NCBI GenBank assembly: GCA_965199495.1
Contig: CBDASK010000003.1
Location: 2,848,001 to 2,912,000 of the forward strand
Source of the DNA: Abditibacterium sp.
GTDB lineage: Bacteria; Armatimonadota; Abditibacteriia; Abditibacteriales; Abditibacteriaceae
Length of the DNA stretch: 64,000 nucleotides
Reading direction: 5' to 3'
Position 1 is the first letter of the stretch. Each line of letters begins with the position of its first letter. Below are positions 1-64,000 of the stretch, piece after piece. The notes below the pieces were generated by a model that had not been told where the DNA came from, searched no databases, and worked only from the letters and a program-made list of their open reading frames with translations. The position numbers and the translations under genes are program-made.

Positions 1-1
1 T

Positions 2-517
2 CTTTTTGCGGTTGCCGCGTTCGAGCGTGCCCGACATGAAAACTGTCATCGCCGCGCGCTTGACCAAAGGCGCCAACGCCGCTTCCCACGCGCCGCCTTC
101 CTCGACGTGATGCGGTTCGTCCAAAATTAAAACGTAGCGCCGCGCCGAAAACTCTTCGATGAGAAAGCTGTTGTTGGCGCCAATCGCCTGATAAGTCGTG
201 CAAAACCCGCTCAGCCCGCGACACGGATCGAGTTCGCCGGTCGTTTTGCGGATCAGATGTTGGCTGCCCAAAATCGTGCGCGAGCGGCCATTGGCGAACT
301 CGTATTCGGCCTGTTCCTGCAAACTGCGGCGCGGCACGATCCACGCGATGCGATCAGCCACGGCGGGCAGTAACACGTTGGCGGCGATGACGGGCAACAT
401 GGATTTGCCGCCGCCGGGCGTAATCGAGCAGATAATCGAGCGCACATTCGTGACTTGCCCGGTGGCAATCTCAAAACAAAGCTGGCCAAACGAATCCTGA
501 TGCGCACGAAAAGACAC
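2..517 (-). CDS. Superfamily-2 (DEAD/DEAH-type, ResIII-like) helicase, N-terminal part; runs off the window
   Basis: Not in the ORF track; translated by hand from GTG at 517: VSFRAHQ...ITPGGGKS (Walker A)...WIVPRRSLQEQ (motif Ia)...TTYQAI...LILDEPHH (motif II)...MSGT (motif III). Confidence 0.85.
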   Translation of the reverse strand, partial: MSFRAHQDSFGQLCFEIATGQVTNVRSIICSITPGGGKSMLPVIAANVLLPAVADRIAWIVPRRSLQEQAEYEFANGRSRTILGSQHLIRKTTGELDPCRGLSGFCTTYQAIGANNSFLIEEFSARRYVLILDEPHHVEEGGAWEAALAPLVKRAAMTVFMSGTLERGNRKK

Positions 518-522
518 GGGGA

Positions 523-555
523 AAGGATAAAGGATGAGGGCGCAAGGATAAAGGG
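523..555. repeat. Short heptamer tandem array (GGATAAA/GGATGAG type)
   Basis: aaggataaa ggatgag ggcgcaa ggataaa gg; same unit at 37055-37087 and, reversed, at ~41000-41030. Confidence 0.6.
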
Positions 556-627
556 GAATTCGCGAAATAGCGTTAAAGTTAATGAGGCGAAACCGAGAAA
601 CCGCTTTATTCTAACGCACTTTAAGTT

Positions 628-779
628 GAGCGGTACAGGTTCAATTGTCATTCCGAGCGCAGCCGAGGAATCTTACGGCCCCGCGCCAGCGGAATTTTGA
701 ATCACTTCTCACTTTCGCTGCCGCGAGGGCGTAAGATTCCTCGGCTGCGCTCGGAATGACAATTGAACCTGTACCGCTC
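628..779. repeat. Long palindromic REP/REPIN-like element, family A (GTCATTCCGAG...GAATC core)
   Basis: Perfect 50-bp arms (628-677 / 730-779); spacer is homologous to the reverse complement of the spacer in the 32334-32559 copy. Confidence 0.9.
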
Positions 780-835
780 GCTTATTGCGTTCGCCTTGAG
801 AAATGGCTTAGCGTTCTAATTTTGAACAGCATTCT

Positions 836-1198
836 CTATTCTCGGCCTGCCTGCGCGAGCCATTCGATTTCGACGCGCGCATTCTGGCATTCGCACGCCC
901 GTTGGGTTGGCGCGTCGAAGAGGGATTCGACGATGAAATATTTGCGCCCATCGTTCGACAAGTTGCGCGCGTGATTTAGTTCGCGCCCGCAATGTTGGCA
1001 ACGGGCGACGCCGCGCCATAAAGTCGGCGGACGGCGGCGACGACCGGGCAGCAACGCGTCGGGGCCGCTCGGCGTGCCATCGCGGTCGCCCGCACGACGT
1101 TTGGCGAGACGGCGCTCCAACTCATTCGGGTAAAGCGGATGAGCGGCTTCGGGATGGAAGTCAATGAAACGACGACCGACCAAGCGACGTTCTATCAT
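836..1198 (-). CDS. Hypothetical protein, possibly Zn-binding (CxxC...CxC)
   Basis: 120-aa ATG ORF containing RCQHCGR and ACEC; TATACT just upstream on the - strand. Confidence 0.55.
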   Translation of the reverse strand: MIERRLVGRRFIDFHPEAAHPLYPNELERRLAKRRAGDRDGTPSGPDALLPGRRRRPPTLWRGVARCQHCGRELNHARNLSNDGRKYFIVESLFDAPTQRACECQNARVEIEWLAQAGRE

Positions 1199-1352
1199 AA
1201 ATCGTCCACAGTATAAGAAGAAAATTTAGCTTGCGAACACCGACATTTACGGGGCATAACTAAAATTAAGGCCGACGCCGTGGCTGCATTGGCTGGCTCG
1301 AAAAACGCGCAGAAGTTTTTGATTCGTTGAAGCCAAAACAGCAACCACGACG

Positions 1353-1380
1353 GGAACCTGTCGGGGAAAAGTGGCGTCTG
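1353..1380 (+). promoter_or_regulatory. Putative ECF-sigma-type promoter (GGAAC-N17-CGTC)
   Basis: ggaac 1353-1357 and cgtc 1375-1378, ending ~10 nt before the predicted 6S RNA 5' end. Confidence 0.45.
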
Positions 1381-1388
1381 TTTCGGCT

Positions 1389-1587
1389 CTGCTGCGTTTG
1401 GTGATGTCCCACTAAGTTTTGAGCCTACACCAATCTCTACGGGAATTTAGCTCTTTGGCCGGGACGCCGCTTGTGGATGCCCTCACGGGTTATGGACTTG
1501 TCCAGACTGCAATGGCGCAAGGGCTTTGGGGCGGTGCCCACCTGCTTCCAAGCGGGTTCAACAACTTGAGGACACACGGCGTGGCGG
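1389..1587 (+). ncRNA. ssrS: 6S RNA (SsrS)
   Basis: ~200-nt rod: the 5' segments gctgcgtt/gtg/tgtcc/aagtt/ttgagcc pair with the 3' segments ggttcaa/aactt/ggaca/cac/ggcgtggc; 3' motif GGTGCCCACCTG...AGCGGGTTCA is typical of 6S; followed by an intrinsic terminator. Confidence 0.8.
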
Positions 1588-1604
1588 TATTCTCTCATAA
1601 TTCA

Positions 1605-1637
1605 GCGCGAAATGGCAATCGTCGTTTCGCGTTTTTT
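1605..1637 (+). terminator. Rho-independent terminator after the 6S RNA
   Basis: gcgcgaaatggc-aatc-gtcgtttcgcgt followed by a T-run. Confidence 0.75.
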
Positions 1638-1642
1638 GTTTT

Positions 1643-1740
1643 GTAGAGACGCCGATTTATCGCATCTAAAACGTTGAAACTCCTGCAAAATTTGACGGGT
1701 TCATTCCCATCTTAAAGATGCGATAAATCGGCGTCTCTAC
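1643..1740. repeat. GTAG-type REP doublet (REPIN-like), family B
   Basis: GTAGAGACGCCGATTTATCGCATCT...AGATGCGATAAATCGGCGTCTCTAC; six copies in the window. Confidence 0.9.
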
Positions 1741-1752
1741 AAAACAACCGTT

Positions 1753-3108
1753 ATGCCTCAACTTTCGCGTGGCCAAAAATCGAAATTGGCCGATCTGACT
1801 CCGGCTTTGCAACTGCGCGCCCAAATTGCGGCGCAGGCGGGCGGCCTGACTTTCGATTATTCGTGCTTTGGCATTGACCAAAACGGCCAGTTATCCGACG
1901 ACCGCTATTTCGTTTTTTATAACCAAACGTCGTCGCCCGAAGGTGCGATTCAACTGGAGAGCGTGGGCGTTTTCGATTTAGATTTAAGCCGCGTGCCCGC
2001 TTCAATCTCGCGTTTGGTTTTCGTGGCGACGATTGACGGCAACGGCACAATGGCGAACTTGCAATCGGGCGCCTTTACTCTATCGGCGAACGGCAACGAA
2101 GTCGCGCGTTTTGAATTGCGCGGCGGCGATTATGGCGCCGAAAAAGCGATCATGGTCGCCGAAATTTATAAGAAAGATGTGTGGCGCGTGGCTGCTGTCG
2201 GGCAAGGTTTCGCGGGCGGATTGGACGCGGTGTTAAAACATTTCGGCGGCGAAGCGACGGAAGAAACGCCGCAAATTACGCTACCGCCAACAGCAGCCAC
2301 GCCGCCCGCGCCGCCAAAAGCGCCGGTGAATCTCAAGAAAGTCGAGTTGGAAAAGAAAATGGAGCGTCAAGCGCCGCAGTTGGTTTCGCTGGCGAAAAAG
2401 GCGACGGTTTCGCTGGAGAAAGTCGGGCTTGCGCAGCACGTCGCCAAAGTCGCGCTTTGCCTCGATATTTCGGCTTCGATGAGCGGACTTTACCATTCGG
2501 GCGCGATTCAAAAGTTCGCCGAAAAAGTGTTGGCGCTGGGCACGCGTTTCGACGACGACGGCGCCATTGATATTTTTCTGTTTGGCGCGGGCGCTCACGA
2601 AGCGGGCGAAATGAACGTGGATAATTTTTCCAACTTCATCGGCCAAATTCAGCGCCAATATCCGCTCGAAGGCGGCACCAATTACGCGGGGGCAATGAGG
2701 CTCATTCGCCAACATTATTTTGGGCATTGCGAGCGCGGCGTGCCGCTCAAACAAAAAGTTCCGGTTTACGTGATGTTCCTGACCGATGGCGCGACATCCG
2801 ACGAAAACGGCGCTCGCCAGCAAGTCCAAGATTCGAGTTACGAACCCTTGTTCTGGCAATTCATGGGACTGGGCAAATCGAAAAAAGATGTGAAAAAGTC
2901 GGGCGGCGGATTTTGGGCCAAAGCCTTCGCTTCGGATTTTACGTTTCTCGAAGAACTCGATAATATGGGCGGGCGCTATGTGGATAACGCCAACTTTTTC
3001 AGCGTCGCTAACCCCGACGATTTGCCCGATGACGAACTTTACGATTTGCTAATGAGCGAATATCCCGATTGGGTCAAGGCCGCGCCCGGCAAAGGTTTGT
3101 TGGGCTGA
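1753..3108 (+). CDS. TerD domain + vWA (TerF-vWA-like) fusion protein
   Basis: N-terminal TerD ([38 protein letters not shown]); Pro/Ala linker; C-terminal vWA MIDAS (LDISASM, GGTNY, FLTDG). Confidence 0.9.
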   Translation: MPQLSRGQKSKLADLTPALQLRAQIAAQAGGLTFDYSCFGIDQNGQLSDDRYFVFYNQTSSPEGAIQLESVGVFDLDLSRVPASISRLVFVATIDGNGTMANLQSGAFTLSANGNEVARFELRGGDYGAEKAIMVAEIYKKDVWRVAAVGQGFAGGLDAVLKHFGGEATEETPQITLPPTAATPPAPPKAPVNLKKVELEKKMERQAPQLVSLAKKATVSLEKVGLAQHVAKVALCLDISASMSGLYHSGAIQKFAEKVLALGTRFDDDGAIDIFLFGAGAHEAGEMNVDNFSNFIGQIQRQYPLEGGTNYAGAMRLIRQHYFGHCERGVPLKQKVPVYVMFLTDGATSDENGARQQVQDSSYEPLFWQFMGLGKSKKDVKKSGGGFWAKAFASDFTFLEELDNMGGRYVDNANFFSVANPDDLPDDELYDLLMSEYPDWVKAAPGKGLLG

Positions 3109-3146
3109 ACTGGTAAAATATAAGACGATTCAAAGGAGAAAATATC

Positions 3147-3728
3147 ATGGCAATTTCACTGGCTAAAGGCCAAAAAATCAGTCTGGAAAAAGAGGCGGGC
3201 GGTTCGCTCACCGATATCGTGATGGGTTTGGGTTGGGACGTGGCTCAGGTCAAGGGATTTCTGGGCAAAATGAAAGAGGGTGCGGCGGTTGACCTCGACG
3301 CTTCGTGCGTTTTGTTCGACGAGAGCGGACAGCAACTTGATCAAGTCTGGTTTTCGCAACTCACCTCGAAAGACGGCTCGATCATTCACACCGGCGACAA
3401 TTTGACCGGCGCGGGCGATGGCGACGATGAACAGATCATCGTGCAACTGTCCAAAGTTCCGAGCAATGTAAAATCGCTCGTTTTCGTGGTCAACTCGTTT
3501 ACTGGCCAGAACTTTTCGCAAATCGAAAACGCGTTTTGCCGTATCGTCAATGGCTCGAATAATCAGGAAATCGCGCGCTATAATTTGTCATCGCAGGGCA
3601 ATCATAACGCGCAGATTATGGCTAAGGTTTATCGTCACAACGGTGAATGGAAAATGCACGCCATCGGCGAAATCGCGACTGGCCGCACCTTCCACGATTT
3701 AATGCCCGCGATGAAGGCCGTTTTGTAG
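3147..3728 (+). CDS. terD: TerD family protein (TerZ/TerD-like)
   Basis: [48 protein letters not shown]. Confidence 0.92.
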   Translation: MAISLAKGQKISLEKEAGGSLTDIVMGLGWDVAQVKGFLGKMKEGAAVDLDASCVLFDESGQQLDQVWFSQLTSKDGSIIHTGDNLTGAGDGDDEQIIVQLSKVPSNVKSLVFVVNSFTGQNFSQIENAFCRIVNGSNNQEIARYNLSSQGNHNAQIMAKVYRHNGEWKMHAIGEIATGRTFHDLMPAMKAVL

Positions 3729-3731
3729 AGA

Positions 3732-3830
3732 GGAACAAGGAGCAAGAAACAGGGAACAAGGTCGGAAACTTGAAATTTGTAGAACGTTTGCGAAGTTCTC
3801 CCTTGCTCCTTGTTCCTCGTCCCTTGTTCC
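3732..3830. repeat. Inverted heptamer-array element (GGAACAA type)
   Basis: 4x GGAACAA-like units, a ~40-bp spacer, then 4x CCTTGTT-like units; spacer homologous to that of 46834-46935. Confidence 0.85.
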
Positions 3831-3831
3831 C

Positions 3832-4827
3832 ATGACTTCAGCGACGCATTTGTTGCAGGTCGAGCGCGACAGCAATCCGTTGCGGCGCTTTGGCCACGCC
3901 TCGCCGTTTATCGGCAAATTGGGGCCGCTCGACTGTGCGCGTTTAGACCAAATCGGCCAATTGACGCGCGCGGCGTTGCCCGATTTGCCTCAGCCGACTT
4001 TGGTCATCGGCATGACCGAATCGAGTTTGCTGCTGGCATTCTGGATGGCGCTGTGGCAGCAAAAGCCGGTGGATTTGCGCTTTACCTCGCGCAAAATTCG
4101 TCAGGGCGACGCGCGCAAAATCGCGTTTCAGGAGCCGCACTCGCACGGGCCGCAGCATTATTTGGCACTGGAAAACGACGCGAAATACGCGCAAATCGTA
4201 ATTATCGAAGACGAACTCACGACGGGCGCGACGCTACGCAACTTGATTTTGGCGCTCGAAGGCGTTGCGGATAAAGTTTGGGTGGCGACGTTGCGTGATA
4301 TGCGTTCGCCGCAATTGCGCGCCGAATTAACCGCCGAAATGAAAGCGCGCGGCGTCCAGTTGGAAGTGATTTCGCTCGATACGCTCGACGTTGATTTGCC
4401 GGTCGAAGTCACGCCGATTCGCCCGCACTTCAATCCGTTTGGGCGCGCCGAACTCGACCGAATCCGTGCGCAGTGCGAATTGGAAGCGCAATGGAAAAGT
4501 TTCGCGCCCGCTCAGATTTATCTGATCGGTGAATGTGTGGACATCGCGCTGCAATGGTGGCTGCAATTGCCGGTTGAAAGTCGGCCCGAATTGCGACAAA
4601 TCACGCGTAGCCCGTGGCAGGTGGACGGCGTGGCTGTTGTGTCGCGCCAAACTTTTGCGGCGCCGAATCAGGGTTCGCGCTATTTTTTGTATAATTTCGA
4701 GCCGCCGCGAAACGGGCGCGTTCTGTGGATCGCCGAAAACAGTAACGCTTCGGTCGGCGCGCTGGCGAGCGATTGGTTCGCGTCGCAGGGCATCGAGGCG
4801 CGCGGCATTGTGGTGGCCGGGACTTAA
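3832..4827 (+). CDS. Ter-associated phosphoribosyltransferase with C-terminal TRSP domain
   Basis: LVIGMTESS, FQEPHSHGPQH, PRPP-binding IIEDELTTGAT; C-terminal ITRSP...FLYN. Confidence 0.85.
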   Translation: MTSATHLLQVERDSNPLRRFGHASPFIGKLGPLDCARLDQIGQLTRAALPDLPQPTLVIGMTESSLLLAFWMALWQQKPVDLRFTSRKIRQGDARKIAFQEPHSHGPQHYLALENDAKYAQIVIIEDELTTGATLRNLILALEGVADKVWVATLRDMRSPQLRAELTAEMKARGVQLEVISLDTLDVDLPVEVTPIRPHFNPFGRAELDRIRAQCELEAQWKSFAPAQIYLIGECVDIALQWWLQLPVESRPELRQITRSPWQVDGVAVVSRQTFAAPNQGSRYFLYNFEPPRNGRVLWIAENSNASVGALASDWFASQGIEARGIVVAGT

Positions 4828-4833
4828 GAATCC

Positions 4834-5883
4834 ATGCAAAACGATATTCAAACGCCCTGGCCAAACCTGCGACTTTACGCGCGCGATTGCGGCCTCGTTA
4901 ATCCTTATGACGACGCAAATACCGAATTATTTCGTGGTGAAGAAGCCTTTGCGCCCGACGTGGCTGGTTGGAAGCGGTGGAGCAAACCTTCGCCCGAACC
5001 GAAATTAGACGCCGAATTCGAGCCGATTACGCTCGCTTCGATTGCGCATCAGGCACCGCAAATCAACGCGATGGCGCGCTATTTAGCGATGAAAATCGTC
5101 GCGGCCAATTTCGACAAACCACCTGTTTTGATCGCGATCTTGCGCGCGGGCGCGCCGATTTGCGCGTTGTTGGCGCCGATTTTAAGCGAACATTATCAAC
5201 AAGAAATTCCGATTTGCGCGTTTTCAATGTTTTACGGTTTGGGGTGGGACGAAATCGCGCTGGAACAAATCTTAGCCGATTTTCCGAATCACACGCCGAT
5301 TTTCGTGGACGGCTGGACGAGCGGCGGCGGCGTGGCGACACAAATTAAATTATCATTCGACGAATGGATTGCGAGTGGCAAACCCGATTTTACCGAGGGG
5401 CGCGGCCCGCAATTCGCGGTTTTATGCGATCCGCGCGGAGTGGCGACATATTCGGCGATTCGCGCCGATTTTTGGGTGCCTTCGGCGGCGTTTACCGCGC
5501 CCGAAACGTTGGGGTTTTCGCGCGGTTTCGCGAGGGAAGATGGCGGTTTGTTCGGCGTTTATCGGTTTCCCGCGTCGCAACTCAAGCCACATTGGATTAA
5601 AAGTTGGCTCGATGTATTGAACACGCCGCTCACATCTTTGCCGCCCGACGATGCAGCCACGGCGGCTTTGCCGCCCGATGGTTTTCGCCTTCACGTCAAT
5701 GAAGTAACGCGCGCTTTAATCAATCGCGATCCGCTCGAAATCTGGCTGCGCCCAGCCGAAGACGAAGCGCGCCAAACGTTGGCGCCATTGATTTATCTGG
5801 CGTATAAACGCGGCGTGCCCGTTGAATTTGGGCGCGCAGAGTTGGCAAATTGGGGCGCTCTGGCTGTGGCGCGCATGAAATGA
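4834..5883 (+). CDS. StiP-like PRTase-fold protein with C-terminal Pelota-like domain
   Basis: ILRAGAP, IFVDGWT, LCDP, DFWVPSA, VNEVTRALINRDP, LAYKRGVPVE; Ter context. Confidence 0.75.
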   Translation: MQNDIQTPWPNLRLYARDCGLVNPYDDANTELFRGEEAFAPDVAGWKRWSKPSPEPKLDAEFEPITLASIAHQAPQINAMARYLAMKIVAANFDKPPVLIAILRAGAPICALLAPILSEHYQQEIPICAFSMFYGLGWDEIALEQILADFPNHTPIFVDGWTSGGGVATQIKLSFDEWIASGKPDFTEGRGPQFAVLCDPRGVATYSAIRADFWVPSAAFTAPETLGFSRGFAREDGGLFGVYRFPASQLKPHWIKSWLDVLNTPLTSLPPDDAATAALPPDGFRLHVNEVTRALINRDPLEIWLRPAEDEARQTLAPLIYLAYKRGVPVEFGRAELANWGALAVARMK

Positions 5884-6395
5884 AATCTCCGCTTTCGCAT
5901 CGCAAATTGGGCGCGCTCGATTGGTTTTGTCTGCGCGCCATCCATTTTTATCAGCGCCATTTATCGCCGCGCAAAGGTTATCGTTGCGCCTATGCGCGCT
6001 TGTATGGCGGCGGCGGATGTTCGGGTTTTGCGCGCGATGCGATTGCGCAGTTGGGCTGGCACGCCGCGCGGGCACCGATTCGCGCGCGCTTTGTCGAGTG
6101 CAAATTAGCGGGGCAAACGTTGCGTGCGCAATTCGAGTTGGACAAGCCGAGCGATTTAAAACAGGGCGAACATGATTTGACGCAGAGTAAAAAGCGCAGT
6201 TGGCACGACCGCTTCGGCGATGCGTGTTGCGTGGATTTGAGTTGGTTTATGTGCGCCGATTCGCTCTGCGACGGCAGCGCGTGCGAAGCGCTCTCGTGCG
6301 CCGATGCGTCGTGCGCACACGGCGCCCTCGCCGATGCCGCGTGTGCCGACGCGTCCTGCGCCGAAGCGGCGTGCGGTTGCCATTCGTGCTTTTAG
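5880..6395 (+). CDS. YidD-like (haemolytic domain) protein with Cys-rich acidic tail
   Basis: AIHFYQRHLSPRKGYRCAY...GCS...RFVEC; ATGA overlap with the upstream gene. Confidence 0.75.
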   Translation: MKSPLSHRKLGALDWFCLRAIHFYQRHLSPRKGYRCAYARLYGGGGCSGFARDAIAQLGWHAARAPIRARFVECKLAGQTLRAQFELDKPSDLKQGEHDLTQSKKRSWHDRFGDACCVDLSWFMCADSLCDGSACEALSCADASCAHGALADAACADASCAEAACGCHSCF

Positions 6396-6398
6396 ATT

Positions 6399-7151
6399 AT
6401 GCCCAAACTCCCACTCATTTTAGACATTGATTTCACGCTGATTCACCTCGAATATGTATCCGGCTCCATCGAAGTTCCGGGGCGCACGCGCTCGGCTTAT
6501 CTGGTACCGCGCACGATTGAAGTTCTGGGCGAATTGCAAGCGCGCTTTGACATCGTATTAGCCACGGCGCGTTCGTGGGACGGCACGCATTGGGTTTGCG
6601 AGGGACTGAAAGCGCGCGGCGTGAACGTCGAAAGCGTCGTCATCGAAGACGGCGCGCGCTTGGGGCGCTTCGGCGAATTGCGCGCGTTTGATGCCGATTT
6701 TGACGTGACAAAAATTCGCGAATCGCTTGTTACGCAAGCGAGTTGGCCCACATTCGAGTGGCAGTTAGATTTCCAAAATTGCGCCGTCGCGCGCTGCGAA
6801 AATCAGGAAGGCGCGGCGCAATTAATGGATATTTTTGCAGAAAAAGACGATTTGCAAAAATGGCGTCCGCGCTTTTATCGCGATGGGCGCAAGGTTTATA
6901 TTCTGCCCGAACGCGCCGATAAATGGAGCGCTCTGCAACAATTATTAGGCGAGCGCGCCGCGCAAGCGGCGGGCGTGGGCGATGGAGCCAACGATTTGGT
7001 TTGGTTACCAAATGTCGTGTATCCGGCGACATTTAACGATGCCGATGCCGCGTTAATTGAAGCCGTGCGCGCCCGCCCTGGCTGCATCGGCGGTGCGAGA
7101 GGGCATCAAGCGATCAAGCAGATTCTACGGGATTTTCTTAAATTTCAATAG
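6399..7151 (+). CDS. HAD-superfamily hydrolase (Cof-like)
   Basis: LDIDFTL (motif I), LATARS (motif II), ADKW, GVGDGAND (motif IV). Confidence 0.88.
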   Translation: MPKLPLILDIDFTLIHLEYVSGSIEVPGRTRSAYLVPRTIEVLGELQARFDIVLATARSWDGTHWVCEGLKARGVNVESVVIEDGARLGRFGELRAFDADFDVTKIRESLVTQASWPTFEWQLDFQNCAVARCENQEGAAQLMDIFAEKDDLQKWRPRFYRDGRKVYILPERADKWSALQQLLGERAAQAAGVGDGANDLVWLPNVVYPATFNDADAALIEAVRARPGCIGGARGHQAIKQILRDFLKFQ

Positions 7152-7242
7152 CCACGAAAAAGCACAAAAGGAACAAAAATTTGGAAGAATTAAATGAACG
7201 TTCTTCCAAATTTTTGTTCCTTTTGTGCTTTTTCGTGGCTAT
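7148..7242. repeat. Perfect 42-bp-arm palindrome built from nonamer units; likely bidirectional terminator
   Basis: atagccacgaaaaagcacaaaaggaacaaaaatttggaagaa, 11-nt loop, then its exact reverse complement; lies between convergent genes. Confidence 0.9.
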
Positions 7243-7246
7243 AAAA

Positions 7247-7702
7247 TTAAACGTCGAAATCGGCGGGCGGCAGACCGGCGGCCAAACAGGCATCGCGCAC
7301 GGCTTTCATTTCGTTTTTATCGAAGTTGCCATCGGCGTTGCCAATCACGATGCCGATTTGCACGACGGCGCGCGCCTGATCGTCTTTGCCCTTGAGCTTA
7401 CCAATCGCCTGAATCGCTTCGATGCGCCCGAAATCGGCGTCGGCGTTGATTTTGTCCACGTAAAAATCGAATTTGGTTTTCAGTTCCGAAGCCGGAAAGA
7501 TTTTCAGCGTTTCGTTGTTGCCGATAAGAGCGGCGGTTTTGGCGCGTTCGCTGGAATCCACGTTGCCATCGGCAGACGCAATCAAAGCACACATCGCCAT
7601 GCAGCCGTTGGCGAAATCGGCGTTTTTAAACTTGGAAACGTTGAGTTGCAGTTGGTCGCCCAGCGACTGCGCGCTATTTTTGAGTTGATCGAGAAATCCC
7701 AT
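7247..7702 (-). CDS. terB: TerB family tellurite-resistance protein
   Basis: MGFLDQLK...CALIASADGNVDSSER...IGNADGNFDKNE; start at ATG 7702. Confidence 0.9.
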   Translation of the reverse strand: MGFLDQLKNSAQSLGDQLQLNVSKFKNADFANGCMAMCALIASADGNVDSSERAKTAALIGNNETLKIFPASELKTKFDFYVDKINADADFGRIEAIQAIGKLKGKDDQARAVVQIGIVIGNADGNFDKNEMKAVRDACLAAGLPPADFDV

Positions 7703-7800
7703 AATGGCCGCGCGATGTTGCAAATTATGGCCCGATTTCTCGAAAAAGGGAAAACGTCCGCCCCACTGGGAACGCGCCTTGCCTGAAAACGCAGCCACTC

Positions 7801-9195
7801 ATGCCTACTCCGCTTCACATTGTCTGGCACCGCGCCGATTTGCGCACGCACGATCATCCAGCGCTCGTCGCCGCGCTCGAAATGGCCAAGTCCGGCGGCG
7901 CTGTTGTGCCCATCGTCATTATTGACGACGCGATTTTCGAGCGGCCCGATTTGACCCCGCGCCGCCAAGCGCACTTTCTGGAAAACGTGCGGGCTTTGCG
8001 CGCAAGCTATCACCAATTAGGCGCCAGTCTGGTCGTGCGACGCGGCAAACCCGAAGTCGAATTGAGCAAACTCGCCGACGAATGGGGCGATGTTTTCTCC
8101 ATTCATTTCATCAAAACTTATACATCTTACGCCAAGGCGCGCGATGCAGCCACGGCGGCGGCCTTGGCCAATCGGGGCATCGAAATTCACGCGCATGGCG
8201 GCCAATATACGCACGAACCGGGCGAAGTCTTGACCAACGATGGCGGGCGTTACGGCGTGTTCGGGCCGTATCGCAAGAAATGGCAGACATTGGATAAACC
8301 CGACGTTTTAGCCAAACCCGATAGATTGCCGCCGTTACCATCAAACATCCTTGTCGGCGAGATTCCGCGCGTCGAAAGCGATATTGCGCTGCCCGACGCG
8401 GGCGAAGACGCGGCTTTGGGCCGCTTGGAATGGTTCTTGAAAAATGGCGAAGCGACTTACGAAAAGACGCGCAACGAACCAGCGCGCGAAGATTCGACAT
8501 CGAAGTTAAGTTACTATTTCAACATCGGCGTGTTAAGCCCGCGTCTGGCGTTCGAGCGCGCCAATACGGAAAAGTGGCGACAGGAATTGACATGGTGGGA
8601 TTTTTACGCCGACGTTTTGGATAGGGCGCCCGAATCGAACGTCGTCGAATATCGCGCCGAGTGGCGCGCGTTTCCTTGGCGCGAAAACGACGAAATTCAA
8701 GACGATTTAGAACGTTGGAAAAACGGTCAAACCGGTTATCCTCTCGTTGACGCCGGAATGCGCGAACTGCAACAAACCGGTTTCATGCACAACCGCGTGC
8801 GCATGATTTGCGCGTCGTTTTTGACCAAACATTTGCTGATTGACTGGAAAATCGGCGAAGAGAATTTTCGCGGTTTATTGTTGTGCGGCGACCGCGCGCA
8901 AAACGTCGGCAACTGGCAATGGGTCGCCGGTTGCGGCGTTGATCCATCGCCTTACTTTCGCGTGTTCAATCCGACGGGGCAGGGCGAAAAATTCGACAAA
9001 CAGGGCGAATACGTGCGCCGTTGGGTGCCCGAATTAAAAGATGTCGCGGCCAAGAATATTTACGAACCGTGGAAATTGGACGCGGTGCCCAAAGGTTATC
9101 CGGCGCCGATTATCGAATTGAACGAAGGCCGCGATAGGTATTTGGAGAAGGCGAAAGCGTATCTGGCGGAGCAGAAAGCGAAGAAAGCGGATTGA
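7801..9195 (+). CDS. phrB: Deoxyribodipyrimidine photolyase
   Basis: WHRADLRTHDHPAL, TGYPLVDAGMREL, MHNRVRM, NWQWVAG, YFRVFNP, YVRRWVPEL. Confidence 0.95.
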   Translation: MPTPLHIVWHRADLRTHDHPALVAALEMAKSGGAVVPIVIIDDAIFERPDLTPRRQAHFLENVRALRASYHQLGASLVVRRGKPEVELSKLADEWGDVFSIHFIKTYTSYAKARDAATAAALANRGIEIHAHGGQYTHEPGEVLTNDGGRYGVFGPYRKKWQTLDKPDVLAKPDRLPPLPSNILVGEIPRVESDIALPDAGEDAALGRLEWFLKNGEATYEKTRNEPAREDSTSKLSYYFNIGVLSPRLAFERANTEKWRQELTWWDFYADVLDRAPESNVVEYRAEWRAFPWRENDEIQDDLERWKNGQTGYPLVDAGMRELQQTGFMHNRVRMICASFLTKHLLIDWKIGEENFRGLLLCGDRAQNVGNWQWVAGCGVDPSPYFRVFNPTGQGEKFDKQGEYVRRWVPELKDVAAKNIYEPWKLDAVPKGYPAPIIELNEGRDRYLEKAKAYLAEQKAKKAD

Positions 9196-9221
9196 TGTCA
9201 AATCGGCCAAACTGTGCAGCC

Positions 9222-10196
9222 ATGCAAACTCCACTGGGAACGTTGAGCCGTGTTGACGTGCGCGACGCGTGGCAAAACGAAGCAACCGATTTTACGCCGT
9301 GGCTGGCGCTCGCGCCCAACCTGCAACTGTTGGGCGAAACCATCGGTTTGCAACTCGAACTCGAAGCCGTCGAGCGCAACGTTGGACCGTTTCGCGCCGA
9401 TATTTTGTGCAAAGAGGTCGGTTCGGATCGCTGGATTTTGATCGAGAATCAACTGGAGCAAACCGATCACACGCACATGGGCCAACTCATCACCTACGCG
9501 GCGGGTTTGGACGCAGTGACGATTGTGTGGATTGCGCGTGAATTTCGCGAAGAACATCGCGCCGCGCTCGATTGGTTGAATTCGGTGACTGGCACTGACA
9601 TTCATTTTTTTGGTTTGGAAGTCGAACTGTGGCAAATCGGTGACTCGGCTCTGGCACCGAAATTCAATTTAATATCGCAACCAAATGATTGGAGCAAAAC
9701 TGTTCGCCCCGATCCGTCGCCCAAACTGGGCATCAGTGGAACGCAAAATTTGCAACTACGTTTTTGGACGGCATTTCGAGAGTATCTCAACGAGCATTCT
9801 TCAATATTGCGACCGCCCAAGCCTTACCCATGCAACTGGATGTCTTTTGCGGTAGGACGCAGTGGATTTACTCTTGCTGCCGTTACCTCTTTTTGGAACA
9901 ACGAAGCTGGCGAGTGGAATAAAGGCGAACTGCGCGCGGAGTTTGATTTAGCGGGCGACAAAGCCAAAAGCTGTTACCCGCAACTCGAAGCCGACAAAAG
10001 CACAATCGAAGCCGAATTAGGGCAACCACTGATTTGGAACAAGTCGGGAGCCATTATTCGCATTCAATTTCGCCGCGATGCCGACCTTGAAGACGAGAGC
10101 CAGTGGCCGCAATACTTCGCGTGGCTGCAAGAGCATCTCGAACAATTAAATCGCACATTTCGCCCGCGCATCGGACAATTGACGGCGCCGCAATAA
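9222..10196 (+). CDS. PD-(D/E)XK nuclease-like domain + DUF4268 protein
   Basis: WQNEATDFTPWL, ADILC, LIENQL, DHTHMGQLITYAAG; C-terminal QLRFWTAF...W-rich domain. Confidence 0.8.
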   Translation: MQTPLGTLSRVDVRDAWQNEATDFTPWLALAPNLQLLGETIGLQLELEAVERNVGPFRADILCKEVGSDRWILIENQLEQTDHTHMGQLITYAAGLDAVTIVWIAREFREEHRAALDWLNSVTGTDIHFFGLEVELWQIGDSALAPKFNLISQPNDWSKTVRPDPSPKLGISGTQNLQLRFWTAFREYLNEHSSILRPPKPYPCNWMSFAVGRSGFTLAAVTSFWNNEAGEWNKGELRAEFDLAGDKAKSCYPQLEADKSTIEAELGQPLIWNKSGAIIRIQFRRDADLEDESQWPQYFAWLQEHLEQLNRTFRPRIGQLTAPQ

Positions 10197-10198
10197 AC

Positions 10199-10242
10199 CG
10201 AAACCCCCCGTTCTTTTGAAATCAAAAGAGCGGGGGGTTTCG
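10199..10242. terminator. Bidirectional hairpin between convergent genes
   Basis: cgaaaccccccgttcttttga...tcaaaagagcggggggtttcg. Confidence 0.8.
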
Positions 10243-10262
10243 CGCGATTATCTCCCTAATTT

Positions 10263-13088
10263 TCACTCACCAACGATTTCATACCACGCGGTTTTATCGG
10301 CGTCCGACGTGCGAAATTTGAGCGCGCCACCGTTCAAAGTCGAAGGCACGAGCGCGCGCCGTTGACCGCTTTCATCCAAAGCGTAAACTTGCAACTTCGT
10401 CACATCAGTCAATAGTTTCCAGTGGGCTTCGGGCACGCTGATATAAGTCGGGCCATTGCCCCAACCTTGCCCGACGCTGTTATGCGCGGCATTCCACGCC
10501 ATATTGACGTTCTCGGCCTTGCCCACCGCCACCAACAACATACGCTTCGAGTTGGAAATCGGCATGCCGTCCATACTCACGAGCGAACCGGTTGACCACG
10601 GCACGTAATAAGTCGGCGCAAAGAACGCGCTCAACTCGCCGATTTTCAGTTGTTGACCACTGCTCGGCCCGGCCCACGATTTGGCGCGCGGCGCGTTCAA
10701 TTTGAACCAACCCGCTTTGCCGTTGCGCGTGATTTGGCCGGTATCGGAAGTCCATCGGCCCGGATTTTCCAGACTGGCGCGCGAAGTCGCCGGAAAAACG
10801 CCGGTATTAAAAACCGTCGCGACGCGGCCATTGAACGCCATCGCGGGCGGCCCGCCCGCCGCGCCCCACGTTTTGAGATATGGCCCCATCGAAGGCCCGG
10901 CGGGCGTGTTGGCGACTTCCGTCCATTCTTGATTTTTCGGCAAATACAAAGTCGTCTGTGTCGTCGCCGTGGCTGCATCGCCGCGCCGGAAAATCAGCGC
11001 CGCCGCCGGAGCCGTCGCCATTTTGAGCGGCTGCGCGTCAATCGAGAAAAAGCCCTCGAAACTGTTGCGATTCCAGTCGCCGGTGCTATGATAATCGAAG
11101 ACCCACACGCCCGCCCAATCCTGATGCGCCGCCGTTGTCGCCGCCATCAACAGCGATTCGGCGCCGTAATCGTTGGGTTGGCCCGAATTGAATTCCGAAA
11201 CCACAAACGGTTTGCCCGGCACGCGCAGCATCGCGTAATTGGAAAGCGGATCGCCCAAGGGATTGGCCGCCAACGATTGCTGCTCGATTGTCCAGTTGCC
11301 GCCGTTCCAACCGGTCGTGCCAAAGTTGGGATGCTTCCAATAAATATGCACGTCAATCGCATCGGACGAGCTTTCGCGCGCGACGCCCGCCCAGCCGCCG
11401 AACTGCGCCTGTGTGTGCCAAATCGGCACGCGGATGCCCAAATCTTTCTTCAAAAAGTCGCGCATTTCGTTCAGATACGCCAATTCCAATCCACCCAAAT
11501 ACTGCGCGAAATCGCGGCGTGCCGCGAAAATCGGTTCGGTGTTGGCGTCAATGATGGGCAAACCCGCGCGCAGCGTCCAATCGGTCGGCGCCGCGATGCG
11601 GCCACCGGCGCGCAGACTCATCTCGCCGAACTGCACGGCGCCCGGCGAATTGCCCAGATTAATCGCCAACCGAACCGAACCCGGCGTCGCGCCTTGGGGC
11701 TTAAATCCGACGACGAATTGTTGCCAATCGCTCGTCACTTTGATGCTTTGCGACAACCCCAAAAAGCGATAGGGCGCTTTGTCTTCCCACAGGTTGACCG
11801 AAATCGAACGCGGCGAATTGGCGCGCGCCCAAAACGCGAAAGTGTAGACCTTGCCGCTTTCGAGTTGCAGCCCGTCGCGCACCATCTGAAACGCCCAAGT
11901 CACGTTGCCCGCCGCGTTGAGTTGGGCGTTCAAGCCGGGCTGCACCACGCCGCTAATCGCCGGGCCGCCCATGTTATCGCGGCCCAGTTGGCCCGTCGCG
12001 CCGCCCGCCAAGTTAAGTTTCCATACATTTAAAGTCGGCGCGGGCGGCGTGGCTGCCATCGAGGTGCCGTCGGGTAATATCGGCAAAACCGTGCCATCCG
12101 GCCCGATAAATTGATCCACCGAATTGGGCGCGGGCGTCGTATCCAAGGGCGGCGTTGGCGCCACGTAATTGGCGGGCAGCAGCAGTTCGGGGCCGGACGG
12201 ATCGGTATCGTTTTCGGTGTAGGCGCGCGTTAAAGCCGACTGCGACGGATATTTGGCGCGCAACCAATCGTTCCAGCCGTCGCGCAGTTTGCTCGCGGTG
12301 ATCGGCGGCAAATTGGCCAACTTATTTTCCAGCCACAGCGAGAGCAGCGAGTTTTCGTTGTCCACTTCGAGGGCGCAAATGCCCGGCTCATCTTTGTAGG
12401 CGCGGCCCAGATACGGATTGACGTGCGTCAATAAATCGGTCGCGAACTGTTTGTTGAGTTCGGCCAATTTCGGCTCGAAATAGGCGATGCCCTTGTCTTT
12501 TTCGGGGAAACGCGCGGCGCCGGGAAAGCCGTCGGCATCGGTAATTTTGCGCGCGACGTGCAGATTAAAATCAATGTAAATGCCGCGTTTAATCAGCTCG
12601 GCGACGAAAAAATCGAGTTTCTCGACTTGGTCGGGATCGAACTCGTTGGGCCGCGCGACGTTGTAGGCTTTGCCCTTCCAAATGCCAATCGGATTGGCTT
12701 GGCCCTCAAAATGGTGAATGCGCACCGCGTTAAACCCAAATTTGGCTAAACGCCCGGCGATGCGCGGCGCGTCTTCTTTGGACGGAAACACGCCATTGAA
12801 ATTGAGGTTGACGCCCCAAAAGCGCAACTTGCGCCCGCGCCCGTCCACGAAATTTTCGCCCTGCACGCGCACAAATCCGTCTTTGCCCGCCGCGCCATCG
12901 TTGAGAAACGAAACGTCGGTCGGGCCGGTGGCTGCATCGAAGGGTGGCAAGGCAAAAGGAAACATACCGCGCGCAGCCAACGTTTGGGCGCTGGCGCCAT
13001 TGCCGACTTGGGCGCGCGCGGGCGCACTCACAAACGCACTCGCGAATAAACAGGCCGACACAGCGGCGCACACAGAAAGCCAACGCAT
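10263..13088 (-). CDS. Secreted clan GH-A (GH5/GH42-like) glycoside hydrolase with inserted CBM4/9-like module
   Basis: Signal peptide (ARA-Q), RFWGVN, GFNAVRIHH, RGIYIDFNLH, EVDNEN (acid/base), VSEFN (nucleophile), LESGKVYTFAFWARA (CBM). Confidence 0.8.
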   Translation of the reverse strand: MRWLSVCAAVSACLFASAFVSAPARAQVGNGASAQTLAARGMFPFALPPFDAATGPTDVSFLNDGAAGKDGFVRVQGENFVDGRGRKLRFWGVNLNFNGVFPSKEDAPRIAGRLAKFGFNAVRIHHFEGQANPIGIWKGKAYNVARPNEFDPDQVEKLDFFVAELIKRGIYIDFNLHVARKITDADGFPGAARFPEKDKGIAYFEPKLAELNKQFATDLLTHVNPYLGRAYKDEPGICALEVDNENSLLSLWLENKLANLPPITASKLRDGWNDWLRAKYPSQSALTRAYTENDTDPSGPELLLPANYVAPTPPLDTTPAPNSVDQFIGPDGTVLPILPDGTSMAATPPAPTLNVWKLNLAGGATGQLGRDNMGGPAISGVVQPGLNAQLNAAGNVTWAFQMVRDGLQLESGKVYTFAFWARANSPRSISVNLWEDKAPYRFLGLSQSIKVTSDWQQFVVGFKPQGATPGSVRLAINLGNSPGAVQFGEMSLRAGGRIAAPTDWTLRAGLPIIDANTEPIFAARRDFAQYLGGLELAYLNEMRDFLKKDLGIRVPIWHTQAQFGGWAGVARESSSDAIDVHIYWKHPNFGTTGWNGGNWTIEQQSLAANPLGDPLSNYAMLRVPGKPFVVSEFNSGQPNDYGAESLLMAATTAAHQDWAGVWVFDYHSTGDWNRNSFEGFFSIDAQPLKMATAPAAALIFRRGDAATATTQTTLYLPKNQEWTEVANTPAGPSMGPYLKTWGAAGGPPAMAFNGRVATVFNTGVFPATSRASLENPGRWTSDTGQITRNGKAGWFKLNAPRAKSWAGPSSGQQLKIGELSAFFAPTYYVPWSTGSLVSMDGMPISNSKRMLLVAVGKAENVNMAWNAAHNSVGQGWGNGPTYISVPEAHWKLLTDVTKLQVYALDESGQRRALVPSTLNGGALKFRTSDADKTAWYEIVGE

Positions 13089-13225
13089 AAGAAAAAGGGA
13101 AGTGCGCACCGCAGTTTCAGCGCGCGCGTAATTTACGCTAAAGGCGCGCCTTTGTTCCGTTGCAAGTCGCAAAGAAGTTTTGTTTTTACGGAGTTGCGCC
13201 CGCAGTTAAGAACGAATGCGCAACT

Positions 13226-14158
13226 CTATTTCAATATCAAATCGCCGTCAATTTGCAGTTTGCCCGCGCGCGATTCGACTTTAGAGAGTTTTACCGCGAA
13301 CGGCAAACCTTCCAAATCATCGAACGAATAAAGCGGATTGACACTTTTGAGCAACGGTGTCGCGACGAGCGACGGAACCGCGACGCCCGAAACCAACAAT
13401 TTCGGTTGCGTCAAAACGATTTGCGAACCGCTCCATCCGGGCTGGCCTTTTAGCTCGAAGGACGCCGACAATCCGTAGAAATTGCGCGCGCCAGTAACAA
13501 TGATTTGTCCATCGCCCAACGTCAGATTGGAGTGCGTCACGTTTTCGGCGCGCTTGGCGACAAGCGGCGCGAGGGCTTCGGGCGCGAGTTCGAGGTGCAT
13601 CGAAGATTGGCCGACGCGCACGATTTTGATTTGTGAATGATTTTTGAGCGCGCCGAAATCGTATTCGACATCGCTAAAATGAAAGTCGGCGCGGTCAACC
13701 GGCAAATTTTGCCACTTGAGTTGGCGCACCGCGATATTCAATTGCGCGGCGCGGCCCACTTTTATTTTTTCGGCTTTGACTGGTTTCGTTTTGCCGATTT
13801 GAACTGGCTTCAATGCGGGCGCGGTTTGCGCGCGCGGCTTGCCGACTTGAATGGCGCCATTCGGCTCGCGCACGACGACCGGCGACGTAGCCACCGGCGC
13901 GATGGATTTAATCGGCGCGGACAGATTTGTTTCAATCGGCAGTTCGTTGAGCGTCAAATTCGACAACTCGATGTCCACTTTGCGAAAGCGACCGTTTAAA
14001 ACGTCTTTGCCGCGTTTGCCCTCAATGGCGACTTTGACATCGGCGCCGGGGAACTTTTGTTGAAGTGCTTTTGTCGCTTCGTCCGCCGCTTTTTCGGGCG
14101 TGACGACGGCGTTAAAAGTCAAAAGACCGCCCGCTAAAATTGCGATTAACCAACCCAT
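13226..14158 (-). CDS. DUF2993/LmeA-like lipid-binding protein
   Basis: N-terminal hydrophobic anchor, DVLNGRFRKVDI, C-terminal LPFAVKLSKVESRAGKLQIDG. Confidence 0.65.
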   Translation of the reverse strand: MGWLIAILAGGLLTFNAVVTPEKAADEATKALQQKFPGADVKVAIEGKRGKDVLNGRFRKVDIELSNLTLNELPIETNLSAPIKSIAPVATSPVVVREPNGAIQVGKPRAQTAPALKPVQIGKTKPVKAEKIKVGRAAQLNIAVRQLKWQNLPVDRADFHFSDVEYDFGALKNHSQIKIVRVGQSSMHLELAPEALAPLVAKRAENVTHSNLTLGDGQIIVTGARNFYGLSASFELKGQPGWSGSQIVLTQPKLLVSGVAVPSLVATPLLKSVNPLYSFDDLEGLPFAVKLSKVESRAGKLQIDGDLILK

Positions 14159-14164
14159 GTTTTA

Positions 14165-14280
14165 AGAATACAGGAGACAGGAGACAGGAGACAGCAGATC
14201 GCAATCGAACTGAAAAGAACGCACGAGATATTGCAAGCCCTGATTCCGCTTCCCTGTCTCCCGTCTCCTGTATTCTGTCC
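14165..14280. repeat. Inverted heptamer-array element (GAGACAG type)
   Basis: aatacag gagacag gagacag gagacag ... ctgtctc ccgtctc ctgtatt ctgtcc. Confidence 0.85.
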
Positions 14281-14282
14281 CC

Positions 14283-15797
14283 TTATAAATGCGGCGTTTC
14301 GTCCTGGCGCCCCAGACGACCTTCGCGCACGCGCACGATGAACGAGATCAAATATTCCAGCGTTTCCGAATCGGGCACTTCTTCGGCGATGCGCTCCAAC
14401 GCTTGCGAAGTATTCAACTCGGAGCGATACAATAATTTGAACGCTTTCGAGATTTGATTGCGCTGTTCTTGGCTGACGCCATTGCGACGCAAACCGCGCA
14501 CGTTCAATCCGTGAATTTTCGACGGGCGCCCATCGGACATACAAAACGGCGGCACGTCTTGCACGACTTTGCTCAAACCACCGACAATCGCCATTTTGCC
14601 GATGTGAACGAACTGATGAATGCCCACGAAACCGCCGATAACGCATTTGTCTTCGATGGTGACGTGCCCCGAAACGCCGGTCGAATTGGAGATCATGTTA
14701 CCGTTTCCAACGACGCAGTTGTGACCGAAATGCACATAGGCCATCAGCAAATTATCGTCGCCAATAACGGTCGCCTGACCTTCGCCCGTCGCGCGATGAA
14801 TCGTCACCATTTCACGCAAGATGTTATTATTGCCGATGCGAACAAACGATTCTTCGCCCTTAAACTTCAAATCTTGCGGCTCGCCGCCCAGAATGACGTG
14901 CGGCATCAAACGGCAATTGGTTCCAATCGAAGTGCCGCGTTTGATAATCACGTTCGATTCGAGCGTCGAACCGGCGCCGATTTGGGTGCCTGCCTCGATA
15001 ATACAAAACGGCCCGATTTCGACGCCTTCGCCGATTTGCGCTTTGGGATCGACAATCGCCGTCGGATGAATTTGGGTCTTGACCGAGGATGCAGCCACGG
15101 CGGCTGGCTCGGTTATCGGCGTGACAACTACGGGCACCATTTTTTCGGCGGGCGCGGCGGTTTGCGGCGTTTCTGCTGGCGCGCTGCCGTTGGTTTTCAG
15201 GTTTTCGGCGCCTTTAATCGCATTGGCGCCCGCCGAACGAATAATGCTCTGCGCGACGCTACCGGTCGAGCCGGGCGACGTAAAAAAGGTATAATCGGCG
15301 TCAACGACGATTTCGCCTTCGACGCGCCCGACGACGGTGACTTTGGCGATGGGGCCGCGCAAAACTTCCAAAATCGCTTCGGTCACGACGGTATCGCCGG
15401 GGCGCACCGGATGGTGAAAACGCGCCTTTTCGATTTTGGCGAAATACGATAAGGCGCCCGGCGTATTGCGCGTGACCAAAATCAAAACGCCCGCGATTTG
15501 CGCCATGCTTTCGAGCAGCAAAACGCCCGGCATCACGGGATGGCCGGGGAAATGGCCCTGAAAAAACTCTTCGGTCGAAGTCACATTTTTCAGGCCAACG
15601 ATACGATGTCCGGCTTCGAGCTCGGTGATTTTATCCACTAACAACATCGGATAGCGATGCGGCAAAATCTGGGTGATCTCGTCCCAGCCGAGCGGCAAAG
15701 GCGGCAAAGGCAACGGCGTGACGGCCATCTGCACGCGCGGATTGTGCGGCGAACGCATTTGCGGGCCGAGGGGAGCGGGTTCGGGAGTTTCGGTCAT
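14283..15797 (-). CDS. fabZ-lpxA: FabZ-LpxA fusion (3-hydroxyacyl-ACP dehydratase + UDP-GlcNAc O-acyltransferase)
   Basis: N: LPHRYPMLLVD, FFQGHFPGHPVMPGVLLLESMAQ; C: IHPTAIVDP, hexapeptide repeats, PQDLKFKGE, MAYVHFGHNC, HQF, GLNVRGLRR; one continuous frame. Confidence 0.93.
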   Translation of the reverse strand: MTETPEPAPLGPQMRSPHNPRVQMAVTPLPLPPLPLGWDEITQILPHRYPMLLVDKITELEAGHRIVGLKNVTSTEEFFQGHFPGHPVMPGVLLLESMAQIAGVLILVTRNTPGALSYFAKIEKARFHHPVRPGDTVVTEAILEVLRGPIAKVTVVGRVEGEIVVDADYTFFTSPGSTGSVAQSIIRSAGANAIKGAENLKTNGSAPAETPQTAAPAEKMVPVVVTPITEPAAVAASSVKTQIHPTAIVDPKAQIGEGVEIGPFCIIEAGTQIGAGSTLESNVIIKRGTSIGTNCRLMPHVILGGEPQDLKFKGEESFVRIGNNNILREMVTIHRATGEGQATVIGDDNLLMAYVHFGHNCVVGNGNMISNSTGVSGHVTIEDKCVIGGFVGIHQFVHIGKMAIVGGLSKVVQDVPPFCMSDGRPSKIHGLNVRGLRRNGVSQEQRNQISKAFKLLYRSELNTSQALERIAEEVPDSETLEYLISFIVRVREGRLGRQDETPHL

Positions 15798-15858
15798 GAA
15801 TTAAAGGCTCAGGGGAAAATCTGGTAAATAGCTTAGCAAAGCGGGCCAAAGCGAACGC

Positions 15859-15978
15859 TTTCGTTGCGCCCGTAGAGACACCGACTTGTCGTGTCTAAAA
15901 CGTCGGAGTCGCTATTTCGCAAAAGAGAATTTAACGTTTTAGACGCGACAAGTCGGTGTCTCTACGGGCGCAACGAAA
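15859..15978. repeat. GTAG-type REP doublet, family B, with 13-bp locus-specific outer arms
   Basis: tttcgttgcgccc-GTAGAGAC...GTCTCTAC-gggcgcaacgaaa. Confidence 0.9.
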
Positions 15979-15980
15979 AC

Positions 15981-16931
15981 TTAAACAATGCCAAAGCGAT
16001 TTTTTGCCCACGCCACGCGCGCAATCGCATCTTCAACGCGCGCTTTATCCAACGTTCCGTCGTCCAAAGCGCGCTCGATGGCGCCCAAGGCTTGACGCGC
16101 TTTTTCGCTGTTGTGGCACCACAGCAACATATCGCAACCCGCACTTAACGCCTTAACCGCGATGGCTCCGGCGTCTTCGTTTAATGCTTTCATTTCCAAA
16201 TCGTCGGTGACGACCAAGCCGCGATAATTCATTTCGTCGCGCAAAAGTCCGGTAATTATCGGCGCGCTCAAACTGGCGGGCGTTCCGGTTTCGTCGAGAC
16301 AGGGCACGGAAATATGCCCGACCATAACCGAAGCCACGCCCGCTGCCATCGCGGCGCGAAACGGCATCAGATGCGGTTCGAGTTCCTCGCGCGTGCCCTC
16401 AAATGTCGGCAACGCGTGATGCGAATCCACGCCGACGCCGCCGTGACCGGGGAAATGTTTGGCGCATGCCAAAATGTTGGGTTGCGCGCCGCGCACGTAT
16501 TCGGCGGCCAAAACTCCGACGCGAATCGGATTGTCCGCATAGGCGCGCGCACCGATAACGGTGTCATCGGCGTGCGTGGGCACATCGCAAACCGGCGCGA
16601 AATTCCAGTTGATGCCCGCGCCGCGCAGTTCGGCGGCGGCGTTCATACCCGCCAGATTAACGGCGCGCGCGCCCTGTTGCCCGACTTCGCGCGCCGGAGG
16701 AATTTCGGCGAATCCATCTTTAAAACGTTGCACGCGCCCGCCTTCCTGATCGGTGCAAATCAGCGCCGAAATTTCTAATTGTTCATTGATTTGGCGCACT
16801 AAACGCCGCGTCTCGCCCGGCGTGGCTGCATTGCGGCCCATGAAAACTATGCCTCCGGGTTGCAATTCGCGCACGGCTTGGAGATCGTTATCGGCGGGCA
16901 AGCCGATAATGAGAAGTTGAGATAAATTCAT
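15981..16931 (-). CDS. nagZ: GH3 beta-N-acetylhexosaminidase
   Basis: DQEGGRVQR, KHFPGHG..VDSH, VMVGH, VTDDLEM. Confidence 0.93.
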   Translation of the reverse strand: MNLSQLLIIGLPADNDLQAVRELQPGGIVFMGRNAATPGETRRLVRQINEQLEISALICTDQEGGRVQRFKDGFAEIPPAREVGQQGARAVNLAGMNAAAELRGAGINWNFAPVCDVPTHADDTVIGARAYADNPIRVGVLAAEYVRGAQPNILACAKHFPGHGGVGVDSHHALPTFEGTREELEPHLMPFRAAMAAGVASVMVGHISVPCLDETGTPASLSAPIITGLLRDEMNYRGLVVTDDLEMKALNEDAGAIAVKALSAGCDMLLWCHNSEKARQALGAIERALDDGTLDKARVEDAIARVAWAKNRFGIV

Positions 16932-17491
16932 AATTTTTTAATCGCGGTTTCAAAGGCCAACGTTTGATAATCGTTGCCGTTTGCCCGCCATTCGTCCACG
17001 GTTTGCAAACCGATTTTGCGATGCGCGCTCATCGAAGCGACGTTTGCGACGTTGATGAAAGTCGCACCAAAATCGTAATCTTCGCCATAACGAGTTTTGA
17101 CGGCGCCCAACAACTGCGCCAAAAGTCCGCGCCCGCGAAACTCGCGCGCGACGCAAACCGGGCCATATTGAAACGAGTTTTCGACCGTCAGTTGCGCGTC
17201 GCCAAACGCGAGCGGAAAGCGGTCGGTTTGCGTGTGAAACAGCAGCCAGCGCGCGTAAAAATCCCAAGGCGCGGCCAAAACGTATCCGGCCAAGTCGTCG
17301 TTTTCTGCATCGCGCGCCGCCCAAACAGAACGCATTTCATAGAGATTTTCGAGATCAGCGCGCGTGATGTCAAGCGTCAGAAATCCGTCCGCCCGCGCGT
17401 CGGGCGCGATGCGCGTCGCGTGATTGAGCGCGTGCAATGCCAGCAGCGCATCGAAATCGGCGGGAGTCGCGAGTTCAATCGAGAAATTCAT
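16928..17491 (-). CDS. GNAT acetyltransferase
   Basis: YGPVCVAREFRGRGL, NVASMSAH; ATGA-coupled to neighbours. Confidence 0.85.
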   Translation of the reverse strand: MNFSIELATPADFDALLALHALNHATRIAPDARADGFLTLDITRADLENLYEMRSVWAARDAENDDLAGYVLAAPWDFYARWLLFHTQTDRFPLAFGDAQLTVENSFQYGPVCVAREFRGRGLLAQLLGAVKTRYGEDYDFGATFINVANVASMSAHRKIGLQTVDEWRANGNDYQTLAFETAIKKL

Positions 17492-18030
17492 CGGATGGGA
17501 AAAGCTAACATCGTATAAATCACATCCGCGAAAGGCAACGACGCGACGCGCGTGAAACCCAATTTGCGCTCGTGCGCCGCCAACGAGCGGGCGTTGCGAA
17601 CATCAACGAAACAGACGCCGAACTCACGCGTCGCGGCGTAACGCGCTTTGATGGCGCCGACGAGTTGAGGCAGAATGCCGCGCCCGCGCGCCGTGGTTGC
17701 GATGCACGCCGGGCCGTAAATAAACGAATTATCGGAAGTTATGGTTTGTTCACCGAACATTAATGGGAATTGTTCAAAAACCGCTTCGACGAAACGGCTG
17801 TTGGCGTAGAAATCCCATTCAATCGCGCAGGCATAAGCGACGACATCTTCGTCAATTTTGGCGACCCAAATCGCCCGTTGTGCGCACATTCGTTCCAGAG
17901 TTTCGCGGTCGAGTTGCGTGGTAACGAAACCATCGGCGAGTTGGTTTTCGGGCAAATTCGACAGATGAAACTGCGTTTGCAACGCGAGAATCGCGGCGAA
18001 ATCGTCGGGCTGGGCGAGTTGGATTTGCAT
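17488..18030 (-). CDS. GNAT acetyltransferase (paralogue of the adjacent gene)
   Basis: Start MQIQLAQPDDF at 18030; YGPACIATTARGRGI, NARSLAAH. Confidence 0.85.
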   Translation of the reverse strand: MQIQLAQPDDFAAILALQTQFHLSNLPENQLADGFVTTQLDRETLERMCAQRAIWVAKIDEDVVAYACAIEWDFYANSRFVEAVFEQFPLMFGEQTITSDNSFIYGPACIATTARGRGILPQLVGAIKARYAATREFGVCFVDVRNARSLAAHERKLGFTRVASLPFADVIYTMLAFPIR

Positions 18031-18039
18031 AGAACATTC

Positions 18040-18131
18040 GTAGAGACGCCGATTTATCGCGTCTAAAACGTTGGCTTGCTTCAACGAAACGTTAATCCAA
18101 CGTTTTAGACGCGATAAATCGGCGTCTCTAC
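18040..18131. repeat. GTAG-type REP doublet, family B; its terminal GTAG supplies the leuB stop codon
   Basis: GTAGAGACGCCGATTTATCGCGTCTAAAACGTTGG...CCAACGTTTTAGACGCGATAAATCGGCGTCTCTAC. Confidence 0.9.
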
Positions 18132-19183
18132 GCGAGATGCTTGATAACCGCTTCGCCCATTTCCTGCGTGGTGCAACTGGCGCCGCCCGCACATATATCT
18201 GCCGTGCGAAAACCGTCGTCGAGGGCGCTTTGCACGGCGTTTTCGATTTTCTGCGCCAAATCTTCGCGCTCAAAACTGTAACGCAGCATCATCGCCGCCG
18301 CCAAAATCGTGGCGAGCGGATTGACGATTCCTTTGCCCGCGATGTCGGGCGCGCTGCCGTGAACCGGCTCGAACATCGAAACGCCGCCCGGACAGAAATT
18401 CGCGCTGGGACTCATGCCCAGACTGCCGACAATCGCCGCCGCTTCGTCCGAAATAATATCGCCGAACATATTGTCGGTTACCAAAACGTCCCATTTCGCG
18501 GGCGATGGGTCTTGCAAAACCAACAGACACCACGAATCCACCAACTGCGACGAGGTTTTGATATTTGGATAATCGGCGGACATTTTCTCGAACTTGCGAC
18601 GCCAGAACAAACTCGCGCTCAAAACGTTGGCTTTGTCCACCGAAATCAAGCGATTGTCGCGCTTGGCGGCAAGTTCAAACGCCCACTTCAAAATGCGATT
18701 GACGCCGGTTTCGGTAAACAAATTGATGTCGGTGGCTGTGGTTTCGGTTAGGCCGCCCATGCGGGAATATAAACCTTCGGAGTTTTCGCGCACGATAACG
18801 AAATCCACGCCATCTTGGAGCAAATTATCTTTGAGCGGCGAGGCGTTCTCCAAACCGCGAAACAGTTTCACCGGACGAATATTGACGTATTGACCGAAAA
18901 TCTGGCGCAATGCCAAAATGCCGTCTCGCTCGACACGGCCCGCTTCGATGTCGGGACGGCCCATCGGGCCTTTGAGAACGGCGTCGCAGAGGTGCAGAAT
19001 GTCGAGCGACGATTGCGGCAAAACTTCGCCGGTTTCGAGAAAGGTCGCGCCGCCCACGGGCGCTTTAGTCCATTCAAAGTTGATGTCGGCGCCTTTGACG
19101 GCGGCCTCCAGAGCAGCCACGCCCCACGAGACGACTTCGGGGCCGACGCCGTCGCCTTCGACAATTCCAATTTTTAAATTCAT
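18128..19183 (-). CDS. leuB: 3-isopropylmalate dehydrogenase
   Basis: GDGVGPEV, VRENSEGLY, SVDKANVL, NMFGDIISDEAA, GSLGMSPSA, FEPVHGSAPDIAGKGIVNP. Confidence 0.92.
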   Translation of the reverse strand: MNLKIGIVEGDGVGPEVVSWGVAALEAAVKGADINFEWTKAPVGGATFLETGEVLPQSSLDILHLCDAVLKGPMGRPDIEAGRVERDGILALRQIFGQYVNIRPVKLFRGLENASPLKDNLLQDGVDFVIVRENSEGLYSRMGGLTETTATDINLFTETGVNRILKWAFELAAKRDNRLISVDKANVLSASLFWRRKFEKMSADYPNIKTSSQLVDSWCLLVLQDPSPAKWDVLVTDNMFGDIISDEAAAIVGSLGMSPSANFCPGGVSMFEPVHGSAPDIAGKGIVNPLATILAAAMMLRYSFEREDLAQKIENAVQSALDDGFRTADICAGGASCTTQEMGEAVIKHLA

Positions 19184-19357
19184 ATTTTAAACTCGCCGCA
19201 CGTTTTATCGTCAGCGAAAGAGAGGGTTTAACCCAAGCCAAGCGAATTCGCAATTGACGTTCCTTGGCACAGGGCTTGCCTCTCAGGGGAAATAGACGCA
19301 GCAAATCGCGTTCAAATTTCAAAGTAAAAGTCACTTGTTTTCAAAGGAGGAAACATC

Positions 19358-19621
19358 ATGGGTTTGATAATCACAATTTTAGCGGGCGCACTCATCGGCT
19401 GGATCGCTTCAATAATCATGAAGACGAACGCTTCGATGGGCGCCATCGCTAACATCATTGCTGGCATCGTCGGCTCGGCGATTGGTGGCTTCATCGTTTC
19501 GGGCGGCAAAGGTCTGGGATCGGCGGGTTTCAATCCGATGCAGTTGATCGTTGGCATCGTCGGAGCCTGCATTTTGATCTTCGTGGTCAAATTGCTGATG
19601 GGCAGCAGAACAGCCGTCTAA
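19358..19621 (+). CDS. GlsB/YeaQ/YmgE (transglycosylase-associated) stress membrane protein
   Basis: GALIGWIASIIM...NIIAGIVGSAIGG...IVGACILI; SD AAGGAGG. Confidence 0.9.
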   Translation: MGLIITILAGALIGWIASIIMKTNASMGAIANIIAGIVGSAIGGFIVSGGKGLGSAGFNPMQLIVGIVGACILIFVVKLLMGSRTAV

Positions 19622-19632
19622 CTTCAAAACTA

Positions 19633-19669
19633 AAAAAAGCCGCGTTCTTGCAAAAGATCGCGGCTTTTT
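19633..19669 (+). terminator. Intrinsic terminator
   Basis: aaaaagccgcg...cgcggcttttt. Confidence 0.75.
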
Positions 19670-19772
19670 CGCGTCTGCCATGTGCGATTTTCGGTTGCGA
19701 AATTAGTTAGCGTTTGCGGTAAAGCGGCAAAGATTCTAAAATTGAATTCACTTTTCCGATTTTCTTTTTAAT

Positions 19773-21821
19773 ATGGCCGCCTCTCCCGCACTTTCTTCTG
19801 TGCCCGCTCCCGAATCTCCGCTTGAAGCCGCCGACAAACGCGCGCGCGGCGTGACCGGGCGCGTGGTGCTGCTCAGCCTGTTTTTGGCGGCGATGTTTGG
19901 TTACATCGTGCCAACGGTAGATTATCGTTTCACCAACACGTTTTTAGGCGCGGCGCATTTGCCCGCCGGAGCCGTCGCCGTGTTGCTCTTGTTGTTGCTG
20001 GTGATTAATCCGCTACTCAAATTGGCTTCGGCGCGGGCGGCGCTGGGACGCAACGAGATTTTGACGGTTTATATTACCTGTCTATTTTCGGTTTTGGTGC
20101 CGGGACGCGGCGGCGAAAACTTCTTCATTCCCAACGTGCTGGCCTCGTTTTATTACGCGACGCGCGAAAACAAGTGGCTCGATTTTTTGGTGCCCTACAT
20201 CAAGCCGTGGATGACGCCCGCGCTCTCGCCCGACGGGCAAGTGCAAACCAAAGTCGTGGCCGATTGGTTTCAGGGCATACCGACTGGCCAGCCCATTCCG
20301 TGGGCGGCGTGGCTGGTGCCATTGGCGGCTTGGACGGCGATTATTTTCGCGCTTTACGCGATGCTCGGTTGTCTGGGCGTGATGGTGCGCGCGCAGTGGG
20401 CCGAGCGCGAGGCACTGGCGTTTCCCCTGCTCAAATTGCCGATGCAGATGACCGAAGACGTGGACAAACCCGGCGCGGGATTGGGCACGTTTTTCCGCAC
20501 GCCCGCGATGTGGATTGGCTTTAGCATCGCCGTGTTCATCGAAATGCTCAACGGTCTGCACCTCTATTTCCCCGATGTGCCCGCCGTGCCGCTTTCGCTG
20601 GGGACGGGCGCGCTCTTCACCGAAGCGCCGTGGAACCAAATCGGCGCCTTCGATATTCGCGTGTGGCCGCTCATGGTCGGCATTTCCTATCTCCTGACTT
20701 CGGAAGTTTCACTCTCGCTGTGGGCGTTTTTTCTGTTCCAAAAGTTACAACTGATTATCGCTTATTACATCGGTTATCAGCCCGCGAGTTTGCCTGAACC
20801 GGTGTGGACACGCGGGTTTTCCAAAAACTTCATCGTCTACCAACAGTTCGGGGCGATCATGGCCTACGGCATCATGGTTTTGTGGCTGGGGCGCGAACAT
20901 GGGCGCCATATTTTCCGCCGCGCCATCGGGCGCACCAAAGCCACGCCAGCAGAAGCAAGCGAGGCGCTTTCTTATCCGGTCGCGTTTTGGGGCTTTCTGC
21001 TCTCGTGGAGTTTCGTCATCGCATGGACGACGGCGGCGGGCGTTAGATTGGACATCGCCATCATGCTGTGGGCGATTTATCTGATCGTCGCCATCGGATT
21101 AACGCGTTTAGTTGTCGAGGCCGGACTGATTATGGTCAATACGGGCTGGATGACGCTGGGGCCGCTTTCGGGCTTAATCGGCAACGCCCTGCCTGCTTCG
21201 AGCGCGGTGCCTGCCGCGCTCATCAGCAACACGATGATGTTCGAGTTGCGCGGATTTCTGCTGCCGTCGTTCGTGCAGAGTTTTAAATTGGCGCACGACC
21301 GCAAAATCGCCGCGCGCCCGCTCATGGCTTTAATCACGGCGTGCATCGCGATTTCATTTGGCGTGGCGCTCTGGACAATCGTCAAGATGGGCTACGATTA
21401 TGGCGGCCTGACGCTGCAAGAATGGTGGGCGCGCGGCAACGGCGCGCAGGGGCCAGCCAAAAACGCCGCGCAACTGATTCGCGATTCGACCGAAGATTTA
21501 AAGCTCAATTGGGGCTGGACGGCGGTCGGCGTGGCTGTAACAATCGGATTAATGGCGGCGCGCGCACAATTCTCGTGGTTTCCGCTGCACCCGATTGGTT
21601 ACATTATTTTCACGCCATTCCCAATTGTCACGTTGTGGTTTTCGATTTTTCTGGGCTGGCTCGCCAAAACATTAATTATGAAATTCGGCAGCACCGAAGG
21701 CTACCGCGCCGCCTTGCCCGCGTTTTTGGGGTTGGCGCTGGGCAGCGTCACCATGATCATTTTCTGGCTGATTATAGATGGCTGGCAGGGTCGCACCGGA
21801 CATTCTCTGTTGCCGGTTTGA
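19773..21821 (+). CDS. Polytopic membrane protein, DUF6785/DUF6784-like (OPT-like transporter)
   Basis: Many TM segments; QWAEREALAFPL, RLVVEAG, WFPLHPIGY, FLGWLAKTLIMKFG. Confidence 0.75.
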   Translation: MAASPALSSVPAPESPLEAADKRARGVTGRVVLLSLFLAAMFGYIVPTVDYRFTNTFLGAAHLPAGAVAVLLLLLLVINPLLKLASARAALGRNEILTVYITCLFSVLVPGRGGENFFIPNVLASFYYATRENKWLDFLVPYIKPWMTPALSPDGQVQTKVVADWFQGIPTGQPIPWAAWLVPLAAWTAIIFALYAMLGCLGVMVRAQWAEREALAFPLLKLPMQMTEDVDKPGAGLGTFFRTPAMWIGFSIAVFIEMLNGLHLYFPDVPAVPLSLGTGALFTEAPWNQIGAFDIRVWPLMVGISYLLTSEVSLSLWAFFLFQKLQLIIAYYIGYQPASLPEPVWTRGFSKNFIVYQQFGAIMAYGIMVLWLGREHGRHIFRRAIGRTKATPAEASEALSYPVAFWGFLLSWSFVIAWTTAAGVRLDIAIMLWAIYLIVAIGLTRLVVEAGLIMVNTGWMTLGPLSGLIGNALPASSAVPAALISNTMMFELRGFLLPSFVQSFKLAHDRKIAARPLMALITACIAISFGVALWTIVKMGYDYGGLTLQEWWARGNGAQGPAKNAAQLIRDSTEDLKLNWGWTAVGVAVTIGLMAARAQFSWFPLHPIGYIIFTPFPIVTLWFSIFLGWLAKTLIMKFGSTEGYRAALPAFLGLALGSVTMIIFWLIIDGWQGRTGHSLLPV

Positions 21822-21834
21822 AGCAATTCATCGT

Positions 21835-22704
21835 TCACGGCAGGAAAATCGTCGCGCCTTTTTCATCGCGTTTCTTTCCGCTTACGGGTTCGGCGCGCTC
21901 TTCGATAATGGCGATGATTTGTGCTTTGGCCGCTTCGTAAGTCGGTTTTTGCGGCAGCAACCCGAACGTGCGACGCAGCCACGGGCCGCTGGCGTAGTAA
22001 GCGTCGTAATAAAACGCGGGCATTTCGCGCGAGGGAGCGAAGGTGCCATCGGCGTTGACATCGAGCGAACTCCAGCCGGATTCGATGCGAATTTTCGGTG
22101 TGTCCGCATCGGGTGCCATCACGTAAAATTCGTAAACGCGGCCCAAATACGGTTTCTCTTTGTCGCCCTCCAACGGCTTCAATTCCCAATACTCGAACGC
22201 CAAAACCTGAAGTTTATTTTTATCCGTGCCCACGAAAAATTGGTCGCGGCAATAGCGCGGCCCTTTGGTATAACCCGATTCATCTGCGCCGCTTTTGCGG
22301 AGCGCGAAAATCTGCACGCGCAATGTATCACGCAATTTGAAATCGCTCAACTCCTGCGCGGTCTGAACGCGTTTGGCGAGCAACGCGCCGTCTTTGGGTT
22401 CTTGCTTTTGCAATCGCTCGAAATAAATTTGTGCCGCTTTGAAATTGCCGGTAAAAAACGCCGCGCTCCCGCCGTTCCACAGCGACGACGGCTCATCCGG
22501 TTCCGACGCCAACACAACGCGATATTGCTTTAAGGCGGCAACGTAATCGCGTTTTTCCATCGCGGCATTGCCCGCCCGAAACGCGGCTTCGAGCGCCGCA
22601 TCGTTCGCCGTGGCTGCATTGGGCGTCGGAGCATCGGGCGCGGCGTAAGCGGCACCGCTCAGCAAAACGCAACTGAGAAAGAGTGGGCGCAAATATCGGT
22701 TCAT
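21835..22704 (-). CDS. Secreted TPR-containing protein
   Basis: Signal peptide (AYA-A); TPR-like helices AFRAGNAAMEKRDYVAALKQY...NGGSAAFFTGNFKAA. Confidence 0.7.
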   Translation of the reverse strand: MNRYLRPLFLSCVLLSGAAYAAPDAPTPNAATANDAALEAAFRAGNAAMEKRDYVAALKQYRVVLASEPDEPSSLWNGGSAAFFTGNFKAAQIYFERLQKQEPKDGALLAKRVQTAQELSDFKLRDTLRVQIFALRKSGADESGYTKGPRYCRDQFFVGTDKNKLQVLAFEYWELKPLEGDKEKPYLGRVYEFYVMAPDADTPKIRIESGWSSLDVNADGTFAPSREMPAFYYDAYYASGPWLRRTFGLLPQKPTYEAAKAQIIAIIEERAEPVSGKKRDEKGATIFLP

Positions 22705-22730
22705 GTTGGCGATAATTTTAACCGATTACA

Positions 22731-22774
22731 AAACAAAACGCGCACTTTTCCTATGAGAAGCGCGCGTTTTGTTT
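22731..22774 (-). terminator. Terminator downstream of infB
   Basis: aaacaaaacgcgc...gcgcgttttgttt hairpin. Confidence 0.7.
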
Positions 22775-22783
22775 GGCTTCCAT

Positions 22784-25477
22784 TTAATCGTCCAAGGTGC
22801 GCTTGAGGCGCTTCATGGTGAAGCACTTCAAGCGGTCGCCTTCCTGAAAGCCGTTGAAGCCGTTGGTCGAAATGCCGCACTCTTGTCCGGCGGCCATCTC
22901 TTTGACTTCTTCCTTGAAGTGACGCAGCGAATCTACCTTGCCCTCGAACAACTGTTTCTGGTTGCGAAAGACGCGCATGATGTCGCCTTTGACGAACTTG
23001 CCTTCGAGAACCATGCAACCGGCGATGCCGCCCGCTTTGGTGGATTTGAACAACTGGCGAACTTCGGCTTCGCCCATGTAAATCTCCTCGAACATCGGCT
23101 TGAGCAGACCTTCGAGCGCCGCTTTTACGTCGTCAATGGCATCGTAAATGACATCGTAGTTGCGAATTTCGACTTTCTCGCGGTCGGCCAACTGCTTGGC
23201 CATCGGCGTGGCTCCGACGGCGAAGGCGATGATAAACGCCTCGGAAGCCGCCGCCAAATTGACATCGTTTTCCGTGACTTGGCCGACGCCGCGCGAGACG
23301 AATCTCACGCGAACTTCCTTGTGCGCCAAATCGTTGAGCGACGAGGCCAACGCCTCGACCGAACCCTGACCGTCGGCTTTGACGATCAAGTTCAAATCTT
23401 TCACGTCGCCTGCCTTGATTTTGTCGTACAAGTCGGCCATCGTGCGCATCGTCGCGGCGCCGCGCCCTTCGCGCGCCTGCGCCTCGAACGCCTCGGCGGC
23501 CTCGCGCGCTTCCTGCGGCGTTTCGTAGGCTTGCAACGAATCGGACGCGGAAGGCACGCCGTTCAGACCGGTGATGAAAACCGGAGTTTTCGGCCCGGCC
23601 TGATCCAAGGGTTCGCCCTTGTAATCGAGCATCTGGCGCACGCGACCATAGACTTCGCCGATTTGAATATCGTCGCCAATTTCCAAGTTGCCGCGATGCA
23701 GCAGCACAGTAGCCACGGCGCCCAAGTTTTGGTCTTGACGCGCCTCGATAACCGTGCCCGTCGCGTAACCTTCGGGGTTGGCCTTGAGTTCCTGAATTTC
23801 GGTGACCAGCAAAACGATGTCGAGCAAGTCGCTGACGCCCGCGCCGGTTTTGGCCGAAACCGGCACCACAACCGTATCGCCGCCGTAAGATTCCGGCACC
23901 AAACCGGCTTCGGCCAGTTGGCCGTAGATGCGGTCGGGATCGGAATCGGGCAAGTCGGTTTTGTTGAGCGCCACGATAATCGGCAGTTTGGCCGCGCGCG
24001 CGTGGTCAATCGCCTCGCGCGTCTGCGGCATCACGCCGTCGTTGGCGGCGACCACCAAAATCGCGATGTCGGTGACATGCGCACCGCGCGCCCTCATGCG
24101 CGTGAACGCCGCGTGACCGGGCGTGTCCAAAAACACCAAACGCTGACCGTTATGTTCGGTCTCGTAGGCGCCGATGCGTTGCGTAATGCCGCCCGCTTCG
24201 CCCGCCTGCACCTTGCCGCCGCGAATGCGGTCGAGCAAGCTGGTTTTGCCGTGGTCAACGTGGCCCATAACAACGACGACTGGCGGCACTTCGATCAAAT
24301 CGTCTTCGTTCTCGGCCTCGGAAACGTTGACTTCGGAGCGCGCCTCTTTGCGCTCGATGGTGAAGCCGAAACTCGTGGCGAGGTTGGAAGCCACGTCCAT
24401 TTCGAGCGGCGCGTTGGCCGCGCGCATCACGCCCATTTTAAAGAGAGCCTTGATGACTTCGTTGACCGGCTTGCGCATCTTCTTGGCGAGGTCGGCGACG
24501 GTAATTTCTCCCGTGACAACAATCGTCATATCGGCATCGGTCAACGGAAGTTCCTCGACGACTTCCTCGAAACGCTCTAAGCCGTGATTGGAACGACGAC
24601 CGCGATATTTGCCTTTGCGCGCATTGCGACGGTCGCGTCCGCCCGTGGCGAACGGGCTGTTATCCAAATTTTGCGGTTTGGGCGCGCCGCTCGCGGTCGT
24701 GCCACCCGCGCCGGGCACCGGCTGAGCCGGGCCGCGTCCGCCTTGGGCGCGACCGCCGCCGCCACGCGCCGGGCCACGCGCGCCGCCCGCACCTGCGGGC
24801 CGATTGCCCTGATAACCGCCGCCGGGCCGACCGCCGCCGGGCGCGCCGGGGCCGCGTCCGCCGCCACGCGGACGAGAATCGCCGCTATTATCCGAAGGCG
24901 GAGGCGCTGTGCGTCCGGTTGGAACCGGCGCCGCGCCCGCGCCGCCACGCGGCGGCATCGCGCGACCTTGCGGCGTGCCCTGCGGACGAGGCGCGCGACC
25001 ATCGTTGCCACGTCCATCGCTCGAACGAGGCGCGCGGCCATCGTTGCCGCGACCATCACTCGAACGCGGCGCGCGACCGTCGGCGCCACGACCATCGCTC
25101 GAACGCCCGTCGTTGGTGCGACCGGTAGGCGCGGTGCGTCCCGTGGGCGGAGCCACGGGCGCGACAGGCGCCGCCGCGACTGCCGCTGCGGGCGCGGGCA
25201 TCGAAGCCATCGAGTTGGCCGTGGCGGGCGCCGCAACCGGAGCGCTCGCGGGCGCCGTGGCTGCTGTTGGCGCGGGCGCGGATTGGGCGGTGGGCGTTTT
25301 GACGACGCCATCGGTTTTGTTGGCGACCAACTGGCGCAGCGACGCCGCCGCCATCGGTTCGACCGACGACGACGCGACTTTATTGGCCACGCCGATGGAG
25401 TTCAGCATGTCCAAAACTTCGCGCGGGCTAACCGACAATTCTTTCGCTATATCGTAAATTCTGACTTTAGTTGCCAT
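22784..25477 (-). CDS. infB: Translation initiation factor IF-2
   Basis: [45 protein letters not shown]; low-complexity N-terminus with [13 protein letters not shown] repeats. Confidence 0.98.
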
Positions 25478-25508
25478 GAGGCATCACGTTCCTTTTGTGA
25501 CTCAAGAG

Positions 25509-25808
25509 TTAATTCATGTGTTGGCTCTCCTGAGAGGTTATGTTTATCGAAATCGCGGTTTCGATTTGTTCTTTAATCGTCGCATCGAGCGGCGTTTTGA
25601 GTTTCAGCGCGCGCTCGAAAGCGCGTTTTTTCCAAGCGGTTTTGGCGCAACCTAAATCGCGACACAGATAAGCGCCCCGTCCCAACGCCTTCAATTTTCC
25701 GGCATCGAGTTGGGGCGTTGCTCCGTCGCGGCTTGCAACGCGGAGCATTTCGCCGGGCGCTTTCACGCTGCGGCACGCGACGCAGGTGCGCTGGGGTTGG
25801 TGGGGCAT
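25509..25808 (-). CDS. ylxR: YlxR/RnpM family RNA-binding protein
   Basis: PQRTCVACR...GRGAYLC...C; located between nusA and infB. Confidence 0.9.
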   Translation of the reverse strand: MPHQPQRTCVACRSVKAPGEMLRVASRDGATPQLDAGKLKALGRGAYLCRDLGCAKTAWKKRAFERALKLKTPLDATIKEQIETAISINITSQESQHMN

Positions 25809-25826
25809 TGCTGGGCTTACATCCCT

Positions 25827-25908
25827 TTTAGCGGGGCTGACGCCCTCTTCCAATCGGCGGTCTTTCGACGAACTTTGCTGATTGGAAGAGGGCGCCAGCC
25901 CCGCTAAA
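25827..25908. repeat. REP doublet, family C (AGCGGGGCTGACGC...TTCCAATC / GATTGGAAG...CAGCCCCGCT)
   Basis: Inverted ~26-bp arms; further copies at 28948, 37634, 41221 and partial copies at 32317 and 52843. Confidence 0.9.
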
Positions 25909-25914
25909 TTTCCA

Positions 25915-27258
25915 TTACTTCCCGTCCGAATCCATTCCGCCCATCAACTCGTCCATTGACATTTCGTCTTCGGGCGCCGTTTCCATTGCGGGCATCGCGG
26001 GCATTTCCGGCTCGGCCTGAACTGGAGCCACCGGCACATCAACGGGCGCGCTGTCCACCAGATGTCCGTCCGGTTCGATGGCGAACAGCGTATCCAAAGT
26101 CGTCTTCGATTCGCGCGTCGGTTCTTTGGCCGGAACCGCATTGCCGCGCACGTCGAACATCTTTTTGGCCTGTTCTTCGGCAAACTGTTTTTCCGTCCGA
26201 ATGTCAATGCGCCAGCCGGTCAGTTTGGCCGCCAGACGCACGTTTTGGCCTTGCTTTCCGATCGCCAGCGATTGTTGGTCTTCCGAAACAATCACCGTCG
26301 CCGTGCCGGTTTTGCCTTCTTCGATAATCGAGACTTTGATGACCTGCGCGGGCGACAAAGCGTTGGTAATGAACTCGATGGGATCGTCGCTCCAGCGCAC
26401 GATGTCCACCTTTTCGTTGCCCAACTCGCCGACGACTTTGGCGACGCGATTGCCGCGCGGCCCGACGCAAGCGCCGACCGGATCGACGTCGGGATTCTCG
26501 GCGGCGACCGCGATTTTCGAGCGTTGCCCGGCCTCGCGCGCCACGGCTTTGAGTTCGACGATTTTTTCCGCGATTTCGGGCACTTCGCGCGTGAACAGGT
26601 TGCGCAGCAAATCGGGATGCGAACGCGAAACCATGATCGAAGGGCCGCGATAACCCTGGCGCACATCAATGACGAAAACGTAATAACTCTCGCCAAAACG
26701 ATAGGTCTCGCCGTGCGCCTGTTCTTTGAACGGCAGAATCGCTTCGGCCTTGCCCAATTGCATCACGACATCGCCGCGCTCCAAACGCTGCACGATACCG
26801 CAAAACAATTCGCCCTGTTTATCGGAATATTCCGAGGCGACCTGATCGCGTTCGGCGTCGCGCAGTTTCTGCATCAAAACCTGCTTGGCCGTCAGCGCCG
26901 CCACCCGACCGAAACCGGCGGGCGTCACTTCGCGCTCGATGACTTCGCCCAAATTGATGTTCGGGTCTTGCTCGCGCGCCGATTTCCACGCGACTTCGGT
27001 GTTGGGGTTCATCTCTTTCTGCACCACTAATTTCTGCGCGAACACGCGAAAATCGTTGCGCTCGAAATCAGCAGCCACGCGCACGGTGCCCGAACTGCCA
27101 TAGGCGCGCTTGTAGGCCGAAACCAGAGCGCCCTCAATCGAGGAGACCAGAGTTTCGATGGGGATATTTTTTTCGTCGGAGACCAGACGCAGACTTTGCA
27201 GCATATCCGCGCGCTGTTCTTGATCGGTTTTTTTCGGAGTTTTCTTCGCCAGTGCCAT
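25915..27258 (-). CDS. nusA: Transcription factor NusA
   Basis: FGRVAALTAKQ, EVPEI, AREAGQRSKIAV, DPVGACVG, LAIGKQGQNVRLAAKLTGWRIDI. Confidence 0.98.
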   Translation of the reverse strand: MALAKKTPKKTDQEQRADMLQSLRLVSDEKNIPIETLVSSIEGALVSAYKRAYGSSGTVRVAADFERNDFRVFAQKLVVQKEMNPNTEVAWKSAREQDPNINLGEVIEREVTPAGFGRVAALTAKQVLMQKLRDAERDQVASEYSDKQGELFCGIVQRLERGDVVMQLGKAEAILPFKEQAHGETYRFGESYYVFVIDVRQGYRGPSIMVSRSHPDLLRNLFTREVPEIAEKIVELKAVAREAGQRSKIAVAAENPDVDPVGACVGPRGNRVAKVVGELGNEKVDIVRWSDDPIEFITNALSPAQVIKVSIIEEGKTGTATVIVSEDQQSLAIGKQGQNVRLAAKLTGWRIDIRTEKQFAEEQAKKMFDVRGNAVPAKEPTRESKTTLDTLFAIEPDGHLVDSAPVDVPVAPVQAEPEMPAMPAMETAPEDEMSMDELMGGMDSDGK

Positions 27259-27323
27259 ATTCAGTTGTCCTTTATTTAATTGGATTTGAGCGTTTAACGC
27301 GCTCAAACGCCCCCATTTTGAAG

Positions 27324-27354
27324 CAACAAAAAAGCGGACGCGTTGCGCCCACTT
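27324..27354 (-). promoter_or_regulatory. rimP-leader-like attenuator hairpin
   Basis: On the - strand, AAGTGGGCGC-AAC-GCGTCCGCTT-TTTTG lies upstream of nusA and resembles the terminator found in front of rimP-nusA-infB operons. Confidence 0.6.
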
Positions 27355-27473
27355 GCTCCGCCGTTCTCGCGGAAACTTCGTGCTGTTAAATTCGGTAGCA
27401 ATAAGATTTTACTTCAAATTCATATTTTGGACAATTGACCGACGCACGAAACCGCGCGGCGTGCCGTTTTGGT

Positions 27474-27956
27474 TCATTTGTCATCACGATATAAAGCGAT
27501 AAATTCGCGCAAGCGACGTTCGGTTACGGGATGAAGTTTTGCCGCACGCTCTTCGATTCCCGACTTATGAAGATACGTCCCCGTATAATAAGCGGGCGAA
27601 GATAAATGTATCTGAGCCAAATAATGCGGTTCTCGATAGCTTTTGCGCAATCGAATCGCGTAGCCGCGAGGAATTGGAACGGAGCCACTAAAAGTGCCCA
27701 ATTCATCGGCTTCTCGCCCTCTTTTAAGAAGATAAAACTCATCCAACGTCGCTTTAAATTCATCAATGGGAATCGAAACAGATTTTCCACCATTAACCAA
27801 CTCTACGATTTTCGCCTCGCGCAAGTGCGCGCGTTCCTGCAAATCAAATTGAGTCGGCGTCGGATGCAACTGCTTCCATTTGACGCCGCCAAGCAACGCG
27901 CCTAATAAGAGAGGAAGCAAAACAAACGCGCCCCGATGAAGAAGTTGCTGTTTCAT
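27474..27956 (-). CDS. Hypothetical membrane-anchored protein (lower GC)
   Basis: 160 aa, N-terminal TM, ATGA overlap with the upstream gene. Confidence 0.65.
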   Translation of the reverse strand: MKQQLLHRGAFVLLPLLLGALLGGVKWKQLHPTPTQFDLQERAHLREAKIVELVNGGKSVSIPIDEFKATLDEFYLLKRGREADELGTFSGSVPIPRGYAIRLRKSYREPHYLAQIHLSSPAYYTGTYLHKSGIEERAAKLHPVTERRLREFIALYRDDK

Positions 27957-28936
27957 TTCTTCTCCGCTTTCGGTTCCTCGTCCGGCGCCTTGGCAGGCGC
28001 AACTGGCGTCGTCTCGGCTTTTGGTTTCTCCGCCGGAATCACCGGTGGTTTGCCGGTGGGCACGCCGGGTTTGGGCAAAAATTTCTCGATGTCGGGCGGC
28101 GGTTTGGGCAAGGGAATATCGCCAATGGTCGCGGGTTCAGGAAACGATTCGACGGTTTTGGGCGTAGGCGGATTTTTCGGATCGGCGGCGTTGTTGACGG
28201 GGCCAGTCACGCGCCCGCCGTTGTCTACTTGCACGTTGCCGCTGTCTATGAATAGCAACAATTCGTTGGCGAAAAATTGGCGCTTTTCGGCGTTTCCAAA
28301 GCGCACATCGCCCAACAGGCGCGCGGCGTTTTTGGTTTCGTCGTAGATAATCTGATTGCAGGTTCCAACGCCATCGCCCTGCACGATACGAATGTGGCCG
28401 ACCAAAATCGCTTGGCGCGTATCGTAGTTCCAATCCAGACGGTCGCACGCGATGCGCACCGGCTGGCGCTTTTGCTCCGAACGCCGTTTGGCGGCGGCAT
28501 CGGGAGCCACGCCGTCGTTCTCGCCATAAGACGAAACCACGACATCGTCGGTGACCGAGAAAACTTTGGTTACAAAATTGGCGAACAGATTTTTGCCGCG
28601 AATGGTGGATTCGCGCGTTTCAATGCGCAAATTGTCGGTCGCCGTGGCTGTTTTGATCTCGCCATCCGTATTACCTTGACCATCGTCGCGAAAAGAGTTG
28701 GCTTTTTGCGCGTAGAGAATGAAATCTTCGCCCTTCTGCGTCGCCGTCACGTCGCCGGTATAAACGCCGATGCCTTTGGCGTCATTGAAGTTTGCTTGTA
28801 AAGCGCCAAATTCGACGGTGCCATCGGGTAGTGGCGCATTAGCTTCCGTCGCGGTCGGCGGCGCGGCGGGCGTTTGTTGCGCGCGTGCGGCGACGGAGGC
28901 GCAGAAAAGAGCGAGGGCGAGAATCGGAAGTTTCAT
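27953..28936 (-). CDS. LptA/OstA-family beta-jellyroll periplasmic protein
   Basis: Signal peptide MKLPILALALFCASVAARA; YTGDVTATQ, IACDRLDWN, LLGDVRF; paralogue of the C-terminal half of the upstream gene. Confidence 0.8.
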   Translation of the reverse strand: MKLPILALALFCASVAARAQQTPAAPPTATEANAPLPDGTVEFGALQANFNDAKGIGVYTGDVTATQKGEDFILYAQKANSFRDDGQGNTDGEIKTATATDNLRIETRESTIRGKNLFANFVTKVFSVTDDVVVSSYGENDGVAPDAAAKRRSEQKRQPVRIACDRLDWNYDTRQAILVGHIRIVQGDGVGTCNQIIYDETKNAARLLGDVRFGNAEKRQFFANELLLFIDSGNVQVDNGGRVTGPVNNAADPKNPPTPKTVESFPEPATIGDIPLPKPPPDIEKFLPKPGVPTGKPPVIPAEKPKAETTPVAPAKAPDEEPKAEKK

Positions 28937-28947
28937 GGCGATTGGTG

Positions 28948-29041
28948 GCGATGGGAGCGGGGCTGACACACTCTTCCAATCTTGCATGCTTTGGAAGAAT
29001 CCGCGCTGATTGGAAGGGTGCGTCAGCCCCGCTCCCATCGC
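28948..29041. repeat. REP doublet, family C
   Basis: gcgatgggagcggggctgac...gtcagccccgctcccatcgc. Confidence 0.9.
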
Positions 29042-29066
29042 ACCCCACTTTTTCTTTGAGACAAAA

Positions 29067-30791
29067 TCACTCAGCCTTTTCGCTTTTCTCCTCGACCTTT
29101 TTATCAACTTTCTCCGCCAACGGCGGAAGCGACGGCTTTTCCCGCACGAACGGTTTCAATGCCGGCACCAGCGATGCAATCGGCGGCGGCGCTTTTGGCA
29201 GCGCGATATTGCCGGTATTCAGATTATCCGCGCCTGGAAAAACAACGGGCGGCGCGGGTTTAACCGTCGGATTTTTCGCGTTGGCGGCGGGCGAATCCAA
29301 GCCGCTACGAATCGTGATATTAGGCGCGCTCACCAAGCCTTTGTCCACGAAAACGGTGACTTCGTTGCCTACGAATTGCTGGCGTTTCGCGTTGCCAAAG
29401 CGCACGCTGCCGCGTAAATAAACGATATTTTTCGGCTCGTCGTAGATAATTGTGTCGCAGGTGCCGGAATTATCGGCTTGCACGATGCGCAGATTGCCAA
29501 CTAAAGTCGCTTGACGCGTGACGTAATTCCAATCCAAACGGTTGCACGCGATGCGCACCGGTTTGCGCGCGACGCTCGAACGAAAACCGCTCATGCCATC
29601 GCCTTTGTCGTAGGCCGAAATCACGACGTTGCCCGAAATCGAGAGCAATTTTTTGTTGAAATCGCCAAACAGATCGGCGCCGCGAATCGTCGAATTGCGC
29701 GTTGTCACTTTCAAATCGCCCTTGGCGCTCGCCTGACTTTTCGGCTCGCTATAAATCACATCGCTGGCCGAGAGCGAAAACTCTTTGCCGACTTCTTTAA
29801 TCGTGACGCCGCCATTCAAAACGCTGACGCCGTTGGCATCGGTATACGACGAACGCGCGGCGTTAATCACCACGTTGCCCGGCGTTTTGACCGAGGGCGC
29901 GGGGGCAGCCACGGCGGGCGGCGCAATCGGCGCTTGAACCAACAATGCGGCGGGCGCCGTGGCTGCTAACGCGAGGGCGGGCAACAAACGAGGGCGGAAC
30001 ATAGTATTAGGACGCGAATCAGACGAAAAAACGGTGGGCTTTACGCCGACATTTGATTTATCGGTGACAAAGGGTCGCGGCACTTGAACGACGCCCGGAA
30101 CGAAGATAAGTTCGACATCGCGCCCAAAATTGACCTGACGCGTGTTGATGTTGGCCGTCATCTGCGCGCCTCGCAAGACGCCGCCTTTGACGCGCACTTC
30201 GACCGGGCCGGGGCTTTGCAAATCGCCCTTTTCCCATTGGTAACTCAGGTTGGGCGCCGCGAATTCCATGTCGCGCAGATGCGCCTTCACGGAGCCGGGA
30301 ATTTCGACTAATTTTTTGAAATCGAGCCAACGGGCTTGTGGCGTCTCAAACGAAAAATTCTCCGGGCCGCTCGCGTGGACGCCGCCCACGGCATCGAGAT
30401 TTTTCGACAGATTAGAATAGCGCACGCGCGGCGCTGTCATCACAATCCACGGATTGCCGTCGCGAAACAAGACGGCTTTCGAGACTTTGAGCGCCAGCCA
30501 CGCATCGCCGTTGTCCACGACGCGCGCGCTGTCGGCGGCGACTTCCCAGTGTTTTTGGCCGTCGTCGCGCCGCACCAAAAACGATTTCAAACCCTCGATA
30601 ACGAGCGGCGACGACGTGTCGCCCGCGTTTTGCTCGGCGGGCGATTCGGTCGTGACCCAGTTCCACAAACTCACCGCGCCCCAACTCGCCAGTGCCAAAA
30701 CTACAACGCGGCCAATTCGGGAGCGCAGAAACACGCGTAGCGCCCCCGAAAGAGATTCGAGGGCGCTACGCAAAGTTTGGCGTGTCGGCAT
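29067..30791 (-). CDS. LptC-like + LptA-like fusion protein
   Basis: TM anchor, GQKHWEVAADSA (LptC-like), then an internal signal-peptide-like segment and an LptA-like domain. Confidence 0.75.
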   Translation of the reverse strand: MPTRQTLRSALESLSGALRVFLRSRIGRVVVLALASWGAVSLWNWVTTESPAEQNAGDTSSPLVIEGLKSFLVRRDDGQKHWEVAADSARVVDNGDAWLALKVSKAVLFRDGNPWIVMTAPRVRYSNLSKNLDAVGGVHASGPENFSFETPQARWLDFKKLVEIPGSVKAHLRDMEFAAPNLSYQWEKGDLQSPGPVEVRVKGGVLRGAQMTANINTRQVNFGRDVELIFVPGVVQVPRPFVTDKSNVGVKPTVFSSDSRPNTMFRPRLLPALALAATAPAALLVQAPIAPPAVAAPAPSVKTPGNVVINAARSSYTDANGVSVLNGGVTIKEVGKEFSLSASDVIYSEPKSQASAKGDLKVTTRNSTIRGADLFGDFNKKLLSISGNVVISAYDKGDGMSGFRSSVARKPVRIACNRLDWNYVTRQATLVGNLRIVQADNSGTCDTIIYDEPKNIVYLRGSVRFGNAKRQQFVGNEVTVFVDKGLVSAPNITIRSGLDSPAANAKNPTVKPAPPVVFPGADNLNTGNIALPKAPPPIASLVPALKPFVREKPSLPPLAEKVDKKVEEKSEKAE

Positions 30792-30882
30792 TAGGGTCGT
30801 TGTGAGCCACGCCCGCAATGGTTAGCGTTGAGTGCGGTTAAGGGTGGCAAATGTTACATTGACGCCGGGAACGGCCCCTTCA

Positions 30883-31731
30883 TTAAGCACCGGGAAGGGT
30901 TGCGGTGGGAGTGGGAGTGTTCGTTGCTATCGGCGTTTTCAGCGGAACCGGGATGACGCCATTCAAGTTGGCGCACACGTTGACACCCGTCAGCGCATTG
31001 ACGCCGGGCGTGAAAGTCGTGGTCGAGCTAATGCCAGCGACGGGCGCGCCCTGATTGCCAGCCGGACTGACTTCCACGCGGAAGGTGCCCTGAGCGGGCA
31101 GCACCGGAATAGAGATGGTGTATTGTCCGGGCACGGTGCTGCCAGCGCCCTGCAAAGGCCGCGTGATCTGGGCGACGATGGGCGCACCAGAAATGTCGCT
31201 CAAGTCGCGCACCGAAATCAGCGCGGCGCCGGTATAAGGTTGCGACGTGGCTGTGCAACTGGTGTTGGCGGCGCTGCCGGGATTGATGAAAATTGTGCCG
31301 CTCAGATTATAAATGCCGTTGCCAGCGTCGCCCTGCACCAGCACGAAGTTTTGCGCGCCCGCTTTGGTCACAACCACTTGACGCGTCGTCGAACCCAGCG
31401 CGGCGCCGTTGTTGCCAAACGCGGTGTAGGTCGCGGTATAAGTGCCGGGCGCGGCGCCGGGGATAACGACCACGCCGTTGTTGTCGGCGGTTCCGGTGAG
31501 GGTTGTGCCATTTCCAGTCAAAGTCACCGTGCCGCCGCGCGAGGCCGAGCCATCGGGCAACACGATACGGAAAGTCGCGCCGACGGGAACGGGCGTGGGA
31601 GCCGTAGTCAGTCCGGCGCCGCCGCCGCCGCCACAACCGGCGAGGTTCACGGTGAGAAATCCACCAAAGACCAGCAACGTGCCGCCCGCGCACAGCGTGG
31701 AGGCTTTCAGTTTCAAAGATTGAAGATTCAT
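30883..31731 (-). CDS. Lipoprotein with carboxypeptidase-regulatory-like/Ig-like domains
   Basis: Lipobox LAGC; TGTADNNGVVVIPGAAPGTYT. Confidence 0.75.
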   Translation of the reverse strand: MNLQSLKLKASTLCAGGTLLVFGGFLTVNLAGCGGGGGAGLTTAPTPVPVGATFRIVLPDGSASRGGTVTLTGNGTTLTGTADNNGVVVIPGAAPGTYTATYTAFGNNGAALGSTTRQVVVTKAGAQNFVLVQGDAGNGIYNLSGTIFINPGSAANTSCTATSQPYTGAALISVRDLSDISGAPIVAQITRPLQGAGSTVPGQYTISIPVLPAQGTFRVEVSPAGNQGAPVAGISSTTTFTPGVNALTGVNVCANLNGVIPVPLKTPIATNTPTPTATLPGA

Positions 31732-31875
31732 GGGAAATTGCGAATGGAAAACCGACCGCGCCAGCGCGCGACCTCTAAAATAACCGTTCAACGTGTGGCT
31801 CAGACATTAGACCAACGGTTTGAGCCACCAAAAATTGACCTCGCCAGTTTAAGCGATTCGGCGAAGCCGTGTCAT

Positions 31876-32283
31876 CTACCCAAATGTTGGCGGTGCTGGT
31901 GGCTCTCCGCCGGGCGTCGTCCCCACGGTTGGATCAATGGCAATTTGAACCATAGTTGTGCCGATAGTTGCGACAAAATTTTGATTGTAAGTTTTGCCGT
32001 TCACTTCGGCAGTCGCCGTGAGCGCGCCGATTTTCACGTTGGCAAAATTCGCGACGCCGCCCGTCGTGGCACGCCGTTGCCCGTCAACGGTAACGATGCC
32101 ATCCACGACTGCGCCCGCCGAATCGCGCAGTTGAACCGTCACGTTGGCTTTGGTCACGACAACCGGCGTCGGCGTGGGAACCAAACTGCCTGGGCCAGAC
32201 GATGAGCCACCGCCACAGCCCGCCAGCGCAAGCGCGCCGATGAATGCAGCCACGGCGAGGAGATGAGGAGTTGATATTTTCAT
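31876..32283 (-). CDS. Small lipoprotein
   Basis: Lipobox LAGC followed by GGGSSSG and a beta-rich domain. Confidence 0.75.
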   Translation of the reverse strand: MKISTPHLLAVAAFIGALALAGCGGGSSSGPGSLVPTPTPVVVTKANVTVQLRDSAGAVVDGIVTVDGQRRATTGGVANFANVKIGALTATAEVNGKTYNQNFVATIGTTMVQIAIDPTVGTTPGGEPPAPPTFG

Positions 32284-32333
32284 GATTTGAAGTTTTAGAT
32301 TTAATTCAAGCGGAAAAGCGGGGCTGACGCACA

Positions 32334-32559
32334 GGGCGAAAGCATTATAAATTGAGCGTGAAAAGTTGAGTTGTCACTCCGAGAGTAAGGAGCTTGCGAC
32401 TGGAACCGAGGAATCTGTCGCTCTCGCGGCAGCGAAAGTAAGAACCTCTTCCGATTTCCGCTGGCGCGGGGCCGTAAGATTCCTCGGTTCCAGTCGCAAG
32501 CTCCTTACTCTCGGAATGACAACTCAACTTTTCACGCTCAATTTATAATGCTTTCGCCC
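32334..32559. repeat. Long palindromic element, family A (~80-bp arms)
   Basis: gggcgaaagcattataaattgagcg...gtcactccgag...gaggaatct / near-exact reverse complement. Confidence 0.9.
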
Positions 32560-32608
32560 CGCTTGCCTAATGCGTTGTCAGAACGAACTATCTGCGTCGA
32601 ACATGAAC

Positions 32609-35600
32609 TTACGAATTGCCCGCCGAGGGCGCCTTCGTCAAAGCGCTCGCCGCGCTACTCGGCGTCACCGAGATCGCGATAGTCGCGGGCGCCGACGGAC
32701 GGCCCTGCGCGTCAATGGCGACATAGCGCACGTTTTCCACGCCCGTCCAACCGGCGCGACTGCGATAGAACATTTTCCAGGCGCCGTCGGAATCAAGGCG
32801 CAGTTCGCCGGTTCCGTTGGTCGGGCCGCCGACGCGCTTGAAAGTCAACTCGTCGCCATCGGCGTCGGAGCCGCTCACGGGAACAGCGATTTCGACGCCC
32901 GAAGCGGCAGTGGCGCTGACATCGCCCGCGACGGGCGGACGATTACGCACGTAAATCGTGATCGTCGCGATGTTCGATTGCGCGCCCTGCGCGTCAATCG
33001 CCACGAACTGCACGCTGTCGGCGCCGCCGTCGGGTTGTCGCAAGTTTTGCACGCGCAGTTTCCATTGCCCATCGGCGGCATCAAGCGCGATTTCGCTGGA
33101 GCCAAACTTCGCGGGCGTCACCATGCGAAACGAGAGCGCGTCGCCATCGGCATCGCTGGCCATCAAAGTTTTGCTGACAATTTCGCCGCGCACGCTCGCG
33201 ACCGAACTGCTGATCGCGACCGGCGCGCGGTTGCCGGGTTTGTCGGCGCCGACGCTGATTTTAATTTTCGCCGTCTGCGAGCGTCCGCCGAAACTATCGA
33301 ACGCGAGTACGTCCACTTCATCGTCGCCGGTCGCGCCTTTGTAAGGGGTGTAAAACAGTTTCCAAACGCCGTCTTCGCGGCGCACATCGGCCAAGCCGCG
33401 TTGGGGGCTGTTGGAACGATTGATGCGCAATTCGTCGCCATCGGCGTCGCTGGCAAACAGCGCGACCGAGGCGGTTTGCCCGCTCTGCACGCGCAAATTG
33501 CCGTCGGCCACCAATGGGGCGCTATTGGCGATGACGGTCGAGGCCGTGCCGCTGGCGATGTTTCCGGCCTCATCGCTCGCGGTCACTTCGACCGAAATCG
33601 TATCGCCCCGGTCGCCGTTGCCCGGCTGGCTCAAATCGAGCGTCGCGCCGTCGTTATCCAAAATGCGGCGCCCGTTGCGCCAGACATACGAATAAGTCAG
33701 CGCCGCATCGGGCGCGAAACCACTGGCGTTGGGCGTCACGGTCAGCGCATCGCGGGTGCGCGCTGGATCGGGCGTAAGTGTCGGCTCGACTTTGCCCAAA
33801 CCGGCGCTTTCGAGTGCCACAATCGTCAGGCGGCGCGGCGTGCCATCGGAAACGAATTGATATTGCCCGCCGCTTTTCATCGCGGTCGAGGCGCCGGTGA
33901 CGGTATCGAGCAAGCTCAAGCGCAAGTTGCGCATCGAAGCGTCGAATTTGTCCCATTGCAGCGTGACTGTTTCGCCGGGCGCCGTGCCATCCACAATCGC
34001 CGACCAACTGGCGGTTTTGGTTTGCGTCAACTGCGCTTGCGTCGCATAAGATTCGGCCAATCCACTACCCGCCGCGCTCGCGCCGTTGGCGTCGGCGCCC
34101 TCGAATCGCAGCGAAACCACGCGCGCCGCCGCCGGAGGCTTGGCGATATTGGGCGCGTCCGAAACGCCGAAACGCCCAGCGATGTCGCGAGTATTCTTGC
34201 CGCTCGCGGTCAAATTCAGGCTCCAACCGCTCGTTTTGGTCAGCGCACTGGTGCGCGCGTTCGCCGTGGCTGCTGTTGTCGGGTCGAAGACCAGAGCCAC
34301 GCCGCGCTCTGGCCCGGCGAAAATGAAATAGCCCTCAAACGGATTCAATTTTCCATCGCCAACATCGGCGCGCACATAACCGCCTTCGGGCAGCCAGCGC
34401 CAGAGGCCGGGCGCGACCCAACCGCGACTTTGCGCCGTCGCCAGCGAAACCGGCGCGAACCCGCCGTTGCGCACCTGAATCGCCGAAGCCGCCATCGTGC
34501 GGTTAAACGGCACGCCGATCTGGTTCCAGCCACCAATGAGCGGCACTTCGGTGGCTTTGTCGGCGGGCGGCGGGCTGGCCTGCACTTGCGTCGAGTAACC
34601 GCTCGCATCCACGCCCAACCAGTAGCCACGCCCCGGCGCAAGGGGCGCCGAAATGTTGGGATAAATCTCGTAACTGCCCGCGCCGATGCCAAACACCAGC
34701 GAACCGTTTTGCAAAGTCGCGGGCGATAAATTGGGCCGGTAGCGCGCCAGTTTCAACGCGTCGGGCGCCAAATTGAGCGCCGCCGCTTCGTCGGTTTTAA
34801 TCGGGAAACCGGGTAAGGAAACCATGCGAAGCTGGCTTTGCCCGGCGGGCGCCGTGAAGTTCAGCGTCTGCAAACTCGACGGCACCTGCAACAAAAACCC
34901 AACCGAGCGCGCCGAATTGCCGGGCGCCAGAAACGCCGTATTGCGACGCAAAGTTACGCCACCAAAAGTAAACGCGGTTTGCACGCGCGGCCCCGACGAA
35001 TAGGGCGCCGAAGCCTCCCAGACGCCGCGCGTCACCGGCACATTTTGGGTCGCGCTACCGCTCAGTTGCAAAAGCCCGTTTTGCCCGCCCAACGTGCCGC
35101 CATAAAAACTCGAAGTCGAGTTGACGTTGCCGACGACGCCCGCCGGAAAATAGCTCGTCGCCTCGGCCTGTCCGTAGCGGGCCTTGACAGTCAAAAGCGC
35201 GCGGTCGGGCGTGCCGAGCGAGCTAAAGCCCGCGCCAAAACGCGCCTCGCCGGGAAACTGCGGGTCGGCGCCGAAATTCAACACGTTATTTTGCAACAAC
35301 TCCACCGACAAATTGGAAACGTCGCGCCCGGTTTCATCGAAAACCGCCACGCTGCCCAAGCCGCCCGATGCGGTCTCGCTGCCCGCGTTATCGGTCGCAA
35401 ACGCTTGCGCGAAACCGCTAAAACCCGGACGCGTATCGCCGGTTGCGGGCGCGGGCGAAGGCAAAAGCGCCAAATACAATTTCTGGCCGCTCGTCACGTT
35501 GGAATCGAGCGCGTATTGCGCGCGCACCCAATCGCTGAACGAACGTCCCTCGACAGTCGGGACAACGCCCGCAGCCAAACCCTGCAACTCGGACACGGAA

Positions 35601-36481
35601 ATCGCCGTGCCCGCCGCGCCGCGCCCGTAGAGCGCGGCGTTGAACTGCGCCAAAAAGTTGGGGTTTTCGACCGACATTTTCAAGAACGCGGCCTGCGCCA
35701 TCGCCAGTCGAAACGCCGAAATCGCCAGATCGGAACCGCTACGCGGATAGATATAGGCGTTGCTGAGTTCGGGCCGATTGAGAAAATCGTAGACCGGCAA
35801 AACGTAGCCGCCCAGCGCCGACGGATTGAAATTAGCGGGCGAACCCTGCGCCTGATAAGCGACCAAAATCGCGCCCGCATCGGCCATGCCGTAGAGCCAC
35901 GGCTCGACGTAGTCGCCCGCCAAAAAGTTAAAGGCGGGTACGCGCGGCCCCTGAAAAGCGATCAGCGCCAGCCGCGTGAAATTGTAGGTATTGACATCGT
36001 TGTTGCGACCACCATCGAAGCCAAAAATAATGGTGCCGCCCGTCGCTCCCCCGACTTTGGGCGGAATATAAGCCGAGGTGCCCGCCTCGAATTGCACCGT
36101 TACAGTTTTGCCCGCCTGTTCGGGCGCCGGAGCGCCATAAACCGCCACCATGCGACTGTAATTGGCGTTGAGAAAACTCTGCAAAACGGTCTGCTGCGCC
36201 GCCGTATAGCCGGTGAACGAAAATTTGAGTGGCCCGGTCAAATTCTGCGTAGAAGACGACAACGCGCCCGCCGCCACACGATTCAAACTCGCTTGCGGCG
36301 GCTTGACGACGACTTTGGTCAAAGACGCGCCGGGGCCGAGCAAGCCCATGCTGCGAAACAGCGAAGACGAGCGGTTTTGCTGGCTCGTGATCTGGTTTTG
36401 CGCGCGCGCGGACAAAGTTCCCGTGGCGGTGGCTCCTGAGAGCGCGAGCAGCAGACAAAGCGAGGTGAGGCGAGAGTTCAT
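32609..36481 (-). CDS. Large secreted/surface protein with three C-terminal cadherin/Big-9-like Ig repeats
   Basis: Signal peptide; repeats NxAP...ASDADGDxL...GxWKL. Confidence 0.8.
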   Translation of the reverse strand: MNSRLTSLCLLLALSGATATGTLSARAQNQITSQQNRSSSLFRSMGLLGPGASLTKVVVKPPQASLNRVAAGALSSSTQNLTGPLKFSFTGYTAAQQTVLQSFLNANYSRMVAVYGAPAPEQAGKTVTVQFEAGTSAYIPPKVGGATGGTIIFGFDGGRNNDVNTYNFTRLALIAFQGPRVPAFNFLAGDYVEPWLYGMADAGAILVAYQAQGSPANFNPSALGGYVLPVYDFLNRPELSNAYIYPRSGSDLAISAFRLAMAQAAFLKMSVENPNFLAQFNAALYGRGAAGTAISVSELQGLAAGVVPTVEGRSFSDWVRAQYALDSNVTSGQKLYLALLPSPAPATGDTRPGFSGFAQAFATDNAGSETASGGLGSVAVFDETGRDVSNLSVELLQNNVLNFGADPQFPGEARFGAGFSSLGTPDRALLTVKARYGQAEATSYFPAGVVGNVNSTSSFYGGTLGGQNGLLQLSGSATQNVPVTRGVWEASAPYSSGPRVQTAFTFGGVTLRRNTAFLAPGNSARSVGFLLQVPSSLQTLNFTAPAGQSQLRMVSLPGFPIKTDEAAALNLAPDALKLARYRPNLSPATLQNGSLVFGIGAGSYEIYPNISAPLAPGRGYWLGVDASGYSTQVQASPPPADKATEVPLIGGWNQIGVPFNRTMAASAIQVRNGGFAPVSLATAQSRGWVAPGLWRWLPEGGYVRADVGDGKLNPFEGYFIFAGPERGVALVFDPTTAATANARTSALTKTSGWSLNLTASGKNTRDIAGRFGVSDAPNIAKPPAAARVVSLRFEGADANGASAAGSGLAESYATQAQLTQTKTASWSAIVDGTAPGETVTLQWDKFDASMRNLRLSLLDTVTGASTAMKSGGQYQFVSDGTPRRLTIVALESAGLGKVEPTLTPDPARTRDALTVTPNASGFAPDAALTYSYVWRNGRRILDNDGATLDLSQPGNGDRGDTISVEVTASDEAGNIASGTASTVIANSAPLVADGNLRVQSGQTASVALFASDADGDELRINRSNSPQRGLADVRREDGVWKLFYTPYKGATGDDEVDVLAFDSFGGRSQTAKIKISVGADKPGNRAPVAISSSVASVRGEIVSKTLMASDADGDALSFRMVTPAKFGSSEIALDAADGQWKLRVQNLRQPDGGADSVQFVAIDAQGAQSNIATITIYVRNRPPVAGDVSATAASGVEIAVPVSGSDADGDELTFKRVGGPTNGTGELRLDSDGAWKMFYRSRAGWTGVENVRYVAIDAQGRPSAPATIAISVTPSSAASALTKAPSAGNS

Positions 36482-36547
36482 AAAGAAAAGTGCGCAATTT
36501 CGACTGCGCGCGGCGAGAAAAGTTACAGCAAAGGCGCCGTTAATTTT

Positions 36548-37048
36548 TCAGTTAAAGACCAACATTTTGGGCGGACGCACGGCCCAACGCACCAGCCACA
36601 GCGCGGGCCAAATCGCGAGGGCGTGCAGCAACATCGAGGCGGGCGTGTGCGCGCTCCAGTATTCCAAATTCCACTCGCTCGGAGAAAAGAGCAGATAGAG
36701 TCCGTCGGCCAAAAGCGCCGATAGCGCGGCCAAAACCGGCGGCACGAACGGATTGGAGCGGCCCCAACGCGGCGCGATCCAACCGGCCACAACGCACGGC
36801 ACCAAACGCGAAACCAACAGCGAACCGGGATGCAGCATCGCCGCCAGCCCCGCCAGATAGCCCGCGCCCGCCCCGGCCAAAGCGCCGCGCGCGGCGCCGC
36901 CTTCGATGGCGACGCACAGCGCTACCAGAAACGCCGCGTCCAATTGGGCGCCGCCCAGATGAACCGACAACAATCTGCTCGTTTGCAGTGCGTAGGCCAG
37001 AATGAGGAGCGGCGCGGCGCGCCAGAAGCGGCCTTCTTGGGTCAACAC
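36548..37048 (-). CDS. mreD: Rod shape-determining protein MreD
   Basis: Hydrophobic, LQTS...GAQLD...GALAGAGAG; downstream of mreBC. Confidence 0.7.
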   Translation of the reverse strand: MLTQEGRFWRAAPLLILAYALQTSRLLSVHLGGAQLDAAFLVALCVAIEGGAARGALAGAGAGYLAGLAAMLHPGSLLVSRLVPCVVAGWIAPRWGRSNPFVPPVLAALSALLADGLYLLFSPSEWNLEYWSAHTPASMLLHALAIWPALWLVRWAVRPPKMLVFN

Positions 37049-37054
37049 AAGGGG

Positions 37055-37087
37055 AAAGGATAAAGGATGAGGGATGAAGGATAAAGG
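37055..37087. repeat. Heptamer tandem array (GGATAAA/GGATGAG type)
   Basis: aaggataaa ggatgag ggatgaa ggataaa gg. Confidence 0.65.
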
Positions 37088-37109
37088 CCGAAACTGTAAA
37101 ATAATGGGG

Positions 37110-37604
37110 ATGAACCGTTGTTATTTTGCCGCGCTCGGACTTTTAATCGCTGGATGCGCGCGACCTCAAGCGCCCGCCGTGGCTGTTGCGCCGACGGCAA
37201 AGCCAGTTCCAACCGCGACGCCGATGACGGTTGCGGTGCCCGCGATGCCAATTCAGGTCACGCCGACACCCGATTCCGCAGAGGCCGCAAGACAAGCCGT
37301 TGTATTGCGCGAATTGGCGCGCTTGCGCACGGCCTCACCCGACCAAGATTTCGCGACCGCGTGGGCAAACAAAGATACGCGATTTATCGGCGTAAATGGT
37401 TTTTCCTTGAATTTGCCCGGCGTGCCAAAAGAAAGAATCCGCGCGGCAATCATGCGCGGCCAAGTCAATCCCGTCGAAGGCACAGGCGATGCTATGGACT
37501 CAGCAGGAGTGGAATTATATGAGGTCGCCACCAAATATGCGACGCGTTACAATCAGCTTTTGCTACAAAAATTGGACGAGCAGAAAAACATTAAAGTGGA
37601 TTAA
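37110..37604 (+). CDS. Hypothetical lipoprotein
   Basis: MNRCYFAALGLLIAGC lipobox; Pro/Thr linker; C-terminal YATRYNQLL. Confidence 0.7.
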   Translation: MNRCYFAALGLLIAGCARPQAPAVAVAPTAKPVPTATPMTVAVPAMPIQVTPTPDSAEAARQAVVLRELARLRTASPDQDFATAWANKDTRFIGVNGFSLNLPGVPKERIRAAIMRGQVNPVEGTGDAMDSAGVELYEVATKYATRYNQLLLQKLDEQKNIKVD

Positions 37605-37633
37605 TACAAACTTGAAGCGGGCGCTTCGCTTCG

Positions 37634-37709
37634 AGCGGGGCTGACGCACCCTTCCAATCGGCGGAGTTCGTCGAAAGCACAGAGATTGGAAGGGTGCGTC
37701 AGCCCCGCT
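37634..37709. repeat. REP doublet, family C
   Basis: agcggggctgacgcacccttccaatc...gattggaagggtgcgtcagccccgct. Confidence 0.9.
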
Positions 37710-37730
37710 GTTGAAATTGCCACAAATCTA

Positions 37731-38552
37731 TCAACTTTTGCCGCGCAAACGCACTTTCACGACCGACAGTGACTCGAACGGCACCGCCGGTTCGATTGTC
37801 GCCGATTGTTGCGAGGTGACGCGATTTTTCTCGACCGAGCGCACGCGGCCAATCACCAAGCCGGGCGGAAAAACCGCGCCGTTATCGCGCGCTAAGCCGC
37901 TCGATAAAACCGTGTCGCCCGCGCGCACATCGGCGTCGTAGGCGAGATAATCGAGGCGCGCGATGCGACTGCCATCGCCCACGACAACGCCCTGCGCGCC
38001 CGAACGTCCGACGCGCGCGCCCAACGCGCCCTCGCGGTCAATGATGAGCGTCACGACGCACGTCAGTTCGCCGACCTGCGTGACCTGCCCGACGACGCCC
38101 TGCGCGCTATAAGCCACGTCGCGCGTCTGCACGCCCTGCTGCGTGCCAACACCCAGTGTCAGGCGGCGCGAAAGCGGCGAAGTTTCGGACGAAACGACCG
38201 GCGCGAGGATTGAAACTCCGCCGGATAAATTGGGCATTTTCAGCAACGCGCGCAATTCTTCGTTTTCGCGGCTCAAACTCAAAAGCCGCGCGGTTTGCGC
38301 GCGCGTCTCGTCGAGTTCGGTTTGGAGCCGCGCGTTTTCTGAGGCCAGATCGTCGCGCCGCACGATGACGTGCCCGACATCGGTCAGATAGTTGCCGCCC
38401 GCGCGCAAACCGATTTGTAAGGGCGAAAGCGCCGTCGTCGCCACGCTATCGGGCAACGCCATCGCGCCGCGCCCGGCGGCGACGGTTTGCCAGCCGACCA
38501 AACCGAGCAGACAGGCGGCGCCCAAAGTCCAAGTCCAAGAAGAAATTCGCAT
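37731..38552 (-). CDS. mreC: Rod shape-determining protein MreC
   Basis: ENARL...ENEELRALL, GVVGQV, GDTVLSSG...FPPGLVIGRV. Confidence 0.93.
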   Translation of the reverse strand: MRISSWTWTLGAACLLGLVGWQTVAAGRGAMALPDSVATTALSPLQIGLRAGGNYLTDVGHVIVRRDDLASENARLQTELDETRAQTARLLSLSRENEELRALLKMPNLSGGVSILAPVVSSETSPLSRRLTLGVGTQQGVQTRDVAYSAQGVVGQVTQVGELTCVVTLIIDREGALGARVGRSGAQGVVVGDGSRIARLDYLAYDADVRAGDTVLSSGLARDNGAVFPPGLVIGRVRSVEKNRVTSQQSATIEPAVPFESLSVVKVRLRGKS

Positions 38553-38575
38553 AAATATCGCTGTTACTCTTGTAG

Positions 38576-38796
38576 AAAACTCAAGTTACCCGCTTCTACC
38601 TACGCTTGTCATTCTGAGCGCGGGCGCCCTCTGGGCAGCAGGCACGAACGCAGTCGAAGAATCCATAACTATGGATGAGGACGAAGCGAAGTCAACGCGC
38701 AATCTTTGGATTCTTCGACTGCGTTCGTGCCTGCTGCCCAGAGGGCGCCCGCGCTCAGAATGACAAGCGTAGGTAGAAGCGGGCAACTTGAGTTTT
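38576..38796. repeat. Long palindromic element, family A (~90-bp arms)
   Basis: Arms 38576-38665 / 38707-38796 with one mismatch; core gtcattctgagcg...gtcgaagaatcc. Confidence 0.9.
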
Positions 38797-38823
38797 TGTC
38801 GCGAGAAAAATTGCGCTCTTTTC

Positions 38824-39825
38824 TCAATCTTTCCAGCGTTCGAGCGCGCGGCCCGTTCCCAACGCCACGCACCACAACGGATTGGCGGCGATATGAACTG
38901 GCGTTTGCACCGCTTCGGAAATCGCCGTATCTAACCCGCGCAATAGCGCGCCGCCGCCCGCCAGCGTGATGCCGCGTTCGATGACATCCGATGTCAGTTC
39001 GGGCGGCGCGTTTTCCAAGGCGCTGCGCACCAATTCGATGATTTCGCGCACCGGGTCGGCGATGGCTTCGCGCAGTTCGCCCGTCGAAAGCGGCAGGGCC
39101 GTCGGTAAGCCGCTAATCAAGTGGCGACCGCGCACCGTGACCTGCGAATCGGGAATCACTTTGTGCGCGGAAGCCGCTTCCATTTTCAAGCGTTCGGCGG
39201 TGTTTTCGCCGACCAACAGATTATGTTGGTGGCGCAGATAAAAAGTGATAGCGTCGGTAATTTCGTCGCCCGCCGTGCGCGACGAAGCGCTGGCCACGAT
39301 GCCGCCCAGCGAAACCAGAGCGACTTCGGTCGTGCCACCGCCAATGTCCACGATCATCGAACCGACCGGTTCGTCAACCGGCAAATCGGCGCCAAAAGCG
39401 GCGGCCATCGGCTCTTCGATGATGCGCGCCGCGCGCGCGCCCGTGCGCGAAGCCGCGCCCATCACGGCACGCTTTTCGACTTCGGTGATGCCCGATGGAA
39501 CGCCGATCATAATGCGCGGCGAAGTGAAAGAGCGCCCGCGATGGACGCGCGTGATGAAATGTTTGAGCATTTCGCGCGCGACTTCAAAGTCGGCGATGAC
39601 GCCATTTTTGAGCGGGCGAATGGTAACGATATGCGACGGCGTGCGCCCGATCATGGCGCGCGCGTCTTCGCCGACGGCCACGATTTCGTTGCGCGTCTTG
39701 TCAATCGCCACGACCGATGGCTCCGACAAAACAACGCCGCGCTTTTGCACCCACACCAAAGTATTGGCGGTGCCCAGATCAATGCCGAGGTCTTGCGCGA
39801 AGCGTCCAAAAAAAGAAGGTAACAC
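38824..39825 (-). CDS. mreB: Rod shape-determining protein MreB
   Basis: GIDLGTANT, EPSVVA, VDIGGGTTE, LAGGGALL. Confidence 0.97.
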   Translation of the reverse strand: MLPSFFGRFAQDLGIDLGTANTLVWVQKRGVVLSEPSVVAIDKTRNEIVAVGEDARAMIGRTPSHIVTIRPLKNGVIADFEVAREMLKHFITRVHRGRSFTSPRIMIGVPSGITEVEKRAVMGAASRTGARAARIIEEPMAAAFGADLPVDEPVGSMIVDIGGGTTEVALVSLGGIVASASSRTAGDEITDAITFYLRHQHNLLVGENTAERLKMEAASAHKVIPDSQVTVRGRHLISGLPTALPLSTGELREAIADPVREIIELVRSALENAPPELTSDVIERGITLAGGGALLRGLDTAISEAVQTPVHIAANPLWCVALGTGRALERWKD

Positions 39826-39915
39826 GGATAAAAGCCGAAAATTGGCGCGCCTTTAGTTATGCTTGATTTTCAACTTCTTCGCGTGAAATTCGCTCAAAGA
39901 AACGCGGTTGCGCTC

Positions 39916-40308
39916 TTAATCCGCCGGAGAATCGCGATGGCGCGCGACAATTTTTTCTTCGTAATTCAAAATCGCTTCGAGGTTGGCCAAACGCTCGTCC
40001 ATTTCTCGGATTGTTTTCGTTTCCGAAACCGAAGCAGCGCCCCGAATTTCGCCTTCGGAACCGCTATTCCACGCCCAGAACAACGCGCCAGCCACGCCGA
40101 CGCCCATCGCGACCAACGCGGATATCGGATTGACAAGCGCCAAAAAGTAGGTGATGGCGCACAGCGCGCCGATGCCCAAAATTCGCCACGTAGATTTGGC
40201 GCGTTGACGTTGACGCGCCGCCGAACGCTCGATCACTTCCAATTGCTGTGCGGGCGTCAGGTGCAGATGATTCCGCAATAAATTTAACGTGTGTTCGTGT
40301 TGGTTCAT
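39916..40308 (-). CDS. Small membrane protein with PspB-like C-terminal coiled coil
   Basis: Two TM helices followed by IREMDERLANLEAIL; SD AGGGAG. Confidence 0.6.
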   Translation of the reverse strand: MNQHEHTLNLLRNHLHLTPAQQLEVIERSAARQRQRAKSTWRILGIGALCAITYFLALVNPISALVAMGVGVAGALFWAWNSGSEGEIRGAASVSETKTIREMDERLANLEAILNYEEKIVARHRDSPAD

Positions 40309-40363
40309 GGCCACTCCCTGATTTAGGATGAGCGGCCTTCGGGCCGCTTCATTCGCGAGTTTA

Positions 40364-40948
40364 TCAATTCCAACTTGCTTCGATAGGGACTCCAAACTCG
40401 CGCAGCATCGCCGCCAATCGAAAGAGTGGCAAACCCACGACATTCCAGTAATCGCCCTCAATTTTGGTGACGAGCAACGCGCCTTTGCCCTGCGCGCCAT
40501 AGGAGCCAGCTTTATCCAACGGCTCGCCGGTTTTGACATAAGCCGCGATGAATTCATCGGAGAAATCGCCGAAAGTTACGCGAGTCATTTCATGCGCGCT
40601 TTCGATGCGCGCGCCCTGTTGTAGGCAAACACCCGAATAAACCCGATGAGTTTTACCGCGCAAACGCCGCAGCATCGCGGCGGCGTGGCTGCTATCGGCG
40701 GGCTTGCCCAAAATTTCGTTGTCAATTACTACAACCGTGTCGGCGGCGATAATCAAATCGTCGCTTTTAACTTTAATGGCGCCCGCTTTCAGGCGCGCCA
40801 ATCGTTCCACAAAGGCGCCGGGATTGCGGCCATCTTCGAGTGTCGGCGCGGGTTCATCGGCGGGCGAAGGACAAACGGTGAAATCTAAACCGAGCGCGCT
40901 CAAAAGTTGCGAGCGGCGCGGTGAAGCCGAGGCGAGGATAATTTTCAT
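40364..40948 (-). CDS. maf: Maf nucleotide pyrophosphatase
   Basis: ILASASPRR, IAADTVV, ILGKP, DKAGSYGAQG, NVVGLP. Confidence 0.96.
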   Translation of the reverse strand: MKIILASASPRRSQLLSALGLDFTVCPSPADEPAPTLEDGRNPGAFVERLARLKAGAIKVKSDDLIIAADTVVVIDNEILGKPADSSHAAAMLRRLRGKTHRVYSGVCLQQGARIESAHEMTRVTFGDFSDEFIAAYVKTGEPLDKAGSYGAQGKGALLVTKIEGDYWNVVGLPLFRLAAMLREFGVPIEASWN

Positions 40949-41029
40949 ACAAAAAAAGGCTGAAGCACAAAGTTAAAATGCGGGCGAAACCCGATTTTTC
41001 CTTTATCCTTCAGCCTTAACCCCTTCCTT

Positions 41030-41112
<83 letters not shown>

Positions 41113-41220
41113 GTCGCACCAATTGGGTGCCATCAAGGTATAAAGCGAATCGCGCCAATCGTCAAGCGGAAAAGCGGGGAATTTAAAATTTTGGGGGTTA
41201 GACCGAGGCGCTTCGCTTCG

Positions 41221-41296
41221 AGCGGGGCTAACGCACCCTTCCAATCAGTAGAGTTCTTCGAGAAAATATCGATTGGAAGGGTGCGTCAGCCCCGCT
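41221..41296. repeat. REP doublet, family C
   Basis: agcggggctaacgcacccttccaatc...gattggaagggtgcgtcagccccgct; preceded by ggcgcttcgcttcg as at 37620. Confidence 0.9.
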
Positions 41297-41326
41297 ATTT
41301 AAGTTGCCAGCGACAGACAAAAGGCA

Positions 41327-42433
41327 TCACTCGTCTTCCAACAACTGTTTGAGTTGGGCCAGCGAGCGGCGCATCAAACGCGAGATGTGCATTTGCGAAA
41401 CGTTCATCTGGCGCGCGATTTCGGATTGGGAATGGCCATCGAAAAAGCTCAACTCCAAAACGCGACGCTCCTGCGCTTGCAATTTTTCGAGGGCGGCTTG
41501 CAACGCGGCGTGTTCTTCGTAGGCGTGCAAGTTCGGATCGGGCGCGCCGACCGATTCGGCGATGGTGGCGCTCTCTTCGCCATAAAAACGGTCGTCAATC
41601 GAAATCGGATCAATGGCGCTGCCCAGTTCCATTGCTTCGACGACCTGCTCGACCTCGATTTTTAGGCTGAACGCGATTTCGGCGTAGGTTGGCGAGCGGT
41701 CGAGTTGTTGGGTGAGTTCTTCGATGCGAATTTGCAGCGCGGTGTGCAACTCCTGCAAACCGCGCGGCACGCGCATGCCGGAAACTTTGTCGCGAAAATA
41801 ACGCCGAATTTCGCCCGAAATCGTGGGAATCGCGAACGTCGAAAACTTGACGCCACGCGCCGGATCGTAGCCATCCAACGCGTAAATCAGGCCGAGCATA
41901 CCGACTTGCATTACATCTTCAAACAGCTCACCTCGATCCATGAAACGGCGCGCCAAAAACATCACCATGCTGCGATTCATCAGAATCAAGCGCTCGCGCA
42001 AACGCGGATCGTTGGTCGCTTTCCACCGCACGAAAATCCGCTCGAACTCGGCGTAATCTTCCTCTTTGGCATCGCTCTTGACCGGCTGTTCCGCGCTCAC
42101 CGACGGCTCATCTTCCGCATCTATATCTTCGGTTTCCTCGGTTTCTTCTTCCTCTTCGGTCAGTCCCAAATAGTTTGTCGTGACCGGTTCGGTTTCAGCA
42201 GCCACGGCGTCCGTTTCGTCCGGCGCCATCGTTAAATCTAAAACCTTTTCGCTCTCGATAATTTCTTCGTTTGCTTCGAGTTCTTGCGCGTCTTGCAAAT
42301 CGTAATTTTCCGCTTGCAGAGCCGATTCCTGTTCTCTGCGTTCGCGCAGGGCGTCTTCGTGTGCGCGTGCCGAAGCCGACAATTTCGCATCGAAATCGCT
42401 GCTGTGAATGGGGCGCGGAAGGGGAATATTCAC
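41327..42433 (-). CDS. sigB: SigB/SigF-family sigma factor with long acidic N-terminal extension
   Basis: EDVMQVGMLGLI, YDPARGVKFSTFAIPTISGEIRRYFRD, SQSEIA..MNVSQMHISRL. Confidence 0.9.
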   Translation of the reverse strand: MNIPLPRPIHSSDFDAKLSASARAHEDALRERREQESALQAENYDLQDAQELEANEEIIESEKVLDLTMAPDETDAVAAETEPVTTNYLGLTEEEEETEETEDIDAEDEPSVSAEQPVKSDAKEEDYAEFERIFVRWKATNDPRLRERLILMNRSMVMFLARRFMDRGELFEDVMQVGMLGLIYALDGYDPARGVKFSTFAIPTISGEIRRYFRDKVSGMRVPRGLQELHTALQIRIEELTQQLDRSPTYAEIAFSLKIEVEQVVEAMELGSAIDPISIDDRFYGEESATIAESVGAPDPNLHAYEEHAALQAALEKLQAQERRVLELSFFDGHSQSEIARQMNVSQMHISRLMRRSLAQLKQLLEDE

Positions 42434-42457
42434 GGAAATAAATCTAAAATTTGAAAT

Positions 42458-42973
42458 CTAACGATTAACGGATGGGCGGCGCGCGCCAATCGGGCCGCCG
42501 TGGCTGTTGGGCACGCGCTTGAACATGCGAACCACGGTATCGCGGGTCGGGCCGCTTTGATGATCCACTTCGTCCATCAAAGAACGAATCAACAGCAGGC
42601 CCAAACCGCCTTCGGGCAGTTCGTCGGCCCAGTTGGCGCTGATCACGGGCAACGCGTCCTGCAAGTGGCCTTGATCCACGATTTCAATCCAAAGTCCCTG
42701 CGAGGAAGTTTTGATGACAATCGAAATCGTCGGCTGCTCGCCCGGCGCGGGCCGCAATGGCGCGTGTTGAATCGCGTTATTAATCGCTTCGGTGACGGCG
42801 AGTTTGATGTCTTCGACGGCGTCAACGGGAAACGGCAGACGCGACGCGACGCCCGCCACGGTGAGGCGCGCAACGCGCACCCATTCGCTGCTGGAAGGAA
42901 TGGTCAGCTCGATACGCGAAATTTCGCCCTGCTCATCGGCGGCGGAAATGGAATCGGAAGTGGAGTCGCTCAT
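42458..42973 (-). CDS. rsbW: Anti-sigma factor kinase (RsbW-like)
   Basis: DIKLAVTEAINNAIQHA, DQG, EGGLGLLLIRSLMDEV. Confidence 0.92.
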   Translation of the reverse strand: MSDSTSDSISAADEQGEISRIELTIPSSSEWVRVARLTVAGVASRLPFPVDAVEDIKLAVTEAINNAIQHAPLRPAPGEQPTISIVIKTSSQGLWIEIVDQGHLQDALPVISANWADELPEGGLGLLLIRSLMDEVDHQSGPTRDTVVRMFKRVPNSHGGPIGARRPSVNR

Positions 42974-43398
42974 GAGGATTCTCGTGAAGTTAGAGCCGCG
43001 TCCACCAGGGATTGTGGCGCCGGAGCGGAGTTTTCGCTGGTTTCAAACGCCGCGAGCGCTTCTTCGCGCGTCTTGAAAAGCGGCAACGCGCCGATCAATC
43101 CGGTGATTTCAAAGACGCGACAAACGCGCGCTTGCGGACTGCAAAATTGCAGCGCTCCCCCGGCTTCGCGCGCGCGTTTGAGCGCGCCAACCAGCACGCC
43201 CACGCCCGTCGAATCGAGAAAGGTTACGCCGTTTAAATCAATAACAATGCGCGGCGGCGCCTGACTTTCGATGGCGCGGATAGCTTCGGCGCGCAGTTGC
43301 GGCGCGCTGTGTAAATCGAGTTCTCCCGCGACCTCGATGATCGTCGCGCCCTCGCCAGAATGGGCCACCGGAGGGCGGGTTCGCAGCCGTAAATCCAT
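42970..43398 (-). CDS. rsbV: STAS anti-anti-sigma factor (RsbV-like)
   Basis: GELDLHSAPQLR, VTFLDSTGVGVLV, FEITGL. Confidence 0.92.
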   Translation of the reverse strand: MDLRLRTRPPVAHSGEGATIIEVAGELDLHSAPQLRAEAIRAIESQAPPRIVIDLNGVTFLDSTGVGVLVGALKRAREAGGALQFCSPQARVCRVFEITGLIGALPLFKTREEALAAFETSENSAPAPQSLVDAALTSRESS

Positions 43399-43480
43399 GC
43401 GTCACAGTGTAGTCAAACCAAAAATTTTTGCCACAAAAGCGCTTAACAATTTCGGATAGGTTTGGAGGAAAGCGCTGGGT

Positions 43481-44806
43481 TTATTCCCTCTCCGAATCTC
43501 GCCGCTCGCGCATGCGGCGCGCGATTTTGGCTTCGACTCCGTTTTCGGTCGGCTCATAAAATGGGGGATGCTCGAACTCGGCGGGCAGATACTCCTGCGC
43601 GACGTAGTTTTGCGCGTAATCGTGCGGATACAAATAGCCTTTTCCGGCGCCGGTTTCTTTGGCGCCTTTGAGCGCAGTCGAGCGCAAATGCGGCGGCACG
43701 CGAATCGGCGCGCCCTGCGCGACGGCGGCTTTGGCGCGTTGCATCCCAAGATAAGCCGCGTTCGATTTGGGCGCGCACGCCAGATACGTCGTCGCGTGCG
43801 CGAGCGGAATCGCGGCTTCGGGCATTCCGATTTTCTCCACCGCGTTCAATGCAGCCACGGCGACGACCAAGCCCTGCGGATCGGCGTTGCCTACGTCTTC
43901 GCTGGCCGCGATAACCAAGCGTCGCGCCACGAACATCGGGTCTTCGCCGCCTTCGAGCATCCGCATCATCCAATATAAGGCCGCGTCGGGGTCGCTGCCT
44001 CGGATGGATTTGATATACGCCGAAATCGTGTCGTAATGCGCGTCACCGCGCAAGTCGTAATTCAAGGCGCGTTTGCCCAACGCCGACTGCGCGTTTTCCA
44101 AAGTTAAGCGTCCATCGCGCGCCAAATCCGCCGCCATCTCCAAAGCGCCCAGCGCCAGACGCGCATCGCCTGCCGCGCCCCACGCGATATAATCGAGCGC
44201 CTCGTCATCGGCGCGCAAATTCAACGATTGCAAACCGCGTTCGTCGGATAACGCGCGTTTCAATAATTCCAACAAATCGCTGTCTTGGAGCGGTTCAAAA
44301 GCGAACATTCGACAGCGCGACAAGAGCGGCCCGTTCAATGCGGCGAGCGGATTTTCGGTTGTGGCGCCCAAAAGCGTCAACGTGCCATCTTCGACGTGCG
44401 GCAAAAACGCATCTTGTTGCGCGCGATTGAAGCGGTGAATTTCGTCCACGAACAACAGCGTACGCTGCGGGATTTTGCGCCGCGTGCGGGCGGCTTCGAC
44501 GATCTTGCGCACATCAGCCACGCCGCCGGTGATGGCCGAAAATTCCTCGAAATGCGATTGAGTTAAGGTCGCCAGCAAACGCGCGAGCGTGGTTTTGCCG
44601 ACACCGGCGGGGCCATAAAATATCGCCGACGGCACGCGATCCGACTGCGCGGCGCGCCGTAATGGCGCATCGGGGCCGATCAAATGCCCTTGCCCGACGA
44701 ATTCATCGAAGTTTCGCGGGCGAAGTCGCGCGGCGAGCGGCGCGTTATCGGGCGGCGTGGCTGGTGTTGCGCTCAGGTTGATTTCGGCGTCATCGAATAA
44801 GTTCAT
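43481..44806 (-). CDS. rarA: Replication-associated recombination protein A (MgsA)
   Basis: PLAARLRP, GPAGVGKTT, VDEIHRFNRAQQD, ATTENP, SIRGSDPDAALY, ASEDVGNADP. Confidence 0.97.
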   Translation of the reverse strand: MNLFDDAEINLSATPATPPDNAPLAARLRPRNFDEFVGQGHLIGPDAPLRRAAQSDRVPSAIFYGPAGVGKTTLARLLATLTQSHFEEFSAITGGVADVRKIVEAARTRRKIPQRTLLFVDEIHRFNRAQQDAFLPHVEDGTLTLLGATTENPLAALNGPLLSRCRMFAFEPLQDSDLLELLKRALSDERGLQSLNLRADDEALDYIAWGAAGDARLALGALEMAADLARDGRLTLENAQSALGKRALNYDLRGDAHYDTISAYIKSIRGSDPDAALYWMMRMLEGGEDPMFVARRLVIAASEDVGNADPQGLVVAVAALNAVEKIGMPEAAIPLAHATTYLACAPKSNAAYLGMQRAKAAVAQGAPIRVPPHLRSTALKGAKETGAGKGYLYPHDYAQNYVAQEYLPAEFEHPPFYEPTENGVEAKIARRMRERRDSERE

Positions 44807-44819
44807 CGAGATGAAAATC

Positions 44820-44915
44820 GTAGAGACGCCGATTTATCGCGTCTGAGACGTGAAGGAACCCGTCAAATTTTGCGGGAGTTTCAACGTTTGAGACGCGATA
44901 AATCGGCGTCTCTAC
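44820..44915. repeat. GTAG-type REP doublet, family B; spacer near-identical to the reverse complement of the 1643 copy's spacer
   Basis: gaacccgtcaaattttgcgggagtttcaacgttt versus aaacgttgaaactcctgcaaaatttgacgggttc. Confidence 0.9.
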
Positions 44916-44918
44916 GGG

Positions 44919-46118
44919 TTATTTCGAGCCAGCTTTCCAATTGAAGCCGAAACCAAAGCGTTGGTCGGCCTCCATGTGGCCCTTGAAATATTGTTCTTCC
45001 TTGGTAATTTCGATATGTCCGCCGACGCTGCGAACCGTCGCGACGGCGCAAAAGCCCAGACCGCGTTCGGGCGCGCCCAGACGAATTGTAATTTCGTTGC
45101 CGCTCTGGTCTTTGAGCGTGACACGTCCGCCCACCGAAGTGAAATCGGGCGCGCCCTCGTAAATCAGCGCGAAAATCATGACCAATTCGATTTCGTCGGG
45201 CCGAAAAATCGTCAGGTTCTCGCCGTCCTGCGCGGCGCCGGAACGGTCGTCTTTGTCGAGATAGATGAACGGCTCGCTATTTTGCGAACCGAAATAATTG
45301 CCCAACGGTTGAATCACGCCGCTACGCCCGTTTTTGAGGCGAAACATACAACCCAAATCCAAATCGGGCGCGCTGCCGGTGAGCGAGGCCAGAAATCCTT
45401 TTTTTGCGGGCGCTTCCCAATTCAAATTGACGTAAACCGGCTGCACGCCGCCGCCTTTTTGCAGGCTAATCGCCGCTTTTTCGCCCTTCTTATCGAGCGT
45501 GACTTTGCCCAGATTTACCTTCGACGGCGCCGCCGTGGCTGCTGGCGGCGGCGCAACTGGCGTTGGCGGCGCAACTGGCGCGCTCGGCGCCGTGCCCAAT
45601 TCTTCGCCACCGAAATTCTTCAACAGCGCCGATAATCCGCCCGCGAAACCTTGGCCGACGGCAGCTAATCGCCACACGTCTTTCTTATAAATTTCGGCGA
45701 CAATGACGGCTTTTTCCGCGCCAAAATCGGATCCAGCGAACGGAAAACGCGCGATCTCTTGGCCGCCTGCTTCCAACCGAAAATAGCCGCTTTGCAGCGA
45801 TTTCATTTCGCCCGTGCCGTCAACGGTCAAGGCGAAAACCAATTTTTGAATTGACGCGGGCAGTTTGGTTAAATCGATCTCAAAAGTCTCGGCGTCACCG
45901 CTGTGCGAGCCGACCATGCGCAACGCGCCTTCGGGCGAAGTGCGCTGATTATAAAAAACGAAATAGCGGTCGTCGGAGAGTTGGCCCTGATCGTCCACGC
46001 CAAAACACGAAATATCGAACGATAACGCCGCCGATTGCGCGCCAATTCCGGCGCACAGTTGCAACGATTGAGTGAGATCAGCCAATTTAATTTTCTGGCC
46101 GCGCATCAATTGGGGCAT
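44919..46118 (-). CDS. TerD domain + TerA-like C-terminal domain protein
   Basis: N-terminal TerD closely similar to the 1753 gene; C-terminal VNLNW, DLDLGC, VIQPLG, LDKDDRSG, GENL. Confidence 0.85.
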   Translation of the reverse strand: MPQLMRGQKIKLADLTQSLQLCAGIGAQSAALSFDISCFGVDDQGQLSDDRYFVFYNQRTSPEGALRMVGSHSGDAETFEIDLTKLPASIQKLVFALTVDGTGEMKSLQSGYFRLEAGGQEIARFPFAGSDFGAEKAVIVAEIYKKDVWRLAAVGQGFAGGLSALLKNFGGEELGTAPSAPVAPPTPVAPPPAATAAPSKVNLGKVTLDKKGEKAAISLQKGGGVQPVYVNLNWEAPAKKGFLASLTGSAPDLDLGCMFRLKNGRSGVIQPLGNYFGSQNSEPFIYLDKDDRSGAAQDGENLTIFRPDEIELVMIFALIYEGAPDFTSVGGRVTLKDQSGNEITIRLGAPERGLGFCAVATVRSVGGHIEITKEEQYFKGHMEADQRFGFGFNWKAGSK

Positions 46119-46128
46119 GATGTTTTTG

Positions 46129-46250
46129 GGTGACAAGTGTCAGGTGGCAAGTGACAAAGCGAATCTGGCGAACGCGCGTAGGCTTGCTTTTACAATTTCG
46201 TGTGCTATATGCTTCGCGTGATTGTTACTTGCCACCTGACACTTGTCACC
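46129..46250. repeat. Inverted heptamer-array element (GTGRCAA/G type), gene-less
   Basis: 29-bp arms with one mismatch around a 64-bp core homologous to 58283-58345. Confidence 0.9.
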
Positions 46251-46826
46251 TTAAATATGGACGCCAAAGTTTTGGGCGAGCGGGCCTAAGCCACCGGCAA
46301 AGCCTTGACCGACGGCGCGGAATTTCCATTCGCCCGCGTTGCGATAAACCTCGCCGAAAATCATCGCGGTTTCGGTTGAGGCGTCCTCGCTCAAATCGTA
46401 GCGCACGATTTCGTTGTTGGTTTCGACATTGACCACGCGAATAAACGCTTCGGCGACCTGACCGAAATTTTGTCCGCGCGCTTGCGCCTCGTGAATCGTG
46501 ACCGTAAAAGCCAACTTGAAAATATCCGCCGAAATGTTGGCCAGATCAACGATGATGGATTCGTCGTCGCCTTCGCCTTCGCCGGTCAAGTTATCGCCGG
46601 TATGTTGGACGGTGCCATCGGGCGTTTGCAGTTGGTTATAAAAAATGAAATCGGCATCCGAACGGACTTTGCCGGTTTCGCCCGTCAAAAAACACGAAGC
46701 GTCCAAGTCGAAATCGGCGCCTTCGGTCTGGCGCACGTCCCAGCCCAGACCGACGCTAATCTTCTTCAAACCCGGATCGGATTTGGTGAGCGACAAATTG
46801 CCGCCTTTGTTAAGTGAAATAGCCAT
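46251..46826 (-). CDS. terD: TerD family protein
   Basis: [49 protein letters not shown]. Confidence 0.95.
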
Positions 46827-46833
46827 TATCTTG

Positions 46834-46935
46834 AGGAACAAGGGACAAGGGACAGGGAACAAGAAGGGAACTCGCAATTGATCTGCGCAGGTCTTAATTT
46901 CTGACCTTGTCCCTTGTTCCCTGTCCCTTGCTCCT
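46834..46935. repeat. Inverted heptamer-array element (GGAACAA/GGGACAA type)
   Basis: 4 units, spacer, 4 inverted units; fills the terD-terD intergenic region. Confidence 0.85.
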
Positions 46936-46940
46936 TTAAA

Positions 46941-47516
46941 TTAAATCGAAACTCCGAAGTTGCGCGCGAGCGGGCCTAAGCCACCGGCGAAACCTTGTCC
47001 AATCGCTTTGAACTTCCATTCGCCCGAATTGCGATAAATTTCGCCGAAAATCATCGCGGTTTCGGTCGAGGCGTCTTCGCTCAAATCGTAGCGCGCGATT
47101 TCGGCGCCGGTGTCGTCGTTGACCACGCGCATGAACGCGTTGGAAACCATGCCGAAGTTCTGATTGCGCGCATCGGCTTCATGAATCGTGACAGCGACCG
47201 ACAACTTCGCCACATCGGCGGGCACGCTGTCGAGCATGACTTTGACTTGCTCATCGTCGCCATCGCCCGCGCCAGTCAGATTGTCGCCCTGATGCTCGAC
47301 CGAATGGGCGGCGTCGGTTTTGTTGTTGTAGAAAATAAAATCGGCGTCGGAGCGGACTTTACTGGCTTCGGTCAGCAAAAAGACCGAAGCGTCCAAATCG
47401 AAATCGGTGCCATCGGTGGCGCGCGTGTCCCAACCCAGACCAATCGCGATTTTTTTGAGGCCCGGCGCCTCTTTGGACAATGAGACGTTGCCGCCTTTGG
47501 AAAGTGAAACTGCCAT
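46941..47516 (-). CDS. terD: TerD/TerE family protein
   Basis: [47 protein letters not shown]. Confidence 0.95.
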
Positions 47517-47635
47517 AATTTTGTTTTGTTAACTCCTGTGAAATTTTCTCCGCTCCCTTGTCGGCGGGAAGTCGCGCCGGATAAGTGCGATTTACGCGCC
47601 GCCAGTTTCGATAATTGATTAAGCCTTATCAACAA

Positions 47636-48391
47636 TTACGCTTTTCGTCGCGCGTGACGCAACTTCTCCAATTCGGCTTTGATCGGTTGCCAGTATTGGC
47701 GGTCACGCTCGCGCTCGTGCGCTTCTTCCTCGTGCAGAGCAGTTTCTAACTCCGCTTCAGAACTCGATAATTTGCCCAGAAGTGCGCGTTGCGAAACCAA
47801 TTTTTGGCGTTGATTGGGAAACAGTTCGCCAGCTTCGCGCAGCAACGTGGGCGTGCGCAGTTCGCGTAGCCAAAACTCGATGCGGGGCGGCGTGGCTGCA
47901 TCGCGATGTTCGAGATAATGCACTTCGAGCAAGCGCCGAATCATCGGCCAATCTTTGTCGCGTTGCGTTTTTTTCGCTTTAACTAAATCGGGGAGAGACA
48001 GCAGGTCGAAACTCTGATTTTCCAATTCAATCGTAGTGCGGCGCTCCCAGAGTTGCTCGAAATCGTCAACTCCGCGCATGACGGCCATTACATCAACGCG
48101 CATTTCGCGCGCTTGCGGATGGAAGCAGCGAAAGTGGACGGCGTGACCGCGCCGCAGATAATCGGCGTCGAAAGCAGGCACCGCAATGGTTTTTGCCTGT
48201 AATTCATCCAGCGCGTTGTGCAGGGCCAACAAATTCGCGGCATCGGGCACAATGGCGAAATCGGCGTCGCGGCTAAACTCCGCCGCGCCGTACAATACGC
48301 ACGCCTGACCGCCCATCAAAAGCGCGCGGCACCGGTGTTTCTGGATCGTAGAAAGGACTTTGCGTATCGGGTTCGGGATCAAGATTGCCAC
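47636..48391 (-). CDS. Nucleotidyltransferase-fold protein (AbiEii/DUF6036-like)
   Basis: LLMGGQACVLYG...SRDADF, RVDVM, LPDLVKAKKTQRDKDW. Confidence 0.75.
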   Translation of the reverse strand: MAILIPNPIRKVLSTIQKHRCRALLMGGQACVLYGAAEFSRDADFAIVPDAANLLALHNALDELQAKTIAVPAFDADYLRRGHAVHFRCFHPQAREMRVDVMAVMRGVDDFEQLWERRTTIELENQSFDLLSLPDLVKAKKTQRDKDWPMIRRLLEVHYLEHRDAATPPRIEFWLRELRTPTLLREAGELFPNQRQKLVSQRALLGKLSSSEAELETALHEEEAHERERDRQYWQPIKAELEKLRHARRKA

Positions 48392-48524
48392 CCAGCGTTA
48401 GAAAAATTTGCCATAACTTACCCGTTTCGGCCCAGCGCTCTGCGGGCGTTAGATAAAACCATTCGACCCATTCATCAGGCCACAAATCTTCCGGTTGAAC
48501 GAGGTGGCGCGAGGAATCGGACAT
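48273..48524 (-). CDS. Small partner protein (putative antitoxin), overlapping the downstream gene
   Basis: 83 aa; EWFYLTPAERWAE (LTPxER-type motif). Confidence 0.55.
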   Translation of the reverse strand: MSDSSRHLVQPEDLWPDEWVEWFYLTPAERWAETGKLWQIFLTLGGNLDPEPDTQSPFYDPETPVPRAFDGRSGVRIVRRGGV

Positions 48525-48606
48525 AACATTTGAAGCGGTGCGAGTTGCGCGCCGTCTACCCTTACAATTGATGGGCTTGGTGGCGCTGGCAATAGTGCCC
48601 ATAAAA

Positions 48607-48927
48607 TTAGACTACCGCGCGCCCGCCAACAATAATGTGGCCCTGCCAGATACCTGAAAACCACCAGTATGTGATGGTGCAATCCTGTTCATCTAACCGG
48701 CAAGAGTAGTGGACGAATTGTAAAAACAACGTATAAAAAACTTTGCGAAACACTTCTTTGTCGTCAACCCAAACGATGAAAGTTGTTTTGAATAAACCGC
48801 CGATCAATTCAACTTTAATTTCGTGGGAAGCGATAAGATTAAAATCAACTTTTGTGAACTGATGAGATAAAGTCCGATGTTTAGTCACTTTAAGGTTGGT
48901 GAAAACGGGATCGTTGTGCTGTTTCAT
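48607..48927 (-). CDS. Hypothetical protein, AT-rich
   Basis: 106-aa ATG ORF in a visibly low-GC stretch. Confidence 0.55.
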   Translation of the reverse strand: MKQHNDPVFTNLKVTKHRTLSHQFTKVDFNLIASHEIKVELIGGLFKTTFIVWVDDKEVFRKVFYTLFLQFVHYSCRLDEQDCTITYWWFSGIWQGHIIVGGRAVV

Positions 48928-48978
48928 TATGCTATTCTCACGCGATCCGCTCGATGAACTTAACGCAATAAGTGCGAT

Positions 48979-50277
48979 TTACGCGCCGCCAACGCGTTTG
49001 CTTTGCGCCGCCGCCGCGTTCGCGTCGGCGCGCGCGGTGCGGCCCGAAAGCGGAATCGGGCGCACCAAACCCGCGTGCCGCACTTCGATTTGGCCCGCCA
49101 AAAACGTGTCCGGCCCAATGCCGTTGGCCACGATTTCGATTTCGTGCGCGCCCGTGCCCAATTGCGTTGGCTTAATTTGCAAACCGCTCACGCTGGTTTG
49201 AAGTTGGCAATCCGTGGGCACTTTCACCGAAAAACGCCACGAATTGAGCGCGCGCGGCGCGAACTCGCCCAAGTCGAGCGCGACCGGCAATTGCCAATCG
49301 TCCGCCGTTTCGCTGTTCATGCCGACGACGCGCCCGCGCACTTCAACGCGCTCTAACGTCGGAACCGCGCCCTCGACTTGAAGCGCGACATCGTTTTCGC
49401 CGCCATCGGTCACTTCGATTTGCAGACCACACAACGTTACGCCCGCGCTCGCAACCCCAACAACTGGCCCATTCCCCGCCCAAATTACGGCACCTTCGCC
49501 TTTAATTGTCAACGCGCGCTGTATGCGAATCGGCCCGCGATACTCGCCGCGCGGCAACCGAATCGTCGCGCCGGTTGTGGCTTGGTCAACTATTTTTTGT
49601 AATTCGCCCAACGCCACAACAGCAGCCACGGCGGGCGTGGCTCGCTGGTTCGCTGGCGCCGACAAACTTGCCGGATCGGAAAGCGGCGCGCTCGGCGGCG
49701 TGGAAACCGAAGTCGAAACCGGGCTTTGAACGGGCGCGCGCGCATCATCTTTGACGACTTCGCCGCCGAAATGCGCCAGCAACGCGCCCAAATCTCCGGC
49801 GAATCCCTGACCCGACGCCCACACGCGCCAGACACCTTCTTTCCGATAAATTTCGGCCAACATCAGCGCTCCTTCTTTATCGAAATCGGCGCCGCTAAAT
49901 GGATAACGCATCAACGTTTGGCCGCCCGATTTAAGCGTCAATTCGCTGGCGCCCAATTCGCGCATCGTGCCCGCGCCATCAACGGAAAGGGTGAAAACCA
50001 AACGCGCAACTGAAGCGGGTAATTTGTCCAAATCGAACGCGAAAGTCGCGATTTTGTCGGCGAGTTCGCTTAATTGAATCGCATCGTCGGGCGCGGCTTT
50101 TTGGTTGAAGAAAACCATGAAACGGTCGTCGGAGAGTTGACCATTTGAGTCAATGCCAAAACAGACGAAATCGAAAACCGGCAACGCGCTGCGCGCGCGC
50201 ACTTCGAGCGTGAAGCGCGTCGCGTTGGGCGCGAGTTGCGATAGTTTGGCGCGTTGACCGCGAATAAAATTTTGCAT
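48979..50277 (-). CDS. TerD domain fused to a short right-handed beta-helix and Ig-like domain
   Basis: LSDDRFMVFFNQ, AEIYRKEGVWRVWASGQGF; LQKIVDQATTGATIRLPRGEYRGPIRI. Confidence 0.8.
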   Translation of the reverse strand: MQNFIRGQRAKLSQLAPNATRFTLEVRARSALPVFDFVCFGIDSNGQLSDDRFMVFFNQKAAPDDAIQLSELADKIATFAFDLDKLPASVARLVFTLSVDGAGTMRELGASELTLKSGGQTLMRYPFSGADFDKEGALMLAEIYRKEGVWRVWASGQGFAGDLGALLAHFGGEVVKDDARAPVQSPVSTSVSTPPSAPLSDPASLSAPANQRATPAVAAVVALGELQKIVDQATTGATIRLPRGEYRGPIRIQRALTIKGEGAVIWAGNGPVVGVASAGVTLCGLQIEVTDGGENDVALQVEGAVPTLERVEVRGRVVGMNSETADDWQLPVALDLGEFAPRALNSWRFSVKVPTDCQLQTSVSGLQIKPTQLGTGAHEIEIVANGIGPDTFLAGQIEVRHAGLVRPIPLSGRTARADANAAAAQSKRVGGA

Positions 50278-50347
50278 TTGGGAAGGATGGAGAAGTTTAA
50301 ACGCTCGAACTCACCCAGTTGCCTCTGCAAGCGTTAAGCGCGTCGTC

Positions 50348-51340
50348 TCACATGATCGAGTTCCAATCGACGCGTGGCGCTTCGCCTTGCATTAGCTCGG
50401 CAATTTGAGCGCCTTCGCCAACGCCGTGGAGCCATTCGCATAACGCGACGTGAGCCTCCACTTGCTCGTGCGCGTTTGGCTCATTTGCCACGATTTCGAT
50501 GCGCCCCTCGGACGCGTTTTGCAAGCACAAAAATTCATTGTCTCGCGGCGACGGAGCCAAATGCCGCAAAATCAGCTCGCGCCACTTTTTGATGCGCGCG
50601 GGCATCCGCAAACCCAATGGCCCAGCGCTACTCAATTGCAAAAATTCCCACGGTCTGGCCTCGCTTTCGCGATAGGAAAATCCCAGATGGTAACGCTCCC
50701 CAGAGTAAGGCTCGCTTGGCGAAGGCTCCGTCCATAACGCCCGGTTCGCGTGCAAAATTTGGGTCATCAGGCGCTGGATATGCTCGATTTCTGGCGCCGA
50801 AATTCCGAAAATGCAGCTTTGCCGTTGCGCCGCGTCGAAGTGGAGCCAATCGAACGCCACGCGCGCCTCACAATGCGAATGTTTCAACCAGTCGCGCACC
50901 AGATGTTCGGCTCGATTCGCGCTCAAATCGAAAAATTCTTGCGGCCTCCAATCGGGCGCTCGAAAGCGCGCGTGTTGGCCGTTCCATGACCAATGGCCTT
51001 CGCGCAAACCGAGCCGCAAAAAGTGCCATCCGCGCCGACCATAAAGCGCGCCATCAAGGTTAAAATGGCGCTCGAAATCTGGGTTTGGCTCGCGGCGTAG
51101 ATAATCTTCCACATCGAACTGCGGTTGCCACGTATATTGCGGAATCAACCAGTTGCCGACCTCGTCGCTGCTGGCCTCGCGCGCATAGGCGAAACGTCCG
51201 CGTGGCGTTTCAATTGTGCGCACCAAAAGTTCGGCATCGCGCCACGCGCCGTGCACGACATAATCCGCCGGAGCCACGCGCGCAACTTCGGCATCGAGCG
51301 GCACCTCCCACGGGGCGAGCGGAAAATTAGGCAATTTCAT
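50348..51340 (-). CDS. Hypothetical Trp/Arg-rich protein
   Basis: 330-aa ORF starting 3 bp after the kinase stop. Confidence 0.65.
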   Translation of the reverse strand: MKLPNFPLAPWEVPLDAEVARVAPADYVVHGAWRDAELLVRTIETPRGRFAYAREASSDEVGNWLIPQYTWQPQFDVEDYLRREPNPDFERHFNLDGALYGRRGWHFLRLGLREGHWSWNGQHARFRAPDWRPQEFFDLSANRAEHLVRDWLKHSHCEARVAFDWLHFDAAQRQSCIFGISAPEIEHIQRLMTQILHANRALWTEPSPSEPYSGERYHLGFSYRESEARPWEFLQLSSAGPLGLRMPARIKKWRELILRHLAPSPRDNEFLCLQNASEGRIEIVANEPNAHEQVEAHVALCEWLHGVGEGAQIAELMQGEAPRVDWNSIM

Positions 51341-51343
51341 AAT

Positions 51344-52786
51344 CTACGCCATCTGCACAACTGCCAACCGTCCGTTGCCAGCGCGCGATAAACGAATTTG
51401 CAGGCCGTCGCGCAAGATTTCGCCTTCGTTTGTCGCGATTAATTTGTTGGGCACGCTCGCACCAGCCACGACAACCATCGCTTCGCGCGCTTGATTAATC
51501 AGCCACCACTCGTCGTTTTGCAGCGCGAAGTAGGCTTGTGGCGTGCGGTCGGCGCGCTCGCCCGCGTATTGATTGTCGTAAATGTGCCACGGAAATAATC
51601 GCTGATGATGCCAGACGACCAACCGATGATTGTCGCTTTTGAATTGGCCTTTGCTGCCTTCGCGATAAAAGTTGAGGATTGGCACTGGCCCGCGAATCCG
51701 AGTGTTACACCACGGGCAACTTTTATCAGTCCCATCGAAGACAAACCATTTTTGCGGACAATTTGGGTTGGCGCACGGATGCAATAAATCCGTCGTTTTG
51801 ACGAGAGCTTGTTCCCACGAACCGGCGTCGGGCCGTGCGTTTGGTTGGTGCAAACCTTCGCCAAACGCGCGCTCGAATAATGGCGACAAATACGGGCCGA
51901 GTTTGGAATACGGAACTTTCAAAAACGCGGCGTCGGGCCGATTGGAGCGGTCACGCGCATCTTCGATCCACAACGCGCGCGCGCCCATTGATAAAAGTTC
52001 ATCGTCTTCGCCCGAAACTGTCGAATTGACTTTCGGGCCGCGTAGCGGATGGCGCCCCAACAGATATTCGTAAATCAAAACCGCGAGCGCATAGCGGTCG
52101 GTTGGGATGCCCGGCAAATTGCGCTTGGGATTGGTGAGTTCTAATTTTTGCGTCGCCAAAACTTCGGGCGCGATGTAGCCGGGCGTGCCCAAAACGTCGG
52201 GCGGATAAATCTGCGGCACGACCAAAGAATCGCAGTCAATAATCACGGCGCCGCCGGTTTTTGGATCTATTAAAACGTTCTTGTTGCTCAAATCCGAATG
52301 CGCCAGCCCCGCCGAGTGCATCCGGCGCACGGCGCGCGCCAATCGCGTCGAAATATGGACGTATTTGAGCCAGTCGCCTAACTCTTCTTTCGGCAAATAA
52401 CCGCGTAGTTTGGGCGAAGTAAACCATTTCGCCTGTTTCTCTTTGCCCTTGAAATTGCCGGTCGCGAAAAAGAAATTGGCCGGATACGTCGGCGCCACGA
52501 CGCCGATTTCGGGTTGCGCGACGACGCCCGATGGCCAGCAAAACAATTGGCTCCAATAGGCGCCAACTTCGGGGTCGGTTGTGGGATTGAACGGGCCGAC
52601 GATGGATTGCAAGCGCGCGCGGCGTTGCGGGTCGGCGCCGACGGTTTTGTCTTTGAAGAAGCACACGACCGACGATTTATCGGGCGTGAAATGAACGGTT
52701 TTCATGCCGCCCTCGCCGATAACTTCGGCGTTATATTCGATGATACGCCCATTAGCGAGCGTCGCCGAACGCGTATTAGCAGCCAT
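51344..52786 (-). CDS. TerY-P triad Ser/Thr kinase with Zn ribbon and FHA-like C-terminus
   Basis: IGEGGMK, AHSDLSNKNVL, IDCD, GTPGYIAPE, TDRYALAV, C..PNC...CPWC. Confidence 0.9.
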   Translation of the reverse strand: MAANTRSATLANGRIIEYNAEVIGEGGMKTVHFTPDKSSVVCFFKDKTVGADPQRRARLQSIVGPFNPTTDPEVGAYWSQLFCWPSGVVAQPEIGVVAPTYPANFFFATGNFKGKEKQAKWFTSPKLRGYLPKEELGDWLKYVHISTRLARAVRRMHSAGLAHSDLSNKNVLIDPKTGGAVIIDCDSLVVPQIYPPDVLGTPGYIAPEVLATQKLELTNPKRNLPGIPTDRYALAVLIYEYLLGRHPLRGPKVNSTVSGEDDELLSMGARALWIEDARDRSNRPDAAFLKVPYSKLGPYLSPLFERAFGEGLHQPNARPDAGSWEQALVKTTDLLHPCANPNCPQKWFVFDGTDKSCPWCNTRIRGPVPILNFYREGSKGQFKSDNHRLVVWHHQRLFPWHIYDNQYAGERADRTPQAYFALQNDEWWLINQAREAMVVVAGASVPNKLIATNEGEILRDGLQIRLSRAGNGRLAVVQMA

Positions 52787-54170
52787 CGCGCGTCTCCGTT
52801 TCGCTCGATGCGGGCGCCGTGGCTGCATCGTCGGAGTTCGCATCCAATCGGGAGTTTTCCTTCGCACCAAGATTGGAAGGGTGCGCCAGCCCCGCCGCGC
52901 CTAATTCCGCTTCCAGCGCGACAATTGCACTGATTTGTTCGGGCCAACTCAACACAATCGTGCGGTCGTCGGACGAGCCTTTTTTCTCATAACCCAGCCA
53001 ATTCAAAAGCGTGGCGCCCGCATCGTCGGCGTCTTTGGCGAGCGGATTTACTTCCTCGAAAACTTCGCCTAATCGTTTGTCTTCGGGGAAATAATCGTCG
53101 CTCACGCCATCGGAAACAAGCATCGTCGCGCGCAAATCGGCGGGCATCGAGAATTTGACGCGATTGGTGAAATCGTCTTCCATGTTACCCGTCGTCAGAA
53201 AACGCGTTTCGCTCGAATGCTGGCCGTGATCGGCGGCGCCCAAAAGTTTCAGGCCATCGGCGCAATCGAGCGCGATGGCACCATCGCCGACCTGCAACGC
53301 CGCGCACAATTGCTTTTCGCCGACAGCGCGGCGCACCAAAATCAACAACGTCGCGGCGAAGGCTCCCAACGGTTGCTCGCGCGCGTCGGCTTCGTCGCGT
53401 AACGCTTGCAGCGCCGCCTTGGCCGCGCCAATGAGGGCGGCTTTGATGCGCGGCAAATCAGCGTTGATGTCGTCGCTTAGCGTTTCGATGTCGCCCAGAC
53501 TGCCCATCAAATCACCGAGGGCGACTTGGCACGCGACGGTCGAGCCGACGCGCGAAAGCGGCGCTGAGCCAGCGCCATCGGAAACAATACTAATGCTCCA
53601 CGAACCCACCGCGTTTTCGGCGAATCCCAGCGCGAACGCGTCTTCGCGCCACAGGCCGCGATGCGCGTGCAATTTGCCGCGCACGCTGGCCGCCGCGACC
53701 TGCCAACCATCGGGTGCGGTTAAATTCCCGCTCTCTTTATGCGGCGTCGGATCTGTTGGGTCGGCGGGTTCGTTTTCCTGCCACAGCGGTTTGCTAACGA
53801 TGTAATTGGCGCTACAAAGCGGCCCGCGCTCGCCAGCAGCCACGGCGCGCGCATGGAGTGTTGCGCTTTGGGTTAACAATATCTTTTCGGGCGAGTAGGG
53901 CGTCGAGTTTTCGTTGGGTTCGCTGCCGTCGAGCGTGTAGAAAATGCGCGCATTGGGCGCGTCGCAGTAAATGCCGACCGTCACCGACGATTGAAACGGC
54001 GCATCGGGCGCGGGCGCAAAGGTTAGTTGAAGCGCCGGGTTTTCGGCGGTCATATCGAATGAAATCGTCGGTTGCGTCATCTCGATTTCGATGTTTTGTG
54101 GCTCGCTTTCGTCTTTGGTTTCGGGCGGCGTGGCTGCATCGGTCGCGTTGGTGGGTAAATCGGGTGTCAT
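52776..54170 (-). CDS. TerY-P triad PP2C-like phosphatase with N-terminal Fn3-associated (CHB_HEX_C-like) domain
   Basis: ASVRGKLH...REDAF, VSDGAGSA, VGDG, VSDGVSDD, DDRT; N-terminal IFYTLDGSEP. Confidence 0.88.
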   Translation of the reverse strand: MTPDLPTNATDAATPPETKDESEPQNIEIEMTQPTISFDMTAENPALQLTFAPAPDAPFQSSVTVGIYCDAPNARIFYTLDGSEPNENSTPYSPEKILLTQSATLHARAVAAGERGPLCSANYIVSKPLWQENEPADPTDPTPHKESGNLTAPDGWQVAAASVRGKLHAHRGLWREDAFALGFAENAVGSWSISIVSDGAGSAPLSRVGSTVACQVALGDLMGSLGDIETLSDDINADLPRIKAALIGAAKAALQALRDEADAREQPLGAFAATLLILVRRAVGEKQLCAALQVGDGAIALDCADGLKLLGAADHGQHSSETRFLTTGNMEDDFTNRVKFSMPADLRATMLVSDGVSDDYFPEDKRLGEVFEEVNPLAKDADDAGATLLNWLGYEKKGSSDDRTIVLSWPEQISAIVALEAELGAAGLAHPSNLGAKENSRLDANSDDAATAPASSETETRDGC

Positions 54171-54204
54171 GAAGATTTTGAATAAATTTGTGGCGGGCGC
54201 GCCG

Positions 54205-54325
54205 TTTTGATAGCCCCGTAGAGACGCCGATTTATTGCGTCTAAAACGTAAATGCGCTCGCGAAGTTTGCGGCAACTCGGACGTTTTAGACGCAATAAAT
54301 CGGCGTCTCTACGGGGCTATCAAAA
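54205..54325. repeat. GTAG-type REP doublet, family B, with 13-bp locus-specific outer arms
   Basis: ttttgatagcccc-GTAGAGAC...GTCTCTAC-ggggctatcaaaa. Confidence 0.9.
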
Positions 54326-54353
54326 ATTATTTCACGCCAGAAACGCTAAAATT

Positions 54354-55034
54354 TTATGGCACGATCACGATTTCCGGTGGCGGCGGCGGCAACTTAATTT
54401 CCGCTTCGCCGCGATTGGAAACGCCTGTCGAAGTCGTGGCGACGCTGGCCGAAACCCACTGGAAAAATTGTTTCAACGCTTCGGGCTGCAAGTCGCTGAG
54501 TTTCACCACGATGTTGGTGATGCGTTTCAAAACCGATTCGTCGGCTCCGGCGCCCGCCGCGCACGCGATGAAGTTGCCCGGCTTTTTGGCTTTGATGGCG
54601 TCGGCGGCGTCTTCCCATTTATCGGTCGGTTCGCCGTCGGTCATCAGGAAAATCAGCGGCTTCCAATCGCCCTTCTGGTCGGCGGTCGTCTGGCGCACTT
54701 CGCGGTCAATGCAATCGGATAAAAGTTTCAAAGCCGCGCCCAACGCCGTCGTGCCGGTCGCCTGAAAATCGGGTTCTTTGACCAACATCAACTCGGTGAG
54801 CGGATTGACTTGGCGCGCCGTCGAATCGAAAGTAATGACGCTCAAAAACACCGTTTCGAGCGCTTGCGGATCGCTTTTGAGTTCGTTCAAAAGCGTCTTC
54901 ATGCCCTGACGCACCGCTTCGATGGGCGCGCCGGTCATCGAGCCGGAACAATCGAGAACGAGATAAACCGGTAGACGACGAATCGAGGCGTCGGCGAAGG
55001 GAGATTGGGAACGAGGAATGGGATCGGTAAGCAT
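54354..55034 (-). CDS. terY: TerY vWA protein
   Basis: RRLPVYLVLDCSGSMTG, SDPQALET, KGDWKPLIFLMTDGEPTD, FFQWVSAS, LPPPP. Confidence 0.93.
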   Translation of the reverse strand: MLTDPIPRSQSPFADASIRRLPVYLVLDCSGSMTGAPIEAVRQGMKTLLNELKSDPQALETVFLSVITFDSTARQVNPLTELMLVKEPDFQATGTTALGAALKLLSDCIDREVRQTTADQKGDWKPLIFLMTDGEPTDKWEDAADAIKAKKPGNFIACAAGAGADESVLKRITNIVVKLSDLQPEALKQFFQWVSASVATTSTGVSNRGEAEIKLPPPPPEIVIVP

Positions 55035-55089
55035 AAATTGTGTGAGAGAGTTAGCAGTTAGTGGGCCATGCAGTTTTTGACTTTGGGGT

Positions 55090-55176
55090 GACGCAGATTA
55101 TCGCGTCTAAAATGTAAATTATCCGCAAAGTTGAAGCAAATTCGACCTTTTAGACGCGATAAATCTGCGTCTCTAC
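55090..55176. repeat. GTAG-type REP doublet, family B (left end eroded)
   Basis: gacgcagattatcgcgtctaaaa...ttttagacgcgataaatctgcgtctctac. Confidence 0.85.
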
Positions 55177-55182
55177 AGAAAC

Positions 55183-56232
55183 TTATCCCACGCGCCCCGA
55201 TAATGAAATTGGCCCGCCCGGCCCGCCGCTACTCAAAACGACGCCGCAGTGCGGGCACTGCAAATCGGAGCCGTCTTCGGGCGCGCAAAACAGATTTTTG
55301 CAATCGGGACACTGGCCCGCCGCGCGATTGTCGCAGTAGGGGCACGGCAAAACGCCCAACACGTTTTCACTCGAAATGCCCATCAGCGCGTCTTCGGCGG
55401 GGCGCGGCCCAGCGAAATAATCTTCGTCCACGATATGAGTGCGCACGGCGGCATAAACGCCGTGGCTGGTGTCGAAACCAAAGCGCGTTAAAAATGGTTG
55501 GCGCGTGTTGCAACAGCGCAGCGACAGGAACAGCCACGCCGGGCGCCGCGTCTGCTCCAGAGTCGCGCCGATGGGAATCGAAGGCGCGCTGAAAGTTTCG
55601 GCGGGGATTTTGGCGAGCGAAATCGCTTCGACGCCGGGCGCGCCAATCGCCTGACTGGTCACGCTCAGAGAACTCGAAATCCACTGGAACAAGCTGCGAA
55701 AATCCAACTCGCTTTCGCCCATCATCAAAACCGAATCGGCGATTTCGTTCAAGACGAGCGGGTTCGCGTCTTCGCCGCAACCGATGCCGATGATATTCAT
55801 TTTCTTGCCGCCAGTTTTTGAGGGCGCTTTGAGTTGGCGCGCTTCGTCGCGCCAATCGTCGGTCGGGTCGCCGTCGGTGAGCAGGAAAACGAGAGGTTTG
55901 TAATCGCCTTTTTGCGTCGCCGAATGCGTGCGCACTTCGCGCTCGATGCACTCGCGAAGCAAACGCAACGCGGCGCCCAAACCGGTGCCGGGCTGAACTT
56001 TCAATCGCGGCGCTTTGATGCCGATCATTTCGGTCAAAGGCAAAATTTGCTGCGCGTTTCCGGCAAAGGTGATGATCGAAATCCACACGGTTTCGAGGGC
56101 GTGCGGGTCGGAGTGCAAATCCAGTAAGAGCTGGCGCATTCCGGCGTTGACGCCGTTGATGCCGTCGCCGATCATGGATTCGGAGCAATCCAAAAGCAGA
56201 TAAACCGGCAAACGCCGTTCGGTAAATTCCAT
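55183..56232 (-). CDS. TerY vWA protein with TerY-C metal-binding domain
   Basis: RRLPVYLLLDCSESMIG, LTDGDPTD; C-terminal CPYC...C.DC...C...CPHC. Confidence 0.9.
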   Translation of the reverse strand: MEFTERRLPVYLLLDCSESMIGDGINGVNAGMRQLLLDLHSDPHALETVWISIITFAGNAQQILPLTEMIGIKAPRLKVQPGTGLGAALRLLRECIEREVRTHSATQKGDYKPLVFLLTDGDPTDDWRDEARQLKAPSKTGGKKMNIIGIGCGEDANPLVLNEIADSVLMMGESELDFRSLFQWISSSLSVTSQAIGAPGVEAISLAKIPAETFSAPSIPIGATLEQTRRPAWLFLSLRCCNTRQPFLTRFGFDTSHGVYAAVRTHIVDEDYFAGPRPAEDALMGISSENVLGVLPCPYCDNRAAGQCPDCKNLFCAPEDGSDLQCPHCGVVLSSGGPGGPISLSGRVG

Positions 56233-56274
56233 CGAAATAGGTTTAGCTTAAATTTCTGGCGCACGCCGCGAGAA

Positions 56275-57006
56275 TTATCGCGAACTCAACCGCTGGGCAA
56301 TGTTCGATTGCAACTGTTGCAAATCGTTTTGATGCAGACCGCCTAACTGCGCGATAATCGCTTGCAAATTCGAGCGGCCCAACAGAGCTTCTTCACTCGA
56401 TTGCACCAAAATTGTGCCTTCGCCGATGAATTCCAATTGTTCTTCTTCGTCGCTACGACGCACGCCCAACAAACTACCCGCCGCCTGTAAAGCGTTGCGC
56501 ACATACGCGTGATCATAGCGAATCGCCGGGCACGGCAAATCGGCCCAGCCCAACAACGCTTGCTCATCAACGCGTGCCGGTGGCTCCATGAAATGCACCG
56601 GCCCATTGGAAGACGCCAGAAATTTGCCCGTCCCCGTCAGCGTTAAATAATTCGGCACGACCGATTGCTGACATTTCAACTCTTTGGTAAATCCCAAAAC
56701 GTGATCGGCTTTGACGGTGAGATTGCCGTCGTCCAAATCAAACGAGTTCACATCGTTGCCTCGGTCGCCTAAAATCAATTGGCCCTGACCAGAAACGACG
56801 ACGAAATCGTTGATGAAAAGCGGTGAGTTGAACGCGTTTTGCACCAACACATCGAGCGGCCCCGCGCCCAGCGATTCAAAACGCAAGTTGCCGTAATAAG
56901 CGATCATTTTGCCCTTCTGAATGAACATTTGGTCGCGCACTTCGACGCAAAACGCGTAACGGTTGATGTTATCATTTTTGGGCAGATTTTCGGGATTGAG
57001 TTTCAT
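56275..57006 (-). CDS. AIM24 family protein
   Basis: KGKMIAYYG, VSGQG, VDEQALLGW, EEEQLEFIGEGTILVQSSE. Confidence 0.85.
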   Translation of the reverse strand: MKLNPENLPKNDNINRYAFCVEVRDQMFIQKGKMIAYYGNLRFESLGAGPLDVLVQNAFNSPLFINDFVVVSGQGQLILGDRGNDVNSFDLDDGNLTVKADHVLGFTKELKCQQSVVPNYLTLTGTGKFLASSNGPVHFMEPPARVDEQALLGWADLPCPAIRYDHAYVRNALQAAGSLLGVRRSDEEEQLEFIGEGTILVQSSEEALLGRSNLQAIIAQLGGLHQNDLQQLQSNIAQRLSSR

Positions 57007-57014
57007 GCTTTTAG

Positions 57015-57123
57015 TAATAAGGTGGCAGGTGGCAGGTGACAAGTGGCAGGCACAAGCAGCAAACTCACGCGTGTTCGCAGACTTCACCTTGCCACCTGAT
57101 ACTTGACACCTGTCACCTTATTA
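57015..57123. repeat. Inverted heptamer-array element (GTGGCAG type), gene-less, shortened core
   Basis: aggtggc aggtggc aggtgac aagtggc ... gccacct gatactt gacacct gtcacct. Confidence 0.85.
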
Positions 57124-57762
57124 TCGTTCGCTTGGCTGCACGTAAACCGTGCCTTGTCCGCTAAATTTGAGTTGAAAACTTTCACCCGACCCTTGGCCGA
57201 CCAGAGTTTTCCATCCGACATCGGTATGAATCGCGCTTTGAACATTGCTTTTGTGACCGATGTAAGCGTTGGGATCAACAAAGATCGGCTTATCAGCAGC
57301 CACGTCGAGGGCGAGCATTTCGCCCTCGCTCAAAATCGCGGCTTCGCCCTGACCTTGCAGCGTCGTCGTCCACAAACCTTGACCTGTCGCGGCGCCGCGC
57401 ACCAAACCGCCGACTCCGCCACTGTTGCCCTGAAACTGCGTGCCGCTGCGCAAATTGCCATCGTAGGCCAACACGCTTTCGCTTTCGATATAAAGCGTTT
57501 CGCCGTTAAGTCGCACGATTTGAACGTGCAGTCCGTGCCGCGCGTAAAGTACGGTTCCGCTTCCCTGCGCGCGCATCAGGTGCATCTGCTCGTCAGTCAC
57601 CATGCGTTCCATGCCGCTCTGAATACCGCCTCCGCCCAACGCGGCGGGCGAAAATCGCACCTCGCCCGTTGTGGCGATCATGGCGCCGCTCTTGGCGTAA
57701 CACTCCTCATTTTGGAGCGTCACTTCGAGCAGCTTTTCGTTGAGCATCTGGTATTTTGGCAT
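57121..57762 (-). CDS. AIM24 family protein
   Basis: AKSGAMIA, ESESVLAYD, GQGLWTT, VDPNAYIG, SGESFQLKFSGQGTVYVQPSE. Confidence 0.88.
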   Translation of the reverse strand: MPKYQMLNEKLLEVTLQNEECYAKSGAMIATTGEVRFSPAALGGGGIQSGMERMVTDEQMHLMRAQGSGTVLYARHGLHVQIVRLNGETLYIESESVLAYDGNLRSGTQFQGNSGGVGGLVRGAATGQGLWTTTLQGQGEAAILSEGEMLALDVAADKPIFVDPNAYIGHKSNVQSAIHTDVGWKTLVGQGSGESFQLKFSGQGTVYVQPSER

Positions 57763-57769
57763 GGTTAAT

Positions 57770-57797
57770 GTGGCAAGTGGCAAGTGGCAAGTGGCAA
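57770..57797. repeat. Heptamer array (GTGGCAA)x4
   Basis: gtggcaa gtggcaa gtggcaa gtggcaa. Confidence 0.9.
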
Positions 57798-57817
57798 GCG
57801 TTGTGGGCGAGACAGTG

Positions 57818-58207
57818 TTAATCCTTGCGGGTTGGTTGCGCGGCCAGTTTGTTCTCTTGTTGGCGGATAAACCCGTAAAGCAAACGACTGATGGTGCTGA
57901 CACGTTCGTAAAGCGGCAGAAATTGAGCCTCGGTCAAAAAGCCAACATCTAACGCGACGTAAAGCTGGGCGCGCACCTCGCCCGCAGAACCTTTGGCTAT
58001 GCGTAGATAACGACAAAGTTCGCGCGCAGAATCCTTTTCAAAACCTTCGGCAATGTTGTTGAGGATCGAAACAGCAGCGCGGCGAATTTGGTCTTTTAAT
58101 CCATAATCGCGCTCGAAGCCACCCCGATTTGTGACATCATAAATTTCGCTGGCTAAAACACGAGCTTCCTTCCAAGATTCAATGTCTTCAAATCGTTTGA
58201 TTAGCAT
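57818..58207 (-). CDS. Four-helix-bundle protein (23S rRNA IVS-protein/TIGR02436 family, bAvd-like fold)
   Basis: KRFEDIESW, RDYGLKDQIRRAAVSILNNIAEGF, YLRIAKGSAGEVRAQLYVALDVGF. Confidence 0.93.
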   Translation of the reverse strand: MLIKRFEDIESWKEARVLASEIYDVTNRGGFERDYGLKDQIRRAAVSILNNIAEGFEKDSARELCRYLRIAKGSAGEVRAQLYVALDVGFLTEAQFLPLYERVSTISRLLYGFIRQQENKLAAQPTRKD

Positions 58208-58216
58208 GGTTTTTTC

Positions 58217-58375
58217 AGGTGGCAAGTAGCAAGTGGCAGGTGGCAAGTAGCAAGTGGCAGGTGGCAAGTAGCAAGTGGTAGGCATAAATGAGCAAATAGC
58301 ATACGAAATTGTAAAGCAAACCCGCGCGCGCTGGCTTGCTTCACCATGCCACTTGCCACCTGCCACTTGTCACCT
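58217..58375. repeat. Heptamer array (9 units; a 21-bp unit x3), conserved core, then an inverted heptamer array
   Basis: (aggtggcaagtagcaagtggc)x3 - core - tgccact tgccacc tgccact tgtcacc. Confidence 0.9.
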
Positions 58376-58994
58376 ACTTTCGTTCGTTGGGCTGAATATA
58401 AACCGTGCCCTGTCCGGTGAATCGGAGCTGGAAACTTTCGCCCGAACCCTGTCCGACAAAGCTCTTCCAATTCACATCGAAAATAAATTCCTGTTGCAAA
58501 TTTCCCGTGTAACCCAAAAACGCGTCGGGATCGACATGGAGCGGAAAATTCGCGCCGACTTCCAATTGAATCGGCGTGCCGTGCGACATAATGGCGACGT
58601 TGCCGGTTCCTTCGACGGTCGTAGTGAAAAGCCCCTGACCCGTCGTGGCTCCTCGGAGGCCCGCGAAGGCAGTATTGGTTTTGAGGCCACCATCCAATGC
58701 CAATAAAACGCTGCTTTCGACGAAGATTTTCTCGTTTTGCAGCGGAATTATCATCACCTCGGCGGCATCAACGGCGAAATAAACCGTGCCTTTGCCGCTG
58801 GTCGTCATTAGAGCCACGCCCTCGCCCGTCGCGCGGCGTTTGAGCGCGCCGAACACGCCTTCGCCGCCCAAGATCGCTTTGTCGAATTTGATTTGCCCTT
58901 CGTACGCGACCATCGCACCTGCGCGCGCCAGAATGTTTTGACCGCTCAATTCGACCTGCAACATTCGAGGATTGGGAAGCGAGAAAGGTGTCAT
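58374..58994 (-). CDS. AIM24 family protein
   Basis: ARAGAMVAYEG, ATGEG, ESSVLLA, VDPDAFLG, SGESFQLRFTGQGTVYIQP. Confidence 0.88.
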   Translation of the reverse strand: MTPFSLPNPRMLQVELSGQNILARAGAMVAYEGQIKFDKAILGGEGVFGALKRRATGEGVALMTTSGKGTVYFAVDAAEVMIIPLQNEKIFVESSVLLALDGGLKTNTAFAGLRGATTGQGLFTTTVEGTGNVAIMSHGTPIQLEVGANFPLHVDPDAFLGYTGNLQQEFIFDVNWKSFVGQGSGESFQLRFTGQGTVYIQPNERK

Positions 58995-59045
58995 AAATAA
59001 GAATTGTCGGCCAGTTTACTCAATGATTTCGCGATGCAACGAAGG

Positions 59046-60272
59046 TTATTTCTCGCCGTAAACGAAACCACCGCGCGCGTTGGCCTGTTGCTTGAACGTG
59101 TCGAGCATCTTTTGATCAAAGCCGTCTTTGCCACCGTTTTTCTCTAACTCGGCTTTGAGAAACGCGTTGCGTTGCGTTTCCAATTCGGTGAGTTGAGCTT
59201 TAAGTTTCTTGCGTTCGGCGATCTGCGTTTCCAGCATTTGGCGCTTTTCGTCGAGCGATTTTTTCTCCCACTCGGTCGGCCATTCGTCGGCTTTAATCTC
59301 TTCGATTGCGCGCCCGTTGATCACTTCGGTGACTAAATCGAAGGCCGCGTAAATCTGGCCGGATTTATAATTGAACGATTGGCGGGCGATCATATTGCTG
59401 ACACCAGTTTTCTCGCGGAACAGGCCACCGATCGTCGGAATATCGCCCAGAATTGGCGCGCCATTGACATATTTAGCGCCGTCAATTCCAGCCGCCGCCA
59501 ACGACAAACTGCGCTCGTTTTCTCGTCCACGCCGTGCGACAGTTGTCAGTTCCAGACCGGCGCCCAACTTGACCATTTTCTCGTCGAAAGGCGTCGGCAC
59601 GTTCACCACGCCGCCGGTTTGGGCGAGCGTGAAATAATTGCCCAGGCCGCGTTTGGCGATGTCGAGCCACACGGTTTCGGTCTCCGCGTTAGTGCCACAG
59701 CGAATCGCATTGACGAAAATTCCGCGCGCGGCGGCTTTGTCGGCTTCGGCTTTATAATCGAATCCATCGTTATAATCGGTGTGCGGCGGGCAATCGCCGA
59801 CCAGAAATATCACCTGATAAAGCGCGCTATCGGTTGAGCCGCCCGCCTTCCACTCGATGCCCGAAACTGCTTCGTGCAAACCGGCGCTGACGTGTTCGGG
59901 TAAGTCGCCGCCGCCCTGCGCCTTGAAGGTTTGCAGCGTCGCAAACGCCGCGTCCAAATCGTCGGTCAGCGGGTGAACCTGCGTGACGTAAGCGTCGCCT
60001 TTATCGCGGTAAGCCACGAAGCCGATGCGAATTTCGGGTTGCGGTTTGGCGGTCACGATTTCGTTGACAATAGACCAAATCTTCGACTTGGCACCTTCAA
60101 TTAAACCGCCCATCGAGCCAGTCGTATCAACGACGAAAACCAGTTCCATGCGCGGTTTGTCGGGCACGCGAAAGGTTTGTTTGACGGGCAGTTCTCCCGT
60201 CGGTTGAAGTTCTTGCGCTTGGGCGAGCGCACTTGCAGCCACGAGGGCAGCAAGAAGAAGTAGAGGTTTCAT
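59046..60272 (-). CDS. Secreted vWA-domain protein
   Basis: Signal peptide MKPLLLLAALVAASALAQA; VVDTTGSM, GFVAYRD, GGGDLPE, LVGDCPPH. Confidence 0.88.
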   Translation of the reverse strand: MKPLLLLAALVAASALAQAQELQPTGELPVKQTFRVPDKPRMELVFVVDTTGSMGGLIEGAKSKIWSIVNEIVTAKPQPEIRIGFVAYRDKGDAYVTQVHPLTDDLDAAFATLQTFKAQGGGDLPEHVSAGLHEAVSGIEWKAGGSTDSALYQVIFLVGDCPPHTDYNDGFDYKAEADKAAARGIFVNAIRCGTNAETETVWLDIAKRGLGNYFTLAQTGGVVNVPTPFDEKMVKLGAGLELTTVARRGRENERSLSLAAAGIDGAKYVNGAPILGDIPTIGGLFREKTGVSNMIARQSFNYKSGQIYAAFDLVTEVINGRAIEEIKADEWPTEWEKKSLDEKRQMLETQIAERKKLKAQLTELETQRNAFLKAELEKNGGKDGFDQKMLDTFKQQANARGGFVYGEK

Positions 60273-60375
60273 TGCGGCGTTTGGACAGCGCGCGCACAAC
60301 AAATGTTCCCTGCCAATGTTTTCGGCGGACGGTGACGGAGTGGCACGCGGTTTTCGTCTGTTGCAAACTGCGCCC

Positions 60376-61389
60376 ATGAACGATTTGGCCGAGAAATGGC
60401 GCCAGCGTTTGCCGATTTTAGAAGCGCAATTGCGAAGCGCGCCGCGCGATATGAGCGCTTGGCATTGGCGCGCCGAAATTCGCGTTTTGCATTTTCTATT
60501 GAATCGTTATGCCAAACCGGAAAACGCGATGGAACCGAACGAATTATTACTGGACGAAATCGCATCCGTCCCGATGTCGCCGCTCGAACGTTCGCTGTTG
60601 AAGATGGCGCTTTTGATTCCCAACATTCACACCAAACGCACGCGTCCTTCGGAGAATGAGCGCGCAAATATTCTGGAGCGCATCAAAGTCGTGGGCGACG
60701 AGGCGCGCATAATTGACGAAGCCGAACAGGAACGCTGGGGCAAATTGCGCCTCGATAGTAAAATTCAGCTCGAAGCCAGCGCTTATCAAGATTTGCTGAC
60801 GCGGCAATCCAAGATACAACGGCGCGAAATCAAGCAACGTTCTCGCAAAGCCCCGCACCAAAAGCCACTGAAAATGCCGATACACCCCAAACGCGACATC
60901 ACCGCTTTCGGCCCGCGATTTCCCGTCGTCTGCCCGCGCTGTTCGAGGTGCGCCGATTTAGAACAAGAGAACTCCGCTAAGATTACGCTCGATTGTCTGA
61001 GTTGCGGTTACGCGCGCCAATGGCAATCGTCGCAAATTCAACTGGCGAGCGGTTGGCGGTGGCTGGGGAAAATGGCGCACCCGGTGCCAGCGGGATTTGG
61101 CGGCACGCCCGCCGAATTATGGATCGAAACTTCGTCCGATGCGACGCAGCAATCGCAGGGTTTGACGTTGCGGCTGTGGCTGCAAACGCCCTGCGACGAA
61201 GAAAATTTGTGGTTTCTTAATCGCGAACATTTGAATTTCGTCGAGCATTATTTGCGCGATTCCGCGAATGTCGAAGACCAAAGAACGCAAATTCAGTGGG
61301 TAGAGCCGTGGATTTGGGAAGCCGATGAAAAATGTGTTGCGCGCTGTCTGGCGGAGCTTCGTCTCAAAATGGATGCGGGCAACGAATAA
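60376..61389 (+). CDS. Hypothetical protein with Zn-ribbon domain
   Basis: VCPRCSRC...CLSCGY...LWLQTPC...LWFLNREHL. Confidence 0.65.
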   Translation: MNDLAEKWRQRLPILEAQLRSAPRDMSAWHWRAEIRVLHFLLNRYAKPENAMEPNELLLDEIASVPMSPLERSLLKMALLIPNIHTKRTRPSENERANILERIKVVGDEARIIDEAEQERWGKLRLDSKIQLEASAYQDLLTRQSKIQRREIKQRSRKAPHQKPLKMPIHPKRDITAFGPRFPVVCPRCSRCADLEQENSAKITLDCLSCGYARQWQSSQIQLASGWRWLGKMAHPVPAGFGGTPAELWIETSSDATQQSQGLTLRLWLQTPCDEENLWFLNREHLNFVEHYLRDSANVEDQRTQIQWVEPWIWEADEKCVARCLAELRLKMDAGNE

Positions 61390-61580
61390 ATTCGCGACGC
61401 GGTATTCTGCTGAAAACTTTATTTTGTAACGCCGACGCGTTCGTATTAATTTCAATTTTTATGGATTGGATGCGACCGCAATCAACGATAAAATCGCGCC
61501 CGCAAATTTTGCTTCCTATTTAAATTTGAACGCATTACACTGCGTCCCGTCCCAAAAAAATCACAAGCATCCGTAATTCT

Positions 61581-62539
61581 ATGGCTAAAAACTTCAAAAA
61601 TGTCCAGTTGCTGTTCGCGCTGGCTTTGTGCGCCCCAATTTGCGCGAGCGTGCAAGCGCAGGACGCGGCGCCCTCCGTCCCGGCAACTCCCGCCGCCGTG
61701 ACACCAGCCACGCCGCAGGCGGCTTCTAATCCTCACCGCCGATTGTCTTTGGTAACAGAACAGGGTTCGTTCAAAAACGTATTCAACTCGCTTGGCGAGG
61801 CGCGCACGGCGGCGCAGGGCAATAGCTACAATCAAACGCTGAAAAGGGCAGCGAAATTATCGTAATGAACGCGCGCGAGGCCAATCCTTCCTTTACGAAC
61901 CCGATAACTTACTCGCTGTTTTCAATGACAAAAACAGATGTTGAACCGCTTGTCAAATCCTATCTCGATTATCGCGCGGCCAACCGAGAGGCGGACGGAA
62001 CGTCAGAAATTAGGCAACACGAGCGCGCGATGGTTGACGGGGTCATGAAAGCTCTGACCGTCAGTTTTCCGCGCACAGCCCCCAGCGATGCGGTGCCCGT
62101 CGAGTTAGCTTTGCCGAATATTTCCGTGCGACTCGAAACCGATGATACGCAAAATCCGCTGATCGGAGCAAAAATTGGTGATGGCTACATGTATGAGTCG
62201 GTGATGAATAACGAACGATTGAAGGGTTCTACGGCGCTCAAAACTCTGGCGGGCCGTGAAAAATACGGCTACAATCGCTATTCCACTTTGCAGGACGCGG
62301 GCGACGTGGCTACAATCGTTCCCGGAACCAAAATCATCGTTTTCAACGGAAATAGTTTTTCGCTTTACCGCCTGGGCGATTTCAAATCTGATTACAAAGG
62401 GGGCGATGAACAGTTCGATGTTTTCAAAACGACGCCGATGCGCAAAGGCTGGATTGTCGTGGCGATAGTCGCCGGAAGCAAATTCATCCCAATTTACCAA
62501 CCGAAAGCCAAACCCGCCGCCGCCGCTCCTACTCGATGA
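61581..62539 (+). pseudogene. Secreted hypothetical protein split into two ORFs (61581-61865, 61865-62539), probable frameshift
   Basis: ORF1 has a signal peptide; ORF2's frame is open from 61826 across the run ctgAAAAggg. Confidence 0.5.
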
Positions 62540-62552
62540 ACGACAAAAGGCC

Positions 62553-62599
62553 AAACCGCAAAAAGCCGCGCTGAAAACAGCGCGGCTTTTTGCGGTTTG
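62553..62599. terminator. Bidirectional intrinsic terminator
   Basis: caaaccgcaaaaagccgcgctg-aaaa-cagcgcggctttttgcggtttg. Confidence 0.85.
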
Positions 62600-62651
62600 A
62601 GTTTCGGGCGATGAACTCGAAAGCCATTGGAAAGAACTTTCTTATTTGCTC

Positions 62652-63743
62652 TCAGTCGCGGATGACGTTGCCGGTTGGCAGAATCACTTCGTCGTTGCCC
62701 TCTTCGGTATATTCTTCGGGGAAGCGTTTTTTATGGCGCACCGAAGCCCAGAACGCGGCGCCGATGAACGCCGCGCCGACCAAACCGGTGATGACTTCCG
62801 GCGTTTCGATGCCGACGGTCGAAATCAACATGATGGTGGCGAGGGCGATGATGGCGTAAAAGGCGCCCGGCTCCAGATAACGGTAATTGCTGAGCGTGCC
62901 GCCGTGAACCAGAGCCACCGTCATCGAGCGCACGAACATGGCGCCGATGCCCAGACCCAGAGCGATCTGTATGATGTCGTTGGTGATGGCGAACGCGCCG
63001 ATGACGCCGTCGAACGAAAACGAGGCGTCGAGGAATTCCAGATAGACGAACGAAGCCGCGCCCGTCCGCACGATTTTGCCGGTCACGTCTTCGCTGGCGC
63101 CCATTTTGTCGCCCAGCATTTCGACCGCAAAGAAGGTGGCCATACCTGCCGCCGCCGCGATGAGAAACGGTTGCTGAGCGCCGTGTTCCACGAAAAAGGA
63201 CAAGGCCACCACGATGATGAAGGTGGCGATGTATTGGGCGTGCGGAATGCGGGCGAGCGCCGCGAGCGGCTTCTCGATAAAGGGGAGCCATAGATGCTCG
63301 CGGTCTTCATCGAAAAAGAAGGACAGCCCGACGAGCGCCAGAAACGCGCCGCCAAAACCGGAAATTCCGATGTGGGCGCCAGTCACGATTTCTTCGTAGC
63401 GCTTATGATCGGACAGCGCGATGCGCACGGCTTCCCACGGCGTCACCTTGGCCGCAATCGCCACGATGATGAGCGGAAACACGACGCGCATTCCGAACAC
63501 GGCGATGGCAATGCCCCACGTCAGAAAGCGCTTCACCCACTTCTCTTCCATGTCGCGCAGCACGGTCGCATTGACGACGGCGTTATCCAAGCTGAGCGAT
63601 GTCTCCATGACGCCCAAAACCGCCGCGATAAAAACCGACGAAGCGACGGCTGCCAGCGCGCCATTCTGTAAATATCCGTCTAAGCCAGCCAGCGCGAGCG
63701 CCACGACCGTAAACGCGATTGAACCTTTGAAATGTTGCAACAT
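62652..63743 (-). CDS. DUF475 (TerC-like) integral membrane protein
   Basis: ETSLSLDNAVVNA, FLTWGIAIAVFGMR, YLEFLDASFSFDGVIGAFA, GAMFVRSMT, YLEPGA. Confidence 0.92.
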   Translation of the reverse strand: MLQHFKGSIAFTVVALALAGLDGYLQNGALAAVASSVFIAAVLGVMETSLSLDNAVVNATVLRDMEEKWVKRFLTWGIAIAVFGMRVVFPLIIVAIAAKVTPWEAVRIALSDHKRYEEIVTGAHIGISGFGGAFLALVGLSFFFDEDREHLWLPFIEKPLAALARIPHAQYIATFIIVVALSFFVEHGAQQPFLIAAAAGMATFFAVEMLGDKMGASEDVTGKIVRTGAASFVYLEFLDASFSFDGVIGAFAITNDIIQIALGLGIGAMFVRSMTVALVHGGTLSNYRYLEPGAFYAIIALATIMLISTVGIETPEVITGLVGAAFIGAAFWASVRHKKRFPEEYTEEGNDEVILPTGNVIRD

Positions 63744-64000
63744 TGTATTTTTCCTTTTGCGGCGTCAGTCTACTGACGCCGTTTTGCGCGCGCTTGCTCG
63801 AATTGTTGGGATGTTAAACCGCGTTGGATCATAATTCTTGAGAAGATTGGGGCCGGTTACACGGCAAGTGTCGCGCCCAAGTTGAGAAAGAGCTTAACAA
63901 GTTAGCAGAAGTCGCAAAAGATAACAGCGAATGCGTTTGGCGCCGATGTTTAAACTAACATCGTGCTCCGTTACGCCGTATTATTGGGGCGCGTGCTTTC

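Follow-up and report, generated by a model that had tools for sequence, protein, structure and literature searches.

Why does a short, asymmetric word recur on both strands of this 64-kb window (the whole 64,000-nucleotide stretch of DNA analyzed here), and what maintains it? An earlier note, made from the letters alone, had listed a 14-mer at nine positions, estimated about 23 copies of an 11-mer and about 45 of a core 8-mer where a handful would be expected, and proposed a lineage-specific uptake sequence or another protein-recognized signal. The window's share of what proved to be a chromosome-wide word extends from 355 to 61712 and comprises 48 copies of the core CGTGGCTG (26 on the plus strand and 22 on the minus strand, versus 3.5 expected under a third-order Markov model built on the window) and 40 copies of the full 11-mer CG[C/G/A]CGTGGCTG. 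The fixed 11-mer CGCCGTGGCTG was counted exactly 23 times (13 plus, 10 minus) and the 14-mer was found at all nine positions (4 plus, 5 minus), so the similar use of both strands described in the note is borne out. Most copies are genic, as had also been claimed: 43 of the 48 cores lie within genes called by our own gene finder, where they read as DAATAA, AATPP, AVAA, and similar peptides using alanine codons that are rare genome-wide (GCA, 5.6% of alanine codons; GCT, 9.8%).

Copies of the 14-mer at 1276 to 1289 (plus strand) and 32244 to 32257 (minus strand) fall outside called genes. Antisense copies lie at 5651 to 5664 (minus; ORF 4834 to 5883, DDAATAAL), 8144 to 8157 (minus; photolyase-family gene 7801 to 9195, RDAATAAA), 10965 to 10978 (plus; ORF 10263 to 13031, GDAATATT), 22606 to 22619 (plus; ORF 21835 to 22665, PNAATAND), and 52815 to 52828 (plus; ORF 52776 to 54170, DDAATAPA), and sense copies at 15089 to 15102 (minus; FabZ/LpxA ORF 14283 to 15797, PAAVAASS) and 43849 to 43862 (minus; RarA-like AAA ATPase gene 43481 to 44806, VVAVAALN). 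Plus-strand cores start at 1279, 2187, 4629, 4959, 9298, 10120, 10968, 12048, 16821, 20308, 21530, 22609, 25256, 28643, 29958, 31246, 34265, 37178, 40684, 42499, 44756, 45534, 47891, 52818, 54129, and 55461 (span, 1279 to 55468; shortest gap, 330 bp), and minus-strand cores at 355, 2294, 5654, 8147, 15092, 19114, 21976, 27072, 29906, 30495, 32247, 40089, 42199, 43852, 44515, 49623, 51463, 53837, 55531, 57297, 60236, and 61705 (span, 355 to 61712; shortest gap, 589 bp). A close inverted pair of 11-mers (29906 to 29965; minus at 29906, plus at 29955) sits within an LptC-like gene.

We confirm that the 11-letter word is real and genome-wide, written about 2,100 times into the chromosome. The consensus CG[C/G/A]CGTGGCTG occurs 2,112 times on the 4.72-Mb chromosome of this uncultured Abditibacterium-group bacterium (genome G000), where 91% of copies stand alone and lie in coding sequence; 1,927 coding copies were observed versus 55 after synonymous-codon shuffling (a 35-fold enrichment), and the 8-mer CGTGGCTG occurs 3,091 times versus 436 expected (order-4 Markov). 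Genome-wide counts and codon shuffling thus rule out an artifact of the window or of codon usage, both of which the earlier note had raised. The 14-mer itself did not hold up as the unit, because its position 3 varies (C, G, or A) and its CAT tail is weak; the unit is the asymmetric CGVCGTGGCTG(C), with a near-invariant core CGTGGCT. The word fills 60% of protein-compatible places in G000, and its imprint on the proteome is visible as 154 compatible peptides versus 77 in 70.7 k aligned residues. A strong force writes the word and keeps it by point substitution: relative to the sister genome G006, 234 of 266 four-fold positions are kept (180 expected), and 5 of 122 aligned word sites are gapped (control, 3.4%). 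Conservation relative to G012, another word-bearing genome, is at background (166 versus 159).

The note had held that strong replichore polarity would speak against its reading and that foreign islands should be depleted. Polarity is absent, with 1,071 of 2,112 copies (50.7%) on the leading strand, compared with 90.7% for the KOPS-like octamer GGGCAGGG on the same chromosome; the polarity z of 2.4 is in the range of ordinary 8-mers, terminus polarity of the KOPS/AIMS type is not seen, and a lagging-strand priming role is likewise rejected. Depletion is seen in recently acquired DNA (C1, 0 copies versus 14.6 expected; C2, 2 versus 38.3), and gaps in the word lie over islands and a prophage while the native chromosome is evenly covered. 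Three of the 31 genomes of the class (G000, G006, and G012) carry the word, that of G012 in a longer dialect of 15 to 17 letters, and 28 lack it. Intergenic inverted pairs occur in G012, 17 of 46 sharing a 33-bp spacing and many starting with GTAG, like REP doublets; no hairpin covariation was found at the word. Other genera of the Abditibacteriaceae carry palindromic words centered on GTAC, which also repel one another at short range. A viral scan for the word returned 37 single matches, none clearly enriched, and a metagenome scan for the G012 dialect, in which 80 of 119 loci were examined, returned none enriched. Contigs from lichen and rock metagenomes, short and mixed, give weak evidence of relatives there, and runs with only a small share are no evidence of habitat.

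The spacing of copies separates the two strands. In G000, same-strand pairs less than 500 bp apart number 40 versus 236 expected, and opposite-strand pairs 260 versus 236. Across 3,215 protein-compatible places, occupancy rises with distance to the nearest same-strand copy, from 0.18 at <200 bp to 0.77 at 2 to 5 kb, and is flat against opposite-strand distance (0.57 to 0.64 up to 3 kb). The best-fitting occupancy model, 3.5*(1-e^-d5/600)(1-e^-d3/600), saturates on a scale of about 0.6 kb; an opposite-strand term (-0.24) gains 1.5 log-likelihood units, and an unbounded d5*d3 model fits far worse. The force therefore acts per strand, on both sides of a site, saturating at about 0.6 kb each way. 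It is also blind to replichore and gene direction: exclusion is equal on leading and lagging strands, and across oppositely transcribed genes, pairs of copies 60 to 600 bp apart number 9 on the same DNA strand versus 26 expected and 36 on opposite strands versus 27. Since exclusion tracks the DNA strand and not gene direction, a transcription- or RNA-level cause is rejected, although exclusion looked somewhat stronger within one gene than across genes. Deletion between direct repeats is also rejected, as no same-strand deficit appeared for any of four control words, and exclusion holds between unlike variants of the word as well. The pattern recurs in G006 (same strand, 14 versus 54 expected; opposite strand, 63 versus 54) and, after removal of close inverted pairs, in G012 (9 versus 25 and 29 versus 25). 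Neither a test of weak/strong asymmetry, which has little power on theory, nor a turnover test against G006 (18/100 and 20/97) showed a direction of action, and flanking base composition and divergence showed no clear gradient around sites. Neisseriaceae DUS was the one uptake word put through the same spacing test, and the pattern was absent there (591 copies in 400 kb).

That same-strand copies stay about 1 kb apart and ignore opposite-strand copies points to an undescribed signal read per strand. Our best reading is that the word is DUS-like in its imprint and is not a classic DUS; we put at roughly 50% the probability that it is a self-recognition signal, read per strand during uptake or recombination of kin DNA and spread by molecular drive. 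Competence would move a single strand into the cell, and the word-bearing strand would be favored; an oriented receptor could nick that strand and feed it in, or the word could protect the single strand, or license its loading by RecA, or its fixation, across some 1.2 kb. An additional copy would then gain only where its own strand lacks a covering copy, copies on the other strand being irrelevant, which would generate the exclusion pattern observed; a per-strand simulation reproduces it. Neisserial conversion tracts measure 0.6 to 1.7 kb (PMC2397512), and SsnA/NTS provides a precedent for reading incoming single strands in a strand-specific way (PMC11893778). Equilibrium spacing alone fits the uptake model, a Chi-like stop signal, and a nick-and-terminate signal alike and cannot separate them; an excess of opposite-strand pairs at 750 to 1000 bp (158 versus 118 expected) is unpredicted by the best explanation, and the palindromic words of other genera must also be accounted for, by this explanation or a different one. 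In this lineage, in which AddAB was not found, the word may act as a substitute for Chi. More tentatively, and with less confidence than we give the self-recognition reading, the word could represent a third class of self-DNA signal in bacteria, a single-strand word that clears incoming kin DNA for recombination over about 1.2 kb and arose where AddAB and Chi were lost, with the palindromes of neighboring genera, and possibly HIP1, as its two-strand form.

The earlier note had suggested a search for comEA, comEC, and comP-like pilins. Intact competence genes are present in G000 (ComEC, ComEA, DprA, ComFC-like, RadA, ComM, and PilB/T/C/D); the machinery also occurs in word-less kin, with ComEC found in all but one of the 31 genomes of the class, and the papers searched did not show competence in the group. 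The largest word-poor island carries two orphan C-terminal pieces of ComM, which would be expected were comM a target of elements (PMC12378983). No reader was found among the candidates checked. ComEC diverges between dialects at about the genome average. Two RAYT-like genes and an Ssn-like gene are flanked by repeats other than the word (GTCATT in the Ssn-like case), which sets aside the Ssn-like nuclease. Among the many methyltransferases of G000, of which three families were listed, the MmeI-like one was alone followed across kin and gave no strong match in either G006 or G012. PF16732, the ComP-type receptor family, gave no match, the control genomes being equally silent. In the three word-bearing genomes, and in no others, a giant minor pilin occurs as a full-length tandem pair (a duplication read from the hit table); it has no Pfam family, no PDB sequence match, and no Foldseek match at E<=0.001, its folds by VIA are pilin and beta-barrel only with Atlas hits under 0.9, and the searches gave no ComZ or ComP match or evidence of DNA binding.

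Among the alternatives, a Chi-like stop for non-canonical end resection (by RecJ/RecQ or a Dna2-like enzyme) at two-ended breaks, such as those of desiccation, is unlikely but fares best. Each direction of travel would be stopped by the copies of one strand only, so no replichore polarity is needed, and same-strand-only exclusion would follow. RecBCD, AddAB, and AdnAB were not found in the 95%-complete G000 assembly (queries, E. coli RecB/C/D, kin AddA/B, and PF12705); RecJ and two RecQ are present, and AddA was found in each of the 10 genomes of the genus that lack the word and in 0 of 3 word-bearing ones, an association that depends on a single branch of a quick tree. A Dna2-like nuclease-helicase gene is found in the three word-bearing genomes and 2 others of 31, and the lichen and rock contigs fit weakly. 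However, the Dna2-like gene of G006 is frameshifted and lacks its first ~680 residues while the word there is intact, which removes this enzyme as the reader; a cost model of unbounded resection fits much worse (1999.5 versus 1838.8); E. coli Chi clusters (18 versus 11 expected); and the 15 to 17 letters of the G012 dialect are long relative to Chi.

Distinctly less probable is a HIP1-type repair ratchet, in which a methyl mark on one strand of the word would let the marked strand serve as template across roughly 1 kb and the word would saturate without function. MutL is found in 30 of 31 genomes of the class, methyltransferases are many in G000, and the GTAC-centered palindromes of kin repel at short range, but MutH was not found in G000, the MmeI-like enzyme is not shared, and a graded word of 11 to 17 letters is long for a methyltransferase site. 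Elhai's model saturates at about one site per 1,000 nt (PMC4390886), a density in its favor; at forks, as we read it, opposite-strand neighbors should matter, yet occupancy is flat against them. We give little weight to the site of a directionally loading chromosome-organizing or translocating protein, evenly spaced by selection: the native chromosome is evenly covered and a structural role has been proposed for HIP1 (PMC5861425), but a double-stranded site would be expected to compete with neighbors in either orientation, and 28 of 31 kin lack the word. Lower still stands a classic DUS/USS, in which a pilus-tip receptor would bind double-stranded DNA whichever way the word is oriented. Density, foreign-DNA depletion, dialects, the G012 inverted pairs, the restriction of the pilin pair to word-bearing genomes, and the doubling of peptides (about two-fold enrichment is reported for DUS/USS; PMC2817400) all favor it, but an orientation-blind simulation depletes both pair types and the data deplete one, so plain DUS/USS is unsupported, and the giant pilin offers no receptor match. 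The earlier note's proposal is supported in part: foreign-DNA depletion, peptide doubling, dialects, and intact competence genes favor a lineage-specific, protein-recognized, unpolarized signal with a DUS-like imprint, and a plain DUS/USS lacks support. A site nicked by a single-strand HUH enzyme (a relaxase or a REP-associated transposase), or the remnant of a mobile repeat, with transfer running between same-strand copies, is equally doubtful: it would predict same-strand-only interaction and recalls the 33-bp, GTAG-starting pairs of G012, but G000 copies are overwhelmingly single and coding, sites are seldom gapped, hairpins do not covary, and the RAYT-like and Ssn-like genes are flanked by other repeats.

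What is new here is the word itself and its same-strand spacing rule. To our knowledge, only a few hyper-iterated genome words have been described (DUS, USS, Chi, KOPS, and HIP1). The mechanism of HIP1 has been described as open for three decades (PMC13756078). The asymmetry of the present word brings out a per-strand rule that would stay hidden in a palindrome, and comparing same- and opposite-strand pairs gives an inexpensive test applicable to all other iterated words. Per-strand action on a scale of about 0.6 kb in each direction restricts the mechanism to one involving a single-strand step; word-bearing and word-less species within one genus, together with a dialect shift, offer a natural comparison, and the word could serve as a transformation tag in a group for which the papers searched held no genetic tools.

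Set against known systems, the word is not an extragenic hairpin repeat of the REP/RAYT or Ssn/NTS kind (1,927 of 2,112 copies are coding), although the G012 pairs stay REP-like. On the proposed reading it would resemble SsnA/NTS of Neisseria, in which a sequence recognized on just one of the single strands alters transformation, but NTS is described as a hairpin that occurs in clusters, mostly between genes, and lowers transformation (PMC11893778). With Chi of RecBCD/AddAB it shares orientation dependence and, on that reading, a tie to recombination; the word differs in lacking replichore polarity and the enzymes, in strong and not modest enrichment, and in exclusion instead of clustering. 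With HIP1 (GCGATCGC) and the alternate HIPs of cyanobacteria it shares lack of polarity, writing into genes by substitution, conservation at silent sites, a density of about one per 1 to 2 kb, and a suspected link to transformation, as reported for HIPs (PMC4390886, PMC5861425, PMC13756078, 10.1101/2024.09.10.611283), and other Abditibacteriaceae carry palindromic words; it is, however, non-palindromic, longer, and without a cognate methyltransferase found (MmeI-like alone followed across kin). In a HIP1 control, the first 100 of 253 sites on a Nostoc plasmid, a weak control, looked clustered by eye. Unlike DUS/USS, the word is 91% coding and belongs to a different phylum; no ComP match was found, the PF16732 search being silent in the control genomes too, and its same-strand exclusion over about 1 kb is lacking in the Neisseriaceae DUS sample; like the DUS of Neisseriaceae and the USS of Pasteurellaceae, as these are described, it is an asymmetric word of about 10 to 12 letters in thousands of copies on both strands that marks proteins (PMC2397512, PMC2817400), is scarce in foreign genes, varies in dialect among kin, and in one kin genome, G012, forms intergenic inverted pairs.

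The word counts and places given for the window (G000 C3:2,848,001-2,912,000) in the earlier note matched on our recount; that note's observation thus stands, and its interpretation as a candidate DNA uptake sequence was right in part only. The G000 assembly comprises 4.81 Mb in three contigs with a completeness of 95%; MreB shares 95% and 90% identity with proteins in two records, one Abditibacteriales and one Abditibacterium. On this assembly, a custom hexamer model called 3,821 genes with approximate boundaries (83% coding). The unit of the word is CG[C/G/A]CGTGGCTG, frequently followed by C; on the chromosome, changes within CGTGGCT reduce the 12-mer count from 690 to ≤17. There are 2,112 chromosomal copies (1,045 plus, 1,067 minus), of which 1,927 are genic, versus 55 expected from ten within-gene shuffles of synonymous codons. 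Genic copies use all six frames and are chiefly read as xAVAA and AATA/AATP; they occupy 1,926 of 3,215 protein-compatible places in G000, whose proteins hold 154 word-compatible peptides versus 77 in homologues of word-less kin.

Word copies are separated by a spacing law that is sharp, replicated, and strand-specific. Same-strand pairs in G000 numbered 12 versus 90 expected at 60-250 bp, 26 versus 118 at 250-500 bp, 53 versus 118 at 500-750 bp, 79 versus 118 at 750-1000 bp, and 186 versus 236 at 1000-1500 bp. Opposite-strand pairs numbered 83, 125, and 128 (90, 118, and 118 expected) in the first three intervals, then 158 and 262 (118 and 236 expected); the excess at 750-1000 bp was greater in plus-then-minus order (92 versus 59). 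Four control words showed no comparable same-strand deficit in G000. Across the 3,215 compatible places, occupancy was 0.18 where a same-strand copy lay closest and 0.77 where it lay farthest, alike on the 5' and 3' sides, and was flat with distance to opposite-strand copies; the best fit was a saturating two-sided model with a scale of 600 nt. Where genes are transcribed in opposite directions, the exclusion tracks the DNA strand; leading and lagging strands behave alike. It was replicated in two word-bearing relatives, G006 (430 kb) and G012 (400 kb, after removal of 46 close inverted pairs); with those pairs kept, both pair classes were depleted at 250-1000 bp in G012, because each inverted pair holds both orientations. 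In simulation, per-strand saturation reproduced the pattern and an orientation-blind version did not.

Two spacing controls covered about 400 kb each, one for DUS (from two Neisseriaceae-type genomes combined) and one for Chi (from E. coli). The 591 DUS showed no exclusion at 60-750 bp (same-strand, 299 versus 309 expected; opposite-strand, 307 versus 308), and 107 Chi sites gave 18 pairs versus 11 expected. Long uptake fragments in Neisseria could mask an exclusion; the asymmetry between pair types is therefore the stronger argument. In mainly open-access main texts, including passages of PMC5861425, PMC2817400, PMC6561018, 10.1101/2025.10.24.684340, and PMC13756078, we found no report of such exclusion in terms of spacing, orientation, or strand; a supplement of PMC2397512 that treats inter-DUS distances may bear on the novelty of the rule. 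In mainly open-access literature, likewise, no report joined Abditibacterium with an uptake sequence, and nothing relevant emerged for Abditibacteri and natural transformation.

In 231 kb aligned with G006 (84% DNA identity), the 7-letter core was kept at 88 of 122 word sites (random 7-mers, 41%), four-fold positions within the word were kept at 234 of 266 (180 expected), and only 5 of 122 sites were gapped; copies therefore originate through substitution and are then maintained. In the comparison with G012, word conservation was at background level and 19 of 119 sites were gapped (control, 6.4%), a result that fits shifted specificity and tolerant positions. G012 prefers the form (A)GGACGTGGCTGGTGTC, a 15-mer in 1,184 copies that is present within protein-coding DNA too; many of its copies form intergenic inverted pairs, 17 of 46 spaced 33 bp, so part of this count may represent a repeat family. 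The window has its own intergenic REP-like inverted pairs, starting GTAGAGAC, at 1643-1740, 15872-15965, 18040-18131, 44820-44915, 54218-54312, and 55169; this family is separate from the word (294 chromosomal matches, 18 in called genes). A 504-residue minus-strand ORF at 14283-15797 looks like a fusion, with a match to FabZ over the first third and to LpxA over the remainder.

The word showed no replichore polarity, with 1,071 of 2,112 chromosomal copies on the leading strand. Replichores are nonetheless evident in the chromosome: dnaA lies at 2.03 Mb, silent-site AT skew switches near 2.0 and 4.4 Mb, and a polarised octamer is present. This octamer, GGGCAGGG, which we take to be KOPS-like from its likeness to the E. 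coli signal, is on the leading strand at 204 of 225 sites (91%) in C3, despite nearly flat overall GC skew. Small contigs C1 and C2 are poor in the word (0 versus 14.6 and 2 versus 38.3 expected), and the longest word-free gaps cover islands and a prophage. The largest word-poor island cluster (C3:1.12-1.26 Mb) contains two orphan ComM C-terminal pieces, with a whole comM near its right end; comM is interrupted by elements in many transformable species (PMC12378983). C3 also carries a CRISPR-like repeat with CTCACAAGACCC (131 occurrences, unique spacers), and a second such array, of about 107 repeats, lies in G012 (L100).

Of the 31 genomes from this class, three bear the word (G000, 2,113; G006, 1,776; G012, 720; all others ≤94). 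A quick tree built from 26 of the 30 ComEC loci, omitting four with short or failed ORFs, places them in one clade (support, 100) surrounded by word-less congeners. Queries with RecB, RecC, RecD, MutH, AddA, and AddB against G000 matched UvrD only. Within the genus, AddA was detected in each of the 10 genomes that lack the word, and two outgroups gave weak matches; neither the three word-bearing genomes nor the family's other five genera yielded one. Several of those genera also lack the word, and AddAB absence is therefore not sufficient for it; within the genus, the association amounts to a single event. G000 encodes ComEC, ComEA, DprA, a ComFC-like protein, RadA, ComM, and PilB/T/C/D, together with RecJ, two RecQ, RecF, MutS2, UvrD, and MutL. 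All three word-bearing genomes have a whole comEC, and the gene is apparently split or short in G014 (L291), G023 (L293), and G003 (L292), where no word was detected; the latter may be assembly error.

Two candidates set the word-bearing clade apart. One is a 1,421-residue protein with PD-(D/E)XK nuclease and Upf1-type helicase domains (C3:4111365-4115630; L129), presumably Dna2-like; 5 of the 31 genomes gave a match to it, AddA matched in none of these, and the G006 copy is truncated. The other closes the pilus operon (C3:872853-880963) and consists of two ~1,300-residue minor pilins in tandem, of no Pfam family, full length in the three word-bearing genomes; some other genomes have weaker second matches. 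The pilin model (pLDDT 84 and 88) has an N-terminal pilin fold resembling a streptococcal minor pilin (Z 6.1, rmsd 4.2, 105 residues); no ComZ match was found. Among word-bearing genomes these pilins share 53-59% identity, versus 91% and 77% for ComEC, a divergence that phage pressure could equally produce; the pilin is a lead only.

A strong force over thousands of sites of tiny individual effect suggests drive. Such a force must treat the two DNA strands as separate substrates, and the reward for a copy must cease once the same strand is covered within ~1 kb. Transformation supplies single strands of about this length; in Neisseria, conversion tracts have mean lengths of 573-1,734 nt (PMC2397512). 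A favoured donor strand would yield same-strand exclusion without an opposite-strand term. A Chi-like stop signal or a nick-and-terminate signal may act instead; each has an identical equilibrium, and both therefore stay alongside the donor-strand model. Replication-coupled methyl-directed repair (PMC4390886) may also be proposed, but by our derivation opposite-strand copies would then matter.

Small GIY-YIG (Ssn-like) genes lie at C3:3607400-3608600 and in G012 (C8 near 1,014,300), bordered by GTCATT hairpin repeats; a related family, GTCATTCTGAG, has 121 copies in G000. C3 strongly avoids CTAG and GTAC (0.04 and 0.11 of expected), and G000 encodes MjaI-family and BsoBI-family restriction genes. 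GTAC-centred hyper-iterated palindromes occur in other genera of the Abditibacteriaceae, in G019, G016-G018, G025, G026, and G015 (L141-L146, L166-L167, L294-L313), RAGTACKY having 2,700-4,500 matches per strand in each of six genomes. Across 300 kb of G019, the word TCGAGTACTCGA has 254 sites, 150 of them in ORFs, and 32 pairs below 500 bp versus 107 expected. G026 carries CTGCAAGTACTTGCAG and G015 a 24-bp inverted repeat, both mostly intergenic; the palindromes likewise avoid one another below ~750 bp. No dominant word was seen in 14-120 kb samples of 15 other genomes (G002, G007, G008, G022, and G027 outside this set). These palindromes resemble HIP1, though outside cyanobacteria. HIP1 boosts Synechococcus 7002 transformation in part through a homology-dependent, AddAB-independent effect (10.1101/2024.09.10.611283), and SsnA cuts one strand of its site and changes transformation (PMC11893778); sequence reading after uptake therefore exists.
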